DNA from: a virus | Lineage: Duplodnaviria; Caudoviricetes | IMG/VR virus record: IMGVR_UViG_3300028392_002123 | Reading direction: 5' to 3' (one strand) | DNA: 64,000 bases | The notes under the pieces: generated by a model | The model's database searches: none | The model's input: only the letters and a program-made list of their open reading frames with translations | What the model was told of the DNA's origin: nothing | Shown here: positions 1 to 64,000 of the stretch, piece by piece | How the letters are laid out: each line of letters begins with the position of its first letter | Position numbering within the stretch: the first letter of the stretch is position 1 | Made by a program: the position numbers and the translations under genes

Positions 1-2982
1 ATTGGGACCATGGATCCGGGTCGAGGTAAAATTATTTGTGAAACTGCCGCTACCGGCAAGTTTATTATCAATGACATTAATTGGAAAAGTGCTGTTGCTC
101 CTAACGCAGAAACATTTACTGCTTATTTGGTAGAAGGAGAACTTAAGATAGTAGAACCTTTGGGATCTAGATTTTTAGATTATCTTCGATTTGCCGCAAT
201 AGACTTGGGAATTATCAATCACTTAGATGCTAGATATTTGTTAGAGATTGAATTCATAAGCCAGGAAACAATTGATCAACCCGCAATAAAATATATTTGG
301 CCTATTATGTTTATCAGTACCGAAGGCCATATAAATGAAAAAGGCAGTGAGTATACAATTAAATTTGTTCATTGTGCTCAACATGCAATGAACAGTCAGG
401 TGCAGCCGATTAAAGAAACGGCCACGGTCAATGATGTCGAAACTCTGGGAAAATATTTTCAAGGCTTGGCCACAGTTTTAGAAAGACAGGAATTTGTCTA
501 TGCCAAGGCAGGACAAAAAGCAGGCAAAGGCACACCATGGCCCGGAGGAGATCATCCAGCAGCCAGTGATAACTTCCACGATGAATATTATTTTGTAGTA
601 GATCCTAGAATGGAAAATTGGACCTTTACTACTAAGGGCAAGGCCGATGCTATTAAAAAAGGCGGCTGGTTTGGACTAAGCACTAGTAAATTTAACATTG
701 AAGCAAGAGCCGGTACTACCTTAAACGCACAGATAACCAAAGTATTGTCCAGTACCAATGAAGCAGATAGTTTGTACACTGAAAATTATAATGCCACTGG
801 ACAAGGTCAAAAAGCCAACAGCGGTAATACTAGTCCTGATAGATTAAAAGAAATCATGGGCAAGATTTATAATTTTGTTCGAGTTGAAACATATACAGTT
901 TATAAAAGCTATGATTATATACGTGGAAGATACGCATGTAAACATGTATTCTTTTTATGGTTAGCCTTAGAACCAAAAATGTATCAATATCCCGATGAGT
1001 TAGATGTTTTAAGTTTACCTGAAAATAGAAAATTAGTTTTAAACAAACTCAAAGCTTATATTCAAGAAGGCCTGTTGTCTAAGTGGTATTATTTTAGTTA
1101 CACTGGTTTGAATACAGAAGTTCTGAAGTTAGATATTGAGTTAAATCAAGCATACTATTTGCCCAGCTTTCCGGTGATCTGGGCCGATAGAGGAAAAACA
1201 GGCCTTGGCGAAATAAATCCCTGGGTCAACAGCAATAAACGATTAAGTCCATTTGCTGTATCGGATAATATGATAGTTCTTAATTCACGTATACAACAAC
1301 TAGAACAAGAACTAAGACAGATAAAAAGTCAAAAACAAGATTCGGGAACTGCACTGAGAATAGCCGCAAAAGAAAAAGCACTATCAGAAGCCACAGCGGC
1401 CCGTGATGCAAAAACATCTGCGTCAAATGGAACAACTAGTACTGCCGGTGCTACCAGCAGGGAAGCATTATTGGCGGCATTGTCTGGATTATACATTGAA
1501 GACATTGATTATCGAGAAGGCCTTAAGACCAGTTTAGAGTTAGCTGAAAATTATCCCTCATTGAGACCTATGATGGCTCCAGACGGTTTTATATCATTGG
1601 CCGACAATCCACGTGCCGAAGCCGAACGTATCATGGATAAAATTTTTAATGTAGCACTTCAAGCCAAAGATTTATTGAACTTAGACATGGAAGTTAGAGG
1701 AGATCCCTATTGGTTTGGACCTCCCAACCTAGGATTCGCTGGCAAGAAAGCATTGATGGAAATAGAAATGCCACCGGCCATGAAAGATAAAATTGTAAAC
1801 AAACTAACTGAAATAGATCCAACATTTCCTGATCGAGGATATAATTGGGGAGAGTCTATAGATAATCATGCAAATTATTATAAGGGCGGGAACCTTGTCT
1901 ACTTACATGTACAGTTACCTAACACAGACAGTACTGCTGATAATCAAAACATGACCTTTGACATCAACGACAGCGTTATAGGTATATATCAAATTTTATT
2001 TGTTGAAAGTTATTTCAGGGATGGAAGATTCACTCAACGAATAAAAGGTGTTAGAGATTTAACAATACCTAGTCAGTTTATTCCTAGAAGTAATGTCAAT
2101 GAAGTAACTGCCAGCGGCAGTCCCACAGACACTACATGGGAAACATTTGTCAAGAGTTCGTTGGAAAGTGATAGACGTGCTGTGGATGATATGAGAGAAC
2201 ATCGTATACAAGCTAACACAGAAAGAATGGAACAGCAAGTTGGTCTAGGCGTTGGCGCACTAACCGGAGAACAAGGTATGGGTGCCGCTGGTAGAGCACC
2301 TAGTAAAATGGCCACAGGCTTGGACGAAGATATAGCCACTGCCAAGACACGTTATGATCTTGCAAGATCTAAGGCAGATTTGCCCACTGTTAAAAATCCA
2401 GTGGAAAATGCAGAACAACTGGTCAAAGACGGATACAGTAAAGATCAGGCTTATAAAATAGCCGCCGATCAATGGGAAAAAGATAAAGCAGACTATTTTG
2501 GCAAGTTAAATCAAGTTACAAAAGATACTTACAAAGGCACCAACGAACAAGACATTACAAAGTATCGTCCCTATGATGCAGACGCCATGTCAAAGGTTGC
2601 CGGCGACGGCGGTCTAGAAGATTGGAAACGTGGCAACACGCAACGTCCTGGTCCATGGGCATTGAACAATCCAGCTGGACTTGGCCAGGACGTTAAAACT
2701 GGCAGATATTATCAGTATCCTACATTAGAAGATGGGCTACGAGCGCAACATGAATATTATAATTATGGCATTGGTGTGCCTGTTGGCAGTACCAGTGCTG
2801 GCGGTACAAAATTGCCAGATAGATATTTGTTGCCCACTGAACAAACAACCTATGATCACAGTATCCTAACAGGGCAATATAAAGCAACAGGCACACAGCC
2901 AGTGACATATAATACACAGCAACAAGTTGATTATATAAAACAACAAAACAATCCTAGACTAGCATCAGGAGGGAAACGATAA
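1..2982 (+). CDS. Baseplate hub-like / tail-associated protein with C-terminal lysozyme-like motif, 5' truncated (first ATG at 10)
   Basis: The frame is open from base 1 (att ggg acc atg). It lies immediately upstream of the gp5-like spike. The LNLDMEVRGDPYWFG ... GIYQILFVESYFRDGRFTQRIKGVR segment resembles large-phage hub proteins. The C-terminus has a NNPAGL...YPTLEDGLRAQHEYY motif. Confidence 0.55.
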   Translation: MGTMDPGRGKIICETAATGKFIINDINWKSAVAPNAETFTAYLVEGELKIVEPLGSRFLDYLRFAAIDLGIINHLDARYLLEIEFISQETIDQPAIKYIWPIMFISTEGHINEKGSEYTIKFVHCAQHAMNSQVQPIKETATVNDVETLGKYFQGLATVLERQEFVYAKAGQKAGKGTPWPGGDHPAASDNFHDEYYFVVDPRMENWTFTTKGKADAIKKGGWFGLSTSKFNIEARAGTTLNAQITKVLSSTNEADSLYTENYNATGQGQKANSGNTSPDRLKEIMGKIYNFVRVETYTVYKSYDYIRGRYACKHVFFLWLALEPKMYQYPDELDVLSLPENRKLVLNKLKAYIQEGLLSKWYYFSYTGLNTEVLKLDIELNQAYYLPSFPVIWADRGKTGLGEINPWVNSNKRLSPFAVSDNMIVLNSRIQQLEQELRQIKSQKQDSGTALRIAAKEKALSEATAARDAKTSASNGTTSTAGATSREALLAALSGLYIEDIDYREGLKTSLELAENYPSLRPMMAPDGFISLADNPRAEAERIMDKIFNVALQAKDLLNLDMEVRGDPYWFGPPNLGFAGKKALMEIEMPPAMKDKIVNKLTEIDPTFPDRGYNWGESIDNHANYYKGGNLVYLHVQLPNTDSTADNQNMTFDINDSVIGIYQILFVESYFRDGRFTQRIKGVRDLTIPSQFIPRSNVNEVTASGSPTDTTWETFVKSSLESDRRAVDDMREHRIQANTERMEQQVGLGVGALTGEQGMGAAGRAPSKMATGLDEDIATAKTRYDLARSKADLPTVKNPVENAEQLVKDGYSKDQAYKIAADQWEKDKADYFGKLNQVTKDTYKGTNEQDITKYRPYDADAMSKVAGDGGLEDWKRGNTQRPGPWALNNPAGLGQDVKTGRYYQYPTLEDGLRAQHEYYNYGIGVPVGSTSAGGTKLPDRYLLPTEQTTYDHSILTGQYKATGTQPVTYNTQQQVDYIKQQNNPRLASGGKR

Positions 2983-5435
2983 TGCCAGTAGCAAATCCCA
3001 ATGGTATAAGATACGTACAAACACAGCATACTACTAACACCGATAAAACAATTGGTCAAGCAAGTAGCGTTGGTGTTTATTTGGCCACAGTCAAGGATAA
3101 CAAAGATATTCAAAACATGGGCCGTTTAAAAGTATGGGTAAAAGATTTTGGTGGCCACCCTGAAGAAGAAGATCGTTGGCTTACTGTCAGCTATGCCAGT
3201 CCATTTGCAGGCAGCACCAGCATTTTCGAACAAGGTAGTAATGTAACAGAATACAGTGATACTATAAAAAGTTATGGTATGTGGTTTGGAACACCTGACA
3301 TCGACACACAGGTCTTGGTTACATTTGCCAGTGGTAGATTGGATCTAGGTTATTGGTTCGCTTGTTTATATCAAACTGGAACTACAGCACCTATACCTGG
3401 CTTACCTTCAGGCCGTACGCACACAGGTGACGACAAAGTAAGAACAAATAAAAATAGAAAAGACAAAGATCCTGATCTAGATAAAAAAGTAGAACATACT
3501 CTACATAAACAATTAGAAAAACAGGGTCTAGACAAAGACCGACTACGAGGCCTAACTACCAGTGGTGCGGCCCGAGAAACACCTAGCCGTGTATATGGTA
3601 TTCTTACCCCGGGCCAGCATCAGTTTGTCATGGATGATGGTGACAAAGATGGTAACAGCAGTAACATTAGACTTCGCACAGTAAATGGAACACAGATATT
3701 ATTAGACGACACAGAAGGACATGTATATGTTATCAGCAAGAATGGTAAGTCATGGATAGAACTCAGTGCCGACGGAAGAATACATTTATACGGTGAAGAT
3801 GATTTTAGCATACACAGTGAATCAAATATTAATATGTATGCAGGCAAAAGTATTAACATGCAGGCCGTTGAAAGCATCAACATACAAGGTGCAGGAACAT
3901 CCATGGTATACGATAGTTCTGGATTAAACACAGTAGTGTCGGGAAATATGGTAGAAGATGTCACTGGTGATGCTAGTATCAAAGCAGGCGGAAATTATCT
4001 AGAGCAGGCCGCAATAATTCACATGAACGGGCCGACATCACCTAGCGGAATAACTCCACAGGCCTATCAATTAATAGCCAATAAATTAGTCACAGAAGCA
4101 ATTATGCCAGTGGTGCCAGAACACGAACCATGGAATGGACACAGTGGATCTATTATACCACAGGGTCCGGGTAATATTAAATTAAAAGAAGATCCTGCTC
4201 CCACACAACCTCCACGTGAGCCTGCACAGGGAGAAAAAGGAATTCCTGTACAGGGAAAACTAGCCGATCCTGCAGATACCACAGCGATTCCTACATCTGT
4301 GGATCAAGCCAAGGCCAGTGATAAAGTTGTTAATGTGATTAAAGATGAAAACGAATATCGAGGATATCCCTATGAAGATGGCAGTGGCACAAGTATTGGC
4401 TATGGAACAGCCGTTGGTGCTACTCAGCCGGTGACTCAACGCTTTGATGACGGATCAACATTGACAACCAATGCCAATGGAACAATGTCTTCAACTCCGT
4501 CAGATCAGTATGAACACTTAACCGGCGAACAAGTTAAAACCACAGCGGCACAACAACAGGATGCTGATAATTATGCTGTGAAAAAACAAGAAGAATTACG
4601 TGCAAAACAAGATGAAACTAATTCTAAATTAAGTCAAGTTTATGCTCAGGGCAATTACTCTGATTTCCCTGCAACTCCAGGATTAACTCCTGACCAAAGA
4701 CTGGCAGTAATAGAAGATGCAAAATCAAAAGGCATACCTACTAGTCAAGCATTGAACAATGCTAATATATTTGGGTATGGTTTACCTCCAACAACCGAAA
4801 TGCAACTACAGAAAGAATTAAATTCTTCTGGGTACATGTCGCCCACAGGTAGAAATGCTGTCAGCAATGAAAATTTATATAACGGTATTACTAGAGATCG
4901 TGCCAATCAACTATTGGCACAGGATATCAGTACCAGCGAACAGGCAGTAAAAAATATGTTAAATGGTGCAGGAGTTACACAAGTAACACCTAGACAATTT
5001 GACGGTCTTGTAAGTATGCATAATCAGCTAGGAGATGCTGGCTATGCCTATGTGGGCAGTGAAAAAATAAACTTGACTAATTTATACGCTAATGGAGAAT
5101 GGGATCGTGCCGCAGGATTTATTGCCGCAGACGAAAGAAACAATCCACGAAGACAGCGCGAAGCTAGCATAATGGTCAACGGAGATTATGGAAACCCGTC
5201 TACCGAAGATCAAATTGTTAATAGAGGCCTTAATAAGACCAATGCTTTATATCAACAAGGTAGATTGAATGAGCAAACAGCTACTACATCTAACTATGGA
5301 CAATTACAGGCCGCGGCCAATAGTTGGCTAGCAGAAAAAGGATTCAATATGCCTGCATTGAATTTTTCACAGAGATTGACCACAACCAATTCAGTGGCCA
5401 CACCGCCTTATGTTAACAGCAAATGGGCTTATTAA
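2982..5435 (+). CDS. gp5: Baseplate central spike (T4 gp5/VgrG-like) with C-terminal GH24-like lysozyme domain
   Basis: N-terminal OB-fold motifs GRLKVWV...SYASPFAG...SYGMWFGTPDIDTQVLVTF; beta-helix-like region HQFVMDD...GTQILLDD...SWIELSADG; lysozyme motifs YPYEDGSGTSIGYG, ITRDRANQLLAQD, RQFDGLVS, RRQREA. Confidence 0.85.
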   Translation: MPVANPNGIRYVQTQHTTNTDKTIGQASSVGVYLATVKDNKDIQNMGRLKVWVKDFGGHPEEEDRWLTVSYASPFAGSTSIFEQGSNVTEYSDTIKSYGMWFGTPDIDTQVLVTFASGRLDLGYWFACLYQTGTTAPIPGLPSGRTHTGDDKVRTNKNRKDKDPDLDKKVEHTLHKQLEKQGLDKDRLRGLTTSGAARETPSRVYGILTPGQHQFVMDDGDKDGNSSNIRLRTVNGTQILLDDTEGHVYVISKNGKSWIELSADGRIHLYGEDDFSIHSESNINMYAGKSINMQAVESINIQGAGTSMVYDSSGLNTVVSGNMVEDVTGDASIKAGGNYLEQAAIIHMNGPTSPSGITPQAYQLIANKLVTEAIMPVVPEHEPWNGHSGSIIPQGPGNIKLKEDPAPTQPPREPAQGEKGIPVQGKLADPADTTAIPTSVDQAKASDKVVNVIKDENEYRGYPYEDGSGTSIGYGTAVGATQPVTQRFDDGSTLTTNANGTMSSTPSDQYEHLTGEQVKTTAAQQQDADNYAVKKQEELRAKQDETNSKLSQVYAQGNYSDFPATPGLTPDQRLAVIEDAKSKGIPTSQALNNANIFGYGLPPTTEMQLQKELNSSGYMSPTGRNAVSNENLYNGITRDRANQLLAQDISTSEQAVKNMLNGAGVTQVTPRQFDGLVSMHNQLGDAGYAYVGSEKINLTNLYANGEWDRAAGFIAADERNNPRRQREASIMVNGDYGNPSTEDQIVNRGLNKTNALYQQGRLNEQTATTSNYGQLQAAANSWLAEKGFNMPALNFSQRLTTTNSVATPPYVNSKWAY

Positions 5436-5812
5436 GCTTGTTTACTTTTTTCGATAAACGGTGTTAGTTCAGGTGCAGTCCAGCCTAGAGGTTTGAGTAC
5501 TTTACCATCTTCACGCTTGCGAACCTTTCCGGTTTCTTTGTCAATCTTAGCAAAGTTAGTACGCATAACTTCTTTCCAAGCACCTTCTGCGTCAAAGCCA
5601 GCACTATGGATAGCACCGATAGTAACAACTAAGATGTCGATTAATGCATCTAATTGTTCTACTAAATCATCAGCGGCCACAGCATCTTTAAGTTCTGTGT
5701 GTTCTTCTTCAATAAGATCCAAGTACATTTTGTACTGTGTAATTGAATAAGCATCGACCTTTTGATCACAGGCCCGCATAAATTTTTCTTGGTCTCTAAA
5801 TGGATTTGTCAT
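5432..5812 (-). CDS. MazG-like / PRA-PH-type all-alpha NTP pyrophosphohydrolase
   Basis: EEHTEL...EQLDALIDILVV...AWKEVMRTNFAK...REDGKVLKP pattern typical of phage MazG-like dNTP pyrophosphatases. Confidence 0.8.
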   Translation of the reverse strand: MTNPFRDQEKFMRACDQKVDAYSITQYKMYLDLIEEEHTELKDAVAADDLVEQLDALIDILVVTIGAIHSAGFDAEGAWKEVMRTNFAKIDKETGKVRKREDGKVLKPLGWTAPELTPFIEKSKQA

Positions 5813-7085
5813 TTTTTAATTTCCTATATAATGGTTCTAGTTCGGGAAACGTTTGTAAAAAGTTTGTCGCCCGTTTAATATCTAATGTATCAACTGCCCG
5901 AATGAATTTATTCTCTATGGTCGAATAATCATAGCCGTTGTCTATATTTTTTAACAGCCCGTTAATGTTAGACACAAATTTACTAACATGGTCGGGTGTT
6001 TTTACTGCATTCAGTATATTCAAAGTTCTATACATTGCCTGCTGTAGTTCATCTCTTAGTTCAGGTACATAACATAAGTTGTGTACATTCCATATAATTG
6101 GTCCTGTAATAAAGTTCCAGCCCAGCACAGATTTGTCAATGATACCGTTTTCCAAGTACCATGTTACCAGTTCGTCCAAGGTCAATATATTGAATAGTGT
6201 AATTGAAGTATCCACGGAACCTTCAACGCCGGCACTGATCAATCTATTATAAGTTTCCAACCACTTTTTGTCTTTGTATCCATATCTAAAATATTCACCT
6301 CTTGCACCAAAATGGTCGTGACTCATGTTTATATAAGCATTGCCCCATGGGCGTATATAATCTTCGATGATGTCTATGTTTTTATATGTTCGCACACTAC
6401 CATTGGTGTGGAACCAAAGCTTGATCTTTTTCTGTAAATTACGCTTCTTTAATTCATCTAATAGAATAAAAGTTTCTTCTTGAAGGAAAGGTTCTCCTCC
6501 ATTAAAATGCAACAGTTCTAAACTATCGGCATTTCTTAGAATGTATTCAATTTTATCGTTGTTATTGATTTTATCTGGATTAGCCCAGTAGTCAAAATTA
6601 TTTTTATCATTCATGTCGTTTAACCAAATGTCAAACGTGTCTTTGTAATTAGATGCAATGGTGCTACTTAAATTAGGCAAACAATGTAAACAGGCAAAGT
6701 TACATTTATTAGTCCATATAATATCAAAGAATTTTAATTTATGATTCTGCAGACTGCCGTCGGTGTTAGTATTTGAAATAGCACTGACAATCACGTTAGT
6801 GGACAGTGAATTACTAAATTCTCTAGGATGTCCAACAGTGACTCCGCTGGCTTCACGTTGCCAACAGCTATCGCAGTCCCGGGGAGATTCTTTGTTTAAA
6901 AATTGCAGACGTGTTTTATTTGCTATGGGACCATTGACAATGGCTTCCATGCTCTGTGTTCTGCTATTACCTAAAACTTCTGTGGTAGCACAACAAAATT
7001 TTACATCGCCATCGGCGCTGGACCATAGTGTGGTCCACGGAGCACTACAAAAACTAGATCCATGTTTTTCAAAAATTTCTTTCAT
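5796..7085 (-). CDS. Radical SAM protein with N-terminal auxiliary Cys cluster (twitch/SPASM-like)
   Basis: CNFACLHC (CX3CX2C), GGEPF and HTNGS; N-terminal FCSAPW...FCC...CDSCW. Confidence 0.85.
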   Translation of the reverse strand: MKEIFEKHGSSFCSAPWTTLWSSADGDVKFCCATTEVLGNSRTQSMEAIVNGPIANKTRLQFLNKESPRDCDSCWQREASGVTVGHPREFSNSLSTNVIVSAISNTNTDGSLQNHKLKFFDIIWTNKCNFACLHCLPNLSSTIASNYKDTFDIWLNDMNDKNNFDYWANPDKINNNDKIEYILRNADSLELLHFNGGEPFLQEETFILLDELKKRNLQKKIKLWFHTNGSVRTYKNIDIIEDYIRPWGNAYINMSHDHFGARGEYFRYGYKDKKWLETYNRLISAGVEGSVDTSITLFNILTLDELVTWYLENGIIDKSVLGWNFITGPIIWNVHNLCYVPELRDELQQAMYRTLNILNAVKTPDHVSKFVSNINGLLKNIDNGYDYSTIENKFIRAVDTLDIKRATNFLQTFPELEPLYRKLKNDKSI

Positions 7086-7312
7086 GCAGAAAGTTTTTCC
7101 ATAAATTCTTCATGCAAGGGTTGATGAGCCACTACTTTAATCCAACCATGATTGACACATTCTAAAATAAGATCGCGATAATTTTCTGGACAACGTTGAC
7201 TAACTTCAAGTGCGGCACGTGGCACAAGAGTGAAACCGTCGGGGCTAAAGGAAAAGTCAGGATCAGATGATTTATAAGTTTTGTAGCGACTGTTAGTGGT
7301 TGAGTAAATCAT
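7082..7312 (-). CDS. Hypothetical phage protein
   Basis: 76-aa ORF with 4-nt overlaps to both neighbours; VPRAALEVSQRCP...GWIK motif. Confidence 0.65.
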   Translation of the reverse strand: MIYSTTNSRYKTYKSSDPDFSFSPDGFTLVPRAALEVSQRCPENYRDLILECVNHGWIKVVAHQPLHEEFMEKLSA

Positions 7313-7539
7313 TTTTTCATAGCGTCCATGATATGTTGCTCGGCAATGTTTTTCTTATTAAGTTCGTAGATTTCCTGAGCTTGGCCGGCCAGACTTTCAA
7401 TTAAACCTTTCATGACTTCTATGCCTTCATCATTTAAATGCGAGTATCTAGGATTAGAACTCATATATCCATACTTTGAATTAGATATACATTCTATCAA
7501 CTGTGTAGCAAGTATATTGCCTAGATTTTCTTTGTTCAT
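7309..7539 (-). CDS. Hypothetical protein; start revised from 7647 to ATG 7539 (MNKENLG)
   Basis: AAGGA Shine-Dalgarno-like sequence precedes the in-frame ATG at 7539; this start removes the overlap with the next ORF. Confidence 0.6.
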   Translation of the reverse strand: MNKENLGNILATQLIECISNSKYGYMSSNPRYSHLNDEGIEVMKGLIESLAGQAQEIYELNKKNIAEQHIMDAMKK

Positions 7540-7579
7540 AATATAGTCCTTTTTCCTAGTATTGTTAAACAGTCTGTCT

Positions 7580-7852
7580 TTAATCTTCCCAAGTATTTTT
7601 TTCATAGTTCCAGTGCTTAATATTGTAAATACGAAAACTAACACCATAGCCGAGTAAGCCTAATGTAACATTGAAGCCGGCGTGATCTTCTTTAATACTC
7701 CAATTAATATCAATGTCAAATAGACTACCTGAATAATACGTATGCTCAAGTTCCCAGGCTTTATTTTTGCCAAACCGCCCAGAGATACAGCCTAAGTTTT
7801 TAAACTTGTCAAAAGGTAAACTAATCTGCGCTCTTAGTGAGATTATTTTCAT
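7580..7852 (-). CDS. Hypothetical phage protein
   Basis: 90-aa ORF, 4-nt overlap with the upstream ORF, same strand as the island. Confidence 0.6.
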   Translation of the reverse strand: MKIISLRAQISLPFDKFKNLGCISGRFGKNKAWELEHTYYSGSLFDIDINWSIKEDHAGFNVTLGLLGYGVSFRIYNIKHWNYEKNTWED

Positions 7853-8034
7853 ACATTGGATCCGCTGGACTTGTGTAATTCAGCAGATTTATCTTCGGTT
7901 AGATTATTGTATTTCCAAAACATCGACTGATGGCCTTGACTGTACAAATAAGTATCGCACAGTAAAAACACAGTCATGAACATCCAAAATCCAAACCATC
8001 CTGTGAATACAAATGTTTTCGGTTCGTTATTCAT
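7849..8034 (-). CDS. Small membrane protein
   Basis: Hydrophobic FVFTGWFGFWMFMTVFLLC segment; coupled to its neighbours by overlap. Confidence 0.55.
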   Translation of the reverse strand: MNNEPKTFVFTGWFGFWMFMTVFLLCDTYLYSQGHQSMFWKYNNLTEDKSAELHKSSGSNV

Positions 8035-8230
8035 TTTTTAACTCCATGTGCGGTGCAATATTATTGTCAAAAATCTGTGCCATTTGTCGCCAAAGGCTTT
8101 GTTGTTCTTCACGAGTCATGCCTGCAATTCCCGGAAACGTATAGCCCCCGTGGTCGGCTTCTTTAAGCAAACCATAATCATGACGCCAGGTATAGCACAT
8201 TGATGTAATAATGTCTTCACGAGTTTTCAT
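8027..8230 (-). CDS. Hypothetical phage protein
   Basis: 67-aa ORF in a chain of overlapping small ORFs. Confidence 0.6.
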   Translation of the reverse strand: MKTREDIITSMCYTWRHDYGLLKEADHGGYTFPGIAGMTREEQQSLWRQMAQIFDNNIAPHMELKNE

Positions 8231-8427
8231 TCTTCAACTCCGAAATGTTTCATTAATGCTTGATAACCGTTTGGACTAGTAGTTGCTTTACCAACAACAT
8301 CGATACATTCCTTGACAATCAACTCGGCGAACTTTTCCAGTGCGGCCTCCCACTTGGCACGATCCTTGCCAAGACCATATATATCAATATGACTTTCTCT
8401 TTCACATTTTCTAATTAGTTCCTTCAT
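8227..8427 (-). CDS. Small phage protein of the EKFAELIV..ECI...HFGVEE family
   Basis: Contains LEKFAELIVKECIDVV and KHFGVEE, a motif pair I recognise from uncultured aquatic phages (recalled, not searched). Confidence 0.65.
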   Translation of the reverse strand: MKELIRKCERESHIDIYGLGKDRAKWEAALEKFAELIVKECIDVVGKATTSPNGYQALMKHFGVEE

Positions 8428-8663
8428 TTATAGGCCTTGATGTCTTTGTGTTTTACAACAACAACATTATAAATTTTATCTTCATATTTAATAGGTAAGT
8501 CCACGTGAACAGTGATCCTTGGACCCTCGATTTCGTTGATTAATGTATCGTTACCCACTGTGCCAACAAATGGAATTTTATTCCAATAACCAAACACACG
8601 ATCTCCAATATGCCAAGTTGGCTTATAAGCGTTCTGTTCAAAATATTCTGTTAAATTTCCCAT
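8424..8663 (-). CDS. Hypothetical phage protein (small beta-barrel/SH3-like pattern)
   Basis: HIGDRVFGYWNKIPFVGTV...ITVHVDLPI pattern; overlaps its neighbours. Confidence 0.55.
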   Translation of the reverse strand: MGNLTEYFEQNAYKPTWHIGDRVFGYWNKIPFVGTVGNDTLINEIEGPRITVHVDLPIKYEDKIYNVVVVKHKDIKAYK

Positions 8664-8884
8664 TACTTTTCCTTACCATAAAATATGTTGATGTTTTTTA
8701 AAGTTCTTTTTGCAAACTCTCCGGATTTATGATCCGGGTACATTCTAGCGATATCATCTAAAGCAGTCCACATTAATTCATGCTCGTTTTTTAAATCGAA
8801 CACTTTGCTACGCAAATTACTAGCATCGATAATGCTAACAATTTTAGTAAGAATAACGGGAATCCATTTAGATAATAAATCCAT
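8663..8884 (-). CDS. Hypothetical protein
   Basis: 73-aa ORF with 1-nt stop/start overlaps on both sides. Confidence 0.55.
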   Translation of the reverse strand: MDLLSKWIPVILTKIVSIIDASNLRSKVFDLKNEHELMWTALDDIARMYPDHKSGEFAKRTLKNINIFYGKEK

Positions 8885-9087
8885 TAAGCCATTCTATCTA
8901 CATTCTGCCCCACAGATTTATTCATCTGTCGGGCTATTTCAAGTCGTTTTTGTTCATTGACTTCTCGGTCATATTTGACACGGCGTTCTTCTAGAACAAG
9001 TTCTTCATGACGCTTGTCTAGTTTTCTAATTTCTGCTTGTTGATACAATTTGAGATTTTGTGCAGTAACACTAGTAATTGCTGTCAT
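8884..9087 (-). CDS. Hypothetical charged coiled-coil protein
   Basis: Preceded by GGAG (AAGGAGAAAA); overlaps the ligase stop; ends GQNVDRMA. Confidence 0.6.
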   Translation of the reverse strand: MTAITSVTAQNLKLYQQAEIRKLDKRHEELVLEERRVKYDREVNEQKRLEIARQMNKSVGQNVDRMA

Positions 9088-10406
9088 AATTTTTCTCCTT
9101 GTGCAAATCCACGGAATCCTTTGAATCGAGGAAAGCGCAAACTATAAGTTCCGTCCTGATTCTGTGTTACTGCATCTGCACGTACTTCGACAACATGCCC
9201 GTCGACCTTACAACTCCAGAACTCGTCACGTTGTGTATCAGTAAAGCCACTGCCAACATTAACACGAATAGCTTTACCATCATCTACGCCTTCACAAACT
9301 AATGCACCCATCTTGCCTACATTCTTACCTGTGCCTTCTTCTGTGGCAACCACAGTAAGACTGACTTCAATGAATGGTTTCAATTTTAACCAAGAAACAC
9401 TACGTTTACATTCGTAAGGTGCTTCGGGATCTTTAAGCATGATACCTTCATACCCACCTTCAATGGCCTTGGCATTGATTTCTTTGTAACGAACTTGACC
9501 CGCTTCTGTGTCCAAATCAACAAGTTCGTGTCCAACAACTGCTACATTAGGCAACATGTCTTTATAGGTCTTATGCCAGTAGTAGACCATCGCACTACGA
9601 TCTTCTTGACGTTTATCCCAGAAACCTTGTTCAAAATCTTCCAAAGGAATTACATCAAACAAGTTGAGAATAGCATCGTTGGCCTTGACATCACTTTTTC
9701 GATGTACTTGCGTCATTAGGTCTTGAAACGAACTAGACATAATCTCACCATCTAAAACAACATCCACGTTGTTGCTGGAACCGTGTGTCTTCACTACATT
9801 ACTGATCTGTTCTACAATGTGCGGAAAATTAACAAGTTCTTTGCCATTTCGACTGAACATATCCACCCTGCCATCACTACGTACAATAGTAATAACTCTA
9901 ACGCCATCGAGTTTAACTTCGATATATTTTTTGCCCGATACCTTGCTCTCATGATTAGCACTATCGTGAGCAAGCTGACAACCGAATACAGGAATAGCAT
10001 AGTCAGCATATTTCTTCTCCACTACTTTGTTAATAGTTTTTTCGCTGACACCACAGCGTAAGTCTTTGATAAGGATACGTCGATACCAACCATTCCATTG
10101 CTGATTAGTACAGTTAGACATCATTTGTGCTAACATGTCACGAGCCATGTTTCCGGTTATTTGACGAGTAACGAAACCGGTTATAGCCAATGTAAAACTA
10201 TCCCAACTTACACCCGCGCCGTCTGCACCTTTGCGCTCGGGTACTTGCTTGATACCAAAGGTAATCATAGGATCAAGGGCTAGTCGACAGCCCTCAAAAA
10301 ATTCTTTATTGCCCAGTTCGGCCTGTGCCTGTATAATGGCTTCTTTGTTCAAGCGGCTGGGATGATCTTCCAAGGAAGAAATAACTGAGTAGCAGGGATC
10401 TGACAT
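9084..10406 (-). CDS. lig: ATP-dependent DNA ligase; start revised to ATG 10406
   Basis: Motif I EVKLDGVR, LDGEI, EGIMLK, WLKLKP, VGSGFTD and SLRFPRF. GGAG at 10416-10413 lies 6 nt upstream of ATG 10406. Confidence 0.95.
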   Translation of the reverse strand: MSDPCYSVISSLEDHPSRLNKEAIIQAQAELGNKEFFEGCRLALDPMITFGIKQVPERKGADGAGVSWDSFTLAITGFVTRQITGNMARDMLAQMMSNCTNQQWNGWYRRILIKDLRCGVSEKTINKVVEKKYADYAIPVFGCQLAHDSANHESKVSGKKYIEVKLDGVRVITIVRSDGRVDMFSRNGKELVNFPHIVEQISNVVKTHGSSNNVDVVLDGEIMSSSFQDLMTQVHRKSDVKANDAILNLFDVIPLEDFEQGFWDKRQEDRSAMVYYWHKTYKDMLPNVAVVGHELVDLDTEAGQVRYKEINAKAIEGGYEGIMLKDPEAPYECKRSVSWLKLKPFIEVSLTVVATEEGTGKNVGKMGALVCEGVDDGKAIRVNVGSGFTDTQRDEFWSCKVDGHVVEVRADAVTQNQDGTYSLRFPRFKGFRGFAQGEKL

Positions 10407-10437
10407 CGAAGTCTCCAAAATAAATCTCTATGCCATT

Positions 10438-10466
10438 ATTATAGCAAACTAGGGATTTATTGTCAA
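10438..10466 (-). promoter_or_regulatory. Consensus sigma70 promoter TTGACA-N17-TATAAT driving the ligase and downstream small ORFs
   Basis: The + strand has TGTCAA at 10461-10466 and ATTATA at 10438-10443, a spacer of exactly 17 nt, in the gap upstream of the ligase RBS. Confidence 0.85.
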
Positions 10467-10879
10467 ATTAACAGGTTTTCTTTGGCCAAAATACTGTGTA
10501 CAGAGTCATCAATTTCAATGTCTATGGGGGCGTGTACCTGTTGGGACTTGACCAAATCAAAGATTTCTTTTTGCATATTTTTGATAACTACTATCAAATC
10601 TTCGTCATGTTTTTCTTGAAGGAAATCAAACAACATTTTTTTACGATCCTGCATGTACTGAATACGCAGTGAAATTTCCTTCTTTTTGACTTCTTCTACC
10701 AATTTAATATTTTTTAAATGATAGCAGAACATCAATAATCGAACTGTGTCGTGATCACTTTGTTCAATGTTTTTTGAAAGGCGATAGTCGATCAAATTGC
10801 TGTCATGCCGAAATTGCAGATAACAGTCAATGCTGTCAATAATTGTATCTATGTAAGGAAGATAAATTTTAATGATCAT
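10463..10879 (-). CDS. Hypothetical protein (ATG 10879; track start 10891 is TTG)
   Basis: ORF of about 138 aa, co-oriented and overlapping the upstream small gene. Confidence 0.55.
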   Translation of the reverse strand: MIIKIYLPYIDTIIDSIDCYLQFRHDSNLIDYRLSKNIEQSDHDTVRLLMFCYHLKNIKLVEEVKKKEISLRIQYMQDRKKMLFDFLQEKHDEDLIVVIKNMQKEIFDLVKSQQVHAPIDIEIDDSVHSILAKENLLI

Positions 10880-11087
10880 CAGGCCAACCAATTTCCTGAC
10901 TTAGCTCGTAGCGTTGTTTATACAGCATACTCAGGTCGTCTTTGAGTTTTAATTTTTGTTTTTTAAGATTTTCGACTTCAAATTCATTCCAACTTTTTTG
11001 GCGTAGAATAGCATCGATTTTGATTCCCAAATCGTCATGCTGTCGAGTTATGTGTTTAATGTGGTGATCTAAGCTGTCAATATTCAT
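10869..11087 (-). CDS. DUF465/YdcH-like small coiled-coil protein
   Basis: HDDLGIKID...VENLKKQKLKLKDDL pattern; AGGAG RBS at 11098-11094. Confidence 0.7.
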   Translation of the reverse strand: MNIDSLDHHIKHITRQHDDLGIKIDAILRQKSWNEFEVENLKKQKLKLKDDLSMLYKQRYELSQEIGWPDDH

Positions 11088-11121
11088 TAAAAACTCCTTG
11101 CTCTAAAAAATGCATGATGTT

Positions 11122-11151
11122 ATACTAGCATTTTTCTTACTTATCAGTCAA
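11122..11151 (-). promoter_or_regulatory. Probable sigma70-type promoter TTGACT-N18-TAGTAT with TGn extended -10
   Basis: + strand AGTCAA at 11146-11151 and ATACTA at 11122-11127, preceded by TGC on the minus strand; located upstream of the first gene of the leftward island. Confidence 0.5.
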
Positions 11152-11170
11152 GTTCTTTCGGACATCACAG

Positions 11171-11176
11171 TAAATA
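11171..11176 (+). promoter_or_regulatory. TAAATA late-promoter-like motif upstream of the HNH gene
   Basis: TAAATA 5 nt before ATG 11182; resembles the T4-type late promoter TATAAATA. Confidence 0.4.
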
Positions 11177-11181
11177 TATAT

Positions 11182-11721
11182 ATGAGCGACACGTTACTTC
11201 TTAACCGGGACGGCCAACCACTTTGCATGATCCCGCCCAGCGTAATCGATTGGCAGCTGGCAGTTAAATTACTTTTTTTGAAAAAAATCATAGTAATCAA
11301 AAACCACGACGATTGGGAAGTTCACAGCCAAAAATTATCCCTGCCTGTGCCCAGCATTGTAATGACCACACGCTATGTAAAGCCACGTCACAAGGTAGTG
11401 TTTAATCGTAAAATGGTGTACCTTCGGGATAACTACACTTGCCAGTACTGCGGGGAACAATTTACCAGCAAAGACTTGACCCTGGACCATGTTAAACCAA
11501 AAAGTCAGGGTGGTAATTTTGGCTGGAAAAACATTGTTACTTGCTGTGCTACCTGTAATTGGATGAAAGGTGCCAAAGTAATCGAACCACTAACAGAACC
11601 AAAAGAACCCAATTACTGGCAAATGGTCAAGGCTTCTCGCGGAGTCAATCAATACACTTTCAGAGATCCAGCATGGGCAGAATACCTAGGCTACCCTGAA
11701 CAACTACAAGCCAATGGATAA
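11182..11721 (+). CDS. HNH endonuclease (start revised to ATG 11182)
   Basis: RDNYTCQYCG, LTLDHVKPKSQGG, WKNIVTCCATCNWMKG; N-terminal LLLNRDGQPL. Confidence 0.9.
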   Translation: MSDTLLLNRDGQPLCMIPPSVIDWQLAVKLLFLKKIIVIKNHDDWEVHSQKLSLPVPSIVMTTRYVKPRHKVVFNRKMVYLRDNYTCQYCGEQFTSKDLTLDHVKPKSQGGNFGWKNIVTCCATCNWMKGAKVIEPLTEPKEPNYWQMVKASRGVNQYTFRDPAWAEYLGYPEQLQANG

Positions 11722-11926
11722 GTTAATCGCAGACATCGACTTAAAAATAGGATTAGCCGACTGTGCCCTAGTTTTCAAAGACAACGGCACGTTGGAAATC
11801 CTCACGCCCACTGGCATGGACAAAGAAACGCTGAATTACAAGCTTTTAGAAAGCTGTGTCGGACACATCAAACAGTTAGTCAACGAAAATAAGTTGCCAG
11901 ACTTTAAAAATAGAACAATTCATTAA
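11714..11926 (+). CDS. Hypothetical protein
   Basis: 70-aa ORF overlapping the HNH stop. Confidence 0.55.
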   Translation: MDKLIADIDLKIGLADCALVFKDNGTLEILTPTGMDKETLNYKLLESCVGHIKQLVNENKLPDFKNRTIH

Positions 11927-11942
11927 CTACATAGATTATCTG

Positions 11943-11952
11943 TAAATAAATA
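11943..11952 (+). promoter_or_regulatory. Tandem TAAATA motifs (TAAATAAATA) upstream of gp25
   Basis: In the intergenic gap, 5 nt before ATG 11958. Confidence 0.5.
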
Positions 11953-11957
11953 CTTAC

Positions 11958-12344
11958 ATGCGTAAGTTTAAAGGATTTTCTACTGTTAACCGTCAACACA
12001 CAGATTGGCGCCTCTACGACATCGATCTTGCTAAACAAGATCTTCTCAATGAGATTTATACAAGAAAAGGCGAAAGACTCATGAGTCCTAGCTTTGGCTA
12101 TGTTGTATGGGATTTACTGTTTGATCCTTTAACTGAACACGTGACCACAGCAATTGAGCAGGATACAATACGAATTGTCAGTAAAGATCCTAGATTTCAA
12201 TTATTACAAATACTAGTAACAGACAGCCCCGATGAAAGTTCAATCGACGTAAATCTAAGATTATATTACGTCCCGTCTGCATCAGAGACAGAACTAATGG
12301 CCAGTTTTTCTAGGAATTTAAGCGATCAAAGGATAAAAGAATAA
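11958..12344 (+). CDS. gp25: Baseplate wedge subunit, gp25/GPW family
   Basis: LLNEIYTRKGERLMSPSFG...LLFDPLT...IVSKDPR is the gp25 signature. Confidence 0.9.
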   Translation: MRKFKGFSTVNRQHTDWRLYDIDLAKQDLLNEIYTRKGERLMSPSFGYVVWDLLFDPLTEHVTTAIEQDTIRIVSKDPRFQLLQILVTDSPDESSIDVNLRLYYVPSASETELMASFSRNLSDQRIKE

Positions 12345-12345
12345 A

Positions 12346-15300
12346 ATGTCAGCATCTATTAGGCAAGAAAATTTATACGGCGCCGAAGACTGGAGATTAG
12401 TTTATACCAGTTTTAAAAATGCCGAATTTCAAAGTTATGACTTTGATACATTGCGTAGTGCAATGATAGAGTATCTGCAATTAAATTATCCTGAAGAATA
12501 CAACGATTACATTCAAAGCAGTGAATTTATTGCACTGGTTGACTTAGTGGCTTTTGTTGGCCAAAATCTAAGTTTTAGAATGGATTTAAATGCACGTGAA
12601 AATATCTTAGACACCGCGGAAAAGCGTGAAAGTGTGTTGCGTATTGCACGTATGCTTAGTTATAAACCCAAGCGTGTGCGTCCAGCTGAAGGCCTGCTAC
12701 AAGTTACCGCGGTGAGAACAACAGAACAAATTATAGACAGCACAGGCAATAACTTGTCTAATCAATTGGTTACTTGGGGCAGTGATCCCAGCGAATTAGA
12801 CTACGAACGATTTATTAAAATTATTGACAGCGCATTAAACACTACAAATAAATTTGGAGTGCCTGTACAAAAAGTTACAAATACAACTTCGGGTGATAAA
12901 TTTGAAGTATATCAGTTTAATAACATTAATAGAAAAACTGAGTACAGCATACCAGCAATAATTAATACAACAAATATAAACTTTGACCTTTTATCAGTTG
13001 AACTCAGTGACGCAGGTATTATTCAGCAGGCCGTGCCCACAGACAGCTTGGGCTTTAGTTTATTATATAGAAATGATGGCAAAGGTACTGGTAGTATTCG
13101 CACAGGATTTTTTGCACTGGCCAAACAGGGCAGTCAGCAAAGTCAGGTTTTTAGATTTGATGCACCCAAGGCCAATGCAGTAATTGATTTGTACAGCACA
13201 TCAAATATCAGTGAAGATGATTTTTATGTACAGACCTTGGACATTCAAGGTAACGTAGTTAAAAACTGGACCAGAGTAGGATCCATTGATTCCAGCAACT
13301 TGGTTGTAAATCAATATGGTAACTCTAACAAAGACTTGTTTGAAGTAATTTACAGCGATGCTGATATTACCAGCATTAAGTTCGGTGATGGATTATTCAG
13401 CAACAGCGCCGACGGTATTATTCGTGTATGGTACAGACTTGCAGAAGACAGTTTCCTAAAAGTCAAAGCAGGCGATGTATCAAATAAAGCAATCAACATT
13501 GACTATGTTAACAGCAATGGAGAAATTCATACACTAGAGTTAACAATTACTCTGCAAGAAAGCATGACCACTGGTATACCCAGTGAAAATGTCGATGAGA
13601 TCAAAGCTAATGCACCCAATGCATTCTATAGTAAAAATCGCATGGTCACCGGCGACGACTATGCCGGATTCTTGCCCACACTGAACAATAATACTTTATT
13701 ACTCAAAGTAGAAAATAGAACATTTGCAGGCTATAGCAGATACACTGATTTAAATGATCCAACAGGCAAAAGCAGACCCTTGGTCGAACTAGGCGATGAT
13801 GGCTACATTTACTATGATGAAGATATTAAAACTGTGGCGGTTGCAGATAAACCCGGTGTTAGACCCATTGATTTCATTGAAGAACATTTAGAACTAAAAT
13901 TAAATGACATCGGCCTATTGAATTTTTATTATGGCAAATTAGATTTAACCAACACTGGTAGTTCTACATTGTTTAAAATATTTAATGTTGCAGATAAACA
14001 ATATAAATGGAATCCTGCATTCGTGGACAATACCAGCTCAAATGGTTATATTACCAGTAAAAATGTAGATAATGCCGACGTACCGGCTAGACTGGGATTT
14101 ACTACCTATGGCGATCTAAGATCCATACGTCCCGGCAGTTTATTAAACATACAAACCGGCGACACTAAACAGTGGACCATTGTCAATGATATCAAAGGCA
14201 ATGGCCTGGGGCAGGAAGATGACACTGGAAATTATACAGGGTTATTGCTCAACGGTCACGGTGCAGTGGAAATTGACAAATCAATCAGTGCTAGTTCTAC
14301 CATAGTAAATATTGTGCCTGCATTTCCAAGAATATTTGACGAAAATACTCGTGCTAAAATAACAGAATTTTTAGTTAACAACAAACCATTTGCTGTGGCC
14401 ATTGATCATAAACAACCTAAATGGACAGTGATCGACACTACATTAAATGCCATAGATAAAACCAGTGACTGGGACAACGCCGACGATAAAAAATATTGGT
14501 TATTTTATCTGGAACGCAGTTCAGACAGTTGGATTATCAACTTCAGAACCTTAGACTATGTCTTTGGCAGTGACGCATTATTAAGATTTTATAATATTAA
14601 TTTTGCATCCACAGACAATCCGAATTTTAAGAGCATAGGCAATGATTTTATCACTGTGATTAATTCAGTGGCAGGTAAACTTACAGATCAAGCCACTTAT
14701 AGAATAACGGGTTATTATAACTATAAAGATGGCTACACTGACAACAGTAAAGTTAAAATTACACCCTTGGATGTAGACAACAATTTGTTGCCCGACGATC
14801 CCAATCACTTTATCAAAGTTGTTGGCAACAGTACAATAGCACTTAAAAATTACGTAGAAGATGATTTTACATATTTGGTGCCAACTACAGCAGATGATAC
14901 AAATAAAGTTGTAGGTCCTATACCAGGCATACGTGACCTGATGTTCCAATGGACTCATAATACTTACACCGATCAAACTTTAAATCCCGCGCTGACAAAT
15001 ATAATAGATGTATATGTGTTGACCAAGAGTTACAACAGCGAATTTAATGCTTGGAAAAACAGCGGTAGCATTGGCCTACCTCCAGACGCTCCTACCAGCG
15101 AAGAATTGAATAGAGAATTTAAAAATATCGCTGACTATAAAATGTCCACAGATGAAGTAATATTCCATCCTGTAAAATTTAAATCTTTATTTGGCGTTAG
15201 TGCTGATGAAAATCTACAAGCAACATTTAAAGTTATTAAGAATGCCAAGAGCAAGATCACAGACAACGAGTTAAAAAGCAAAGTCTTATCTGCAATCAAT

Positions 15301-15549
15301 GGTTTCTTTGCTGTGGGTAATTTTGACTTTGGCGAAACATTTTATTTTACTGAATTAGCGGCCTATGTGCATGCCAAGTTAAAAACAGATATTAACAGCG
15401 TGGTCATTGTTCCGGTAACTTCTTCCAGTAAATTTGGCACGTTGTTCCAGATAACACCAAATAAAAATGAATTAATAACTAGTACAGCAACAGTTAACGA
15501 TATTGTTGTTATTAAAGATATCACCGACCAGAATATCAGGAAAGCATAA
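12346..15549 (+). CDS. gp6: Baseplate wedge subunit, T4 gp6-like
   Basis: YDFDTLR..MIEYLQ..YPEEYNDY..SSEFIALVDL...NARENILDTA.KRESVLRIARMLSYKPK; NRMVTGDDY; FDFGETFYFTEL. It follows gp25. Confidence 0.9.
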   Translation: MSASIRQENLYGAEDWRLVYTSFKNAEFQSYDFDTLRSAMIEYLQLNYPEEYNDYIQSSEFIALVDLVAFVGQNLSFRMDLNARENILDTAEKRESVLRIARMLSYKPKRVRPAEGLLQVTAVRTTEQIIDSTGNNLSNQLVTWGSDPSELDYERFIKIIDSALNTTNKFGVPVQKVTNTTSGDKFEVYQFNNINRKTEYSIPAIINTTNINFDLLSVELSDAGIIQQAVPTDSLGFSLLYRNDGKGTGSIRTGFFALAKQGSQQSQVFRFDAPKANAVIDLYSTSNISEDDFYVQTLDIQGNVVKNWTRVGSIDSSNLVVNQYGNSNKDLFEVIYSDADITSIKFGDGLFSNSADGIIRVWYRLAEDSFLKVKAGDVSNKAINIDYVNSNGEIHTLELTITLQESMTTGIPSENVDEIKANAPNAFYSKNRMVTGDDYAGFLPTLNNNTLLLKVENRTFAGYSRYTDLNDPTGKSRPLVELGDDGYIYYDEDIKTVAVADKPGVRPIDFIEEHLELKLNDIGLLNFYYGKLDLTNTGSSTLFKIFNVADKQYKWNPAFVDNTSSNGYITSKNVDNADVPARLGFTTYGDLRSIRPGSLLNIQTGDTKQWTIVNDIKGNGLGQEDDTGNYTGLLLNGHGAVEIDKSISASSTIVNIVPAFPRIFDENTRAKITEFLVNNKPFAVAIDHKQPKWTVIDTTLNAIDKTSDWDNADDKKYWLFYLERSSDSWIINFRTLDYVFGSDALLRFYNINFASTDNPNFKSIGNDFITVINSVAGKLTDQATYRITGYYNYKDGYTDNSKVKITPLDVDNNLLPDDPNHFIKVVGNSTIALKNYVEDDFTYLVPTTADDTNKVVGPIPGIRDLMFQWTHNTYTDQTLNPALTNIIDVYVLTKSYNSEFNAWKNSGSIGLPPDAPTSEELNREFKNIADYKMSTDEVIFHPVKFKSLFGVSADENLQATFKVIKNAKSKITDNELKSKVLSAINGFFAVGNFDFGETFYFTELAAYVHAKLKTDINSVVIVPVTSSSKFGTLFQITPNKNELITSTATVNDIVVIKDITDQNIRKA

Positions 15550-18500
15550 TGAGTAAAATTAGTAATATTCCAGGCGAAGAACCATCGCGATCAATTAAAA
15601 ACGAAGATCTACTGCCTGTTGTTTTCAGAACCGATATCAATAAAAAGATGTTGGATAGTTCTGCAAACCTTATGACATCTAAGGGTAAAATGCAACCATT
15701 TTATCAAAGTTATGGTACACAAAATGCTTCTGATGTTGCAGGAAAATTTTTAACAGAAGATAATAACATTGTTAGAAAAGAAAGTCAGACTAATCTAGCA
15801 ATTAATTACTACGATTCCAATGATGAATATAAAGGTAAGTTTTCTTACATTGACCTAGACAATTATTTTAAAATACAGGGACTGCCATTGAAAGATGGCG
15901 TAGACCTGGATAAAGATGTTAAGTCTTTGCAACTGCCTATTAGTCAGTTTAGAACCACAGACTATCAATTATACTATTGGTTGCCTGAAGGTCTGCCACC
16001 ATTTAGAATTCATGTTGAAGATCGTGGCACAGGAATTAGATTAGCTGTAGCCGATAATATTGTGGGCAAACCGTTTGCAATTTTAACCGACGACACTTCG
16101 GGAAAAACAGTTACACTATCTAATTACCAAAAAATATTTTTTACAGGCGCAGTTGATGATGCATATCGAAGTCAGGATCCTGAAAGCCCCGTGGTATACA
16201 TTGTATTAAACGTGGGCAACAGTATTAGATTAGTACCGGAATCTTTCTATGAAAAGAGAGCCAATACCACAGCATATACTAAATTACCCTGGGACGAAGA
16301 CAGCGGTGAACCTCCTTACATGGGCAAAGAATGGGCGGCCGCACCCTGGGACACTAGCAGATATCTAAATTTAGAACCTGAATATGTTTTAGTTGAACAA
16401 TATGCCGGTGATAGAAATCCCTGGAGTATAATCAACTGTTGGTATCATGTTTCTAGAATTAGAGAAGTAATGAATTTCTATGACTTGAAATTAGAAGATT
16501 ACATCAGTGAAAAAAACAGAGCACAGCGTCCTATTATTCAACTGTCTGCGGGAACAAAATTATTTAATTGGCCCACAACATGGATCACTGAAGTTGAAAC
16601 AGTTATAGAAGGAACTAAGAATAAACATTCTGGTATTCATATCAGTATGATCAAAGACAGGTATGATCATCCTATTGCCGAAGGAAAATTAGTTGCCTTT
16701 ACCGAAGAAGCTACAATCTATAGACTGTCAACTGTTGTACAAGACAACCAACATTTATCTGTGTGGACACCAACTCAATATGTTGGCACAGACGGCGCTG
16801 GAGTTTTTGTTGTAGGTGCTACAACAATTAGATATTATTCATTTATATTTAAAAACAACAAGTGGCAACCTGCACAGAATAAAATTCAGCCTAATCAGTG
16901 TCCACTAATAGACGTATTTGATGAAAACGGTGTTAGTTACAGTGATTCTTCTGTTTATTATAATTCTAATTTTGCCGGCGCACGAGTATTGGATTTTGCA
17001 CCAGGCACTACCTACGACCCTGTGCTAAAAAGAAATATAAAATTAAGCGACATTGAATTTGATGCTTTGCCCACTGTGTCCGATGTATTGTTGTCAGGCC
17101 CGAATCAATTACAAATGGTCACTGACATTGATCGAGTATGGAGCTACGACGTAGACATCAACGAAAAATCAACGTCCGGTGTTAATTATTACAAATTCTT
17201 CAATGTTCTAAATTCTTTCTGGAATCAGCGCACAGGCTTGGACATTACCATGTCAGAACAGGTCATCGAGTACACAGAAGACACAGACTTGATGTTCTCA
17301 GCTGAAACAACTGCTCCTGTTGATGGATTTAACACTATACATGTTTTTGAAAATGAAAATCGTGAAACAAACCTATATTTTTATCTCAAAGATTATGGTA
17401 TGGTACCATACACATCTCGACGTGGATCTAATTTAAAAGAATTAATACTGCCTGTAATTTCCAGTGATTTATACAGCGAATACAGAATTGTCTGCCACAA
17501 CTTATCCCTGCCCTTGGCATTGTATGAAAATAAATTAGTAGACGGATATTCACAGCCTGTGCTATTGCCAGAACCCATAGTACAAAACAATAATATATCA
17601 CATGGTGTAATTACAGTTAACCTAGAATCTACGTATATTGATTCTTCTTTAGTGGTTCAAACTAATCCTATCAGTGCTGACGATTCAAAGTTTTTATGGA
17701 ATTATAATAATCAGTGGCGCCTGGCCATAACTCGTCCCATAGACAAGTTCAAGTTTATTACCAATGCATTTTTACGAGATAGAACAGTACCTTTATACAA
17801 CGGATTTGATTATAGAAATGCAACAAATTCTCAGACAGCCACTGGCATTGACGTTATTGAAGCCACTAAGTCATTGAGTAAAAAAGCACTGGTAGGCGAT
17901 AAAATTGTAATAGAAAGTCCTGCACTGGTGTCAGGAAAGAAAACAGCACCATATGCACTGAGCAGTAATCCAGGCAACGAAGGTCTTTCTAACTTAGATT
18001 ATTATAGTGTATATCAACACTTGACCTTTGAACAATCTACGTCTCCTAATTCCCGAGAATTTTTAGATCCAGGTAATACCGATGGCACATATAATGCTTT
18101 GCTGGTGCCGCTGGGATCAGGTACAATTCACAAACATAATCAACCTATAGGTTTATTTGGATTATTGTCAGCTAACACAGAATTGGATCTAATAGACACT
18201 ATTACAAAACAGGCACGACACTATGACACATTTATGTCTAGATTTAAAGCAGACCTGCAACAGGCTATTAACAGGGCAGAAGATTTATCCACGGCAAATT
18301 ATCAAAATATTCTAACAGTGGCCTTAGAATCAGTGTACGTTAACCAAGTTGAGGATACATTCTGGCATCACAGTAATATGATTGGTTGGGGCATTGATTA
18401 TAAAGAAAATTCCACAACACTTACAGATAATAATTATGCATTTGTATACCCTATAGAATCTATATCCTTTGGAGCAGGCAAAGAATTATTAACTCATATT

Positions 18501-21500
18501 TTCTGCAATGGCATACATTTACAGCGCGGTGTTGACTATAACTATACTTCCAACATTGACGGGTATTATACCGGCGTTAATATTAATTCCAGATTCCTAG
18601 GCCAACGCATAGTTATTAGACAATGGGCGGCGACGTTCTCTAGTAGAATACCAGCAAGTCTTGCCAAGCTTGGACTTAGTCCATTATACATGCCAGAGAT
18701 ATATAGAGACGCTAGTTATTCAACTGACAGTTATTTTATAATCCGACACGATGGCACACGATATTATTTAGAAGACGGTGTTGACAATAATTTATTGCCA
18801 CGCGGCATTGTTGATGCATTGTTGTTTGAATATGAAAAAATGATATTCAGCAGTATTGCACACGACATTGAACAAATAGATCGCAGTCAATATATTGAAA
18901 GAACTCCTGGTTATTTTAGACAAACTAAACAGTCCCAGCAAGACGTTTTAAATTTTAAAAATGCCAGCACAGTTACTTGGCAAATAGAAAATAGTTTATT
19001 TGTCCTAAACAATGACACGTATGATACTAATAATAAATTTACCTATCGATACGTTATGCCAGAGCTCAGCGGATCTTGGAGAGCAGTATATAGATACTTG
19101 TTTGACACAGATCGTCCGCATACACATCCATGGGAAATGCTGGGTTACACATTAAAACCCGCTCAGTGGGACACATATTATAGTTGGACTGATCCCAGTA
19201 AACGTCAAGCACTGATTAACGTATTATTAACAGGAAGAAGAATAGGCACCCATGGACTACCTTATCTAAGCCGTTATGTAGAAGCTGTTGGCAACGTTTT
19301 CCCGGTGACCAATACCGGAGAACTATTAGCACCCATGGATGTGCCATGGATAGCTGAAAAAATTATCAACGTTAATTTTGATTCCGATTTTACAGTGGGC
19401 GAATTAAGTCCACAAGAATTTGTTTTCAAATCCACGCAACGAGGATTATCAGTAGAAGTCACAGCAACTTATTTGTTAAACGCATTAAAGTTTGTCAATG
19501 AACTATGGAGACCAGGATCTGTTAAAACTAATAGATTAGGCATTAACACCACAGCACAGTCAAATAATGGATGGAACACTGGATCTATTGATTCTAACTA
19601 TCATAGATCTACCAGCACATGTTTTACCTCTGGCATAGAAGCTCTGCTGGCCGAACACTATATCTTACAGAATAAAGATTTTTATGCTGATATTGTTGAT
19701 AAATCTAATCATACAAAAATAGTTAAAGAAATTTTACTATCTGGATTTACAAATAAGAGCAACCTGAGAATACAAAGTACAAGTATTAATTCACAGCGTA
19801 CTGCCTTATATGTTCCCGAAGAAAACTTCTCCGTGAGAACTGTTAATCATTATAAAGACAATGAATATTTTTATAGTGGACTGAGAATTATATGGACTGG
19901 CCAAGCTTGGATGATTTATGGATTTGTCAACGAGACTCCTTACTTCTCGGCGTATACTCCAAATCCTACCAGCACAATTACAAGTTATTCGATTGGTAAT
20001 TTTACATACAGAGAAAAGAATACATATAATAAAACTGTGGTAAGATATCCTTATGGACATTCGTTTACAGACAAACAAGAACTTTATGATTTTATCAAAG
20101 GCTATGGTTACTATCTAGAAGATCGAGGCTTTATATTTGATCAAGTTGAATCCAATGATTTAAAGAATTGGCAGTTGAGTGCCAAGCAATTTGCTTTCTG
20201 GTCCGGAGATCCTTTGCTGGCAGGAAATTATATTGACTTAAATCCAGCCGCAGATATAATTAAAATAAAAATTCCCCTGGGACAACTGGATAACCTAGTA
20301 GGTAACAATCATTTGCCGGGATTATGTGTTACACGTAACAACAAAGCATTGTTTAGCAAAGACTTGGTAGTTACTAGAAATACTATAACTGAAGTAAAAA
20401 CCAAGGATACTACCAATCCAATCTACGGCATTAAATTTACAACTAGTACCTATGAATCAGTGATTCATTTGGATGAAACCAGTGTGTTCAATGACATATA
20501 CTTTCTTGCCAATCAACGACTGTCTAAGCGAAGATTCCTAGTAGCAGGTAAAAAGACTCAGGCCTGGTCGGGTAGATTATATGCTCCGGGATATTATTTT
20601 TACAACAACAGTCTTTATTCTAACTTGGATAATATTGCAGATCAGGGTAGAAATTTCTTGTCCATAGAGGACACTACCTTGGATACTACATTAATTGAAG
20701 CGGCCAAGAGTCAGTTCGGCTTGGATAAGAATGCCGAACTTAGAGAATTGTTTTTAACAGAAGAAAGTGAATTACAGTTTAAGAATTCAGTGCCTTTTAT
20801 AAAAGGAACGAACAAAGTCTTTACCAGTTTAGAACCATTGACTCACACTGACGGAAGTTCTACTATTCCCTATAACGAATATCTTGTTAAACTAGGAGAG
20901 TTTGGCAGCACAGAAAAAATTCAATTCTATGAATTCCAACTAAGACAGTCCGACTATATTAATAAAAAACAAATTGTTAATTTTAATTTAGATAATACAT
21001 ACAGCAAAGATCAGGCACATAATATTACACGAGCAGACTGGGTTTATAAACCTAAAACTTCTGCGACCTTGGAATTTTTAACACTGGGACGACAGTCTAT
21101 GTTAGAAACAACAGGACCTGTGGCCGGCAATGACACAAACTATAGTATTCAAACATTGGACGACATTGATTTAATGTACAACGAATTTAAAGCACTTTGG
21201 TCTATACCCAACTTTGACAGTACTAAGTCTTATGCCGCAGGCGATCTAGTGAGAATTGCAGATCCAAGTGCTGGCGCCAGTATTCGCGGTAAAGTATATG
21301 TTTTTGTCAGCAGTCAAGGCCCAAAAAATCTTTCATCGCAGTTAGATTATTTACAGCATGTATATGAGCCATATCTTCCTAATTTCTTTGTAAACAATTA
21401 TTCTTTAAAGAATACACAACTATCTACAACCAATAAAATTTATCCTCCTGCCACTTGGCAAGTCATGCAGACCACAGATGCTAATCTTGTTATCAAAGAA

Positions 21501-24500
21501 GCCTGTCCAGGTCTAGCAGATAACAGTAAAGTTCAAATTGAAACTATAGACAACCACTATCTAAGAACCGGCGACAAAGTATTAATTGTCAACACAGACC
21601 AAACATGGGGTAGTGTCAATGGTATTTGGACTGTGGAGCGTATAGATGATAAGAATTTCTATATTCCTAGTAAGTTAACTAAGAAAATCTATGTAGGCAA
21701 AGTGTTTACATTTAAAACTGTGAGGTTTGCCACTCAATCAGATTTATCCGTGGCTCTGCAACAGCAAAATGGATATCGCTGGTTTAACAGATTATCAACC
21801 ACAGAAAGTAGCCTAGGTCTGCCGTCAGCTTTAAATAATTTACCTAAAACGCTGTCTGGATATTCTCAGGTCAAACCCCTGGTCATTGTTGACCAAGCAG
21901 TCAGTGTACCGGAACCAGCAACATCCTGGGATACTGGTGGATATATTTCTTATCAAATTAATATTGCAGGCAACGGACAAATATCCTTGTCTATTATTAA
22001 AAATGAACAACTGCCAGTACTGGCCGAAGATATCGAACATGTTATAATATGGGATCATGCCACAAAACAAACTGTGGCAAAAATAGAACTATTTGATCCT
22101 ATTAGATTGGTTATTCCAAAAACTTTTACACGAGAAATAGATGTAATTAATCGTGTTGACCCTGCAAGATACAATAGAACTAGCAGTGAATACAAAGCAG
22201 TATATAGTAGCACAGCATGGTACGATGAAAAAGTAGGCAAGCGTTGGTGGGATACTAGTACTGTAAAATTTACCGACTATAAAATCGGTGGCGCAGTAGA
22301 ACGTTCACTAAAATGGGCCTTAGAGAATTCGGGCTCCACAGTGGACGTATACGAATGGACTAAGAGTTCAGTACATCCTGCTCAGTGGGCAGATTCTGTT
22401 AGAGCAAAAACAGAAGTATATGGACAAGTTGCCACAGGCTCGGCCTATTCTGAAATAATAAACGGCGGCCCTGCATATAATTGGACTGAAACTGAAGATT
22501 ATGTCAATGGTAAAACTGTCAAAGTTTATTATTTCTGGGTTAGAAATAAAACTACTATTAACTTAAATTCTACAAGAACTCTAACAGCATATCAATTATC
22601 TAAATCAGTGCTGGACCCTACTGCGGCAGGTATACCTTGGTGTACACCATTGACCAAAGATACTATGATGTTTGTGGGCTTGGAAAATATACTGTCAGAA
22701 ACAACAGTGGTACAAATTAAGAGAAAATCTACATTCGCTCATAAACATCAACAATGGATGTTCATTGCCGACTACAACTCTTCGCAGACAATTCCAGAAT
22801 TCCTGCATATACGTCTACGAGATAGTTTGGCCAGTGCAATTTTCGATGAAAAGTATTATGGCGCCCCTTATAACAAAATTATGTACTTGGAAAGACCAGT
22901 ACCTGATCATAGATTACATCCCTTAAATCGTTTGGGAAATTCTATTAGACCATATGCACAGTCTTGGTTCATTGATTTATACGAAGCAAGAAGAACATTG
23001 ATCAAAGAAGCCAACATTGTATTGAAAAATATCGATGTTATAAATTCTATAGCCGGCTGGAATAGACACTTAAACGATGCTGTTAGTATCGGAGAAGAAA
23101 CAGTGGATGTAACACAGTGGTGGAGCTATGTTGATTATACCAGCATTGCCTATGATCCAACCAAGAGCGTCGCTGTGGTGGTTGGCAATAACCATGAAGC
23201 TATCATTGAATCAAACAATGTATCGTCGGGACAATATATTAAGGTTGCCAATGCACTTAATCAAACAGATGTTATCTATGAAAAAACAGACAATGGACTG
23301 GTTGTTGTTTGGCGCAAAGATGGCACAATAGCATTCAATGAACTGAGTAGAGATACCTATGATAAGAGAACATGGGACGGTGCTCCCTGGGATCATTATA
23401 CATGGGACGACGATTTAAGTTTGATATTCTATTGTATCATGGAAGCCCTGCGTAGAGATCTTCTTGTTATAGACTATCAAAAGTATTATAACAAATTAAT
23501 GTGTGTTATGTTCAGACAGGTATTGTCAGAACAGTTCCATGTTGATTGGTTAACAAAGGCCAGTACAATTCAGCCTTATAATTTACTGGGCGCAGACCTA
23601 AGAGAACGAGTTGAATTGGAGCGTGACAGTTCCGGTACGTTGATCAATTACTTTAAAAATGTAAAGAGTTTTAGGGACAAGCTCAGAGACAGCGTTATAA
23701 CTAAGAATATATCTTCGCCATTGGATATTAATATCAACGATCCTCACGCAATGAATATTGTTTTAACCTACGACAGACACGGTTTGGGCAATAACACAGA
23801 TGCAGTTATCACAGGCCTGCCTTTTGTTGACATTGGCTGGGATGATGAACAAGCACCATGGGACAAACTTCCACTGGATCCTATAGAGTCTAGCTATGAT
23901 TATCTATTAGAAAAGATTTACACAGGATTATCGGGTATACCTGCCGAAGTTGTAGCACAGAATATTGCAGGCCCTACTTATAGCAAGTATAAATTAAATA
24001 CTAATCTAGGTGAAGAATTAGTAAATTGTTATATCAATGAATCTAATGTTATCATCGATGTTGAACATTACTTTGACACTACTCAGACTTCGGTCAAAGT
24101 TAGAACTTATTATAATAATCAAACAGTTAGACACGTCATGATGATTGACAGTAAGTCTGCGATGTTAGTAGATGATCTAACTGATGAAACTACATTTATA
24201 AAAATTTCGCCCGATGATATTAATAAATTACCTGAAGCAACCATTGATAGCCCACAGGCTATTTGGATTGACAATGAAAAAATCTTGTATTTTATCAAGA
24301 CGGAAACAGGTATTACTAGATTGATTAGGGGTGTATCCGGTACAAGCATAACTGACCACTCTGCGGGCTCAACAGTTTATGTGGAAACTGCGGAAACAGT
24401 CTTGCCTTATAATAAAGACTTTATCAGCTCGCATACCACTGGACCGTTCTTCAGCGATCAGGGAGAATCATTAGATTCTAGCACAAACTCAGTGTCGAAG

Positions 24501-24524
24501 ATACTTAAAAGCAATGCAGGGTGA
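15549..24524 (+). CDS. Giant (2991 aa) baseplate/virion structural protein
   Basis: Directly after gp6 with a 1-nt overlap; HTHPWEMLG and HKHQQW segments and repeated WD..PWD motifs. The gp25-gp6-giant protein order matches what I recall of RAK2/GAP32-like jumbo myoviruses. Confidence 0.75.
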   Translation: MSKISNIPGEEPSRSIKNEDLLPVVFRTDINKKMLDSSANLMTSKGKMQPFYQSYGTQNASDVAGKFLTEDNNIVRKESQTNLAINYYDSNDEYKGKFSYIDLDNYFKIQGLPLKDGVDLDKDVKSLQLPISQFRTTDYQLYYWLPEGLPPFRIHVEDRGTGIRLAVADNIVGKPFAILTDDTSGKTVTLSNYQKIFFTGAVDDAYRSQDPESPVVYIVLNVGNSIRLVPESFYEKRANTTAYTKLPWDEDSGEPPYMGKEWAAAPWDTSRYLNLEPEYVLVEQYAGDRNPWSIINCWYHVSRIREVMNFYDLKLEDYISEKNRAQRPIIQLSAGTKLFNWPTTWITEVETVIEGTKNKHSGIHISMIKDRYDHPIAEGKLVAFTEEATIYRLSTVVQDNQHLSVWTPTQYVGTDGAGVFVVGATTIRYYSFIFKNNKWQPAQNKIQPNQCPLIDVFDENGVSYSDSSVYYNSNFAGARVLDFAPGTTYDPVLKRNIKLSDIEFDALPTVSDVLLSGPNQLQMVTDIDRVWSYDVDINEKSTSGVNYYKFFNVLNSFWNQRTGLDITMSEQVIEYTEDTDLMFSAETTAPVDGFNTIHVFENENRETNLYFYLKDYGMVPYTSRRGSNLKELILPVISSDLYSEYRIVCHNLSLPLALYENKLVDGYSQPVLLPEPIVQNNNISHGVITVNLESTYIDSSLVVQTNPISADDSKFLWNYNNQWRLAITRPIDKFKFITNAFLRDRTVPLYNGFDYRNATNSQTATGIDVIEATKSLSKKALVGDKIVIESPALVSGKKTAPYALSSNPGNEGLSNLDYYSVYQHLTFEQSTSPNSREFLDPGNTDGTYNALLVPLGSGTIHKHNQPIGLFGLLSANTELDLIDTITKQARHYDTFMSRFKADLQQAINRAEDLSTANYQNILTVALESVYVNQVEDTFWHHSNMIGWGIDYKENSTTLTDNNYAFVYPIESISFGAGKELLTHIFCNGIHLQRGVDYNYTSNIDGYYTGVNINSRFLGQRIVIRQWAATFSSRIPASLAKLGLSPLYMPEIYRDASYSTDSYFIIRHDGTRYYLEDGVDNNLLPRGIVDALLFEYEKMIFSSIAHDIEQIDRSQYIERTPGYFRQTKQSQQDVLNFKNASTVTWQIENSLFVLNNDTYDTNNKFTYRYVMPELSGSWRAVYRYLFDTDRPHTHPWEMLGYTLKPAQWDTYYSWTDPSKRQALINVLLTGRRIGTHGLPYLSRYVEAVGNVFPVTNTGELLAPMDVPWIAEKIINVNFDSDFTVGELSPQEFVFKSTQRGLSVEVTATYLLNALKFVNELWRPGSVKTNRLGINTTAQSNNGWNTGSIDSNYHRSTSTCFTSGIEALLAEHYILQNKDFYADIVDKSNHTKIVKEILLSGFTNKSNLRIQSTSINSQRTALYVPEENFSVRTVNHYKDNEYFYSGLRIIWTGQAWMIYGFVNETPYFSAYTPNPTSTITSYSIGNFTYREKNTYNKTVVRYPYGHSFTDKQELYDFIKGYGYYLEDRGFIFDQVESNDLKNWQLSAKQFAFWSGDPLLAGNYIDLNPAADIIKIKIPLGQLDNLVGNNHLPGLCVTRNNKALFSKDLVVTRNTITEVKTKDTTNPIYGIKFTTSTYESVIHLDETSVFNDIYFLANQRLSKRRFLVAGKKTQAWSGRLYAPGYYFYNNSLYSNLDNIADQGRNFLSIEDTTLDTTLIEAAKSQFGLDKNAELRELFLTEESELQFKNSVPFIKGTNKVFTSLEPLTHTDGSSTIPYNEYLVKLGEFGSTEKIQFYEFQLRQSDYINKKQIVNFNLDNTYSKDQAHNITRADWVYKPKTSATLEFLTLGRQSMLETTGPVAGNDTNYSIQTLDDIDLMYNEFKALWSIPNFDSTKSYAAGDLVRIADPSAGASIRGKVYVFVSSQGPKNLSSQLDYLQHVYEPYLPNFFVNNYSLKNTQLSTTNKIYPPATWQVMQTTDANLVIKEACPGLADNSKVQIETIDNHYLRTGDKVLIVNTDQTWGSVNGIWTVERIDDKNFYIPSKLTKKIYVGKVFTFKTVRFATQSDLSVALQQQNGYRWFNRLSTTESSLGLPSALNNLPKTLSGYSQVKPLVIVDQAVSVPEPATSWDTGGYISYQINIAGNGQISLSIIKNEQLPVLAEDIEHVIIWDHATKQTVAKIELFDPIRLVIPKTFTREIDVINRVDPARYNRTSSEYKAVYSSTAWYDEKVGKRWWDTSTVKFTDYKIGGAVERSLKWALENSGSTVDVYEWTKSSVHPAQWADSVRAKTEVYGQVATGSAYSEIINGGPAYNWTETEDYVNGKTVKVYYFWVRNKTTINLNSTRTLTAYQLSKSVLDPTAAGIPWCTPLTKDTMMFVGLENILSETTVVQIKRKSTFAHKHQQWMFIADYNSSQTIPEFLHIRLRDSLASAIFDEKYYGAPYNKIMYLERPVPDHRLHPLNRLGNSIRPYAQSWFIDLYEARRTLIKEANIVLKNIDVINSIAGWNRHLNDAVSIGEETVDVTQWWSYVDYTSIAYDPTKSVAVVVGNNHEAIIESNNVSSGQYIKVANALNQTDVIYEKTDNGLVVVWRKDGTIAFNELSRDTYDKRTWDGAPWDHYTWDDDLSLIFYCIMEALRRDLLVIDYQKYYNKLMCVMFRQVLSEQFHVDWLTKASTIQPYNLLGADLRERVELERDSSGTLINYFKNVKSFRDKLRDSVITKNISSPLDININDPHAMNIVLTYDRHGLGNNTDAVITGLPFVDIGWDDEQAPWDKLPLDPIESSYDYLLEKIYTGLSGIPAEVVAQNIAGPTYSKYKLNTNLGEELVNCYINESNVIIDVEHYFDTTQTSVKVRTYYNNQTVRHVMMIDSKSAMLVDDLTDETTFIKISPDDINKLPEATIDSPQAIWIDNEKILYFIKTETGITRLIRGVSGTSITDHSAGSTVYVETAETVLPYNKDFISSHTTGPFFSDQGESLDSSTNSVSKILKSNAG

Positions 24525-24525
24525 T

Positions 24526-24555
24526 TAAATATGCAGTTAATTAATTTGATAAATA
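24526..24555 (+). promoter_or_regulatory. Two TAAATA motifs (24526-24531, 24550-24555) in the intergenic gap
   Basis: Followed by the GGAG RBS at 24561-24564 and ATG 24571. Confidence 0.5.
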
Positions 24556-24570
24556 CCATTGGAGAAAATA

Positions 24571-25200
24571 ATGATTGATCTAGCAAATATAAATGTAGAC
24601 GGATTCGTAAAAATTTGGGATCCGATTACCGAAGAAATTTTTGTTGAAAAGCATAATGCTATCAACCCAGAAGTTATAAGCTATGTGTTCGCACGTATGC
24701 TTCAAGCCAATACCAGCCAATATATAACAGAAATGCATTTTGGCAACGGCGGCATTGTAGTTGACACTACCAGTAACATTACATATAAAGATGTAGAATT
24801 AAATTTAGAAACAGGTTTTGGTGCTAGTTTATTCAACCCAACATATTTTAAAGTAGTTGATACAGCAGACACTGAAAACAACGATGATATTACAAGAAAC
24901 AAAGTGGATCTTGTACACGTAAATGGTTTACACTATACAGATCTAGTTGTGACTTGTACATTGGATTCTGATCAGCCCAAGGCCGCAGACATTGGAAATC
25001 TTGTACAACAAACACAGATGTCCTATGATAATGGAAATTTAACAGGAAACTTTGTATTCAATGAACTAGGCCTCAAGCTCAAAGGAGCAGATGGTATAAA
25101 CACAGGATATCTAATGAGTCATATTGTGTTTCATCCTGTACAGAAGAGTGCAAACAGAACAATTCAAGTGGTCTATACTTTGAGAATAAGATTGGCCTAA
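24571..25200 (+). CDS. Baseplate / tail-fibre attachment protein (putative); start revised to ATG 24571
   Basis: EKHNAI...EMHFGNGG...VTCTLD...FVFNELGL...SHIVFHPVQKSANRTIQVVYTLRI; sits between the giant baseplate gene and the tail protein; GGAG RBS. Confidence 0.55.
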   Translation: MIDLANINVDGFVKIWDPITEEIFVEKHNAINPEVISYVFARMLQANTSQYITEMHFGNGGIVVDTTSNITYKDVELNLETGFGASLFNPTYFKVVDTADTENNDDITRNKVDLVHVNGLHYTDLVVTCTLDSDQPKAADIGNLVQQTQMSYDNGNLTGNFVFNELGLKLKGADGINTGYLMSHIVFHPVQKSANRTIQVVYTLRIRLA

Positions 25201-25213
25201 TTTACAAAAAAGG

Positions 25214-25219
25214 TAAATA
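25214..25219 (+). promoter_or_regulatory. TAAATA late-promoter-like motif
   Basis: In the 41-nt gap before ATG 25242. Confidence 0.45.
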
Positions 25220-25241
25220 TAAGAATAAAGGAATTAGATAA

Positions 25242-26168
25242 ATGGCATATGATATAAACTTATCAGACGGTTCTAGACTAACACTGATCGCTGATAGAAC
25301 ATTAGATACCACAAGTAGCATTAAACTCTTGGGAAGAAATTACCCGGGTTACGGCGAAATTATGGCAGAAAACATGGTTCAAATGTTGGAACATTTTTCT
25401 AAAGACACTGAGCCATCTAATCCAATACGCGGCCAAGTTTGGTACAACACAGTAACTGAAACACTTAATGTATACAATGGTGATCGTTGGAGTTATGCTG
25501 GCGGCGCTGGCAATTTTAATGCTAATACAACGGCAGTTGACGCTACACCTATCGTAGACACACTGGGCAGATCGCATCATGCAATTAAATTTAAAGTAGG
25601 CGGTATAGTTGTTGCAGTTTTTAGTTCTGAAAGTATATTTTATACACCGGCTAATAACACAGGTATAGCCAATGCATTTCCAACAATTGGTCCTGGTATT
25701 AACTTGAACGTGGCCAATGGCGGCGACGGCAATTTGAGCAACTTCAAAGTACGAGGTCGTGCCATTGAAGCAGAATTTGCTGACTTGGCAGAAGTCTACG
25801 AAGCAGACATGCCATTATCTCCCGGCGATGTTGTTAAACTAGGCGGCGCCAAAGAAATTACTTTAAATGATGAGGAAAACGGTATCAACGTGTTTGGTAT
25901 CATTTCTACAGATCCTGCGTTCTTACTAAACAGCATAAACAAAGCAAAAGATTTACACTATCCAGTGGCACTAACAGGTCGTGTTCCTGTTAAAGTTATT
26001 GGTCCAGTTGAAAAAGGCAATAGAATTGTTGCCAGCAATGTACCTGGAGTTGCTCGTGCAATTCCAAACAAAGACATTAAATTTGCACTTCAAATCATTG
26101 GTCGTGCAATTGGATCCAAGGACACTGACGAAGTAGGCACAGTAGAAGTAGTTGTAGGAGTTAAGTGA
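25242..26168 (+). CDS. Short tail fibre/appendage-like protein with C-terminal peptidase G2 (IMC)-like autocleavage domain
   Basis: N-terminal LLGRNYPGYGEIMAENMVQMLEHF...PSNPIRGQVWYN; C-terminal FADLAEVYE...GDVV...GIISTDPAFLLN...PVALTGRVPVKVIGPVEKG. Confidence 0.7.
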   Translation: MAYDINLSDGSRLTLIADRTLDTTSSIKLLGRNYPGYGEIMAENMVQMLEHFSKDTEPSNPIRGQVWYNTVTETLNVYNGDRWSYAGGAGNFNANTTAVDATPIVDTLGRSHHAIKFKVGGIVVAVFSSESIFYTPANNTGIANAFPTIGPGINLNVANGGDGNLSNFKVRGRAIEAEFADLAEVYEADMPLSPGDVVKLGGAKEITLNDEENGINVFGIISTDPAFLLNSINKAKDLHYPVALTGRVPVKVIGPVEKGNRIVASNVPGVARAIPNKDIKFALQIIGRAIGSKDTDEVGTVEVVVGVK

Positions 26169-29134
26169 TGCCTAATGGCGTTAAAACATATATTGTTGCG
26201 CTTAACAAAGGCGTTGACTATAACACATTTTGGAATCAGATCGAGTCTGCTACTGCTGGCATTGCTAACATTCCGGATCGTCCAGTTGCAGTTACCAACG
26301 AGCGTACAGCGTTTGAGCGCATTTGTGAATATGCGTTAACTGATGCCGAAGCAGAACAATTAAAGAATGATCCTAGAGTTGCCGCAGTCGAGCAACCAGT
26401 AAGCGAACTACCTTATGTTAAGATTGTTTATAACTCTACTGTAGAAAATAAAAATTTTAACAAAACTACTTCTAGCACAGGTGCAGAAGTTAACTGGGGA
26501 TTAGTTCGTCATAGTAACACTTCCAATGTGTACGGAACCGGCACAACTACATCTTCAAAATATACATATGATTTAAATGGCACAGGAGTTGATGTTGTTA
26601 TTAACGACACAGGTCTCCAGGCAGACCATCCAGAATTTGCTGGCAGAGTTGAATTAGTTAACTGGAATAGTTATTATAGTGGATATACTGATAGCCAAGT
26701 TGATACAGAAGGGCATGGCACACATGTGGCTGGTATTGTTGCCGGAATTACATACGGCTGGGCCAAAGGAGCAAAAGTTATTCCCTTAGCGACAGGCGAT
26801 AACAGTGGCACAAGCTCAGCTGAACCACTTGATTTCTTTGAAGCACTAATTAATTGGCATAATGCAAAAACAAACAACCGACCGACTGTAACAAATATGA
26901 GTTGGGAATTGAGAGTAAACTGGCCAAATAATGTAGAATATAGAAATTATATCACAGGCGGTAATCACGCATCAGGCCCGATATTGGGAGGACAAAGTGT
27001 AGAATATTATAAATCTAAAGGACTAATAGACTTACAACAGGGTTTGCCAATTCAGTCAACTTCTGATCTAGGCTGGCCTTACTTTAGCGAGGCATATAAT
27101 AGTGCATTAGGTGCAGTAATTGATTCCGGGATTATTGTAGTCCAAGCCGCCGGTAATAATAGTTTTAAAATGGACAAGCCTGTAAATGCAGGAGGCACTG
27201 GAGACTACGACAATTATGTTAACATTTCGGCGACAATACTAGGACAAACATACACATATAATAATATCTACTACCATAGAGGATCAAGTCCTAAGGACCC
27301 AAGATCTATTATTGTTGGATCTTTAGGCGCCTCCGGCCGATATGATACCAGCGTTCCTGCAAATACCGGCGGGGATAGACAAGCAGACTATTCAACTAAA
27401 GGTCCTAGGGTAGATATATATGCCGCCGGCACTTATATTATGAGTTCATGGATGACTGCTAGCGGATCTGCGTACCAACACGGAAATTCATCATACAAAC
27501 AGAAACTTGAATCAGGCACATCAATGGCCGCACCACAAGTGGCAGGTATGATTGCCCTAAGGTTACAGCAAAGTCCACTGGCAAATATTAAGGCATCAAC
27601 AAACTGTGAGAGTATTAAGTCTTGGTTAGTTGGAAATGCACTGACTAATCAAATTTATTCTCCGACAACATCAACTACAGATTATACAAACAGAGTTGCG
27701 TTATTAGGTGGCCCAAATCGTATTGCTTACATTAATCCTGTAACAGCAACTCCGCCGCCTGCAACATATACGCTAACTGTTAACAAAGCCGGATTGGGTA
27801 ATGGTACTGTGACTAGTACGCCGACAGGTATTAACGGTTTGGGTACAGCAACATTTACATCTGGTACAGTTGTCACGTTAACGGCTCTAGCATCTCAAGG
27901 TAGCACATTTGCAAATTGGACAGGAGATGCCACCGGTACCGGCGCTGTACAAATAACAATGAATTCTGATAAAACAGTAACATCGCATTTTAATCTAGTA
28001 GCAGGCGCATTAATAAGAACAGAATGTCGCGGATATGATAAATGGAACGTATATGCTGATGGACAAGGCGGATCTTATAGCACGTTAATAGAAACAAATA
28101 GTGTTCAATGTGGCTATGTTCCAACACCACCAACAAGTCCGCCACTGACTCCGTCGGTTGCAGGACAAAAAATTACAGCCGCTGACTGGAATGAATTAAC
28201 AACACGCCTTAATAAAATTTTTGCAGATACAGCAACTGGTAGCCAGCCTGCCTTTGATGCTCAACAAAAGAATTTACAGTCCTATGGGTGGGGTAACAGT
28301 CCTAGTAGTCCGGTTGCCAAAGGTGATAAATTTTCCGCAGTAGTTGCTAATAAAGTAATTGACAAAGTAAAACTAAGCGCACAGCAAGTAGGCAGTTCTT
28401 ATTCACTGAACAATGTCCAACCCGGTCAGAAAATTACAGCCCTGGCAATTAACCAAATTAAAACAGTATTAGATGACGTCGATCCCAAGCGAAATACTGC
28501 CGCTGTTAATCAATTATCATTGGCCCTATTAGGCGATGTCATGATGCAAAATCCATGGACCAGGAATATAACATTCTTGTCCTCATTGAATTTTATTACT
28601 TATGATAGAGCAAGATATTATTTCAACTCGGGCAGTAGCATAAAACTTACAATGAGTGTTCATGGCGCGAATGCTGCCGGAAATGCAATGAATTCTTTAT
28701 ACGAAAAAATGGGCACAGTTAACATAGGTCTGCGTAATACCACAAGTTCAACTGCAAACATAATCAGCGAAGGCAAAGGATTCCAGGATCTAAATGCCAA
28801 TGATTGGACAAAGCTAATTAAAATTGGATCTAATGGCGGTTATGGTTATGGTTATGGTTATGGTTACGGGTACGGAGGTGGTGGTGGCGGTTATGGTTAT
28901 GGATACGGTTATGGTTATGGTTATGGATACGGCGGATCACACGGATCTATTACTGTATACGGCAAGATACAAAGCGGCCAAGTCTTGCTAAAAGTTGTTG
29001 TACACGCTGTAACTACTTCGGAAAAAACCGGAAATCATAAATTGAGTCACAGCTTACAAAAAGCCATAGACAAGTCTTCAAACAACCAAAATTTCCATAT
29101 TAATGTACCATTATTCAGTGGTAGTGTTTCTTAA
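26168..29134 (+). CDS. Subtilisin-like S8 serine protease fused to an InlB-B-repeat-like domain and a C-terminal virion-type domain with a (GY)n tract
   Basis: Catalytic motifs VVINDTG (Asp), GHGTHVAG (His), AAGN (oxyanion Asn) and GTSMAAPQVAG (Ser); YTLTVNKAG...VTLTA...FANWTGD repeat-type domain. ATG overlaps the upstream TGA (TGATG). Confidence 0.85.
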   Translation: MPNGVKTYIVALNKGVDYNTFWNQIESATAGIANIPDRPVAVTNERTAFERICEYALTDAEAEQLKNDPRVAAVEQPVSELPYVKIVYNSTVENKNFNKTTSSTGAEVNWGLVRHSNTSNVYGTGTTTSSKYTYDLNGTGVDVVINDTGLQADHPEFAGRVELVNWNSYYSGYTDSQVDTEGHGTHVAGIVAGITYGWAKGAKVIPLATGDNSGTSSAEPLDFFEALINWHNAKTNNRPTVTNMSWELRVNWPNNVEYRNYITGGNHASGPILGGQSVEYYKSKGLIDLQQGLPIQSTSDLGWPYFSEAYNSALGAVIDSGIIVVQAAGNNSFKMDKPVNAGGTGDYDNYVNISATILGQTYTYNNIYYHRGSSPKDPRSIIVGSLGASGRYDTSVPANTGGDRQADYSTKGPRVDIYAAGTYIMSSWMTASGSAYQHGNSSYKQKLESGTSMAAPQVAGMIALRLQQSPLANIKASTNCESIKSWLVGNALTNQIYSPTTSTTDYTNRVALLGGPNRIAYINPVTATPPPATYTLTVNKAGLGNGTVTSTPTGINGLGTATFTSGTVVTLTALASQGSTFANWTGDATGTGAVQITMNSDKTVTSHFNLVAGALIRTECRGYDKWNVYADGQGGSYSTLIETNSVQCGYVPTPPTSPPLTPSVAGQKITAADWNELTTRLNKIFADTATGSQPAFDAQQKNLQSYGWGNSPSSPVAKGDKFSAVVANKVIDKVKLSAQQVGSSYSLNNVQPGQKITALAINQIKTVLDDVDPKRNTAAVNQLSLALLGDVMMQNPWTRNITFLSSLNFITYDRARYYFNSGSSIKLTMSVHGANAAGNAMNSLYEKMGTVNIGLRNTTSSTANIISEGKGFQDLNANDWTKLIKIGSNGGYGYGYGYGYGYGGGGGGYGYGYGYGYGYGYGGSHGSITVYGKIQSGQVLLKVVVHAVTTSEKTGNHKLSHSLQKAIDKSSNNQNFHINVPLFSGSVS
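28835..28936 (+). repeat. GGTTAY/GGATAC hexamer tandem repeat encoding GGYGYGYGYGYGYGGGGGGYGYGYGYGYGYGYGG
   Basis: Two arrays of about six GY units separated by a poly-Gly linker, with synonymous variation between units. Confidence 0.95.
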
Positions 29135-29150
29135 TTTAATTCCACGCAAC

Positions 29151-29156
29151 TAAATA
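29151..29156 (+). promoter_or_regulatory. TAAATA late-promoter-like motif at the head of the modification cluster
   Basis: In the 52-nt gap, followed by a GGAG RBS and ATG 29187. Confidence 0.5.
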
Positions 29157-29186
29157 TTAACATGGTATATAATACCTGGAGATATT

Positions 29187-29537
29187 ATGGATAAAAAATT
29201 GGAAGAAGCACTGGATTTTAGTAACTTTAGATTTACACTTAACACCCGCAAACAAAATCTAAAACTGCGTATGAAAAGTATGCTGACTGTGGGCTATAAC
29301 AACACTATCTTTACAGCGACCATTGAATTAATAAATTTTTCAAAACTGGTACTGGACTCGGGTAATAAAGAATATGTGTTCATCGACGACAACGACAACC
29401 CTGTGATGATCAATGACATCGGCGATTTTCACGCTAGATTGTTGGGAGCATACACTACAGCAGCCAACGAATTTTACGTGGAAAACGAAAAATTAAAAAA
29501 ACTTAGATCTACAAGACAACTAGCAGGAATTAAATGA
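29187..29537 (+). CDS. Conserved hypothetical, possibly a tail-assembly chaperone-like protein
   Basis: LEEALDFSNFRFTL...LTVGYNNTIFTATIELINF...FIDDNDNPVMI; GGAG RBS; position just after the tail genes. Confidence 0.5.
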   Translation: MDKKLEEALDFSNFRFTLNTRKQNLKLRMKSMLTVGYNNTIFTATIELINFSKLVLDSGNKEYVFIDDNDNPVMINDIGDFHARLLGAYTTAANEFYVENEKLKKLRSTRQLAGIK

Positions 29538-30436
29538 TAAAGAAAAAGTTTCCTCGAGGCATTTTGCTGATAGCGTATAACAACAATCAAATTGACTATG
29601 CTAAATTGGCCTTGCTTGCTGCCAAGCAGGCTAAAATGTTTATGAACAACATTCATATCACATTGATGACAGATGAATCTACTCTGGGAAAATTATTGGA
29701 CAATAACAAAGCCGAACATGTCAAAGTATTCGATCATATTATTGTAGAAAAAATTGAACACGAAGCTAACACTCGTGTACATCACGACAGTCCGTGGTAC
29801 GAATTTAGCACACAGTTTAGTAATAAAAACAAGCATACTATCTACGATAATACACCCTATGAACAAACTCTGATGATTGACGTAGACTTTATGATATGTA
29901 ATAATTCTTTTGAACACATATTCAACAGCGACTGTGAACTGGCCATGTACAAGGATGCTATCAGCACAAGAAACTATAAGCCACGTATTTGGGAACAAAA
30001 GTTACATCCTAACGGCATTGACATGTGGTGGAGTACTGCTGTATACTGGCGCAGTGACAGTGAAGAAGCAAGATTATTCTTTAATGTGTGGCAACATGTC
30101 AAAGAAAACTATGACTACTATAAATTCTTATACAAGTTTCCTGGTAAATTGTATAGAACAGACTATGCGGCCAGCATTGCTGTACACTTGATCAACGGGC
30201 AATATAAGAATTCATGGACTGGTCAGTTACCCGGTAAAGTAATGCGTTACAGTGATCAAATTGACGAGCTCTGCCATGTACACAGCAACAGTGATTTTTT
30301 ATTTTTGTGTCCTGATCCTAAAGAACCGTGGCGAGTGACTACATCAAGAATTACAGATGAAAATGTTCATATTATGAATAAACTATCACTGCTACGTCAC
30401 TGGGATCAATTAATGGAATCGGAATCCGCCGAATGA
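29534..30436 (+). CDS. GT-A fold glycosyltransferase-like protein (GT8-like)
   Basis: RGILLIAYNN..IDYAKLA...IYDNTPYEQTLMIDVDFMI with a DxD motif. Confidence 0.65.
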   Translation: MIKKKFPRGILLIAYNNNQIDYAKLALLAAKQAKMFMNNIHITLMTDESTLGKLLDNNKAEHVKVFDHIIVEKIEHEANTRVHHDSPWYEFSTQFSNKNKHTIYDNTPYEQTLMIDVDFMICNNSFEHIFNSDCELAMYKDAISTRNYKPRIWEQKLHPNGIDMWWSTAVYWRSDSEEARLFFNVWQHVKENYDYYKFLYKFPGKLYRTDYAASIAVHLINGQYKNSWTGQLPGKVMRYSDQIDELCHVHSNSDFLFLCPDPKEPWRVTTSRITDENVHIMNKLSLLRHWDQLMESESAE

Positions 30437-31281
30437 AAGAAATTTATATCATACATTGTGAACAATCAGACGATGTACTATCTTCTGAATTACTGGCAGA
30501 ATCTATTCGCAGATTCGATGACAGTCGTGACATCATAATAACTACACCAGTGCCAGCTGTGGAATTTAGTAAAGGCACTAACTTACATTTATATGAAGCT
30601 ACTCCAAATCCCACATTAAATTATTTTAAATCTGCGGTTGATGTTAACTGCGACCGCGCAATATTTTTTAAATCAGATCAAATTTTAACACATTTTAGCA
30701 CCGAGTGTTGGGAAACGCTTAGAAATTTATCTAGTATAGTAACATTAAAAACTAAATTATCTTTTGCAGGCGAAGAGATTAATCCCAAGGTATATTATTT
30801 AGACAGCGTAAATATAGCCAATTTGGGATCTACAAAAAATTTAAATGCAGTCTATTTTGATTTTAGTAAAAATGCAAGACAGCTTCTGGGATTCTGTATT
30901 GATTTTAGCAGTAACTATGATTATAATTCTATACAACAATTTACTCATGCACTTAGAGAAAAGAATGCCACTGTGGCTTTGCCTGCATTTCCAGAATTTA
31001 CTTGGCCTAGTTGGGTTTTTACCTATGTAAGTTTATTATTCGAAGAAGAATTTATAGAGTTTGACTTCTTAGACAACATCGACTTGTCCAAACAGGATTA
31101 TAACATTGAAGATCATATATGGTCAACTCGTAGCTGGCATCAGTTTTTAAGTTACTGGGTAACGGACATTGGCCAATTAAAAATAGAAAATTTCATTCAA
31201 AGTGGCTTGGTTAAATATCAAAATACCAATTGGCTAAACGACATTATATTAGCTAGATTAAAACAAGCCTATGATCAATGA
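30433..31281 (+). CDS. Degenerate glycosyltransferase-like protein
   Basis: LLAESIRRFDDSRDIIIT...RAIFFKSDQIL resembles the upstream GT-like layout but lacks an intact DxD; W-rich C-terminus. Confidence 0.35.
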   Translation: MKEIYIIHCEQSDDVLSSELLAESIRRFDDSRDIIITTPVPAVEFSKGTNLHLYEATPNPTLNYFKSAVDVNCDRAIFFKSDQILTHFSTECWETLRNLSSIVTLKTKLSFAGEEINPKVYYLDSVNIANLGSTKNLNAVYFDFSKNARQLLGFCIDFSSNYDYNSIQQFTHALREKNATVALPAFPEFTWPSWVFTYVSLLFEEEFIEFDFLDNIDLSKQDYNIEDHIWSTRSWHQFLSYWVTDIGQLKIENFIQSGLVKYQNTNWLNDIILARLKQAYDQ

Positions 31282-32275
31282 TGACAACGACTTTGAATTA
31301 ATTACCGAAGATGCAATAGAGAACGCACAAGAAGCGGACTTGTTAGTTCGCGTCGCAGTTACACCTCCTGGTTATTATATTCTGTTTAACAAGGCCACAG
31401 GTAGTATCACAGCTATAAATCCAGTATCGAATACAAACCCTCCCCCAGGTACAGCAGAGCTACATGTTGAACACAGCAACGACCTAGACTCGATATTTTC
31501 TAATAAGTTCAACATTGAAAAGTTAAAAGTAAAATACGATTTACAAAAGAAAATTTACATATTGACAGCAGTAAAGGATTTTTCCGATTTATTTGTCAAG
31601 GAGTTTGTTGTACTGGATATCAAAGATTCCGCAGAATTTTTCATTGATATAAAATTTAATATTGTCAGCAAGGTAGTATATTTTAAACCAAATTTTAAAA
31701 ACTTGAATTTGTATCTTAGCACTAATACTCCTGAGTATGTTTTGGAATTGACCAACAGTAAGATTACATTCTACGTGTTTGACCAAACTAATCCTACGAT
31801 GTTATACGATAGATATGATGTTAACATAGTCGATCTTATTAAAAATGAACATGCGGCATTTAAAGCAGATTGGTTGGATCTAATGAGAACAACTAAATTT
31901 CAAATTTTAACTTCGAATGTGGGATTGGAATACAACATTGTCATTGATCAGCAATATGTCAGGGATCATTTGGACTATGAAATTACTCAACCCACTGTTC
32001 ACCCAGAGTCTCCCACACTACGACTAATTATAACTGATGATTTTTTAGAACTGCAAAGTCTAATAGAAAATCCAGAAAATTTTAAAATTGAAGAAACATT
32101 AAACCTGTATCTACATAAACAAGGCGAACCCGACTTCTTACTGCGAAAGTATGTTATAAATAGAAACGACTTGGTCAATCAAAACAGACTAATATTGGAC
32201 GGCAACGATCTAATAGGAAAAGTTTCTGCGGTGTGCGATTCAAGACATATTAATGTAGAAACTATATATGAGTAA
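31271..32275 (+). CDS. Hypothetical protein
   Basis: 334-aa ORF overlapping both neighbours; no motif recognised. Confidence 0.6.
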   Translation: MINDDNDFELITEDAIENAQEADLLVRVAVTPPGYYILFNKATGSITAINPVSNTNPPPGTAELHVEHSNDLDSIFSNKFNIEKLKVKYDLQKKIYILTAVKDFSDLFVKEFVVLDIKDSAEFFIDIKFNIVSKVVYFKPNFKNLNLYLSTNTPEYVLELTNSKITFYVFDQTNPTMLYDRYDVNIVDLIKNEHAAFKADWLDLMRTTKFQILTSNVGLEYNIVIDQQYVRDHLDYEITQPTVHPESPTLRLIITDDFLELQSLIENPENFKIEETLNLYLHKQGEPDFLLRKYVINRNDLVNQNRLILDGNDLIGKVSAVCDSRHINVETIYE

Positions 32276-33251
32276 ACCAATCCCTATAAACGAATATGAC
32301 ATTGTGTTCATGAGCTATGATGAACCAAATGCAGATTATAATTATTCCAATTTACTGGAAAAAGCTCCATGGGCCAAACGAGTACACGGAGTCTTGGGAT
32401 TCGATGCTTGTCACAAAGCCGCTGCCAGGGCCGCTGAAACAGATAGATTTATCACTGTTGATGCTGACAATATTGTACGCGAAGAATTTTTTAATCTAGA
32501 ACTAGACATGAGTAAAGTGGGCCAGCATGATGTTATCAGCTGGGCAGGAAAAAACTATATCAACGGATTGACCTATGGCAACGGTGGCATTAAGTTTTGG
32601 CCCAAGCATGTAGTTGAATCCATGAAAACACACGAAGTAGCGGAAAATGCAAAAAGCCAGACAGATTTTTGTTGGGACATTTATTATCGTCAAATGAATA
32701 ACATATACAGTGATGTATATGCAAATGGCAGCGCATATCAAGCTTATCGCGGAGGTTTTCGCGAAGGTGTCAAGCTGGGCTTAGAAAGCGGCACAGTTGT
32801 TGATGCTAGACAATTAAAAAATAAAGTCTATGATAGAAATTATAAACGCTTATTGGTATGGGCCACAGTGGGCGCCGACGTGGAAAACGGTCTGTGGAGC
32901 ATGTACGGCACACGATTAGGAATATATCTAACAAACATTAAACGCAGTGAATGGGATTTTACTGCTGTGCGAGATTTTACATGGCATACTAATTATTGGA
33001 ACGAAGAAATTAAATCAAAATTCACAGATGACAACGGAGATGGAATGTGCAATGCCACAGGATGGAAATACAGCACCACCAAGCTGTGGACAGAAATAGT
33101 AAAACTGGGAGACCAGTTAAGAACAGAACTGGGCTTAGAAATCGGAGAGTTGGATCATAATGGCAGTAAGTTTTTTAAAGAAAGCTTTATTAATCCACCT
33201 AGACTAGGCGCATTGGTTCGCGAAGACCAAGTAGATAATACAATAGAATAA
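32268..33251 (+). CDS. Glycosyltransferase-like protein, family A (DEPNAD/DAD), copy 1
   Basis: VFMSYDEPNAD, AKRVHGV.GFD.CHKAAA, FITVDAD, NYINGLTYGNGGIKFW, YRGGFREGVKL. Confidence 0.6.
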   Translation: MSKPIPINEYDIVFMSYDEPNADYNYSNLLEKAPWAKRVHGVLGFDACHKAAARAAETDRFITVDADNIVREEFFNLELDMSKVGQHDVISWAGKNYINGLTYGNGGIKFWPKHVVESMKTHEVAENAKSQTDFCWDIYYRQMNNIYSDVYANGSAYQAYRGGFREGVKLGLESGTVVDARQLKNKVYDRNYKRLLVWATVGADVENGLWSMYGTRLGIYLTNIKRSEWDFTAVRDFTWHTNYWNEEIKSKFTDDNGDGMCNATGWKYSTTKLWTEIVKLGDQLRTELGLEIGELDHNGSKFFKESFINPPRLGALVREDQVDNTIE

Positions 33252-33254
33252 TAT

Positions 33255-34649
33255 ATGAGCTTTCATGAATTCAGGGACGAGCTCAATGCCGTCAGCAGTA
33301 GTTTTTGTATTGCCAAATGGAAACAGGTAACTCTGCATCTCCAAACAGGTCATACACACAGTTGTCACCATCCTACCACACACAAAGTCCCGTTAACAGA
33401 AGTCTTGGTCAATCCCAGTGCTTTGCATAATACAAAATATAAAAAACTACAGCGTAAAAAAATGCTCACAGGATCTCGTCCCAGCGAATGTGACTATTGT
33501 TGGCGTGTGGAAGACAGTGGTGCCGATGTACTCAGTGACCGTGTCTATAAAAGTTCAGATGTATGGGCAAAGAAATATTTAAAAGAATGTACAGATAATC
33601 CCTGGGACTTTGATTTTGCACCCAGCTATTTAGAAGTTAGTTTTAGTAGCGTGTGTAATTTTAAATGTAGCTATTGCAGTCCCGAAGTCAGCAGTAAATG
33701 GATGGAAGAAAGCGAACGTTTTGGTCCTTATCCCACTAGCAGAAAATTCGGCGACATAAGCTGGTTAAAGGATGCGGGAAAATTTCCTATTCCCCACAGC
33801 GAATATAATCCCTATGTGGATGCCTTTTGGGCGTGGTGGCCCGACATCTATCACAGTCTAGAACATTTTAGAGTCACAGGTGGTGAACCTTTGTTGGCCA
33901 AGGACACATTTAAAGTCTTGGATTATATCATTGAAAATCCGAATCCAGAATTAGATCTCAGTATAAACAGCAATATGTGTGTACCTGACGCAGTACTGGA
34001 CAAGTTCATTTCTAAAATTAAAATTATCTGCGGTGAAAAGAAAATCAAAAAATTTAAAATCTTTACCAGCTGTGACGGCCATGGCCGGGCCGCTGAATAT
34101 ATCAGAGACGGCTTGGACTATGAACAATGGAAACGTAATATTCAAAAAGTATTGGATCAAGTACCTGAATGTACATTCACCATAATGAGCACATACAATG
34201 CATTGAGTATCAGTACATACTTAGACTTTTTAAAAGACGTAGTTGAAATCAAACGCAAGTACGGCGGTGCAGATGGTAGGAACAGTCCTTTCATTCTAGA
34301 TACACCTTACCTAAGACATCCCGAGCATCAAGCAATTTTTATACTGCCTAATCGTTGGGCTGACAAGATCAAAGAACAAGTGGACTATGTATTTGAAAAT
34401 ATAGAAAATCCCACGGATCCCAATAGAACTAATCAGGGTTTTTATCCCTGGGAAGCTGATAAATTCAAACGCATACATGAATTAATGCTGTCCAAAGAAG
34501 AAATGGAATTTAAAGTAACACAGGCACAAAAAGACTTTGTGGCATTTGTCGACGAACACGATCGTAGACGCGGCACTAACTTTTCCGAAACGTTTCCTGA
34601 GTATATGGATCTATATTACTTTTGGAAAAATAATCCTATAACAACATGA
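33255..34649 (+). CDS. Radical SAM protein with N-terminal auxiliary Cys cluster
   Basis: CNFKCSYC, VTGGEPLL, SINSN; N-terminal FCIAKW...SCHHP...CDYCW. Confidence 0.9.
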   Translation: MSFHEFRDELNAVSSSFCIAKWKQVTLHLQTGHTHSCHHPTTHKVPLTEVLVNPSALHNTKYKKLQRKKMLTGSRPSECDYCWRVEDSGADVLSDRVYKSSDVWAKKYLKECTDNPWDFDFAPSYLEVSFSSVCNFKCSYCSPEVSSKWMEESERFGPYPTSRKFGDISWLKDAGKFPIPHSEYNPYVDAFWAWWPDIYHSLEHFRVTGGEPLLAKDTFKVLDYIIENPNPELDLSINSNMCVPDAVLDKFISKIKIICGEKKIKKFKIFTSCDGHGRAAEYIRDGLDYEQWKRNIQKVLDQVPECTFTIMSTYNALSISTYLDFLKDVVEIKRKYGGADGRNSPFILDTPYLRHPEHQAIFILPNRWADKIKEQVDYVFENIENPTDPNRTNQGFYPWEADKFKRIHELMLSKEEMEFKVTQAQKDFVAFVDEHDRRRGTNFSETFPEYMDLYYFWKNNPITT

Positions 34650-35407
34650 ACCTGCAAGACAGAATAGCTATTTGCTTTTCTGGGCAAATAAGAACCGGAG
34701 TTGAAAACAGCATCAACTTATTGCCTTATATAGGAGATTTAAGAAATTCTGTTGATATCTTTATTCATACATGGGATATTGAAACAGAAAGTCCATGGTC
34801 GGAAAAAAATAAGGGAGATGTTGGCGTAGCTAATCTAAGACGATATGTTGACAAACAAGCATTTGAAAAATTAAATGGAATTTACACTCCATTGGAACTA
34901 AAAATAGATAATTTTGACATTTATCAACAATGTCATCTGCGTCGTGTAATTGCCCGTGGAGAAACCATCGTGGCGCAGATTCCCATGTTTCAAAGTATAT
35001 GGGAATCTAATCAACTAAAATTATCTCATGAAAAATTATCTAACAGCAAATATGGTTATGTGTTTCGTATGAGAATGGACGTTAATTTTGGTCCTGGTAG
35101 AACTCTATTAGAAGATCTACAATTTGTTTCAAATAAGAGAGATTTATTTTATGTTGTAGATTTTAGCAATAAATTGCCCGAAGCTATAGAAGATTTATGT
35201 TGGCTTAGTAGCAGTAAAATCATGGACCGGGCCTGCAATTTTATACTAGAAAGAGAAACCACACAGACAATGAATCACATTGATTGGCAACATCATATGA
35301 GCAGATATCTTGCAGAGGAAGGTATAAAAGTTCGCACCTTCAAAAATAATACAATATCAATTGTTAGAAATGATTTTATAGTTAAAAACGCTGACGAAGA
35401 AATTTAA
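34646..35407 (+). CDS. Glycosyltransferase-like protein, family B (SGQ.R...R.D), copy 1
   Basis: IAICFSGQIRT, DIFIHTWD, YGYVFRMRMD. Confidence 0.5.
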   Translation: MNLQDRIAICFSGQIRTGVENSINLLPYIGDLRNSVDIFIHTWDIETESPWSEKNKGDVGVANLRRYVDKQAFEKLNGIYTPLELKIDNFDIYQQCHLRRVIARGETIVAQIPMFQSIWESNQLKLSHEKLSNSKYGYVFRMRMDVNFGPGRTLLEDLQFVSNKRDLFYVVDFSNKLPEAIEDLCWLSSSKIMDRACNFILERETTQTMNHIDWQHHMSRYLAEEGIKVRTFKNNTISIVRNDFIVKNADEEI

Positions 35408-35410
35408 ATA
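35405..35410 (+). promoter_or_regulatory. TAAATA motif
   Basis: Overlaps the upstream stop, 5 nt before ATG 35416. Confidence 0.35.
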
Positions 35411-35415
35411 TTAAT

Positions 35416-36291
35416 ATGAAAATAGCATTTTGTTTTAGTGGACAGCCAAGAACATGGGATAAGTGTTACCCAACTTGGAAACGATTCGAAAAGAAACTTT
35501 GTAATCTAACCGGTGCAGATCAAGTTGATTATTTTTGTCACGCTTGGGATTTCAATACTCCTCCACATGCAGTACTGGCCGCTGATGACGGCCCAAGCAC
35601 AGATGTAGTCGATGATTATCTAACTGTAAAAGGTGTTAAACTATCATATACAGAAACACAGTCGTTTCTCAATACTATCAAGCCCGTTGGATATATATTC
35701 GAAGATGAAGAACACAGTAAAAGTCGTATCAAAGAAATAAGACTGCAAGCAGAAGCCCATGTCAACGAGCATGGAAAGAATACACTAGAATGGATTGCCA
35801 GTCAATTTTACGGTGTTATGTATGCGGCACAGCTTATGAAAAAACACGAAGTAGAAAATAATTTTAGCTATGACATGGTGTTTCGTATGCGCTATGATTT
35901 ATTCTTAGACGATCACCAGCTGGACTGGTTCTTTGATGATCGTAGTAACGATTTTCAAATACCTAAATTTAATCATTTTTATAGCTGTCATACTAGCAAA
36001 GAAAAAAATCAATTTCCATTTCATAGAATGGGAGACATATTTTGGTATGCCGATGGTATAACATTTAGTAGAATCTGTGATTTCTATAGATGGTTACCAG
36101 TACTGGGCAGTAAGTGTTTCAACAATGGCCGCGTGGGAACAGAACATGCTCTATACTTTTATGCTAAGATGTTGCGTATGCAAGTAGTGCCTATTAGTAT
36201 AGATCCAAAAATATATCGACAAAAAGATTATCTAGATAGAAAACGTCAAGCAGGCCTGGAAGAGAGTTTAGGTGGACATGAGCTTATTTGA
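35416..36291 (+). CDS. Glycosyltransferase-like protein, family B, copy 2
   Basis: IAFCFSGQPRT, DYFCHAWD, YDMVFRMRYD, MGDIFWY. Confidence 0.5.
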   Translation: MKIAFCFSGQPRTWDKCYPTWKRFEKKLCNLTGADQVDYFCHAWDFNTPPHAVLAADDGPSTDVVDDYLTVKGVKLSYTETQSFLNTIKPVGYIFEDEEHSKSRIKEIRLQAEAHVNEHGKNTLEWIASQFYGVMYAAQLMKKHEVENNFSYDMVFRMRYDLFLDDHQLDWFFDDRSNDFQIPKFNHFYSCHTSKEKNQFPFHRMGDIFWYADGITFSRICDFYRWLPVLGSKCFNNGRVGTEHALYFYAKMLRMQVVPISIDPKIYRQKDYLDRKRQAGLEESLGGHELI

Positions 36292-37180
36292 TTTACAATT
36301 AGATCCTAGTACAGGTAATTTATTTTATGCTGAACGAGTTATAAAAAAAGAACCTGTGAAAAAAGAAAAGAAATTCAGGATCGCTGTCTGTTACAGCGGC
36401 CAAGCTAGACATTGGCAGACCTGTGTGGATAACAATAAAAGATTTTTTGATAGTTGGACATCGCATCCTGAAACTGGCCTAGACATTGAAGTAGATTATT
36501 TTATACATACATGGGATCGTAACACTTGGCGCTTGCCCAAACAAGGACACGAACATTTTACTATAGAAAAACACAGGGATGCAGATTCAATTGAACAAGC
36601 ATATAGTCCAAAAGGTTTCATATGTGAAGAATTCGATGCTACCCAGTTCCCCCGAGCATGGGATCCTATGTTTTATAGCCATGCAAGAAGTTTGATGTTA
36701 AAGCGAGACTACGAGCTTAAAAACGATGTTAGATATGACATAGTTATTAAAGCAAGACTGGATGTGGTATATCCGCCGAGTATGCCTTTTCCCCTGCAAC
36801 GAGTATGGCCAGGCGTATGCTATACTTGTACACCTATAGGCAAGTTTCCCAGCGAATTTAATTACAATAATTTTGATGATGTATTATTCTATGGAGACAG
36901 TCCTACCATGGACCTAATAGGCGACATATATTTTAAACTTAGACAACAGCATACTTCTGCCTACATTGACAGCGTGGAAGCCACTGCTAACCTAGATGTT
37001 ACATTATGGTACGGGCCCGGCTGTTTAATATATGATCATTGCACAGACCTAGGAATACATCCAGACGGTAATAGAGTTATCGAATATGCAGTTGTAAGAA
37101 GTACTGCAACTGAAAAAAACTTAGATGGTATATACGACTATGACGAAATCAGAAAAAAATGGTTTGAGTGGTATATCTAA
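36272..37180 (+). CDS. Glycosyltransferase-like protein, family B, copy 3 (ATG 36278 is the likely start)
   Basis: IAVCYSGQARH, DYFIHTWD, YDIVIKARLD, FDDVLFYG. Confidence 0.5.
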   Translation: MDMSLFDLQLDPSTGNLFYAERVIKKEPVKKEKKFRIAVCYSGQARHWQTCVDNNKRFFDSWTSHPETGLDIEVDYFIHTWDRNTWRLPKQGHEHFTIEKHRDADSIEQAYSPKGFICEEFDATQFPRAWDPMFYSHARSLMLKRDYELKNDVRYDIVIKARLDVVYPPSMPFPLQRVWPGVCYTCTPIGKFPSEFNYNNFDDVLFYGDSPTMDLIGDIYFKLRQQHTSAYIDSVEATANLDVTLWYGPGCLIYDHCTDLGIHPDGNRVIEYAVVRSTATEKNLDGIYDYDEIRKKWFEWYI

Positions 37181-38114
37181 ATCTATCTTAGATAGAATTG
37201 CTGGTCCAGGTCCGCAACTAGATAACGACGAATTGGAAATCATTTGCGACGGCGATTCATGGGTATTTGGCTGTGAAATCGTTGACCCTAAATTAAAAAA
37301 GAAACAGGATGATGACACACATCCAGGCAATTATGATTTTGAAGAAGCCAACGATCAATATCGCAGGCCTAGAATTTTTAGCCATCATCTCAGCAAACTA
37401 TTAAAATGTCGTGTAACAAACCTAAGTTGGCCCGCCGATGATAACAATACCATAGTTAGAAGAACAATAGAATATATTAGCAGTGAGTATATTGCAAAAA
37501 ATCGCAGTACAGATAATTTGTTTGTAATGATCGGATGGAGCAGTCCTGAAAGAAATAGCTTTTGGTACAAGGATGACACTATGAGTGCTCCTTTTAGACT
37601 GTGGCCTCAGGTAGCTCATTTTGACGCACCGGCACAAAAGAAATTTTGGGAATTATATGTACCATACCTATGGCACCCAGAAGAATACATGCCCAGGTAT
37701 GTATATAATGTAATACAATTCCAGAATTTCTGTAATGCACACAACATTAAATGGATGTGTTGGAATAGTTTTTATCAAACTCCTGCAAGAAATCCCAATG
37801 AATGGCATGATCTAGATGTACGAGAAGAATTATTAAAGTTGACTAACATGGTTGCTGGTTATCAATATCAATGCACAGATACTCCAGATATCAGACATAA
37901 CAGAATGAACAACTATTTAAATTTATGGAATACTGTTGATCCTCTACGTTTTTATAAAAAGGATCAGCCCAACAATACTTTTAAGAGTTATATAGAACAG
38001 CCTGATTTAGACATCAAAAATGTATTATGCGGATGGCATCCTAGTCCAGATAGTCACAAGGCCTGGGCTCGAGAGTTAGTTAGATATATTAAAGAAAACA
38101 ATTTATTGCCATGA
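37125..38114 (+). CDS. SGNH/GDSL-like hydrolase or acyltransferase (start uncertain)
   Basis: CDGDSWVFG (block I Ser), IGWSSPER, GWHPSPDSH (C-terminal His). Confidence 0.65.
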   Translation: MVYTTMTKSEKNGLSGISKSILDRIAGPGPQLDNDELEIICDGDSWVFGCEIVDPKLKKKQDDDTHPGNYDFEEANDQYRRPRIFSHHLSKLLKCRVTNLSWPADDNNTIVRRTIEYISSEYIAKNRSTDNLFVMIGWSSPERNSFWYKDDTMSAPFRLWPQVAHFDAPAQKKFWELYVPYLWHPEEYMPRYVYNVIQFQNFCNAHNIKWMCWNSFYQTPARNPNEWHDLDVREELLKLTNMVAGYQYQCTDTPDIRHNRMNNYLNLWNTVDPLRFYKKDQPNNTFKSYIEQPDLDIKNVLCGWHPSPDSHKAWARELVRYIKENNLLP

Positions 38115-38956
38115 TTAAACATCTAGTCACAAATGGCTGTAGCTGGACGTCAGGCAATGAGCTAGAATTTGATCCTGAGTTTGATAGACTGCTACAACGA
38201 TTAAAATTAGTCAAAGTAGATTCTACTAATCCTCTTAACTGGAACTTAAATGACTTAGATGGAAACTGGGCAACAACATTTGATGTACTTTACAATCATT
38301 TAAATTGGTCGGGCTATCTTAAAGATAAAATCGGTGCAGAACAGCTGACAAATTTAAGCACAGGCGGCGGCAGTAATGCTAGAATTCTAAGAACAACCTT
38401 AGACTATGTATTAAAATTACCACAGGAACTACGCAAAGAAACATTAGTAGTAATCGGATGGACAGTCAGTGAACGAGATGAAATGTATATTGCCAACAGT
38501 TGGCAACGCTGGAATGCCACACAGCCATTTAATATAACTGCTGATCGTATTAAGATGCCCGATGATTCTTTGGTAGATAAAATTACTCGTATACAAGAAG
38601 ATTATATTGTATACCTTTACAATGATTATGCGGCCGCGGGCAAATATTTTCAACAATCATACTTACTGGCAAATCTATTAGAAAACCTAGGAATAAAATA
38701 TTTCTTTTTCAATGCGCTGCCAGCTTGGTGGGAATCTGGAGAATTGGAATTTAAAGTTGACGTTGGCAGAGAGTTTAAAGAACAAGTACACTGGCAAGAA
38801 ACACACAGTAATTGTCTTAGCAATAGTAATACAATGTATAAGTTTGTTAATGATCACAAATATCCTGTAGCTCCTTGTTTTCATCCCTTAAGTCAAGGAC
38901 ACTTAGCTTGGGCAAATTACCTCAATGAGGTTATGCTGGAAAGAAACATTATATGA
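38111..38956 (+). CDS. SGNH/GDSL-like protein
   Basis: TNGCSWTSG, GGGSNARI, IGWTVSER, FHPLSQGH. Confidence 0.65.
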   Translation: MIKHLVTNGCSWTSGNELEFDPEFDRLLQRLKLVKVDSTNPLNWNLNDLDGNWATTFDVLYNHLNWSGYLKDKIGAEQLTNLSTGGGSNARILRTTLDYVLKLPQELRKETLVVIGWTVSERDEMYIANSWQRWNATQPFNITADRIKMPDDSLVDKITRIQEDYIVYLYNDYAAAGKYFQQSYLLANLLENLGIKYFFFNALPAWWESGELEFKVDVGREFKEQVHWQETHSNCLSNSNTMYKFVNDHKYPVAPCFHPLSQGHLAWANYLNEVMLERNII

Positions 38957-39573
38957 AGATTTGGGTCTACGGTTGTAGTTTTAGTGAGCCTTTTCAAATT
39001 CAACAAGGCGGAGCCGAGTGGGACGAGCATGGGTATAGAATAATAACCTCCGACTATTGGGGAACACATCTTGCCAAAAAACTTAATAGAACCTGTGTTA
39101 CTAGAAGTCTAAGCGGTGTGGGATGGAACTATATAACTGAAAAAATAGACGAAGATATCATGGATTGGAGTAAAGATGATATTATCATTATTAGTCCTAG
39201 TTTTTTCAGTAGAGTAACATTTGAAGAATTAATAAAACGTGACAGTCAAAGTGAACTAGCAGGACAATTCTTAGAATGGGATCAAGTTGCCAAATATAAT
39301 GAACTACGCTGGGCTAGAAAGGTAGACACGCTACAATATTTCAATTATAATGTCTATACTTGGGTAGTAGATACTCCTAGATTTTCAGCATTGCCAAAGA
39401 ATTTAATTAAAGCAGAACAACACATTTCTTGGAAATCCTGGATGGATGAGAATAAACAATATTGGCAGGATCCTACTACTAATAAATATCCCCTGGGAGA
39501 TTGGCACTTTAACGAACTAGGCCATAGTGCAGTAGCAGAGATAATGTATAATTTTATATGTCAACAGCAATAA
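38953..39573 (+). CDS. SGNH/GDSL-like protein
   Basis: VYGCSFSE, WGTHLAKKL, DWHFNELGH. Confidence 0.6.
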   Translation: MKIWVYGCSFSEPFQIQQGGAEWDEHGYRIITSDYWGTHLAKKLNRTCVTRSLSGVGWNYITEKIDEDIMDWSKDDIIIISPSFFSRVTFEELIKRDSQSELAGQFLEWDQVAKYNELRWARKVDTLQYFNYNVYTWVVDTPRFSALPKNLIKAEQHISWKSWMDENKQYWQDPTTNKYPLGDWHFNELGHSAVAEIMYNFICQQQ

Positions 39574-40331
39574 TTGTTTCAGGAACACTACGTCATTTAG
39601 TCAATGCTAGCAGTAGCTGGACAATTCCCGGCGACTATTTTTTAGTCATTGATCAAAACATTTATACCACACCTGATTTAACAGTGGTAGGGGATAGCCT
39701 AGATATTATCTCTGAAAATATAAGGCACAGTCACGTTAAATTTAAAAGTATATTCATTTGTGTAGACAGTAACCTGCCCAAAGAAGTAAAACATCATTCC
39801 AGCATTAACATGATTAATAAATGGAAGTTGGCCTACTATAACATACTTCCGTATAACACTATTAATAACTATGAAAGAATTATTCTTTTACGTCCAGATT
39901 TATATCTATACAAACGGGCACCAACATTTAAGATGTTGGAAATAGTTCCTGAAAATAATACTATCTATTCAACTATCGGAATAACAACAACTGAAGTACC
40001 CGACATAGGCACAAGGGAAATAATGAATGATGTATTGCTGATGTGCAACCTGCAGACATTTTCTATATTGGCCAATGAATTTGGTCCGTATTACCTAGAA
40101 CGCTATGCCGAAACTCAAAATGGCGGCTATGAAATACACAGTATGCTGGCAAGATTTGTCAAAGAAAAAGGCATTGCCGTGATGCCACATATCGATAATT
40201 ATTTTGAATTCTCAGTATTAAGAAACAACAGCAGTGAATTATTTGTTAATGGAGTATTATTACCCACTGTTGATTATAATACGATCAGAGAAAGATCACG
40301 GGATTGGTGGAAGCAAGTACATGGAAAATAA
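39558..40331 (+). CDS. Glycosyltransferase-like protein, family B, copy 4 (divergent)
   Basis: AIIVSGTLRH, YERIILLRPDL, MNDVLLM. Confidence 0.45.
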   Translation: MSTAIIVSGTLRHLVNASSSWTIPGDYFLVIDQNIYTTPDLTVVGDSLDIISENIRHSHVKFKSIFICVDSNLPKEVKHHSSINMINKWKLAYYNILPYNTINNYERIILLRPDLYLYKRAPTFKMLEIVPENNTIYSTIGITTTEVPDIGTREIMNDVLLMCNLQTFSILANEFGPYYLERYAETQNGGYEIHSMLARFVKEKGIAVMPHIDNYFEFSVLRNNSSELFVNGVLLPTVDYNTIRERSRDWWKQVHGK

Positions 40332-41139
40332 AAAATTAGTTGTCTGCGGCGATAGTTTTGCTGTAGGAATAGGCTGTCATGATCTAGTCAATGAGCCCGT
40401 GGGTAGTTTAGTTGCCCGGGAGCTGAATAAACCTTTGATAAATTTAGCCAAAGGATCTAGTACAAATTTCAGTATATTCTTGCAGATGCAGTATGTTGCG
40501 GATAAACTTGCCAATGATGTGGACTTAGTTCTAGTGGGTAATACCAGCTATGACAGAGTAGAATGGTTTCCCTTGGACACAGATTTTACCGGAGTCAGTG
40601 ATATTACCAATGAGATGGTCAACTATCATGAATATCCGCCTTACATGGAAAACAGCTATCATGTACACGGAAAAAATATATCACTGCCTAATCCCATGGC
40701 CGCTGACCCTGACTATTCTGGAGAAATGTTCACTGAGAATTACATGGGAGTCATCGACTACTGGGAAACTTATGGTAAAAAGAATCAAATAACCGAATAT
40801 TATAAAAGATTTGAAAACGAACCAAAAGCTCGAATGAACACGCTTTACAATTATGCTACTACTATACATGAAGCACGAATCAATCGCATATATAGTATAG
40901 GAGTATTAGCCATGGGTCATCAACGATTAAAACGACAGGGTATTAATCACTTAATTTTTAGTCAAGAACTTGAAGCCTATGCAAAATATATAGATAGAGA
41001 AAATCTAGTGGATATTAGTTGGGGGCAACTAAGTTTGGATTACCCAGATGATTTGCCAACTTGGCATACCAATGCAGAAGGGCATTGTGTGGCACGTGAT
41101 AAAGTTATGGCAAAGTTAAAAGAAAATGGATGGATATAA
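40321..41139 (+). CDS. SGNH/GDSL-like protein (start revised to ATG 40321)
   Basis: VCGDSFAVG, NLAKGSSTN, TWHTNAEGH. Confidence 0.65.
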   Translation: MENKKLVVCGDSFAVGIGCHDLVNEPVGSLVARELNKPLINLAKGSSTNFSIFLQMQYVADKLANDVDLVLVGNTSYDRVEWFPLDTDFTGVSDITNEMVNYHEYPPYMENSYHVHGKNISLPNPMAADPDYSGEMFTENYMGVIDYWETYGKKNQITEYYKRFENEPKARMNTLYNYATTIHEARINRIYSIGVLAMGHQRLKRQGINHLIFSQELEAYAKYIDRENLVDISWGQLSLDYPDDLPTWHTNAEGHCVARDKVMAKLKENGWI

Positions 41140-41579
41140 TGGAAATTAAAAAAGTCAATAAACACTGGGGCTATGAGTTATGGATTGCCGATGGGGTTAG
41201 AACACCCTACGCATCAAAACGCATATTGTTCAAAGCAGGGAATAGAACCAGTTTACAAGTTCATGAACACAAGTTTGAAACTAATTATGTACTCAGCGGC
41301 ACTGGCGTTCTGCATCGCAGTAAGGATCCCTTAAACATAGAACAATTTTTGGCAAACGGCATGACATCAACTCAGGTAGAAGAATATGAAGCAACATTCG
41401 AAGTCATTGAATTAAAAGAAGGTGTTGTATTTGATGTGCATCCTGGCTATGTACACAGAGTTATAGCTACCACGGATTTAGAATTCATGGAAACAAGTAC
41501 AACAGAACTTGATGATGTTATTAGACTGCAAGATGATCAAGGTCGCACACACGGAAGAATCAGCTACGAACATGGGTAA
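41130..41579 (+). CDS. Cupin-fold sugar isomerase-like protein (mannose-6-phosphate isomerase type)
   Basis: KHWGYELW, TSLQVHEHKFETNYVLSG, PGYVHRV, ETST.ELDDVIRLQD..GR. Confidence 0.75.
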   Translation: MDIMEIKKVNKHWGYELWIADGVRTPYASKRILFKAGNRTSLQVHEHKFETNYVLSGTGVLHRSKDPLNIEQFLANGMTSTQVEEYEATFEVIELKEGVVFDVHPGYVHRVIATTDLEFMETSTTELDDVIRLQDDQGRTHGRISYEHG

Positions 41580-43101
41580 TACTGTTATTATACCCACTGC
41601 TGGTCTGGGCAGTAGAATGGGAAACTATACTAAAAATCTTAATAAAGCATTATTGCCTTACAAGGACAAGCCAGTACTGGCGCATATAATTGACAATTTT
41701 CCCCGAGATAGTAAATTTATTATACCAGTGGGTCATTTAAAAGAACAGATTATAGATTTCTGTGGTGTAGCTTACAGTGACAGGGACATTGAATTTATTC
41801 ACGTCGACGACTGGACCAGTGCTAAGTCCGGCACGGGTTATACGTTATTACAATGTAAAGATAAAATAACTTCACCATTTTGGTATGTGCCCTGCGATAC
41901 ATACTTTGATCAGCCTATAATAGACAAAGTCAGAGACAAGGACTGTTATTTTGTTAAGTCAGTGCCTGAACAAGACACACATTTATACACGATGTTTGAT
42001 CAAAATAATAGTTTCTACGTACACGACATTAAATTTAAAAAAACAACTCCTGAAACATGGCGAGCATTTACTGGCCTAATGTATATCAATGACTATGCTG
42101 ATTTCTTCAATAGCCTGGAGCAAAGCAACAGCAATGAGTTTATAGGAATTATTAAACTAGGCAGCGACACAGCTAGCTTGAATACTTGGTTGGACTTTGG
42201 TAACCCCACAATATATCAAACTGAATTAAGTAAGAGTCAAAAGTTTGATTTTACTAAAAAAGACGAAGTCACTTATATATGTAATAATCGCGTAGTTAAA
42301 TGGTGGCTAGACACCACAGTGGCCAAGAAGAAATATGATAAAGTTCTGGCCAATCCCCATGTATTTCCCAATAACTGTACGCACAGCGGCAATTATATGG
42401 CCTATGATTTCTTTCCGGGTAAAACATTATATGAATTTAATAACCCAGTGGCATTCAATGAATTACTTAATTGGCTGGAAACAAATGTATGGCAGGATGT
42501 AGATGCTGATATACACACAGCCAGTATTGAATTTTATCGAACAAAAAGTCTAGCACGTATTAATAAGTTTTTAGAAAAGTATCCAGGTTTAAAACCTGTG
42601 ACTATTATAGATGGAGTGGAAGTCAAAGACTACAGTTATTACCTAGATAAAATAGACTGGGAATACTTGGCCACAGTTACTCGCCCTGGATTCCTGCACG
42701 GAGATCTACAATTTGATAATATTGTTATCAGCGACAGTGGCGAGTTTAAAATCATTGACTGGCGTCATGAGTTTGCAGGCCTAGTCGAATACGGCGATAT
42801 ATACTATGACCTAGCTAAAATGGCCGGCGGATTAATTATCAATTATGCTAATATTAAAAATCATAATTTTAACATAGAAATTGATAGTGGCATAGTTACA
42901 TTAAGTATACCTAATATTGACCATATTACAGTATATCAAGACAGACTAAAGAAATATATACTAGCCAACAATCTGGACTACAATAAAGTTAGACAGTTAA
43001 TTCCTGTTATTTTTTGGAACATGGCACCTTTGCACACAGCACCATTTGATATATTCCTATGGTACCTAGGCATTAAATTATTTGCGGAGTTAGAACAATG
43101 A
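41572..43101 (+). CDS. Bifunctional nucleotidyltransferase plus APH/choline-kinase-like phosphotransferase (start revised to ATG 41572)
   Basis: N-terminal VIIPTAGLGSRMG...KALLP (NTP transferase); C-terminal LHGDLQFDNI and KIIDWR (kinase motifs). Confidence 0.85.
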   Translation: MGNTVIIPTAGLGSRMGNYTKNLNKALLPYKDKPVLAHIIDNFPRDSKFIIPVGHLKEQIIDFCGVAYSDRDIEFIHVDDWTSAKSGTGYTLLQCKDKITSPFWYVPCDTYFDQPIIDKVRDKDCYFVKSVPEQDTHLYTMFDQNNSFYVHDIKFKKTTPETWRAFTGLMYINDYADFFNSLEQSNSNEFIGIIKLGSDTASLNTWLDFGNPTIYQTELSKSQKFDFTKKDEVTYICNNRVVKWWLDTTVAKKKYDKVLANPHVFPNNCTHSGNYMAYDFFPGKTLYEFNNPVAFNELLNWLETNVWQDVDADIHTASIEFYRTKSLARINKFLEKYPGLKPVTIIDGVEVKDYSYYLDKIDWEYLATVTRPGFLHGDLQFDNIVISDSGEFKIIDWRHEFAGLVEYGDIYYDLAKMAGGLIINYANIKNHNFNIEIDSGIVTLSIPNIDHITVYQDRLKKYILANNLDYNKVRQLIPVIFWNMAPLHTAPFDIFLWYLGIKLFAELEQ

Positions 43102-43427
43102 ATACTGCTCAACTAGCAATACGTTATTTTAAAGCATTTGCCGAAAAAGATCTAGGTTCCTTGGATGTACTCCTAGCAGACGACATAGTATTAACAGATT
43201 GGGATGGCCAGGCCATTGGTAAAGAAGCAGTTTTAAAATTCTGCGAGACTTTATTCAAAAGCGTGGGACGGCTAAATGTTGACATTGAAAAAATTGCCAT
43301 CGGGCAGGATACTGTCATGGCTGAATTGGGAATAGCCATAAACGGTGCCAATAAAATACATGTTGTCGATGTACTGGACTATGATCAAGACAAAAAAATT
43401 AAAAGAATCAGAGCTTATAAAAGATGA
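43098..43427 (+). CDS. SnoaL/NTF2-like protein
   Basis: YFKAFAEKDL..LD.LLADDI.LTDWD...GKEAV...VVDVLDY...KIKRIRAY. Confidence 0.75.
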   Translation: MNTAQLAIRYFKAFAEKDLGSLDVLLADDIVLTDWDGQAIGKEAVLKFCETLFKSVGRLNVDIEKIAIGQDTVMAELGIAINGANKIHVVDVLDYDQDKKIKRIRAYKR

Positions 43428-44146
43428 AAAAATATATAAGTCTTAGCAAGTATCCCGGCCGGCAGGGCTTATATTATTACACAGAATTCTTTAATAGAAT
43501 GAAAATAGATGCTGTTTACCAACCAATTGGCACAGATAATCTCCGAGAAGAACTGCAACGAGCGCGAGACGAAAATGTTGCAGGCATCAGTGTTAGCATG
43601 CCATTTAAACAAGAAGTAATACAGTATCTGGATCATGCAGATGCCAGCGTGTTAGCATATGAAACTTGTAATACTGTTGTTAATGTAAACAATCAGTGGC
43701 ATGGTTATAACTGTGACTACGCAGGCGCACAACGAGTATTGCAGGGAATACTATTAGAAGATAGTGTAACTATACTTGGTGCTGGCAGTATGGGATCAAT
43801 GATTTTTAAAATGATCAAGCATAATGCTAGATTGGTATCTCCTAGATTATCAAATTGGCAAGATCGGCACCAACCTGCCAGTGTAATAATTAATTGTACT
43901 AATCAAGGCACAGTTAGTACAGCGAGTCCCTTGGATTATATACCAAAAGAATGTCGAATGATCATTGATTTAACTGTCAATGACTGTGAACTAGGTCAGC
44001 AAGCCGCGATTGCAGGTGTTAAATATGTGTCTGGACAAGAATTTTACAAGTATCAATTTATGGATCAGTTTAACAAGTATACAGGTAAAATTATTAATTC
44101 CACAGATTATGACTTAGTCAGATTGGCGAAAAATGAAAAGATTTAA
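43424..44146 (+). CDS. Shikimate dehydrogenase-like oxidoreductase, SdhL (HI0607)-type
   Basis: SLS..P..G N-terminus, VSMPFK (catalytic Lys), NTV, GYNCD (catalytic Asp), LGAGSMG Rossmann motif. Confidence 0.75.
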   Translation: MKKYISLSKYPGRQGLYYYTEFFNRMKIDAVYQPIGTDNLREELQRARDENVAGISVSMPFKQEVIQYLDHADASVLAYETCNTVVNVNNQWHGYNCDYAGAQRVLQGILLEDSVTILGAGSMGSMIFKMIKHNARLVSPRLSNWQDRHQPASVIINCTNQGTVSTASPLDYIPKECRMIIDLTVNDCELGQQAAIAGVKYVSGQEFYKYQFMDQFNKYTGKIINSTDYDLVRLAKNEKI

Positions 44147-45128
44147 ACTGGGCTTTGGCCCAATGAGTTCGGAAATTGTAGACATACTTTGTGGCTACAC
44201 AGAAGAAAAAAATTATCCGTTGATGATTATTGCTAGCCGAAATCAAGTTGACTATGATAGCGGCTATGTAAAAAATACTGTTCAGCTCAGTGAGCAGGTA
44301 CGTAGTTTTGATAGAAAAAATATATTACTCTGCAGAGATCACTGTGGTCCGTATTTTGCAGATCTAGACAGGGAATTAGATGTATCCGTGGCTGTTACAC
44401 GTTGCGAAGAAACTATTTCCTCTGACATACAAGCTGGATTTGATTTAATACACATAGATGTTAGTCGCATCAAAAAAGATCAATTAAAGTGGGCCAAACA
44501 TTTAATTGAATTTGCATTAAAATTAGAACCGACTATTAAATTAGAATTCGGCAGTGAAGATAATACAGGGGTCGATGTTAATAGTAGTATTGCACGTATC
44601 GATGATCAATTAGAGTTTTTAAAGCTATACAAAGATAACATAGTATTCTTTGTCAGCCAAACAGGTAGTCTTACCAAAGACGGACAAATTGGAAAATTTA
44701 ACATAAAACAAAATAAAAAAGTTTCCGAACAATTACATGAACATGGATATTTGTTCAAAGAACATAATGCAGATTATTTTACTCCTGCAGACATTGACAA
44801 AAGAGTCTCGGCAGGCATCGACTCACTTAACATTGCACCTCAACTAGGTAAGATACAAACAGATCTACTAACTGAAATGGCAGGCAACACAGAAGAATAT
44901 TCTAAGTTCGCCGACTTAGTTTATAGTAAACCAACTATATGGTCTAGATGGATGAGCAATGGTAATACAGACAAGGCCACAGCAGTCAGTGTCAGCGGTC
45001 ATTATCATTTTGCCAGCAAAGAATATCAACAAGCCGTGGCCATGATAGATGGACAAAAGTTTAACGAAGAACTTAAACAGCGTATATATGCACTAGTGGA
45101 TATGTACAGAACATTTGATCAGGAGTAA
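44133..45128 (+). CDS. GatZ/KbaZ-like protein (tagatose-bisphosphate aldolase non-catalytic / hexose-phosphate epimerase fold)
   Basis: LMIIASRNQVD, LCRDHCGP, GFDLIHIDVS, EHNADY, LNIAPQLG. Confidence 0.7.
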   Translation: MKRFKLGFGPMSSEIVDILCGYTEEKNYPLMIIASRNQVDYDSGYVKNTVQLSEQVRSFDRKNILLCRDHCGPYFADLDRELDVSVAVTRCEETISSDIQAGFDLIHIDVSRIKKDQLKWAKHLIEFALKLEPTIKLEFGSEDNTGVDVNSSIARIDDQLEFLKLYKDNIVFFVSQTGSLTKDGQIGKFNIKQNKKVSEQLHEHGYLFKEHNADYFTPADIDKRVSAGIDSLNIAPQLGKIQTDLLTEMAGNTEEYSKFADLVYSKPTIWSRWMSNGNTDKATAVSVSGHYHFASKEYQQAVAMIDGQKFNEELKQRIYALVDMYRTFDQE

Positions 45129-45130
45129 TT

Positions 45131-45322
45131 ATGTCTATATTAGATATGTTTTCTAAAAAAGAAGAACCTAAAAAAGAACAAGATTGGCTTGATAAGCAGG
45201 CCGACGAATTAACTGAAGCTTTCAATGATCCTCAGCTAACTGAAGAGGAACGTAAACATCAAGAGCTTCTTGCTAAACGGTTAGAAGAACTACGTAAACG
45301 AGATCCTTTTATCTACAAATGA
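45131..45322 (+). CDS. Small charged protein ending RDPFIYK, coupled to the carbamoyltransferase
   Basis: AGGAG RBS before ATG 45131; ATGA overlap with the carbamoyltransferase start. Confidence 0.7.
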   Translation: MSILDMFSKKEEPKKEQDWLDKQADELTEAFNDPQLTEEERKHQELLAKRLEELRKRDPFIYK

Positions 45323-46791
45323 ATATATGGGGAATTAGTGCCAACAGTCACGACGCGGCCGTCAGCGTTTGGCACGATAAAGAAATACAATTTGCCGCAC
45401 ACAGTGAACGTTATAGTGGAATAAAAAATGACGGGAATTTATGCGTCGGCGTCATCGAAGAAGCATACACACATGGCAAGCCTGATTTAATTGTTTGGTA
45501 TGAAAATCCATTAAAGAAAACAGCTAGACAATTTTATGCAGGTCAAGGTCTACGCTGGAAAGAAAATAATATTAGACAATATCTAGACAGCTATGGTCTA
45601 ACCCAAAGAGTTGTCTATGAACAACATCATAGAAGTCATGCGGCCGCAGGTTATTATACCAGTGGATTTAAAGATGCCACAGTGGTTGTCATTGATGCTA
45701 TTGGAGAGTTTGAAACATTGACAGTATGGCAAGGCCTAGGCAATGACTTAAAACAAGTTTACAGTCAAGGTTATCCCGACAGCCTGGGACTTTGGTTCAG
45801 TGCTATGACACAGCGTATTGGCTTAAAACCCAACGAAGAAGAATATATTTTAATGGGCATGGCCGCATATGGCGACCCCGAGAAATATAAACAGGATATC
45901 TACAATGATTTTTTTAAATCTATAGATGGACCTAATATCAAATTTAAACATAATTTACATAGAGGCTGTTTATGGTGGCGCCATGATTTATTAACGGACC
46001 AAGACTACTTTGACTTAGCGGCCGCGACACAGCGCATATACGAAGAACTATTGCAGGGAATAAGCCATTGGGCGAAAAGAAAATTCTCCAGCAATAATCT
46101 AGTACTCATGGGTGGCTGTGCTCTTAACTGTGTGGCTAATAGTAATATAACCGGAGACTGGGCCAATGTGTGGATCATGCCCAACCCCGGAGATGCAGGT
46201 AGTGCCATTGGCGCAGTGGCTTCTTATATCAGCGAACATGTTACTTGGCCAGGTGCATACCTTGGCACAAACATGGGCGACAAGTATCCAGTTGATGAAA
46301 CCATTGATATACTTACAAAAGATAAAATTGTAGGTGTTGCCACAGGCTGTGCAGAATTTGGTCCTAGAGCACTGGGGCATCGCAGTTTATTAGCAGATCC
46401 ACGCGGACCTGAAATCAAAGATACAGTTAATGCAATTAAACGTAGACAACAGTTTAGACCATTTGCACCGGCAATCCTGGAAGAACACGTACACGAATAC
46501 TTCGACATGCCTACGGGAATAACTGCCAGTCCCTTTATGCAGTTTGTGGCCAAGTGTAAAAAACCCACAGAGTTTCCTGCAATCATACATGCAGACGGAA
46601 CTAGTAGGGTTCAAACTGTGAGTAAAACAGACAGTCCGGGATTCCGTAAATTGCTGGAAGATTGGCATGCTCTAACAGGATGTCCTATGTTGTTAAACAC
46701 CAGCTTGAACATCAAAGGCCAGCCCATGGTTAATAATTTGGCAGATGCGTCTGCATTTACTAGTAAATATAATGTTCCGGTGCTGACCTAA
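45319..46791 (+). CDS. O-carbamoyltransferase, NodU/CmcH/TobZ family
   Basis: SHDAAV, ERYSGIK, HHRSHAA, VIDAIGE, MGMAAYG, GGCALNCVAN, GDAG, EFGPRALGHRS, FRPFAP, HADGTSRVQTV, LLNTSLN. Confidence 0.95.
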   Translation: MNIWGISANSHDAAVSVWHDKEIQFAAHSERYSGIKNDGNLCVGVIEEAYTHGKPDLIVWYENPLKKTARQFYAGQGLRWKENNIRQYLDSYGLTQRVVYEQHHRSHAAAGYYTSGFKDATVVVIDAIGEFETLTVWQGLGNDLKQVYSQGYPDSLGLWFSAMTQRIGLKPNEEEYILMGMAAYGDPEKYKQDIYNDFFKSIDGPNIKFKHNLHRGCLWWRHDLLTDQDYFDLAAATQRIYEELLQGISHWAKRKFSSNNLVLMGGCALNCVANSNITGDWANVWIMPNPGDAGSAIGAVASYISEHVTWPGAYLGTNMGDKYPVDETIDILTKDKIVGVATGCAEFGPRALGHRSLLADPRGPEIKDTVNAIKRRQQFRPFAPAILEEHVHEYFDMPTGITASPFMQFVAKCKKPTEFPAIIHADGTSRVQTVSKTDSPGFRKLLEDWHALTGCPMLLNTSLNIKGQPMVNNLADASAFTSKYNVPVLT

Positions 46792-46796
46792 AACAT

Positions 46797-46802
46797 TAAA
46801 TA
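46797..46802 (+). promoter_or_regulatory. TAAATA late-promoter-like motif
   Basis: In the 19-nt gap, 8 nt before ATG 46811. Confidence 0.45.
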
Positions 46803-46810
46803 CTAGTATA

Positions 46811-47548
46811 ATGTTAGATGTATTTTTTCTTAGCTATAACGAACCTTACGCTGATCAAAATTTTCAAAGATTGATTAAGTTTGCACCATTGGCCAAAAGA
46901 GTTAATGGTGTTAAAGGCTTTTATGAAGCACACAAACGCTGTGCCGAATTAAGCATGACCTATAACTTTTATGTTGTGGATTCCGATGCTTGGATTGTAG
47001 ATGATTTCAACTTTGATTTTAAACCCAGCACAGCACCCGGATATTATAAACCCGAAAGCGATTTCCTTTATGTATGGAGCAGTCAAAATCCCATTAATGG
47101 ATTGACATATGGCTATGGCGGTGTTAAACTGTTTCCTAAGATGGCCTTGCTTAATAAAAAAATAACCAGCATTGACTTTACCACTGGAGTTGGCCTAGAA
47201 ACAAAAATCATGGCACAGGTCAGCAATGTAACTAAATTTAATTTCAATGAATTTTATACATGGCGTGCCGCTTTTAGAGAAGTTGTTAAACTTAGTAGCG
47301 GCGTTATATTAGATTCTATTAAAGATAGATTCACCGAAGAAGAAATAGCAAAGATTAAAAAAGAAAGCGAAGACAGAATACAGTCTTGGTTAACACAATT
47401 AGATGGTGCAGACTACGGTACATGGGCAGTTCTAGGAGCAGAACAAGCTATTGCTTTTAGCAAAAAATATGACAATGATACACGAGCACTATCTTACATT
47501 AATGATATAGAATGGTTAAAAAATGAGTTTACTAAACAATATACTTAA
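46811..47548 (+). CDS. Glycosyltransferase-like protein, family A, copy 2
   Basis: FFLSYNEPYAD, AKRVNGVKGF..AHK, FYVVDSD, NPINGLTYGYGGVKLF, WRAAFREVVKL. Confidence 0.6.
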   Translation: MLDVFFLSYNEPYADQNFQRLIKFAPLAKRVNGVKGFYEAHKRCAELSMTYNFYVVDSDAWIVDDFNFDFKPSTAPGYYKPESDFLYVWSSQNPINGLTYGYGGVKLFPKMALLNKKITSIDFTTGVGLETKIMAQVSNVTKFNFNEFYTWRAAFREVVKLSSGVILDSIKDRFTEEEIAKIKKESEDRIQSWLTQLDGADYGTWAVLGAEQAIAFSKKYDNDTRALSYINDIEWLKNEFTKQYT

Positions 47549-48539
47549 TCAAGTACAAACAAAATCTGATGAATTAAATCTAGGAAAAATACCAGTAGTA
47601 TTTTTAAGTTTTGATGAACCCAATGCCGACACGCACTACGAGTTTCTTTATAATAGTCATCCTAGAAAAGACTTGGTTAAACGTGTGCATGGTGTCAAAG
47701 GTTTTGATGCCGCACACAAGGCCTGTGCAGATGCGGCAGGCACTGAAAGATTTTTTACAGTAGACGCAGACTGTTTAGTGGATAAAGCACTATGGAACAA
47801 GGCCTTGGAACTTACTCCCGAGATTAGCAAAGCAACATTTAGCTGGAGTAGCAGAAATGCTGTCAACGGCTTGGTATACGGTAACGGCGGCATTAAATTA
47901 TGGTACGCAGAGTATGTTAAGAATATGCAGACACACGAAGCCGCAGATGCAGCCAATGGAAGGGACAATGTAGATTTTTGCTGGGACTTTGAAAATTATA
48001 AACAAATGAATAACACTTATGGTACTGTATATAATAACAGCACACCATTTCAAGCTTTTAGAGCAGGGTTCCGCGAAGGTATTAAAATGTGTTTAGATCG
48101 CGGAGAAAAGATTGCCACACAAGATTTTAAAACAAAATTCTATCCAGCCAACTATAGTAGATTATTAACATGGATGACAGTGGGCCGTGATGTAGAAAAT
48201 GGTATATGGAGTATGTATGGTGCCAGATTGGCATCAGTTATGTTATACACAGACAGAAAATTTGATCATACATATATTAAAGACTATGATTGGTTTGCTA
48301 AGTTCTGGGAAAGAATTTGGAAAATAACTAGACAGGGTGCTATAGTAGAAGATCAATGCACAGGCCTACAAGGCATGTTGTCTACCGTTTTAGGATTACC
48401 TATCACTGAACTTAACGCAGAACAAAGTATATTAATTAAACAAATCAGCATAAGTCCTTTGAAGAACAACGATTGGGCTACATTATTAAATGCCAGTAGT
48501 TTGCCATTGTTTGGTTTTACCATGCCCAGATGGAGCTAA
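47523..48539 (+). CDS. Glycosyltransferase-like protein, family A, copy 3
   Basis: VFLSFDEPNAD, VKRVHGVKGFDAAHK, FFTVDAD, NAVNGLVYGNGGIKLW, FRAGFREGIK, WSMYGARL. Confidence 0.6.
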   Translation: MSLLNNILNQVQTKSDELNLGKIPVVFLSFDEPNADTHYEFLYNSHPRKDLVKRVHGVKGFDAAHKACADAAGTERFFTVDADCLVDKALWNKALELTPEISKATFSWSSRNAVNGLVYGNGGIKLWYAEYVKNMQTHEAADAANGRDNVDFCWDFENYKQMNNTYGTVYNNSTPFQAFRAGFREGIKMCLDRGEKIATQDFKTKFYPANYSRLLTWMTVGRDVENGIWSMYGARLASVMLYTDRKFDHTYIKDYDWFAKFWERIWKITRQGAIVEDQCTGLQGMLSTVLGLPITELNAEQSILIKQISISPLKNNDWATLLNASSLPLFGFTMPRWS

Positions 48540-49219
48540 CATTGAGACCCATATACTTTTTATACAACGACGAACTCAATGCAGAAGAAAATTGGCAACG
48601 ATTAAAATCATTGACCAAGGGAGATGCCACAGCATTTAAAAGCATAGGCACAATATTTGAAAGCCACAAAGCCATTGCTGATAGTTGTTATGACAGTGAA
48701 TTTTATGTAGTAGATGGTGATTGCTGGATACTGGACAACTTTAATTTCGATCAAAAAATTGATTTAAAGCCCAGGAGTGTAGCAGTATTCAGAGCGAAAA
48801 ATCCCATCAATGGCTTGGTTTATGGACATGGGGGAATTAAATTATTCAGTAAAGATTGTTTTAGCACGGAAAGGCTAGACAGTCCAGACATGACTACTAC
48901 ACTAGCAGATGCTTATATCAAAGTAAATGTATTGGCCAGCGAACATAGATTCAATTATACACCCTTTAGTACGTGGCGCACAGCATTCAGAGAAGCTGTT
49001 AAACTCAGCAGTGGAATTAATAAAAACAACAACGATCAAGAAAGCCAGGATCGGCTAACAATGTGGTGCCAAGCAGGAATAGAAAATAACTACGGATATT
49101 TTAGTTTAATTGGTGCCAGGCAAGGAGTTGCTTATGCAAAGAAATATAAAAATAACTTAGACAAGGTCAATGAGTTTGAATGGCTGGAAGAACAATTCAT
49201 TAAATGGGTCGGCATATAA
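48530..49219 (+). CDS. Glycosyltransferase-like protein, family A, copy 4
   Basis: FYVVDGD, KNPINGLVYGHGGIKLF, WRTAFREAVKL. Confidence 0.6.
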   Translation: MELTLRPIYFLYNDELNAEENWQRLKSLTKGDATAFKSIGTIFESHKAIADSCYDSEFYVVDGDCWILDNFNFDQKIDLKPRSVAVFRAKNPINGLVYGHGGIKLFSKDCFSTERLDSPDMTTTLADAYIKVNVLASEHRFNYTPFSTWRTAFREAVKLSSGINKNNNDQESQDRLTMWCQAGIENNYGYFSLIGARQGVAYAKKYKNNLDKVNEFEWLEEQFIKWVGI

Positions 49220-49220
49220 T

Positions 49221-50186
49221 ATGGAACGCAAAGTAGAAGACGAATTTAGTTGGTTGTTCGGACTTAGAAGTTACTTTATGTTTGTCAATGACACGGATAA
49301 ATTACGCATTGTAAAAAATCTAATAGCATTGAAATACGGCAAAGCCGAAGACATGCATCATATTATCAGACGTGTCTGCTTGGAAGATGTTGAGTTTTAT
49401 ACCAACGATTATCAAATTGAAAATAGAGCAATGAGATATGAAATATACTTTGACTTGCTGAACAAACAAGCTAGTCGCTGGAGCGTTGACGGTATATTAT
49501 CATTGATGAAATTATTGTTCAAAGACAAAATGATTGATAGTCTATCGGAAATAGTAAGAATATACAGTTTAGATACCAGTGTTAAAGATGCATTCAGCAA
49601 AGGACAAGTTACCAGTAAAGTTTGGCTGGCAGAAACATTACAAAAAGTAATTAACCCAAATAATCGACTTGATAACATTGTTCTTATTGGCGGATGGTAC
49701 GGACACATAACCAAGTACTTAGAAGGTCGTGTAGATTATCGTAAGTTATACAATATAGACCCGCACGAATTTAACAGTTTTATAGGTAAAAAATATTTTA
49801 ATAATATGTCGGATAGATATGTTGCCAGTAGTGTATTAATCGAAGATGTAGACTACATACCCAATCAGGGATATAATATTCCCCAGGGGGAGTACGATGA
49901 AAATAATGCTTACAAGTTTAACATTAATAAGAATATAATAGTTAATCCGGATTTAATTATCAATACCAGTGCAGAACACATGTCGGACAATTGGTTTAAT
50001 AGAATATCTGTAGATAAAATGGTGGCCATACAAACAAATAATTTATTTGATATTGCACCGGATCACTATAATTGCATTGACTCACAGAGCCAACTCGAAA
50101 CAAAATATCCAATGTCTAAGGTACTGTTTCAAGGTGAGCTAGACATAGGCATAGGAAAACGTTTTATGCGGATAGGTATCAAATAA
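49221..50186 (+). CDS. Class I SAM-dependent methyltransferase-like protein (start revised to ATG 49221)
   Basis: AFSKGQVTSKVWL, IVLIGGWYG (motif I-like), NIDP, DLIINTSAEHM. Confidence 0.6.
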   Translation: MERKVEDEFSWLFGLRSYFMFVNDTDKLRIVKNLIALKYGKAEDMHHIIRRVCLEDVEFYTNDYQIENRAMRYEIYFDLLNKQASRWSVDGILSLMKLLFKDKMIDSLSEIVRIYSLDTSVKDAFSKGQVTSKVWLAETLQKVINPNNRLDNIVLIGGWYGHITKYLEGRVDYRKLYNIDPHEFNSFIGKKYFNNMSDRYVASSVLIEDVDYIPNQGYNIPQGEYDENNAYKFNINKNIIVNPDLIINTSAEHMSDNWFNRISVDKMVAIQTNNLFDIAPDHYNCIDSQSQLETKYPMSKVLFQGELDIGIGKRFMRIGIK

Positions 50187-51358
50187 TGTATAAATCTTCT
50201 GAAATTACCACAGTACACTTAGAGCTGTCGGAACTATGTAATGCTAGCTGTCCTCAATGTGCTAGAAATATCAACGGCGGCGAAGAAAATCCGCAGTTAC
50301 ATGGTGCTGAATTAAGTCTAGAAGATGTGGAGAAAATTTTTAAGCCCGATTTTATTCAACAGTTGAAAAGATTATACATGTGCGGTAACTATGGAGATCC
50401 TATTACTGCCAAGGATACCAAAGAGATATTTTCTTACATACGCAGTCATAATCCCACTATGCAGTTAAGTATGCATACTAATGCCAGTGCTAAAACTCCG
50501 GAGTGGTGGAGTCAATTACCCCAGGCCATGGGCGCTAATCATTATGTTGTGTTTGGTTTAGATGGATTGGCAGATACTAATCATTTGTATCGTCAAGGCA
50601 CAATATGGTCTAAGATCATGGACAATGCTCGGGCATTTATTGCCGCAGGCGGAAGAGCACGATGGGATTATATTGTGTTTGCACACAACGAGCATCAGGT
50701 AGAAGAAGCCAGAGCATTGGCAAAAGAAATGGGCTTTGAACAATTTAATATTAAAAAGTCTAATAGATTTTTTAGCACTACGCAGGGTGCTGTTAAAATG
50801 GCTCATCAAGCAGGCAATCGTCGAGGACAGGAAACTACGTTGATTGCCATGCCTACTAATCCCGAATATCAAAATACAGCGATCAAGCAAATGGTGGAAA
50901 TCAGCAAAGACAAAGGAGAGATTCCTATTAACTTTATGACCACTGTAGCTGACACAGAAGGAAGATTGGGCATACAAAAATTTAATTTTGATCCTGATAA
51001 AAAGAAAGACATGGAAAAGTATTGGGACTCTGTGCCTATAAAATGTAAAGTCTCCGAAGAGAAAAGCATATACATCACAGCAGAAGGTTATTTAATGCCC
51101 TGTTGTTGGACTGCTGGTCAGATGTACATTTGGTATTGGAAACCAAGAGGCGGCCAAATCTGGCAAGCAATACGCCAAGCTGGCTTGGATAATTTAAATG
51201 CTAAGACACGAGATCTGAGATCATTGATAGACGGTGACTTTATACAAAAAATCATTCCCAATAGTTGGAATAAATCTAGTTGTGCAGAAGGTAAACTAGC
51301 AGTCTGCGCCAAAACTTGCGGCAATAAATATGATGCATTTGCGGAACAATTTAAATGA
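50186..51358 (+). CDS. Radical SAM protein with C-terminal SPASM/twitch-like domain
   Basis: CNASCPQC, MCGNYGDP, HTNAS; C-terminal KCK...GYLMPCCW...CAKTC. Confidence 0.9.
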   Translation: MYKSSEITTVHLELSELCNASCPQCARNINGGEENPQLHGAELSLEDVEKIFKPDFIQQLKRLYMCGNYGDPITAKDTKEIFSYIRSHNPTMQLSMHTNASAKTPEWWSQLPQAMGANHYVVFGLDGLADTNHLYRQGTIWSKIMDNARAFIAAGGRARWDYIVFAHNEHQVEEARALAKEMGFEQFNIKKSNRFFSTTQGAVKMAHQAGNRRGQETTLIAMPTNPEYQNTAIKQMVEISKDKGEIPINFMTTVADTEGRLGIQKFNFDPDKKKDMEKYWDSVPIKCKVSEEKSIYITAEGYLMPCCWTAGQMYIWYWKPRGGQIWQAIRQAGLDNLNAKTRDLRSLIDGDFIQKIIPNSWNKSSCAEGKLAVCAKTCGNKYDAFAEQFK

Positions 51359-52440
51359 ACATAGATAATATTAAAAAAATAGAATTAGAAATAACCAGCA
51401 ACTGCAATGCCGCTTGTCCTGGTTGTGCAAGAACACAAAATTTAGATTCTCTAGTAGTAGAAGATTTTAGCATTGATGATTTAAAAAGAATATTTCCCGA
51501 TCAAAGACATATAAACAACAAACAATTTAAATTTTGCGGAGTACTGGGCGATCCTATTATCAATGAGGATTGCCTGGAGATGATAAAATATTTGGTGGCC
51601 CATGGAGGTTATTGCCAATTGAGCACCAATGGTAGTCTGCGTAATCGCGCATGGTGGCAAGAATTGGGACAACTTAGTAAAGACACAGGACTAGTCGATG
51701 TTAATTTTTGCGTGGACGGCCATAAAGAAACTAATCATATCTACAGAGTTAATACAAGTTTTGACATAATTGCTAGAAATATGGAAGCCTATGCTTATGG
51801 CGGCGAAGGCCGTCAACTAGCAACATGGATTTATATTGTATTTGATCATAATGAACATGAATTAGAAGCTGCCAAAGAACACGCAGTTAGATTGGGATTT
51901 AAATTTGCCACAAGAACTGGCATGCGTAACAGTATGCATGATTGGGTAGCAAAAATTCGTAAAAAGACCAATGGAGTCTTAGTCAAAGAAACAGCGGTTA
52001 TCACTACCACGGGCAGTAAAGAACACAGTAAAAAAGCTCTAGTCAAAGACTTGGACGCATTTATTAATACGTACAAGCCTAAAATGATGACAGGTCCAGT
52101 GACTATCATTGATAAAAAGACAGAGATTTTAAATACAATGCAATGTAAATTGATTCACGAAGGTGAAATTTTCATAGCAAGTAATCAATCAATGTGGCCC
52201 TGCTGTTTCCTTTGGGACAGCGCATTTATGAATAAAGAAAAAATCCTAGACAAACTTGCTGACTACGGCAACGAATGGAACAGTTTAAAAGTTCACAGTA
52301 TAGAAGAAATTTTAGCACATCCTTGGTTCGACAGTATTTTAGCAATGAGTTGGGAACCCGGCCATTCAAAACACCTAACACGCTGTATTAGAACCTGCGC
52401 TTACAATAAAGCTTATCAAAACGAAATAACGCACCAATAA
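51355..52440 (+). CDS. Radical SAM protein, tandem paralog of 50186-51358
   Basis: CNAACPGC, FCGVLGDP, STNGS; C-terminal QCK...WPCCF...CIRTC. Confidence 0.9.
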   Translation: MNIDNIKKIELEITSNCNAACPGCARTQNLDSLVVEDFSIDDLKRIFPDQRHINNKQFKFCGVLGDPIINEDCLEMIKYLVAHGGYCQLSTNGSLRNRAWWQELGQLSKDTGLVDVNFCVDGHKETNHIYRVNTSFDIIARNMEAYAYGGEGRQLATWIYIVFDHNEHELEAAKEHAVRLGFKFATRTGMRNSMHDWVAKIRKKTNGVLVKETAVITTTGSKEHSKKALVKDLDAFINTYKPKMMTGPVTIIDKKTEILNTMQCKLIHEGEIFIASNQSMWPCCFLWDSAFMNKEKILDKLADYGNEWNSLKVHSIEEILAHPWFDSILAMSWEPGHSKHLTRCIRTCAYNKAYQNEITHQ

Positions 52441-52443
52441 ATA
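52438..52443 (+). promoter_or_regulatory. TAAATA motif
   Basis: Overlaps the upstream stop, 6 nt before ATG 52450. Confidence 0.35.
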
Positions 52444-52449
52444 ATACAT

Positions 52450-53847
52450 ATGAGCGATCCAAGTAAAACATTCTGTATCCTACCCTGGATACATTTAAGT
52501 ACAAGACCCAATGGGCACATGCGAGTTTGTTGTACAGCCAATGCCAGTAGCGTGGGCCCGACAAATGATAAAATACACGGCGGTGAAGTCGGCGTGTTAA
52601 AAAACGAAGATGGTAAACCAGCTAATCTCAATGTAACAGACTTCCTGTCAAGTTGGAATAATACTTACATGAAGAATACACGACTAAAAATGTTGGCAGG
52701 AGAAGAGCCGCCTAGCTGTGTTAAATGTTATAAAGAAGAACGCGAAGGACATAAGAGTAAACGCCAATGGGAAACTGCTTATTGGAAACAGCGTGTCGAC
52801 CTAGATCAACTAATAACCAACACACAGGAAGATGGCAGCGTGCCTCCGCATGTTGCTTATATTGACATGCGTTTTGGAACTAAATGTAACCTAGCCTGTG
52901 TTATGTGCAGTCCACATGATAGTAGCTTATGGGTACCGGAATGGAACGCAATTTATCCTGAAATAAAAAACCCCACTCTCAAAGAAAGTATGGGATGGAA
53001 TAACAAAGGTAAAGAAAATGGTGCCAGCTATAATTGGCACAAGAATAATCCTGAATTTTGGACGCAGTTATGGGATCAGATTCCCAACATGAAGCAACTT
53101 TATTTTGCCGGTGGCGAACCTTTGATTATTGAGGAACACTATGAAATTTTGGAACAATGTATTAAACGCGGTTATGCCAAAGACATGGAAATCCGATACA
53201 ACAGCAACGGAGTCGAATGGAGAGAAGACTTGTTCGACCTATGGAAGCATTTCAAACTCGTACGTTATCACTACAGCGTGGATGCTTTGGGAGAGCGCAA
53301 TGATTATATCCGATACCCCAGTAAGTGGCAACGAAACCTCGAAGCCTTTAGACAACTAGACGAAGAGACTAGCAGTAATGTAGAAGTCACTATTGCCTGT
53401 GCAGTACAGGCACTGAACATTTATTATATTCCTGAATTTTTAAAATGGAAATTGGAACACGGCTTTAAGAAGATTAACATGTGGCCATTCGGCGCAGGCG
53501 GCATCAACTATCACTTTGTTTACCACCCACCGCATTTAAATGTCAAAGTATTACCAGCTTGGTTTAAAGATGAAATAGAAGCCAAGTATGAAGAGTTTAT
53601 CCCATGGTGGAAAGAAAATTGGCAAAAAGGTGTGCCAGCGTGGCATCAAGGTCGAGTCACTGAAGAACAATGGCTAAATGCAGACTATGGAATTAGTAGA
53701 CTACGCGGCATGGTTAACTTTGCCAAGAGCGAAGACTGGAGCAATCGTTTACCAGAAATGAAAGAATATTTGGAAACATTGGACAAGCATAGAGGCACAG
53801 ACTTTTATAAAACATTTCCAGAAATGAAGGATATTTTTAATGGATAA
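52450..53847 (+). CDS. Radical SAM protein with N-terminal auxiliary Cys cluster
   Basis: CNLACVMC, FAGGEPL, YNSNG; N-terminal FCILPW...RVCC...CVKCY. Confidence 0.9.
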   Translation: MSDPSKTFCILPWIHLSTRPNGHMRVCCTANASSVGPTNDKIHGGEVGVLKNEDGKPANLNVTDFLSSWNNTYMKNTRLKMLAGEEPPSCVKCYKEEREGHKSKRQWETAYWKQRVDLDQLITNTQEDGSVPPHVAYIDMRFGTKCNLACVMCSPHDSSLWVPEWNAIYPEIKNPTLKESMGWNNKGKENGASYNWHKNNPEFWTQLWDQIPNMKQLYFAGGEPLIIEEHYEILEQCIKRGYAKDMEIRYNSNGVEWREDLFDLWKHFKLVRYHYSVDALGERNDYIRYPSKWQRNLEAFRQLDEETSSNVEVTIACAVQALNIYYIPEFLKWKLEHGFKKINMWPFGAGGINYHFVYHPPHLNVKVLPAWFKDEIEAKYEEFIPWWKENWQKGVPAWHQGRVTEEQWLNADYGISRLRGMVNFAKSEDWSNRLPEMKEYLETLDKHRGTDFYKTFPEMKDIFNG

Positions 53848-55171
53848 AATTGCTTGTTATTATACACTAGGTGGCATTAATTATAAAAATGGATTTGTAA
53901 CTAGTTGCCCACAACAAAGTGATCAGTTACATATCATTGAGAATACACAGGTAATCAAACCCAGTGAAATTATTAATAGTGCTGGATTTAAAAAACATAG
54001 ACAAGAAATGATGTCTGGCACTTGGAGTAAAGGCTGTCATTTATGTCAGGAAGTAGAAGAAGCCAACGCAGGTAAAACCATGCGTGATGATCAGCCAGCT
54101 GATGAAACTTACTACGATGCCGACACAGGCGCAATTAAGTTTGATGGTGTCCATCATGTGGAACTTCGTTTCAGTAATGCTTGTAACATGGCCTGCTTAC
54201 ATTGCAGTGAAGTGTACAGCAGTGGCTGGATGACCAAGTTAAAACACTACGAAGCAGATCAAGAAGATTGGGATAATAAACTTATACAATTAACAAGAGT
54301 CATGCATCGTGCTAATCCAGCTGATGATCTGAGTATAGGCATCAGTATAGAACAAATGACTGAAATTGTCACGGATCTAAATGCAAATTTTCCTTTAATA
54401 GAAAAAGTAGACTTTGCAGGCGGCGAAGTACTGTATCAAAAACAGTTTTTCCCCTGTCTAGAACTTCTGGGACAACATCCAAATGCCAAAAATATGACAT
54501 TGTGTTTCCACAGTAATTTTAATGCCAAGTTTGATCCAGCAAAGCTCTATGAATTACTACTGCCCTTTGGCAAAGTTACAATCATGATGAGCATTGACAG
54601 TGGTAAAAATATCTATCCTTATTTTAGAACCGGTGACTGGAACGTGTTAAAAACAAACATAGCGGCATTCAAAGCCTTGGACAAGTCCAAGAAATTTGAC
54701 ATGAACTTGGTTTGTACTACCAGTGCTTATCAAATCATGGACATTGAAGATGTCATGGAAAGCTTCCTAAGCTTGGACATTGATTGGATAAACAGCAGTA
54801 TTGTATACACTCCTAGATATCTAAGCCCTGCACTAATGATGCACAATTTTGAAGAACATGTTCGTGCAGACTTGGCCAAGGCAAGACAAGTTATAGACAA
54901 AGAAAAAGAAAAAAGATTTGCAGATTTGGAAACGTATTCCACGCTAAGATCATGGCGTAAAGGCAAACAACATTTTGCCGACATTGACAGCGCATACGAA
55001 GCCCTTGACAACATCGAGGATTACGTGTATAATTTTAAAACAGATATAAAACAATACGAAGCCTTTCTTGTGTACATAAGAAAGACTGATATGATATGGA
55101 AGCAAAGCTTCAATGATCATTTTACAAAATATCAATATATTGATAACAAAATAGTAAGGGTGACCCAATGA
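53840..55171 (+). CDS. Radical SAM protein with N-terminal auxiliary Cys cluster
   Basis: CNMACLHC, FAGGEV, HSNF; N-terminal ACYY...SCPQ...CHLCQ. Confidence 0.85.
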   Translation: MDKIACYYTLGGINYKNGFVTSCPQQSDQLHIIENTQVIKPSEIINSAGFKKHRQEMMSGTWSKGCHLCQEVEEANAGKTMRDDQPADETYYDADTGAIKFDGVHHVELRFSNACNMACLHCSEVYSSGWMTKLKHYEADQEDWDNKLIQLTRVMHRANPADDLSIGISIEQMTEIVTDLNANFPLIEKVDFAGGEVLYQKQFFPCLELLGQHPNAKNMTLCFHSNFNAKFDPAKLYELLLPFGKVTIMMSIDSGKNIYPYFRTGDWNVLKTNIAAFKALDKSKKFDMNLVCTTSAYQIMDIEDVMESFLSLDIDWINSSIVYTPRYLSPALMMHNFEEHVRADLAKARQVIDKEKEKRFADLETYSTLRSWRKGKQHFADIDSAYEALDNIEDYVYNFKTDIKQYEAFLVYIRKTDMIWKQSFNDHFTKYQYIDNKIVRVTQ

Positions 55172-56016
55172 TAGATTTTTCAGCATCAAATAAATTATAT
55201 GAAACTAGAGACCCCAGTATAGAAGTTAATTTGTACAACTTTGATGGCTTGGATATTCCATTTAATCCAGAATGGACCAATATAGGAATTAACCTAAGTG
55301 GTGGTGCAGATAGTAGTTGTCTGCTAATGTTGTTGTCTAAGATAATTACTAGAACCGGCAGTAAGTGTCGCGTTCATGTTATTCAACATCTACGTTGCTG
55401 GAGTATTCGTCCCTGGCAGGGCCCAGTGGCCATGGCAGTATTCAATAAGTTCCAGGAATTATTTCCTAACATTGAATATATTCGTTATAAAAATTTTATA
55501 CCGGTTGGCTTAGAATGGGGTGTAATTGGACCAATTACCAAAGATGATAAAGGCAGAGATCGTAGCGGTGATCAAATTATTGTTGACGAGTTTAACAATT
55601 ATATGTTGTACACAGAAAAATTAGATGCTATGTATAACGGCACTAGTAGAAATCCAGATGTAGACTTTGCCAGTAAGATGATGAACAGAGAATTATCCCC
55701 CGAAGAAGGAAATCTCAAAGATATCATGTTTAAGAGATTGGGCGGATTGATTATTCTTCCATTTAAGTTTGTACGCAAGGATTGGATCGTTGCAGAATAC
55801 TATAGACAGGGCATGGAAGAACTTTATAACACCACACGTAGCTGTGAAGGCAACGTTGGCCATGCATCCAGTGCAGATATAATTCCTACCTTAGATGACT
55901 ATAAACCAGGACAGTATGTACCTGTTTGCAATGAATGTTTCTGGTGTAACGAACGTAACTGGGCAGATAGCAAGTTAGAGGAAACATTAAAACTTTTAGA
56001 GGATCAATCTAATTGA
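55168..56016 (+). CDS. PP-loop ATP pyrophosphatase, QueC-like
   Basis: NLSGGADS (PP-loop SGGxDS); C-terminal TRSCEG...CNECFWCNER metal-binding motif. Confidence 0.7.
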   Translation: MIDFSASNKLYETRDPSIEVNLYNFDGLDIPFNPEWTNIGINLSGGADSSCLLMLLSKIITRTGSKCRVHVIQHLRCWSIRPWQGPVAMAVFNKFQELFPNIEYIRYKNFIPVGLEWGVIGPITKDDKGRDRSGDQIIVDEFNNYMLYTEKLDAMYNGTSRNPDVDFASKMMNRELSPEEGNLKDIMFKRLGGLIILPFKFVRKDWIVAEYYRQGMEELYNTTRSCEGNVGHASSADIIPTLDDYKPGQYVPVCNECFWCNERNWADSKLEETLKLLEDQSN

Positions 56017-57323
56017 CTGCCACGTTTTGTCCTATTCCATGGAATTTCCAAGCAATAAGAGCAAATGGTGACATAAGGATTTGCTGTCAAGCCAACACGA
56101 CTAAAAATCAAGGTGTTATACGCAAAGAAGATGGTACAGCATTTAATGCTGGCCGCGACGAGCTGGAACAAGCACGTAATGCCACACTGATGTCGGAAGT
56201 TAGAAAAAACATGCTAGCTGGTCGTTGGAGTGACGAATGTGGACGTTGCCAACGAGAAGAAGAAAATGGTCTAGTCAGCCGTCGTAGCTATGAAAATGAG
56301 CAGTGGAAATTTGACATAGAACGTGCTAGACAATTAACAAAAGATGACGGGAGTATAGACACCAAAGACTTTCCTGTGGTGTACTATGACCTGCGCTTTG
56401 GAAATTTCTGTAATTTAAAATGTCGTATGTGTGGACCCACAGACAGTAACGCTTGGTATGACGACTGGATTGAATTAACCGGTACAAATAAATTTAAAGA
56501 TACCAGCGGCATGATTACTATTACAAAAGTCGACAAAGGTTACCATGTGCCGGAATTTGAATGGTACAACTATGAACCATTCTGGACACAATTAGAACAA
56601 AATATGCAGAACATCGAACATGTATATTTTGCCGGCGGCGAGCCTATGTTAATTGAACGTCATTACGATTTTCTAGAACGTTGTGTAGAAGCAGGTGCTA
56701 GTAAAAACATGATCATTGAATACAACACTAACATGAGTACCTTGCCCAGTCGTGTTGTGAATCTATGGACACAGTTCAAACAAGTACGCATTGGTGCCAG
56801 CGTGGATGGCATGGGCGCAGTCTTAGAATATCAACGTAATCCCGCTAAATGGGAAAAGACTTTGACTAATCTTCAAAGAGTCGACGAACTGCCTCCAAAC
56901 ATTATCAGTTGGCTAGCATTTACAGTCACAGCTTATAATGTATTACACATGGTTGATTTTATGAAATGGAAGTTAACTGAAAGCGGATTTAAGAGAATAA
57001 ACAGTTCCTATAGAAGACCTATAGTAACATATCATGTTGCTCATCATCCTAAACATTTAAACATTAGAGTGTTGCCCAAAGAATTCAAACAAACAGTGGT
57101 CGACAAGTATACAGAATTTTTAGCATGGGTGGAGGAACATAAATTCGAACAGTATGTTGTCAAACATGCCAAAGAAATTGTAAACGGTGTTATAAGTTAT
57201 ATGAACAGTGAAGATTATAATCCTGAGCACTGGGATGAATTCGTTAAGTATACAACAGATTTAGATAAAATACGCAGAGAGAACTTAATAACAGTTGAGC
57301 CAGAATTTAAGAAATATATATGA
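56013..57323 (+). CDS. Radical SAM protein with N-terminal auxiliary Cys cluster (TTG start)
   Basis: CNLKCRMC, FAGGEPM, YNTN; N-terminal FCPIPW...ICCQ...CGRCQ. Confidence 0.9.
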   Translation: MTATFCPIPWNFQAIRANGDIRICCQANTTKNQGVIRKEDGTAFNAGRDELEQARNATLMSEVRKNMLAGRWSDECGRCQREEENGLVSRRSYENEQWKFDIERARQLTKDDGSIDTKDFPVVYYDLRFGNFCNLKCRMCGPTDSNAWYDDWIELTGTNKFKDTSGMITITKVDKGYHVPEFEWYNYEPFWTQLEQNMQNIEHVYFAGGEPMLIERHYDFLERCVEAGASKNMIIEYNTNMSTLPSRVVNLWTQFKQVRIGASVDGMGAVLEYQRNPAKWEKTLTNLQRVDELPPNIISWLAFTVTAYNVLHMVDFMKWKLTESGFKRINSSYRRPIVTYHVAHHPKHLNIRVLPKEFKQTVVDKYTEFLAWVEEHKFEQYVVKHAKEIVNGVISYMNSEDYNPEHWDEFVKYTTDLDKIRRENLITVEPEFKKYI

Positions 57324-58045
57324 ACAATTTATTACACGAATACGACACATTAGATCTATTAGACGGTAGTGTATTTCAAGTTACATGGGACTTGGGTCGT
57401 CGTTGTAATTACGACTGCTCCTATTGTCCTGTACATAGGCATGATAATCATAGTCCACACGCTACCTTAGAAGAATTAAAAAAGAACGCAGACTTTGTTT
57501 TTAAGTACATTGGCCTGTACATGAAGTATAGGAATTACAAAGAAGCCAGTATTAGTTTTACCGGAGGTGAACCCACTGTTAATCCTAATTTTATTCCCTT
57601 TATTAAATATCTCAATGAGACTTATCAAGCAAATTATAAAGATGATTATCTGTGTACATTTGCCTTGACCAGCAATGGTGCAATGAGCGAAAAGATGGCC
57701 AAGGCTGTATTAGAAAATTTTAGTCATATCACTATCAGTTATCACACAGAAGCAGATCAAACACTAAAACAACAAGCATTAGATCGTATTGTGCAAATAT
57801 TCGAAGGTGGCCCTGCTAACTTATGTACAATTAGTATCAATGTTATGTTTCATGCTCAATACTTCGACGAGTGTATAGAAGTCTGTAACAAATTAGATGC
57901 CGCAGGAGTTACTTATGTGCCGCGTGTTATTGGAGAAGATCCTGATAGTCGTCCTAGTTTTGCCCATAAATATTCTGATGAACAATTAGCTTGGATGAAA
58001 GACTATTGGGATCGTAAAAATAAGAAAGTAAACGAAAATGTCTGA
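57320..58045 (+). CDS. Radical SAM core domain without its C-terminal Fe-S domain
   Basis: WDLGRRCNYDCSYC, FTGGEPT, TSNG, ITISYH; ends before the Cys-rich tail seen in paralog 62498. Confidence 0.85.
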   Translation: MNNLLHEYDTLDLLDGSVFQVTWDLGRRCNYDCSYCPVHRHDNHSPHATLEELKKNADFVFKYIGLYMKYRNYKEASISFTGGEPTVNPNFIPFIKYLNETYQANYKDDYLCTFALTSNGAMSEKMAKAVLENFSHITISYHTEADQTLKQQALDRIVQIFEGGPANLCTISINVMFHAQYFDECIEVCNKLDAAGVTYVPRVIGEDPDSRPSFAHKYSDEQLAWMKDYWDRKNKKVNENV

Positions 58046-58475
58046 TGAAAAGAAACTAGGTATGAAAATTGGCCGTCCATGTTGTGGCGGCCGCACAATG
58101 TGTTTTAGCAAGGGCGAGGAAAGTATTCGCGGAACCTTTAGTGGCAAGCGCGAATTCAAAGGTTGGCATTGTAGTGTTAACTGGTTTTTCTTTCATATAG
58201 AACAGCAAACTGACAAAGTGTTTCATCATCAAACATGCCAAGCACAATTTGGAGAGACTCGCGGACCTATAGGTACACTATCGGAAAGCGACAAGATTCT
58301 TGAAGAATTGGAACGTAATCTTAGAGAAGAAACAATGCCAACAATTATCTGTCCAAAAAAGACCTGCGGTTGTGGTATGTGTGCTCCTAAGAGCATGGAC
58401 AAAGAAGAATACAAACGTGTATTGTTCCAGCACATAGACAGTAGTCCCTTTAACAATTCATTGTCCTTAAAATGA
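58038..58475 (+). CDS. Stand-alone Cys-rich SPASM-like Fe-S domain
   Basis: RPCCGGRTMC, FKGWHC, HHQTC, ICPKKTCGCGMC; 8-nt overlap with the upstream radical SAM core. Confidence 0.65.
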   Translation: MSDEKKLGMKIGRPCCGGRTMCFSKGEESIRGTFSGKREFKGWHCSVNWFFFHIEQQTDKVFHHQTCQAQFGETRGPIGTLSESDKILEELERNLREETMPTIICPKKTCGCGMCAPKSMDKEEYKRVLFQHIDSSPFNNSLSLK

Positions 58476-60403
58476 AAATAGGCATCTTTGGTGGCGAGTA
58501 TGTACATAAGCATACCGCAGAAAACTTTACACCTAGTTGGGTACAAATACTATCTAAAAAATATGATGTAACACTAATAGGTAGCATAGACATAGACATG
58601 TTGTCTCTGTATACAACATTTGTCGATCGTGCCAGAGATTTTGATCAAGTTATTTTTGTTGCACCTGCTGATAACAAGTTGTCAAACTCAAATTCAGATG
58701 CTGTAAGAGATGCTATAGTGGCATTAGAAAAAGCACATTCAGTGACTATTTCATCAAGCGATTTCATAAAACATTTATTTGAAAAAGAAGCAAATAAGTT
58801 TACAAGAAAATCTTTGTTAGATTTAATCATAGCTGATATAAAAGATTTTCGCCCTGATACTATAATAATTAATTCTCATTTTTATAATGATAATTTAGGC
58901 TTAAATGCCATTAAAAAATTAGAAGAAAAATCATGGGGTTTAGATCCTTGGCCCGCAGATACAAAATTAGGCCACGATTCTAGGCAATGCTACTTAACTA
59001 AAGAAAACAACGAGATACTGGCCGCAGAAGTAGAGTCTTGGTTAACTGGCACAAAAGTTTTTATAGATATTAACAAGTATGTAGTGCCTACTGTGGAATC
59101 TATAGAATATTTTTTAACTCACGAAGCAAGAAAACTAAGAAGACAGCAGTATAAGAATTTTGAATCCAGTGCAACATACTGCTATTATCCTTTCAAAGAA
59201 ATAGCAATCAAAGAGTACAGGGGTACAGAACTCTTGGCCTTTTGGCCGTGTTGCATGATGGGAAATCAAATCAATGATCGTAAAACATTCAATGTATTAG
59301 ATGTAACGAATCCTGGACAATATACGCCACAGGAAATGTACGATCATCCTAGAATGCAACTATTAAGATCGAATAAACTATTAGGCATACGAGATAAAGC
59401 CTGTGAAACATGTTGGGATCAGGAAAATAGAGGATTGGATTCTTTTAGAGTAATGTCAAAAGAACCTGCAGACATTGAAGACGGCCTAACAGAAATCAAT
59501 GATTTGTACATGATAGATATGACTGCCAGTAATATATGCAATCTCAGATGCAGAATGTGTACTCCCAGTGCCAGCAATTTATTAATGATGGACTACAAAT
59601 ATTTTGAAGAAAACAATCTTATCGAAGATGTTAACAAATCTCTTAGAGGAAGATTCTATCACAGCGTACCATATAAAGCAACTGAAAGCAAACAATGGTC
59701 TTGGCTAATGGAAAATACAGATCGTATACGTGTGCTCAAGGCCAGCGGCGGCGAGCCACTCTATGACGGCAAGGTAATTCAATTATTACAACGTTATATA
59801 GAAACCGGTTCGGCACAGCAGACTAGATTATCTTTTCATACTAATGCAACTCAATTCAATGACGCTGTCATTGATATATTGAGTAAGTTTAAAAGCAACG
59901 AACATACTTTTAGTATAGATGGCGCAGATAAAGTATATGAGTACATTAGATATCCTGCTACCTTTGATGAACTAGAAACTAGTGTAAACAACTATATAAC
60001 AAAACTAGATAACATTGCAAATACCATGCATTTTAATTGTGTGGTTAGTTCTTTGAATGTTCTTAATCTAAACAGTTTATTTGACTGGGCGGAAAAGATT
60101 TCTGATAATCCGTTTGTCAATCTCAGCGAATTGTATCCTCCTGACAGAGGTACAGCAGTAAAACATTTACCAAAGCATTTATTAGAGTTGGCTCGACAAC
60201 GCCTTGAACCTTATATAAACACACCAAAGAATATGCCTAACCTAAGTGTTATCAATATGATTACATTATTGAATACTGCTATTGATAACAATCAAGAAAA
60301 CAAAGAACTTATGTTAAAAGAAATAACTTTGTTTGATGAATCTAGAAATCAAAATTTTAAAGATTTTCTAGATCCTGCACTAGTGGAGTGGCTATGCAGG
60401 TAA
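58472..60403 (+). CDS. Fusion of a degenerate SGNH-like domain and a radical SAM protein
   Basis: The N-terminus aligns by eye with ORF 60394 (IGIFGG vs IGIFGDS; CYLTKENNEILA vs CHMSKENNEIFA). Then YCYYPF...WPCC...CETCW, CNLRCRMC and ASGGEPL. Confidence 0.85.
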   Translation: MKIGIFGGEYVHKHTAENFTPSWVQILSKKYDVTLIGSIDIDMLSLYTTFVDRARDFDQVIFVAPADNKLSNSNSDAVRDAIVALEKAHSVTISSSDFIKHLFEKEANKFTRKSLLDLIIADIKDFRPDTIIINSHFYNDNLGLNAIKKLEEKSWGLDPWPADTKLGHDSRQCYLTKENNEILAAEVESWLTGTKVFIDINKYVVPTVESIEYFLTHEARKLRRQQYKNFESSATYCYYPFKEIAIKEYRGTELLAFWPCCMMGNQINDRKTFNVLDVTNPGQYTPQEMYDHPRMQLLRSNKLLGIRDKACETCWDQENRGLDSFRVMSKEPADIEDGLTEINDLYMIDMTASNICNLRCRMCTPSASNLLMMDYKYFEENNLIEDVNKSLRGRFYHSVPYKATESKQWSWLMENTDRIRVLKASGGEPLYDGKVIQLLQRYIETGSAQQTRLSFHTNATQFNDAVIDILSKFKSNEHTFSIDGADKVYEYIRYPATFDELETSVNNYITKLDNIANTMHFNCVVSSLNVLNLNSLFDWAEKISDNPFVNLSELYPPDRGTAVKHLPKHLLELARQRLEPYINTPKNMPNLSVINMITLLNTAIDNNQENKELMLKEITLFDESRNQNFKDFLDPALVEWLCR

Positions 60404-61137
60404 TCGGTATTTTTGGAGACAGTTGGGCTAGCCATACCATGCCCAATACACCGGGAATAGGTTGGCAACAAATTGTCAAAGAGCACTACGATGGTCCTGA
60501 CTATTTCGTGGACAACTATGCTCGGCCTGGAAGTAGTTTATATTTTTCTTATGAAAATTTTTTAGTGCATCACCATAAATTTGACAAAATTATTTTTGTT
60601 GTAACTTCATCCGGAAGATTGCTTCTCCCTTACGGATGTGAAGTATGTAATGATGGTCTTACAGATAATGTTACACGACATGTTAATACATATTTTACTG
60701 CTAATAGTTTATTAAAAAAGTTGCCCGATGATCCAAAATATGATCGAGATAGAAAAATTCTAGAAGCCGCTGTAGCTTATTTTACATACATATATGATAT
60801 AAACGAACACAGACATTACAGTAAATTAATGATAGAAGAAATAAGAAGAATACGACCAGATGCTCTTATTGTTCCAATCACAGTTGATGAAAGAATACCA
60901 GGATTTGAACATCCATGCTTGCATGAAATTATCAATGAAGTCGAATTAACCTACTGGGGTATTACCGGCGATGACATAGAATCCATGGTAGAACTTAGAA
61001 GCTGTCATATGAGCAAAGAGAACAACGAAATATTTGCAAAAAAAATAATTACGTGGATTGATACCGGACATTGGACTCCGTTGAGTGTCAATGAGTTTGT
61101 AAATCCTTTGTTACCATGGAAAGAATATTTTAAATGA
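60394..61137 (+). CDS. SGNH/GDSL-like protein (start revised to ATG 60394)
   Basis: IGIFGDSWA, NYARPGSSL, RSCHMSKENN; GGAG RBS at 60385-60388. Confidence 0.65.
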   Translation: MQVIGIFGDSWASHTMPNTPGIGWQQIVKEHYDGPDYFVDNYARPGSSLYFSYENFLVHHHKFDKIIFVVTSSGRLLLPYGCEVCNDGLTDNVTRHVNTYFTANSLLKKLPDDPKYDRDRKILEAAVAYFTYIYDINEHRHYSKLMIEEIRRIRPDALIVPITVDERIPGFEHPCLHEIINEVELTYWGITGDDIESMVELRSCHMSKENNEIFAKKIITWIDTGHWTPLSVNEFVNPLLPWKEYFK

Positions 61138-62285
61138 AACACTATTGTCCTTTACCTTTTAATCATCTTGCTATTAGACCCAATGGTAATGTGTATCCTT
61201 GCTGTTTTTTCCGTTGGGAAGAAACCCCTGCAGATATGACATTAGACTATCCCGATTTGTTTAATTCGCATCCTTTTATGAAACAGATTAGAGAAGATCT
61301 GCGAGAGGACAAACCCATTGCTGGATGCAGTAAATGCTATGAAGCCGAAGAGCTAACGGGCAAGAGTATGCGATTAGATTACCTAGCTGACACTAAATTA
61401 GGATTGAGTACAACTCCACCAGAAAAAGAAGAATTAAAGTATGTAGACCTATCATTGAGCAATGTCTGTAATAATAAATGTAGGATGTGTAGTTATGAGC
61501 TGAGTACAAGTTGGTACAGCGACACTAAAAAATTAGGAGTTGAAATTCCACGCGGTTTGATTAAAAACGGTAATCCTTTAGAGGGTTATGATTTATCTAA
61601 ACTAACTTATATTAAGATGATTGGCGGTGAGCCTTTAATGGAACAAGAAAAGTTTATCGACATACTCAAACAATGTAATTTGCCTGAATTAACTATTTTA
61701 ATTACTACTAACACTACAGTAAGGCCAAATGCAGAGCTACAGGCTTTGTTAGATCAATGTAAGCGTATAAAGTGGAATTTTAGTGTAGACGCATATGGCA
61801 CACTAAATGATTTCCTACGTAAAGGCAGTAAATGGCAGGAAGTTGCTGATAACCTAGATTGGTATATCAATCGTTATGGCAAGGATACAAACGTGCATGC
61901 CGTGGTCAGCATCTATAATATTAATACTTTTTACGAACTTAATACATATATTAAAACAAGACATCCAAAGAGCTATATCTCATTTGTAACTGCCGATGGG
62001 CCGAGTTGGATGATGATTGCTAATTTGCCTGAACGTGTCAAAGAGACAATAAAAAATAAATTAGAAATAGAAAATGCCAAACTACCTATTCCTAACTTTA
62101 ATGTTATCATTGAAGATATGATGAAACCCGGGGATTTTTATTCTTTTGTTCACATGGACAAGCGATTAAATCTAATCAGAGAAGAACATTGGATCGAGCA
62201 TAATCCAGAACTATATGAACTGATCAAAGATGAATTTGATCCATTCTACGCATCAGTGGATCCTACGGAACCTATCTATAAATAA
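61134..62285 (+). CDS. Radical SAM protein with N-terminal auxiliary Cys cluster
   Basis: CNNKCRMC, MIGGEPL, TTN; N-terminal YCPLPF...YPCC...CSKCY. Confidence 0.9.
   Translation: MKHYCPLPFNHLAIRPNGNVYPCCFFRWEETPADMTLDYPDLFNSHPFMKQIREDLREDKPIAGCSKCYEAEELTGKSMRLDYLADTKLGLSTTPPEKEELKYVDLSLSNVCNNKCRMCSYELSTSWYSDTKKLGVEIPRGLIKNGNPLEGYDLSKLTYIKMIGGEPLMEQEKFIDILKQCNLPELTILITTNTTVRPNAELQALLDQCKRIKWNFSVDAYGTLNDFLRKGSKWQEVADNLDWYINRYGKDTNVHAVVSIYNINTFYELNTYIKTRHPKSYISFVTADGPSWMMIANLPERVKETIKNKLEIENAKLPIPNFNVIIEDMMKPGDFYSFVHMDKRLNLIREEHWIEHNPELYELIKDEFDPFYASVDPTEPIYK
62277..62284 (+). promoter_or_regulatory. TATAAATA, exact T4-type late promoter consensus
   Basis: Overlaps the stop of the upstream radical SAM gene, 5 nt before ATG 62290. 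Confidence 0.5.
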
Positions 62286-62289
62286 GTTC

Positions 62290-62520
62290 ATGGACATTAA
62301 AGATTTACCATTAAGAACATTACAGTTAGAAGCAGCCAGAGTTATCAGCTCTATGGAAGCAACCAACGATAACATACATAAATTTAACAAGGCAAGCAGA
62401 CATAATAGTCAAGGTTGGTACATAGCCGCTGTCGAATGGTACGTAAAAGAATACGGCGGCATGCCCAGCGAAACAGGACCGGGAAAAGACATTAAGTTTG
62501 TCTATGAACAAGATGAGTGA
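62290..62520 (+). CDS. Small hypothetical protein (76 aa; start revised to ATG 62290)
   Basis: In-frame ATG just after the upstream stop and TATAAATA; overlaps the next gene. Confidence 0.65.
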   Translation: MDIKDLPLRTLQLEAARVISSMEATNDNIHKFNKASRHNSQGWYIAAVEWYVKEYGGMPSETGPGKDIKFVYEQDE

Positions 62521-63679
62521 TTTAAAAACCAGTGAATACGACTTTACTAAGATTCCCTACAGTGACTTAGTAAGAGTTGGACAAAGAACAATGCTGTACC
62601 GAGACATGTTCAGTGTGTCTTGGCTATTAGGACGTTATTGTAATTACCGCTGTAGCTATTGCTGGCCCTATGCTCGCAGTGATACAAAAGATCACAGACC
62701 CACTCCTTTAATGTTACACACAGTGGATGAAATTAAACGACAAGCTCGCGAGCGCGGATTTAATAGTTTTCACTTTAGCCTAAGTGGCGGAGAGCCTACA
62801 TTCCATCCGGCTTACATTGATATTTTAAATCATTTAAACAATGATGTACATAATACAAACTATACCAGCGTACATATGACATCAAACATGAGCCGTCCAT
62901 TAAAGTGGTTTGAAACACAGTACGTACCAGCAGTTAAGAACTTTCATCGTGCTAGTATTACTGCCAGTTGTCATCGTGAGCATGTTGACACAGATAAAAA
63001 GGTCGAAGAGTTTGCTGACAAGTTGGTGCTATGTCAAGAATACGACACGCAGATAACTATTAACATGGTCATGGTACCGGAACAGTTCAATGAGATCTAT
63101 GACTTGGCATTATACTTTCATAACAGAGGCATCAACGTAACACTCAAACCGCAGAGCGATCCAACTGCTAGTCGTGTAGTAGATGGTTATACTCCTGAGA
63201 TGTTGGCTAAGTTACATAATGGTATGCCACAACGTGCATTCACAGAAGTTAAAGCCGCAAGAGCAGACTTGGTTAAACGTCCCAAGCCTACGTATATGAT
63301 TGACAGAGCAGATCCTGGATTCAAGCAACAAGCAGGTGTTGATGCACACTACCAAGTGGAGTTCATTGACAAAGAAGGCAAGCCGTGGTTCATGGATCAA
63401 GCTGAGCGTTTTAATGCATTTAACTTTAATAACTTTAATCAGTGGGAATGTAGTAGTGGCTATCGAAGTATCATTATTCGTGAACCAGATGGCACAGTAA
63501 AGCGTAGTTATAGCTGTAGCGAAGTTCCATTGGGACACATTGAAACAGGCTTTAAGTTATACGACAAGCCCATGCCCTGCGGTGGAACTAGCTGTGTAAG
63601 TAGTGCTGACAGTAAAATTCCTAAACGTGCGCCTGGAACAAAGTTACCGTTGTTCCCTGGGGATAAAACCTATGAATGA
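62498..63679 (+). CDS. Radical SAM protein with C-terminal Cys-rich domain (ATG 62504 or 62513 likely)
   Basis: WLLGRYCNYRCSYC, LSGGEPT, TSN, ITASCH; C-terminal FNQWECSSG...SYSC...MPCGGTSC. Confidence 0.9.
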   Translation: MSMNKMSDLKTSEYDFTKIPYSDLVRVGQRTMLYRDMFSVSWLLGRYCNYRCSYCWPYARSDTKDHRPTPLMLHTVDEIKRQARERGFNSFHFSLSGGEPTFHPAYIDILNHLNNDVHNTNYTSVHMTSNMSRPLKWFETQYVPAVKNFHRASITASCHREHVDTDKKVEEFADKLVLCQEYDTQITINMVMVPEQFNEIYDLALYFHNRGINVTLKPQSDPTASRVVDGYTPEMLAKLHNGMPQRAFTEVKAARADLVKRPKPTYMIDRADPGFKQQAGVDAHYQVEFIDKEGKPWFMDQAERFNAFNFNNFNQWECSSGYRSIIIREPDGTVKRSYSCSEVPLGHIETGFKLYDKPMPCGGTSCVSSADSKIPKRAPGTKLPLFPGDKTYE

Positions 63680-64000
63680 AATAGAATTATATAACTGTCT
63701 AACTAGATTTGGTCAACTATATGAATTGAGTATTAAAGACGACGTCTTTGATTTATTAAACAATATAAAAAAATTCGACTCTGATTGGAAAGTTTATAAT
63801 CCAAGAAAGAAAATTAATAGACAGGGTCTAAGCATTACCAGCATCGATGGTGGACTGTCTGGTATACCAGACTTGGACAGCGTATATGAATATAATAAAA
63901 CAAACAATTTACTGTTAACAGAAAGTTCTTTTAATAAAAAAACACCGGTGTATCAATACTGTGCTAAGTGGCTGGACTTCTTAGGAGATAACATTGGGCG
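63672..64000 (+). CDS. Conserved phage protein, possibly Fe(II)/2OG oxygenase-like, 3' truncated
   Basis: I translated it from ATG 63672 and found it open to the window end: MNEIELYNC...WKVYNPRKKINRQGLSITSIDGGLSGIPDLDSVYEYN. It is not in the supplied track; ATG overlaps the upstream TGA. Confidence 0.55.
   Translation, partial: MNEIELYNCLTRFGQLYELSIKDDVFDLLNNIKKFDSDWKVYNPRKKINRQGLSITSIDGGLSGIPDLDSVYEYNKTNNLLLTESSFNKKTPVYQYCAKWLDFLGDNIG

Follow-up and report, generated by a model that had tools for sequence, protein, structure and literature searches.

The 64,000-nucleotide stretch of DNA analysed here (the window) comes from an uncultured 340-kb jumbo phage and carries, right behind the tail-fibre genes, an island of genes that we read as a phage-encoded cytoplasmic pathway for making, remodelling, decorating and transferring unusual sugars, most likely onto a virion acceptor. 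We give this reading as a whole a probability of about 0.5. That the island encodes a sugar or glycan pathway, acting on a presumed sugar substrate, is very probable, and a virion protein is our best guess for the glycan acceptor, at slightly worse than even odds. The module has been mentioned in the literature only in passing.

Layout and boundaries of the island

From position 29187 to the end of the window, 39 plus-strand genes are packed so tightly that almost all overlap or abut. They comprise 38 open reading frames of at least 80 aa and one of 63 aa that was read from the sequence, and together these confirm the size of the array given in the initial annotation, as well as its continuation past the window. 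According to the L001 gene calls, the block ends about 860 nt and two genes beyond the window end: g38 is followed by one further plus-strand gene (183 aa, SDR-like) and then by a strand switch. A ThyX gene lies on the far side of the island, just past the block end. The boundary genes are as follows.

25242..26168, +: u14, tail-fibre-like; PHROG tail fibre and virion structural matches, weak Peptidase_G2 intramolecular-chaperone domain
26165..29134, +: u15, 989 aa, subtilase (Peptidase_S8; Pfam PF00082, 101 bits) with InlB B-repeat (PF18998)
29187..29537, +: g01, conserved protein of 116 aa (alignment A4; synteny)
29534..30436, +: g02, GT8/glycogenin-like GT-A candidate (Atlas lead to GT8 and Mannosyl_trans3)
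45132..45323, +: 63-aa Lys/Glu-rich frame in the array's only apparent gap
63672..64000 (cut by the window end), +: g38, 210 aa, weak Asp/Asn-hydroxylase-like cupin match (Pfam, NCBIfam; L001 gene calls)

The final gene ahead of the island is u15, and its end at 29134 agrees with the 52-nt spacing first described. It had been called the last structural gene; it does directly precede the array, but it carries a subtilase domain and is only a putative component of the virion. Synteny places g01 always as the first gene behind the fibre genes, with a u14-like copy directly upstream of it in relatives. The assignment of g02 to GT8 is a lead only: its PDB profile matches are to glycogenin alone, at an E-value of about 0.8, and its DxD motif (D116, D118) is invariant. 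There is no match to g01 in three Bdellovibrionota loci, and g02 is present in one of 301 Bdellovibrionota genomes. The two are the only phage-specific genes, and they form the very edge of the island on its fibre side.

Matches to replication or DNA-binding families are absent from the array, in agreement with the initial annotation. Membrane segments and signal peptides are lacking in all 38 frames of at least 80 aa within the window, and Pfam matched no lipid-carrier transferase, flippase or polymerase among the island genes, nor any Gtr-type, Oac-type, Wzx/Wzy or phosphoglycosyl-transferase family. The island proteins are all soluble, and export genes are absent.

Enzymes of the island

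Nine GT-A-type glycosyltransferase-like genes, in three families, are supported, against an earlier count of about ten. The genes g03 (30433) and g04 (31271) have no Pfam match and no relation to the glycosyltransferase families by hhalign.

30433..32275, +: g03 and g04, accessory proteins, present in close relatives only
32268..33251, +: g05, Family A GT-A glycosyltransferase-like, core (AF2 pLDDT 91.4; DxD invariant)
34646..37180, +: g07, g08 and g09, Family B GT-A glycosyltransferase-like paralogues, accessory (g08 AF2 pLDDT 90)
39558..40331, +: g13, divergent Family B member (hhalign against Family B, probability 96.9%, E 1.6e-10)
46811..49219, +: g21 (core), g22 and g23, Family A GT-A paralogues (BLAST paralogy to g05; alignment A1)

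Family A (genes starting at 32268, 46811, 47523 and 48530) has a GT-A fold (AF2 pLDDT 91, Foldseek, VIA); the Foldseek and VIA matches of g05 are GT-A enzymes, including SunS and PBCV-1 A064R, at Z 9-10.8. Family B (34646, 35416, 36272 and 39558) also has a GT-A fold, and its member g08 reaches TM 0.55-0.63 to WavE-type and glycosyltransferase clusters in AFDB and Z 10-11 in VIA.

Exactly ten island genes, the number noted at the outset, score above the cut-off for Pfam PF04055 (starts at 33255, 50186, 51355, 52450, 53840, 56013, 57320, 58472, 61134 and 62498). Seven of the ten belong to the N-terminal-twitch family NF033640 (cut-off 170 bits).

33255..34649, +: g06, N-terminal-twitch radical SAM (NF033640, 348.5 bits)
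50186..52440, +: g25 (core) and g26, paralogous second-type radical SAM (PF04055; 27% mutual identity)
52450..55171, +: g27 and g28, N-terminal-twitch radical SAM (g27 NF033640, 433.2 bits)
56013..57323, +: g30, N-terminal-twitch radical SAM, core (PF04055; 34% identity to g27)
57320..58475, +: g31 and g32, split radical SAM, a 241-aa core and a 145-aa Cys-rich tail (PF04055, 46 bits)
58472..60403, +: g33, SGNH-like N-terminus fused to N-terminal-twitch radical SAM (NF033640, 235 bits, residues 234-633)
61134..62285, +: g35, N-terminal-twitch radical SAM (paralogy; SPASM-like match N-terminal of PF04055)
62290..62520, +: g36, 76 aa (alignment A3, 14 invariant columns; gene call in L001)
62498..63679, +: g37, third-type radical SAM, core (PF04055, 50.9 bits)
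5796-7085, -: eleventh radical SAM gene, N-terminal-twitch paralogue (BLAST paralogy to g27, g30 and g06; PHROG radical SAM match), outside the island near a DNA ligase gene

The most conserved core gene is g27, 70-90% identical in 80 phage loci and 62% in Bdellovibrionota. Identities in a complete 383-kb relative (G002) and in Bdellovibrionota, respectively, are 59% and 43-46% for g25, 57% and 37-49% for g30, and 76% and 58-64% for g37. The counterpart of g31/g32 is one gene of 383-435 aa in relatives and in G678. The small g36 is conserved over its whole length and adjoins g25 in relatives; it is probably an accessory subunit rather than a precursor peptide.

The remaining enzymes had been listed as five SGNH-like proteins plus one fused copy, a carbamoyltransferase, a methyltransferase, a PP-loop enzyme and a five-gene sugar module, and all find support.

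37125..39573, +: g10, g11 and g12, SGNH-like (DUF6071; GDS/GCS motif; PF19547, 33 and 55 bits)
40234..41139, +: g14, SGNH-like (GDS motif; groups with the SGNH set in relatives)
41130..45128, +: g15-g19, sugar module (Pfam, NCBIfam)
45319..46791, +: g20, NodU/CmcH/TobZ-type O-carbamoyltransferase (PF16861, 181.7 bits; PF02543, 130.2 bits)
49170..50186, +: g24, class I SAM methyltransferase-like, core (C-terminal 132-338; Atlas feature and structure matches)
55168..56016, +: g29, PP-loop ATP-pyrophosphatase-like (SGGADS, an SGGxDS motif; weak TilS_N match)
60388..61137, +: g34, SGNH-like (GDS motif; paralogue of the g33 N-terminus, 26% identity)

DUF6071 is matched at 37125 and 38111; the genes at 38953, 40234 and 60388 and the N-terminus of the one at 58472 join the set through a common GDS/GCS start motif and paralogy. 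The only match of the SGNH-like family profile is a weak one to xylan esterase Axe2C. The sugar module encodes a PMI-type cupin, an NTP-transferase fused to an APH-type kinase, and SnoaL-like, shikimate-dehydrogenase-like and class II aldolase-like proteins. Gene content and folds thus support the initial view of a glycan toolkit with chemistry beyond ordinary glycosylation.

Distribution in phages and bacteria

The island core lies behind fibre genes in more than 100 jumbo-phage contigs, and G002, the more remotely related L113 and the isolate RsoM2USA all keep this position. The place of the array directly after the baseplate and fibre genes is thus conserved over deep divergence. The cultured Ralstonia phage RsoM2USA has a minimal set, g01-g02-g05-g06-g21-g24, and in this phage three SGNH genes, an N-terminal-twitch radical SAM gene and a carbamoyltransferase gene (47% identical to g20) occur together; ORF356 and ORF361, upstream of its island, are virion proteins confirmed by mass spectrometry (PMC8504454). 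In the comparison with G002, the core enzymes are 57-76% identical, whereas the wedge and hub proteins of the baseplate are 29-33% identical, a pattern expected for enzymes that act on a conserved small substrate. In relatives, g05 and g21 are fused, extending to g24 as g05-g21-X-g24 (GT-GT-MT), and g28 is fused to g29 (radical SAM with PP-loop); with the SGNH-radical SAM fusion g33, these fusions point to functional coupling of the island enzymes.

Orthologues of the core also turn up in the chromosomes of predatory Bdellovibrio-type bacteria (Bdellovibrionota), where 79 of the 301 sampled genomes have them. The shared part comprises Family A glycosyltransferases, the methyltransferase-like protein and the radical SAM proteins g25, g27, g30, g31-32 and g37, and no phage structural genes lie near the core in the three loci examined, so the pathway is not virion-specific in itself. 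One Bdellovibrionales locus sets the core in a surface-polysaccharide-type context, with an NDP-sugar epimerase/dehydratase, an Asn-synthase-type amidotransferase, GT2 enzymes and an OafA-like acyltransferase-SGNH protein. Bacteroidota loci combine radical SAM genes with GDSL proteins, a polysaccharide deacetylase and a GT11-like protein, and one has five PhyH oxygenases and a WelO5-like halogenase. The recurrence of this enzyme combination in RsoM2USA, Bacteroidota and Bdellovibrionales speaks for the sugar reading.

Proposed pathway and alternatives

In the pathway that we propose, an activated sugar would come from the accessory module g15-g19 or from host NDP-sugars, and its skeleton would be rebuilt, probably as a small nucleotide-linked substrate, by the radical SAM set g25, g27, g30, g31/32 and g37. 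The variable paralogues and the SGNH-like, carbamoyl, methyl and PP-loop (amidation-type) enzymes would then add lineage-specific decorations, and the GT-A enzymes g05, g21 and their paralogues, with Family B, would assemble the glycan. In the phage itself, the glycan would most likely be attached to a virion protein at the tail-fibre or baseplate periphery, on which the phage-only pair g01 and GT8-like g02, the latter proposed as the initiating transferase, may start the chain. The host-recognition apparatus would in this way receive a variable glycan coat. The position of g01 and g02 at the fibre boundary, and soluble proteins with no export genes, are consistent with direct cytoplasmic glycosylation of phage proteins. 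The retention of the island behind fibre genes in so many contigs also speaks for a virion acceptor. However, one large lineage may simply have inherited this gene order, with no functional tie between the island and the fibre genes.

The main rival, possible but clearly less probable, is that the island remodels the host envelope, altering LPS, capsule or another surface glycan during a long infection so that superinfecting phages are excluded or progeny are kept from sticking to debris. The substrates of the phage glycosyltransferases would then be lipid-linked intermediates at the inner face of the membrane, with export of the products left to the host machinery. The bacterial core, which functions without a virion and stands once in a surface-polysaccharide context, makes a lipid-linked or envelope acceptor the likelier kind in those bacteria; among the phage enzymes, Family B is similar to WavE-type LPS-core glycosyltransferases, and GT8 enzymes are typical of LPS-core synthesis. 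Nevertheless, the island frames of at least 80 aa in the window lack membrane segments and signal peptides, Pfam matched none of the Gtr-type, Oac-type, Wzx/Wzy and phosphoglycosyl-transferase families, and nothing corresponding to g01 and g02 is seen in the bacterial loci. As the island is kept behind fibre genes across a lineage that includes a Ralstonia phage, it would also have to act on different host glycans.

It is improbable that tail-fibre or other virion proteins are themselves the substrates of the radical SAM enzymes, which would then introduce cross-links, epimerisation or methylation in the way of RiPP maturases, with glycosylation secondary. Radical SAM enzymes with auxiliary clusters, the architecture found here, commonly modify peptides, and the NCBIfam side-matches, weak as they are, include many peptide maturases (CcpM, PapB, SkfB), which speaks against the sugar reading; the island also adjoins very large fibre proteins, and g38 has its hydroxylase-like match. 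On the other hand, no precursor-like peptide was found, g36 being conserved throughout like a folded subunit, and no RRE or PqqD family was matched. The core radical SAM proteins are far better conserved than the structural proteins (about 30%), the three bacterial loci examined carry these enzymes without any fibre gene detected nearby, and their fusion or linkage partners are SGNH-like and carbamoyltransferase proteins, whose targets are sugar hydroxyls.

A diffusible aminoglycoside-, cyclitol- or nucleoside-like product acting on the host or competitors is similarly doubtful. Such carbamoyltransferases and twitch radical SAM enzymes (BtrN, BlsE) typify aminoglycoside and nucleoside antibiotic pathways, the genes for shikimate-dehydrogenase-like and SnoaL-like proteins may point to a carbocyclic intermediate, and the Bacteroidota locus with oxygenases and a halogenase fits such a product. 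But nine glycosyltransferase-like genes far exceed the need of a small molecule, Pfam matched no transporter, resistance or scaffold synthase genes in the island, and the linkage to fibre genes is conserved.

Glycosylation or decoration of phage genome bases, which the initial annotation kept as an alternative, is very unlikely, a deazaguanine link included: phage glycosyltransferases and some radical SAM enzymes do act in DNA hypermodification (also cited in PMC12619734) and ThyX lies just past the island, but TGT/DpdA matches are absent from five island-bearing relatives, one of them the complete 383-kb genome, g29 and g31 fail to score as QueC or QueE, the kinase, pyrophosphorylase and DNA-binding families of known thymidine pathways are not matched in Pfam, and the island travels with fibre genes rather than replication genes.

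Among known systems, similar gene sets occur in the "host recognition cluster" of pelagimyophages, whose cassettes of glycosyltransferase and radical SAM genes have been read as modifying the host O-chain (PMC7029224), in line with the envelope alternative. Family A resembles the protein- and peptide-glycosylating enzymes SunS and PBCV-1 A064R, among other GT-A enzymes, a point in favour of the virion acceptor. In support of the sugar reading, the nearest solved relatives of NF033640 are viperin, SkfB, BlsE, MoaA and BtrN; SkfB is a peptide maturase, whereas the substrates of the other four are nucleotides or sugars.

Island layout and conservation among related phages

The window belongs to the JGI metagenome contig 3300010157 Ga0114964_10000001 (340,358 bp). 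The first 29 kb of the window carry genes for a lysozyme-bearing baseplate hub, for wedge proteins, and for tail-fiber-like proteins besides a fiber-like protein of 2991 aa. This baseplate and fiber gene content, together with a wedge protein that shares ~35% identity with its counterparts in Atu_ph07, SCTP-2, and PA5oct, points to an uncultured jumbo myophage as the source; a megablast search of the structural region against cultured phages gave no match. An HNH endonuclease gene (11110-11721) separates the baseplate wedge genes from the minus-strand block. The last gene before the island (26165-29134) codes for a subtilase (Peptidase_S8) of 989 aa that also has an InlB-type B-repeat domain. 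Such a protein is unusual at the end of a tail-fiber module and may be a protease associated with the fibers.

The initial annotation described a consecutive + strand array starting at 29187, 52 nt after the preceding gene, and running off the window end, and each of these points was confirmed. The array, here called the island (genes g01 to g38), consists of 38 ORFs of at least 80 aa and one 63-aa ORF that fills the sole apparent gap, nearly all overlapping or abutting. Two more genes follow past the window, before minus-strand genes that include ThyX. In locus L001, which extends beyond the window end, the genes after the strand switch (13713-21152) are ThyX, a DUF2201/AAA (VWA-interacting-type) pair, and a PhyH oxygenase. 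The G+C content is constant across the 29 kb boundary, which argues against the island being a recent foreign insert. The T4 late-promoter word TATAAATA shows no enrichment, with 2 occurrences where 8.7 are expected. Scans for sigma-70 promoters and terminators stayed at chance level, except that promoter-like sites were modestly in excess at 31-51 kb and terminator-like sites in L001; neither excess marks a unit boundary.

Database searches found more than 5000 relatives of the island gene g27, with 71-87% identity for the best 120, and IMG/VR contains 166 matching stretches. All window proteins were mapped onto 115 loci. The core consists of g01, g02, g05, (g06), g21, g24, g36, g25, g26, g27, g28, g29, g30, g31/32, (g33), g35, and g37, whereas g03, g04, g07-g20, g22, and g23 are accessory. 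The proposed association with tail genes held across these related contigs, the core always lying behind fiber genes of the u13/u14 type, named after two fiber genes upstream of the island. In a complete 383-kb relative (G002), the order runs hub, wedge, big fiber, fibers, g01, g02, g05 and onward, and the island enzymes are far better conserved (g37 76%, g27 70%, g25 59%, g30 57% identity) than the wedge (33%) or hub (29%). In a more distant contig, the island again follows tail-fiber genes. Several core genes are fused in relatives, g05-g21-X-g24 forming single proteins of 1077-1127 aa, and g05-g21, g28-g29, and g31-g32 also being joined. A Pfam search of nine long fusion ORFs of relatives returned nothing, and their make-up was resolved by BLAST mapping.

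Enzyme families encoded by the island

Exactly ten island genes match the radical SAM family PF04055 in Pfam (29.7-50.9 bits, gathering cut-off 29.5), the number first read from the sequence. In alignment A2, the cysteines of the CxxxCxxC motif (C146, C150, C153) do not vary. Ahead of this core motif, the same alignment has invariant C9, C27, C90, and C93, which indicate an N-terminal Cys-rich auxiliary-cluster domain; in g35, a Pfam SPASM match at residues 5-69 is also N-terminal of PF04055. One further gene of this kind lies outside the island:

5796-7085, minus strand, eleventh radical SAM gene, of the N-twitch type (BLAST paralogy)

It is close to an ATP-dependent DNA ligase gene (9084-10418, minus strand).

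Three of the island enzymes belong to the NCBIfam family NF033640 (N_Twi_rSAM, twitch domain-containing radical SAM; curated cut-off 170 bits), with 348.5 bits for g06, 433.2 for g27, and 235.2 for g33. The minus-strand gene, g28, g30, and g35 were placed with this N-twitch set by BLAST paralogy only, and g25, g26, g31, and g37 fall outside it (29-49 bits against the cut-off of 170). Relatives have 7-17 matches to the N-twitch model, up to ~14 of them above the cut-off. The largest expansion seen here is that of the phage record IMGVR_UViG_3300005941_000003 (at positions ~152-206 kb), with 17 matches, ~14 above the cut-off and 16 within ~54 kb. NF033640 is defined computationally only, and a reaction is known for none of its members. 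By profile search, the nearest solved relatives of the N-twitch enzymes are viperin, BlsE, MoaA, and BtrN, with weak matches (E 6e-8 to 0.2) confined to the radical SAM core. These twitch/SPASM enzymes act on sugars or nucleotides and offer plausible model chemistry, namely oxidation, decarboxylation, dehydration, and rearrangement; however, their auxiliary cluster domain is C-terminal, whereas that of the island enzymes is N-terminal. The g31/g32 pair (57320-58475) is split here into a radical SAM core and a Cys-rich tail and is a single gene of 383-435 aa in many relatives and in Bdellovibrionota.

About ten glycosyltransferase (GT)-like genes had been proposed, and this stands in part. Most of them have no Pfam match, so two paralog families were folded from alignments built with relatives. 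Both families have a GT-A fold, g02 is a lead only, and g03 and g04 have no family placement, hhalign finding no relation to the GT families. The predicted fold of Family A (g05, g21, g22, g23; pLDDT 91) has mostly GT-A enzymes in its match list, the best including SunS, TarP, WrtF, and PBCV-1 A064R (VIA Z up to 10.8, 142 residues aligned at 3.0 Å), and D65 and D67 of its DxD motif are invariant in 70 sequences. That of Family B (g07, g08, g09; pLDDT 90) is likewise GT-A, with a match list mostly of GT-A enzymes (VIA Z up to 11.0, 193 residues aligned at 3.6 Å) and TM scores of 0.55-0.63 to WavE-type and other GT clusters; R159 and D161 are nearly invariant, and there is no clear DxD. The gene g13 joins Family B by hhalign (96.9%). 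In the g02 family, D116 and D118 of a DxD motif are invariant. A GT8/glycogenin-like assignment of g02 is a lead: Atlas feature matches go to GT8 and Mannosyl_trans3 clusters (score 0.96), but in the comparison with CAZy GT8 no Pfam match was obtained and the profile finds glycogenin-1 only (E 0.8-1.4). PDB sequence-profile searches yielded no meaningful match for Family A, Family B, g24, g36, or g01.

The rest of the predicted toolkit is present, namely an SGNH-like set, a carbamoyltransferase, a class I methyltransferase-like protein, a PP-loop motif protein, and a five-gene sugar module. The SGNH-like proteins carry a candidate block I motif, GDS in g10, g14, and g34 and GCS in g11 and g12, with G9, S11, and H258 nearly invariant in their alignment; DUF6071 is above its cut-off in g10 and g11, and the profile matches a xylan esterase in the PDB weakly (E 0.017). 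Carbam_trans_N (130.2 bits) and Carbam_trans_C (181.7 bits), both above their Pfam cut-offs, assign g20 to the NodU/CmcH/TobZ carbamoyltransferases; an assignment to NodU itself was rejected (145.8 bits against an equivalog cut-off of 1000). The PP-loop protein g29 has an SGGADS motif, and its sole HMM match is a weak one to TilS_N (19.4 bits, cut-off 93.6), with no QueC match. Reading g29, g31, and g32 as QueC, QueE, and QueD was abandoned, with no HMM support for these assignments and no DpdA in five island-carrying relatives. The 76-aa protein g36 was considered as a RiPP precursor or carrier protein and rejected on its whole-length conservation and lack of a Ser attachment motif. In the sugar module, SnoaL-like, shikimate-dehydrogenase-like, and GatZ/class II aldolase-like genes lie together (43098-45128) beside a kinase and nucleotidyltransferase fusion, an arrangement suggestive of an activated precursor that is carbocyclic or an unusual keto-sugar, and not a standard NDP-hexose.

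Counterparts in a cultured phage and in bacteria

A minimal form of the island lies immediately behind the fiber genes of the cultured Ralstonia phage RsoM2USA (343.8 kb). ORF354 corresponds to g01, ORF353 to g02, ORF348 to g21, and ORF347 to the C-terminal part of g24; ORF350 is 45% identical to g05 and ORF349 41% identical to g06. Upstream of this minimal island, ORF356 and ORF361 were detected in virions by mass spectrometry (PMC8504454). At a second site, a DNA ligase gene is followed by genes for an SGNH-like protein, an N-twitch radical SAM enzyme, two more SGNH-like proteins, and a carbamoyltransferase 47% identical to g20, and the ligase-side neighborhood is common to RsoM2USA and the window phage. 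The two modules, separate in RsoM2USA, are merged in the window phage.

Cellular genomes were surveyed by single-protein scans. Of the sampled genomes, 79 of 301 Bdellovibrionota, 4 of 401 Bacteroidota, and none of 14 controls have an NF033640 match above the cut-off. A Bdellovibrionales MAG contig has the g37-g25-g27 trio beside an NDP-sugar epimerase/dehydratase, an Asn-synthase-type amidotransferase, GT2 enzymes, and an Acyl_transf_3-SGNH protein, which is the make-up of a surface-polysaccharide locus. The idea that this contig was a mis-binned phage was rejected in view of the 79 positive genomes and of three more Bdellovibrionota loci, on contigs of 0.9-2.9 Mb. These three loci carry orthologs of the phage core, both radical SAM enzymes (g27 62%, g37 58-64%, g25 43-46%, g30 37-49%, fused g31/32 45-50% identity) and GT or methyltransferase proteins (g05 38%, g21 34-37%, g24 26-31%), and lack g01, g02, and structural homologs. 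Family A GTs occur in 18 of the 301 genomes, all 18 of them NF033640-positive, and the GT gene often adjoins the g27 ortholog; the g02 family is essentially missing (1/301, weakly).

In a g27 tree, the phage sequences form a clade (support 96/99) apart from the bacterial ones, and the tree gives no direction of transfer. In the Bdellovibrionota loci (L156-L161), g27 and g37 are ~60% identical between jumbo phages and predatory bacteria, each group keeping its own clade. This resemblance might mean that Bdellovibrionota are hosts of some phages in the lineage, or that the two groups exchanged genes long ago.

In Bacteroidota, radical SAM genes occur with a g20-like carbamoyltransferase, GDSL proteins, PhyH oxygenases, a polysaccharide deacetylase, and a GT11-like protein. 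One tailoring-rich chromosomal cluster in Bacteroidota (L141/L142, G086:C2, ~1.21-1.23 Mb) combines two N-twitch-like radical SAM genes, five tandem PhyH-type oxygenases, a WelO5-like halogenase, a methyltransferase, a reductive-dehalogenase-like Fe-S protein, and a carbamoyltransferase.

Proposed pathway, its acceptor, and known systems

We propose, with a probability of about 0.8, that the island encodes a sugar or glycan pathway. This reading is based on the partnership of radical SAM and sugar-acting enzymes, which recurs in three independent settings, on the gene fusions and the high conservation of the core, and on the weak likeness to viperin, BlsE, MoaA, and BtrN, radical SAM enzymes of nucleotides and sugars. 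The phage acceptor is, tentatively, a virion protein, for which we would give slightly less than even odds. It is favored by the deeply conserved position behind fiber genes, the phage-only g01 and g02 pair at the fiber boundary, the GT-GT-methyltransferase fusion resembling PBCV-1 A064R, and the lack of any membrane, lipid-carrier, or export component. Indeed, no membrane segment or signal peptide was predicted in any island ORF of at least 80 aa, and a seroconversion module of the Gtr/Oac type (GtrABC, Oac) was not found among the island proteins, which include no membrane-embedded component and no such Pfam family.

Remodeling of the host envelope instead of the virion is the main rival reading, somewhat less probable than a virion acceptor; it is favored by the bacterial genomic context of the core and by the published reading of similar pelagimyophage cassettes (PMC7029224). 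A RiPP-type pathway does not fit, as no precursor peptide was found, g36 and g01 are conserved over their full length, and no PqqD or RRE match was obtained. A link to deazaguanine DNA modification is unlikely, with no TGT/DpdA in five island-carrying relatives.

The g25, g27, g30, and g37 families, for which no reaction is known, rank with the most abundant and best-conserved proteins in this widespread lineage of aquatic phages, and if these radical SAM enzymes act on sugars, they would perform new radical carbohydrate chemistry. If the product is on tail fibers, large environmental phages would build their own complex, variable glycans on the host-recognition apparatus, and such a coat would change how they adsorb, which hosts they infect, and how well they withstand proteases or defenses. 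One could also imagine, although we find it doubtful, that aquatic jumbo phages and Bdellovibrionota, as two unrelated kinds of bacterial predator, have an expandable radical-SAM sugar engine in common, with new radically remodeled, carbamoylated, acylated, and methylated sugars on prey-contacting structures (phage fibers, predator surface) and variable paralogs forming an arms-race glycan code. The minimal island of RsoM2USA opens the question to direct test, and the core common to predatory bacteria offers a second, genetically tractable setting.

Our literature search found no description of the island in jumbo phages and only passing mention of similar gene sets; the moraphage and boreal jumbophage papers give no account of this lineage's island. 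In pelagimyophages and cyanomyophages, a large variable region by the tail fibers, the 'host recognition cluster', carries glycosyltransferases and radical SAM cassettes (PMC7029224), and a T4-like marine phage genome has 12 radical SAM genes (PMC5332604). However, these are T4-like phages of ~150-180 kb whose genes were only listed and interpreted as modifying the host O-chain, and both papers are silent on the enzyme families and their fusions, on the Bdellovibrionota counterpart, and on any cultured model. In mycobacteriophages Che8, Corndog, and Myrna, phage GTs encoded beside structural genes decorate virion proteins (Freeman et al. 2023, as cited in PMC12619734). These systems differ from the island in having few GTs and no known radical SAM expansion.

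The capsid glycosylation of PBCV-1 (A064R and partners) resembles the island in relying on virus-encoded, soluble, cytoplasmic GT-A enzymes independent of the host lipid-linked route. A064R joins two GT domains to a methyltransferase domain, and phage relatives fuse g05, g21, and g24 in the same order; Family A and Family B each have A064R domain 1 in their lists of structural matches. The island GTs are only 8-18% identical to A064R, so the likeness is one of fold and logic, not of family membership. PBCV-1 also lacks radical SAM, SGNH, and carbamoyl enzymes, and its acceptor is known to be the major capsid protein. Possibly, the island is virus-encoded glycosylation, a known kind, with putative and perhaps new radical sugar chemistry.

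Follow-up and report, generated by a model that had tools for sequence, protein, structure and literature searches.

The five overlapping genes at positions 41130-45128 of the 64,000-nucleotide stretch of viral DNA analysed here (hereafter the window) probably represent the copy, carried by an uncultured jumbo phage from a lake, of a mobile, widespread and uncharacterised cassette, which would start from a central ketose phosphate and, with no phosphomutase involved, lead to a rare sugar in nucleotide-activated form. The basis for this reading is formed by family assignments and gene linkage, from which we infer every chemical step of the pathway proposed below.

The listing of open reading frames has all five genes on the + strand and translationally coupled, in agreement with the initial annotation, which had described five overlapping genes. 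The first one (41130..41579; 149 aa) encodes a PMI type-II-like cupin, predicted to be a metal-dependent aldose/ketose-phosphate isomerase, and is followed by a fusion gene (41572..43101; 509 aa) for a predicted bifunctional protein consisting of an N-terminal nucleotidyltransferase and a C-terminal APH-fold kinase. Then come a SnoaL_2/ketosteroid-isomerase-like gene (43098..43427; 109 aa) with a predicted accessory step, an SdhL-like gene (43424..44146; 240 aa) for a predicted NAD(P)-dependent oxidoreductase of the shikimate-dehydrogenase family, and a short GatZ/KbaZ-like gene (44133..45128; 331 aa), the product of which has the class-II-aldolase fold and is predicted to be a Zn-dependent ketose-phosphate C4 epimerase or aldolase. 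The fusion gene was listed by the ORF tool as 41509-43101 with a TTG start at 41509; its start is, however, most likely the ATG at 41572, since the homologues are ~510 aa long and the sequence reads ...ACGAACATGGGTAA..., in which the gene overlaps the cupin stop by 8 nt. With this start, the overlaps between the successive genes are 8, 4, 4 and 14 nt. As judged from the sequences, the catalytic residues are kept in all five proteins.

Concerning the immediate surroundings, the gene directly upstream (40234-41139) groups with virus-only clusters, partly DUF6071. Downstream there is a small ORF on the + strand (45131..45322; 63 aa), the sequence of which reads RKRDPFIYK at its end; it is a separate gene in the window, but in several relatives it extends the GatZ-like protein at the C-terminus, its equivalent lying in frame behind the GatZ-like domain in loci L005, L020, L024 and L034. 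The next gene on the same strand (45319..46791), encoding a carbamoyltransferase of the NodU/CmcH type (PF16861 and PF02543 in Pfam; phrog_1601 in PHROGs), is an associated tailoring gene outside the five; it comes after the cassette in most related viral loci and is found within ≤8 kb of it in 8 of the 80 cellular loci described below.

The gene set is conserved far beyond chance. All 36 related IMG/VR loci that were fetched, with fusion-protein identities of 35-90%, keep the cassette, or as much of it as a short contig has room for. In cellular genomes the fusion protein matched 114 bacterial/archaeal genome stretches, from which 80 loci were kept; the partners present there are the GatZ-like protein (61-70 loci), the cupin (57) and a KdsC-like phosphatase (51). 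The carriers cover Bdellovibrionota, Planctomycetota, Verrucomicrobiota, Legionella, Pelagibacteraceae and SAR86, as well as Thaumarchaeota and many CPR and DPANN lineages. Several parts occur also as fused forms—the cupin with the nucleotidyltransferase-kinase (L036, L040, L059), the latter with the GatZ-like protein (L073, L074), and the SnoaL-like protein behind the KdsC-like phosphatase (cellular loci L048 and L055)—and the parts are thus linked to one another. At the DNA level the cassette matched no deposited phage, it is unmentioned in the jumbo-phage surveys consulted, and a literature search on GatZ and phage returned nothing relevant.

The cellular neighbours of the cassette are GT2 and GT4 proteins, the Wzx flippase, SDR epimerase/dehydratases and methyltransferases. 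The search for co-occurrence in bacterial glycan loci, suggested along with the initial annotation, thus revealed that the set recurs in cellular surface-glycan loci, and these shared loci bear out the view that the five genes form one pathway for a nucleotide-activated carbohydrate. That the five genes serve instead as auxiliary metabolic genes, redirecting the host catabolism of hexose, tagatose or galactitol phosphate for energy during infection, with no glycan donor formed, is highly improbable. GatZ-family proteins and polyol-phosphate dehydrogenases do work in galactitol/tagatose catabolism; the cellular context is, however, glycan assembly, a kinase-fused nucleotidyltransferase has no catabolic role, and there is no transporter or PTS component in the cluster.

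The window cupin belongs to the families Cupin_2/MannoseP_isomer and scores 24.1 bits against PF01050 in Pfam (cut-off 23.6), its counterparts reaching 103 bits in the marine virus AG-345-E15 (L037) and 32.6 in L036. Its Gln/His/Glu/His metal site (Q43, H45, E50 and H109) is 100% conserved in 60 sequences, in which a C-terminal DDV.R..D motif is strongly conserved, too. The SnoaL-like protein matches PF12680 with 47.7 bits and the KSI-related NCBIfam model TIGR02096, with Y10, D34 and D91 conserved in 32 sequences. It is an accessory of the cassette, since 7 viral loci lack the gene and no more than ~7 of the 80 cellular ones have it.

The GatZ-like protein scores 49.6 bits against PF08013 (cut-off 26.7), aligned over residues 22-116 only, and its profile matches the structures 3txv and 2fiq (E-values of 2e-9 and 6e-9, respectively), the alignment running through the DHxGP, HxD and EHxxDY motifs. 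Characterised GatZ-family proteins are C4 epimerases interconverting F6P and T6P, with the active site of the E. coli enzyme formed by Asp87, His88, Glu171 and His257 (PMC11907403); the initial annotation had stated such an activity for the GatZ/KbaZ fold, in accordance with that study, and the phage protein keeps the active-site Asp-His, Glu and His. In 67 sequences, D69/H70, H107/D109, E138 and H211 are 97-100% conserved, E138 being invariant, and D69-H70 and H211 align with the GatZ DH and H257 motifs. The Atlas model (pTM 0.90) superimposes with a TM of 0.87 on a bacterial GatZ-PfkB fusion. In contrast to the GatZ/KbaZ epimerases, with which it thus shares the family, the active-site residues and the fold, the window protein is ~90 residues shorter—331 aa versus ~420 aa of the full-length architecture—and its match to the Pfam model is limited to the first ~100 residues; the short family, of about 310-330 aa, forms separate virus-dominated clusters.

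The dehydrogenase scores 50.5 bits against PF08501 (Shikimate_dh_N) in Pfam, and both the S-L-S..P and SMPFK motifs, pointed out in the initial annotation, are present in its sequence. The more specific assignment to SdhL is upheld by the family profile, which among the PDB structures matches HI0607 (1npy) best, with 130.6 bits over the full length, followed by an AroE with 106.6, the margin being narrower for the single sequence (55.2 versus 52.5 bits); it falls short at the level of the equivalog model NF009202 (89.8 bits, cut-off 306). In NCBIfam, the best matches come from AroE and PRK12550 models, each of them far under its cut-off, as illustrated by 91.0 bits against the AroE model NF001319 (cut-off 252). 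The protein possesses the Lys/Asp catalytic dyad (K62/D98) along with the substrate-site Ser, Asn, Thr and Gln; in 56 sequences, S6, K62, N83, T84, D98, G119 and G121 are 100% and Q215 is 98% conserved. The profile also matches the 5-ketofructose reductase (PDB 7cok), a member of the SDH family able to reduce a keto-sugar (PMC7954740). Both HI0607 SdhL and 7cok share with the window protein the dyad and the S-x-S..P and SMPFK motifs; the window protein differs from them by a shorter Rossmann domain (240 aa) and by being encoded inside a sugar-activation cassette.

The fusion protein contains the NTP_transf_3 and APH domains (Pfam), and its motifs AGLGSRM, HGDLQFDN and IDWR are invariant across the homologues. 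An N-terminal nucleotidyltransferase joined to a C-terminal APH-fold kinase, with motifs intact in both, is the architecture of AfhE. The kinase domain aligns with the RB69 gp52 kinase (hhalign 95.5%, E-value 1.4e-8, 157 columns) and the nucleotidyltransferase domain with RB69 gp53 (hhalign 67%, E-value 5e-5), although no RB69-type record was retrieved by tblastn of the fusion against phages. In the plasmid collection, no full-length relative of the fusion from a cultured organism was found, only partial matches to the nucleotidyltransferase domain (AglF, GlmU) or to the kinase tail. At the sequence level, the kinase domain matched none of the solved kinases, and the fold search with the isolated domain returned a generic APH fold, with ethanolamine/choline kinases, APH(2''), NahK, LicA and MTR kinase all at a TM of ~0.45-0.56; the search does not discriminate between sugar and amino-alcohol kinases.

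In the AlphaFold model (pLDDT 91), the fold of the nucleotidyltransferase domain is nearest to LicC (TMt 0.77-0.79) and CTP:inositol-1-phosphate cytidylyltransferase (IPCT; 0.77), sugar-1-P nucleotidyltransferases giving 0.6-0.73. As these two are enzymes for phospho-alcohols, the fold counts against a rare sugar as the product and favours an NDP-activated polyol or polyol phosphate, in essence the NDP-alditol of the initial annotation, made by the logic of LicA/LicC or of CDP-2-glycerol (Gtp1-3). There, the reductase would convert a ketose to an alditol, the kinase would act on a non-anomeric hydroxyl and the LicC-like transferase would yield a CDP-alditol, a donor for the addition of polyol phosphate to a glycan. 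The reductase being integral and replaceable in the cassette fits this scheme, as does the kinase being as similar to choline/ethanolamine kinases as to sugar kinases; in S. pneumoniae, Gtp1, Gtp3 and Gtp2 reportedly serve as the reductase, kinase and cytidylyltransferase of CDP-2-glycerol synthesis, which was counted in its favour. We nevertheless consider it unlikely. An integral PMI-type isomerase and a phosphatase would be left without a role, and the kinase domain shows a probable relationship to the anomeric kinase of the AfhE type. The profile of the nucleotidyltransferase matches Glc-1-P thymidylyltransferase, GalU, AglF and HddC, i.e. sugar-1-phosphate transferases, at least as well as LicC. 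Moreover, no LicD-, TagF- or CDP-alcohol-transferase-like domain was seen in the 34 proteins of the cluster or in the common cellular neighbours. The LicA/LicC analogy drawn in the initial annotation is therefore, given the probable kinase relationship and the profile matches, weaker than that to AfhE/AfhF.

Two steps of the cassette are carried out by alternative enzymes in different loci. The SdhL-like protein, found in 50-54 of the 80 cellular loci and in 48 by the count that was set against the SDR, is replaced by a FabG-like SDR in 16, the two never being seen in one locus among the 80. As to the phosphatase, 51 of the 80 cellular loci have a KdsC-like enzyme; viral loci L036 and L037 have a mini-HAD of the same size as RB69 gp51 and weakly similar to it (E-value 0.002), and a HAD occurs also in L015/16/26/27. 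Because of this non-orthologous displacement, both the reductase and the phosphatase are regarded as integral steps. The phosphatase is, however, missing from the window copy: no HAD phosphatase is recognisable within the window, so that the gene set lacks the companion enzyme of the AfhE type, and no KdsC-like phosphatase was found in the contigs of five relatives, which are 15-66% complete. The SnoaL-like protein and a HAD phosphatase occur together in none of the viral loci fetched. The initial annotation had noted neither the missing phosphatase nor the accessory nature of the SnoaL-like protein.

The route to the nucleotide-activated rare sugar could then proceed in six steps. Using Zn-dependent retro-aldol/aldol chemistry, the GatZ-like enzyme would change the C4 configuration of a ketose phosphate, e.g. 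from fructose-6-P to tagatose-6-P, or alternatively it would act as an aldolase and assemble the ketose. A carbonyl of that intermediate would be reduced or oxidised by the SdhL-like NAD(P)-dependent oxidoreductase, the KSI-like SnoaL protein, where present, possibly catalysing an isomerisation or epimerisation next to a carbonyl. The PMI-type cupin would turn the ketose phosphate into an aldose phosphate, the APH-fold domain would phosphorylate the anomeric hydroxyl to yield a 1,n-bisphosphate, and a HAD phosphatase—KdsC-like in cells and some phages, AfhF-like in others, and in the window phage presumably supplied from elsewhere in the phage or by the host—would remove the distal phosphate. 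Finally, the N-terminal nucleotidyltransferase domain would convert the sugar 1-phosphate to the NDP-sugar. Given the PMI-type isomerase and, in most relatives, the HAD phosphatase, an NDP-aldose is a more likely product than the NDP-ketose or NDP-alditol originally envisaged. It should be pointed out that an aldose could be reached by isomerase and epimerase steps alone, a scheme with no evident need for net redox, which counts against this explanation. A cyclitol/carbasugar reading was dropped, a sugar-phosphate cyclase (DHQS-like) being absent in or near the cassette in every lineage.

With regard to the destination of the sugar, the flanking proteins had been described as GT-like, a view that finds no backing in Pfam, PHROGs or hhalign: the 18 unknown flanking families have no Pfam/PHROG glycosyltransferase match and reach probabilities of <10% in hhalign against GT2/GT4 alignments from the cellular loci. 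The 34-kb cluster around the cassette comes after the virion genes in the window, and no membrane segment was found in any of its 34 proteins. Since the cluster is thus all soluble and so placed, transfer of the sugar probably takes place in the cytoplasm, onto a virion protein or, with lower probability, onto DNA, and not onto an exported lipid-linked glycan. Late timing is unsupported, since the T4-type late promoter TATAAATA was seen twice, below the 8.7 occurrences expected by chance. That the same pathway and product serve DNA hypermodification, with the NDP-sugar used for a glycosylated base as in the arabinosyl-5-hydroxycytosine phages, seems quite improbable. The solubility of all cluster proteins would suit it, and AfhE/AfhF, the only characterised relative of the activation module, serves DNA glycosylation (PMC13326640). 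The cellular cassettes, however, sit in Wzx/GT surface-glycan loci, the cassette adjoins fibre or other virion genes in some phage lineages, and the 34-kb cluster is devoid of genes for base-modifying enzymes such as a thymidylate-synthase homologue or DpdA.

In its widest form, our proposal is that the cassette represents an undescribed mutase-independent nucleotide-sugar route, absent so far from the pathway databases and based on a short GatZ-type C4 epimerase/aldolase and an SdhL-type keto-sugar-phosphate reductase, by which giant freshwater phages glycosylate their own virion proteins cytoplasmically; we put it forward tentatively, at somewhat less than an even chance. If true, the orphan SdhL family would gain its first physiological role, and one compact cassette, shared by many uncultured phages, CPR, DPANN, Pelagibacteraceae, SAR86, and Legionella-like and predatory bacteria, would make a sugar building block. 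With the product identified, both a new nucleotide sugar and a new logic of biosynthesis would be gained, the short GatZ-like and SdhL-like families would have a function, and the surface chemistry of unculturable organisms would be explained in part. It would also become clear what large phages put on themselves or on their DNA, a matter of relevance to host recognition and to the evasion of defence.

Among the characterised systems, the phage route to UDP-arabinofuranose (AfhE and AfhF) comes nearest to the cassette, ahead of LicA/LicC. UDP-D-arabinofuranose is made there for DNA glycosylation by an arabinose-5-P isomerase, AfhE (RB69 gp52:53, DLP3 gp82), which combines a sugar-5-P 1-kinase with a UDP-sugar pyrophosphorylase, and AfhF, a small HAD phosphatase (RB69 gp51) (PMC13326640). 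The two have in common the small N-terminal nucleotidyltransferase with the C-terminal APH-fold kinase, and the logic of isomerase, anomeric kinase, HAD phosphatase and NDP-sugar. They differ in the isomerase, which is a PMI-type cupin in the cassette and a SIS-domain KdsD in the AfhE route, and in the two extra integral enzymes of the cassette, the GatZ-like one and the SdhL-like one or SDR; the families are, moreover, distant. In cells the cassette has a surface-glycan context, whereas the AfhE route is directed to DNA, and the cassette sugar is, as far as can be told, not arabinose. An APH-fold kinase feeding a small nucleotidyltransferase of the LicC/MurU type is shared by AmgK/MurU, LicA/LicC and the cassette; the former two, however, have free MurNAc/GlcNAc or choline as substrates and do without an isomerase, an epimerase, a reductase and a phosphatase. 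The proposed order of steps, from a ketose phosphate isomerase through an anomeric kinase and a HAD bisphosphate phosphatase to a nucleotidyltransferase, is the same as in the GDP-D-glycero-alpha-D-manno-heptose pathway (GmhA, HddA, GmhB, HddC), and the nucleotidyltransferase profile weakly matches HddC. All the parts are, however, non-orthologous—a cupin for SIS, APH for GHMP and a KdsC-like enzyme or mini-HAD for GmhB—and to this set of steps the cassette adds the epimerase/aldolase and the reductase.

The window originates from a large tailed phage. Its baseplate hub/lysozyme protein shares 34% identity with proteins of PA5oct, Atu_ph07 and related jumbo phages, and it also encodes giant structural proteins of 1067 aa and 2991 aa, a subtilase-bearing structural protein, an HNH endonuclease and an ATP-dependent ligase. 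From position 29534 to the window end, after the virion genes, there follows a cluster of 34 co-directional and mostly overlapping genes (29534-63679), in which some ten radical SAM enzymes stand beside DUF6071 proteins, a carbamoyltransferase and numerous proteins of unknown function. The cassette lies in the middle of this block and the ORF listing agrees with the initial annotation in showing five overlapping genes on the + strand (41130-45128). It should be noted that the full T4 late-promoter octamer TATAAATA is depleted rather than enriched, being present twice in the whole window (32155 and 62277) against 8.7 occurrences expected from shuffles. Concerning the gene directly upstream of the cassette (40234-41139), its start is probably at residue 30 (about 40321), and its product clusters with virus-only groups, one of which partly bears DUF6071, as do 37125 and 38111; this suggests a run of DUF6071-like paralogues ahead of the cassette.

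The first gene of the cassette encodes a cupin matching the C-terminal domain of type II phosphomannose isomerase (PMI), and the second a fusion of an NTP_transf_3 nucleotidyltransferase with an APH-fold kinase, the most likely start of which is the ATG at 41572, since the relatives are ~510 aa long and a start there gives an 8-nt overlap with the cupin stop. These are followed by genes for a SnoaL_2 protein, a protein of the shikimate dehydrogenase family and a short GatZ/KbaZ-like protein. Downstream of the last one, a 63-aa ORF (45131-45322) ending with RKRDPFIYK overlaps with its stop the carbamoyltransferase start. This ORF, separate in the window, forms an in-frame C-terminal extension of the GatZ-like protein in several relatives—L005:12645-13712, L020:3158-4243, L024:12558-13673 and L034:12272-13369—and therefore may physically couple the GatZ-like enzyme and the carbamoyltransferase.

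Judged from their sequences, all five enzymes appear intact. The cupin retains the Gln/His/Glu/His metal site together with the PMI-type C-terminal acidic motif, and the fusion protein preserves AGLGSRM in its transferase domain as well as HGDLQFDN and IDWR in its kinase domain. In the SnoaL protein, a weak match to TIGR02096, the residues Y10, D34 and D91 are conserved and spaced as in the Tyr/Asp/Asp triad of ketosteroid isomerase (KSI). The GatZ-like residues D69-H70, H107/D109, E138 and H211, conserved at 97-100% in 67 sequences, fall on the motifs DHxGP, HxD and EAHxTDY when aligned to GatZ proteins of solved structure, and correspond to Asp87/His88/Glu171/His257 of the E. coli GatZ, the proposed base and Zn ligands of an enzyme epimerising fructose-6-P and tagatose-6-P (PMC11907403).

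As far as the dehydrogenase is concerned, the Lys/Asp dyad (K62, D98) is retained, as are S6, S58, N83, T84 and Q215 of the substrate site and the GxGxxG Rossmann motif. The profile of its family has its best match, by a clear margin and along the full length, in HI0607 SdhL, and the S-L-S..P and SMPFK motifs, put forward previously as the SdhL signature, are indeed common to both proteins; the protein itself scores below the NCBIfam cut-offs for SdhL and for AroE. The same profile also matches the 5-ketofructose reductase (PDB 7cok), an SDH-family enzyme reducing a keto-sugar (PMC7954740), so that a keto-sugar phosphate is a plausible substrate of the SdhL-like enzyme, and one with precedent.

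The 36 IMG/VR loci with a fusion-protein relative (35-90% identity) all retain the cassette neighbours or, on short contigs, as many of them as there is room for, the SnoaL gene being missing from seven loci. An insert of ~830 bp separates the NT-kinase and SnoaL genes in three loci (L013:11422-12258, L023:11596-12432 and L002:9065-9898). In the most distant viral locus, L036, the cupin is fused to the NT-kinase, and a HAD phosphatase of 116 aa, a radical SAM enzyme and a fusion of GT2 with a methyltransferase are encoded in addition. The marine virus AG-345-E15 (L037) has the HAD, cupin, NT-kinase and GatZ-like genes in succession, without an SdhL-like gene. A second sugar-activation module—a GHMP kinase, a second cupin and a stand-alone nucleotidyltransferase—is found downstream in the same virus (MH319741.1, 13309-15321), which also encodes a GDP-mannose-dehydratase-like SDR and a 2OG-Fe(II) oxygenase.

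In the cellular scan, based on one genome per prokaryotic species, 114 stretches matched the fusion protein over its full length with 31-38% identity. The carriers span Bdellovibrionota, Planctomycetota, Verrucomicrobiota, Elusimicrobiota, a Legionella MAG, Pelagibacteraceae and SAR86, as well as many CPR and DPANN lineages and a thaumarchaeon. Among the 80 cellular loci kept, the fusion gene is accompanied by the genes for the GatZ-like protein (61-70 loci), the cupin (57), the SdhL-like protein (50-54) and a KdsC-like HAD phosphatase (51), and the frequent neighbours are GT2 and GT4 glycosyltransferases, SDR epimerase/dehydratases, methyltransferases, B12-radical SAM enzymes and a Wzx-type flippase. 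The cellular carriers of the cassette are thus surface-glycan loci, where the initial annotation had proposed to look for it. In loci of the GATZ-(c9)-CUP-NTK type (L044, L046, L047, L050, L052, L057, L060, L089, L112 and others), the GatZ-like and cupin genes are separated by a gene for a ~274-aa protein family with no Pfam hit (cluster c9), of which neither the window nor the viral loci yielded a homologue.

The reductase is an integral yet replaceable part of the cassette: among the 76 loci whose fusion gene is intact, 48 possess the SdhL-like gene and 16 a FabG-like SDR, positioned between the GatZ-like gene and the cupin, while none has both. The phosphatase is replaceable, too, being KdsC-like in cells and in the viral loci L015, L016, L026 and L027, and a mini-HAD in L036 and L037. 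None of the viral loci fetched has SnoaL together with a HAD phosphatase; in two cellular loci (L048:10260-11291 and L055:3350-4243) a SnoaL-like domain is fused C-terminally to the KdsC-like one. Candidate fusions, all from MAGs and possibly assembly errors, join the cupin with the NT-kinase in L040:7290-9584 (Bdellovibrionales) and L059:7245-9548 (a deltaproteobacterial locus), and the NT-kinase with the GatZ-like protein in L073:7911-10817 (Methanosarcinales) and L074:7986-10697 (Myxococcaceae). In the maximum-likelihood tree computed for the fusion protein, the phage lineage of the window falls inside a clade of Bdellovibrionota, Planctomycetota, Verrucomicrobiota and Alphaproteobacteria, which has the CUP-NTK-SDH gene order of the window, and L036 with L037 in a CPR/DPANN clade. 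Since the phages thus occupy two separate clades (starred branches), the phage label changes at least twice, i.e. phages acquired the cassette on at least two occasions, the long phage branches leaving the exact sister groups unsure.

With regard to the acceptor, none of the 34 cluster proteins exhibits a membrane-type hydrophobic segment, so that the whole cluster is soluble, and, unlike in the cellular loci, it contains no flippase, polymerase or membrane-bound initiating transferase. The glycosyltransferase identity assigned earlier to the flanking proteins could not be confirmed for these unknowns. The solubility, the position of the cluster after the virion genes and the collagen-like tail fibre genes adjoining the cassette of L036 favour an acceptor in the cytoplasm, for which a virion protein is the simplest candidate and DNA, with AfhE as a precedent, the main alternative.

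What the data show are the families of the proteins, the conservation of their active sites, the gene linkage, the fusions and the displacement patterns; for the putative pathway, every chemical step and the order of the steps are inferred, and so would be any sugar and nucleotide assigned to it. The GatZ-like enzyme would epimerise C4 of a central ketose phosphate or build a ketose by aldol chemistry, the SdhL-like enzyme would perform the carbonyl redox step, with an optional enolisation beside a carbonyl by the KSI-like protein, and the cupin would convert the ketose phosphate to an aldose phosphate. The kinase domain would then phosphorylate the anomeric hydroxyl, a phosphatase would remove the distal phosphate, and the transferase domain would form the NDP-sugar. 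The proposed order leaves the need for a net redox step on the way to the aldose unaccounted for. In the lineage of the window, which has no recognisable phosphatase of its own, this step might be taken over by the host or by a gene located elsewhere in the phage genome, or it might be dispensable if the transferase accepts the bisphosphate.

No published description of the cassette was found in the literature search. The closest characterised system is the phage UDP-arabinofuranose route, which consists of an arabinose-5-P isomerase, the bifunctional AfhE—its C-terminal kinase yielding Araf-1,5-bisphosphate and its N-terminal part being a UDP-sugar pyrophosphorylase—and the HAD phosphatase AfhF, the RB69 counterparts being gp55, gp52:53 and gp51 (PMC13326640). 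The fusion-family profile matches the RB69 gp52 kinase with an hhalign probability of 95.5% (E 1.4e-8), both kinases having a common motif behind the catalytic loop (YGDIYYDLAK vs YGPKLYDEAK); the matches of the transferase profile to gp53 (67%) and of the L036 mini-HAD to gp51 (E 0.002) are weaker and weak, respectively. By predicted structure (pLDDT 91), the NT domain lies nearest to LicC and inositol-1-P cytidylyltransferase and only slightly farther from sugar-1-P transferases, and its sequence profile matches Glc-1-P thymidylyltransferase, LicC, GalU and HddC about equally; the kinase domain by itself is a generic APH fold without a clear nearest neighbour. Based on these comparisons, the activation half would work most like AfhE/AfhF or the GmhA-HddA-GmhB-HddC heptose route, and the cassette is best regarded as a nucleotide-sugar pathway in which two unusual enzymes at the front end are combined with an activation module of the AfhE-like type, the activation half being a distant relative of AfhE/AfhF rather than a member of a defined family.
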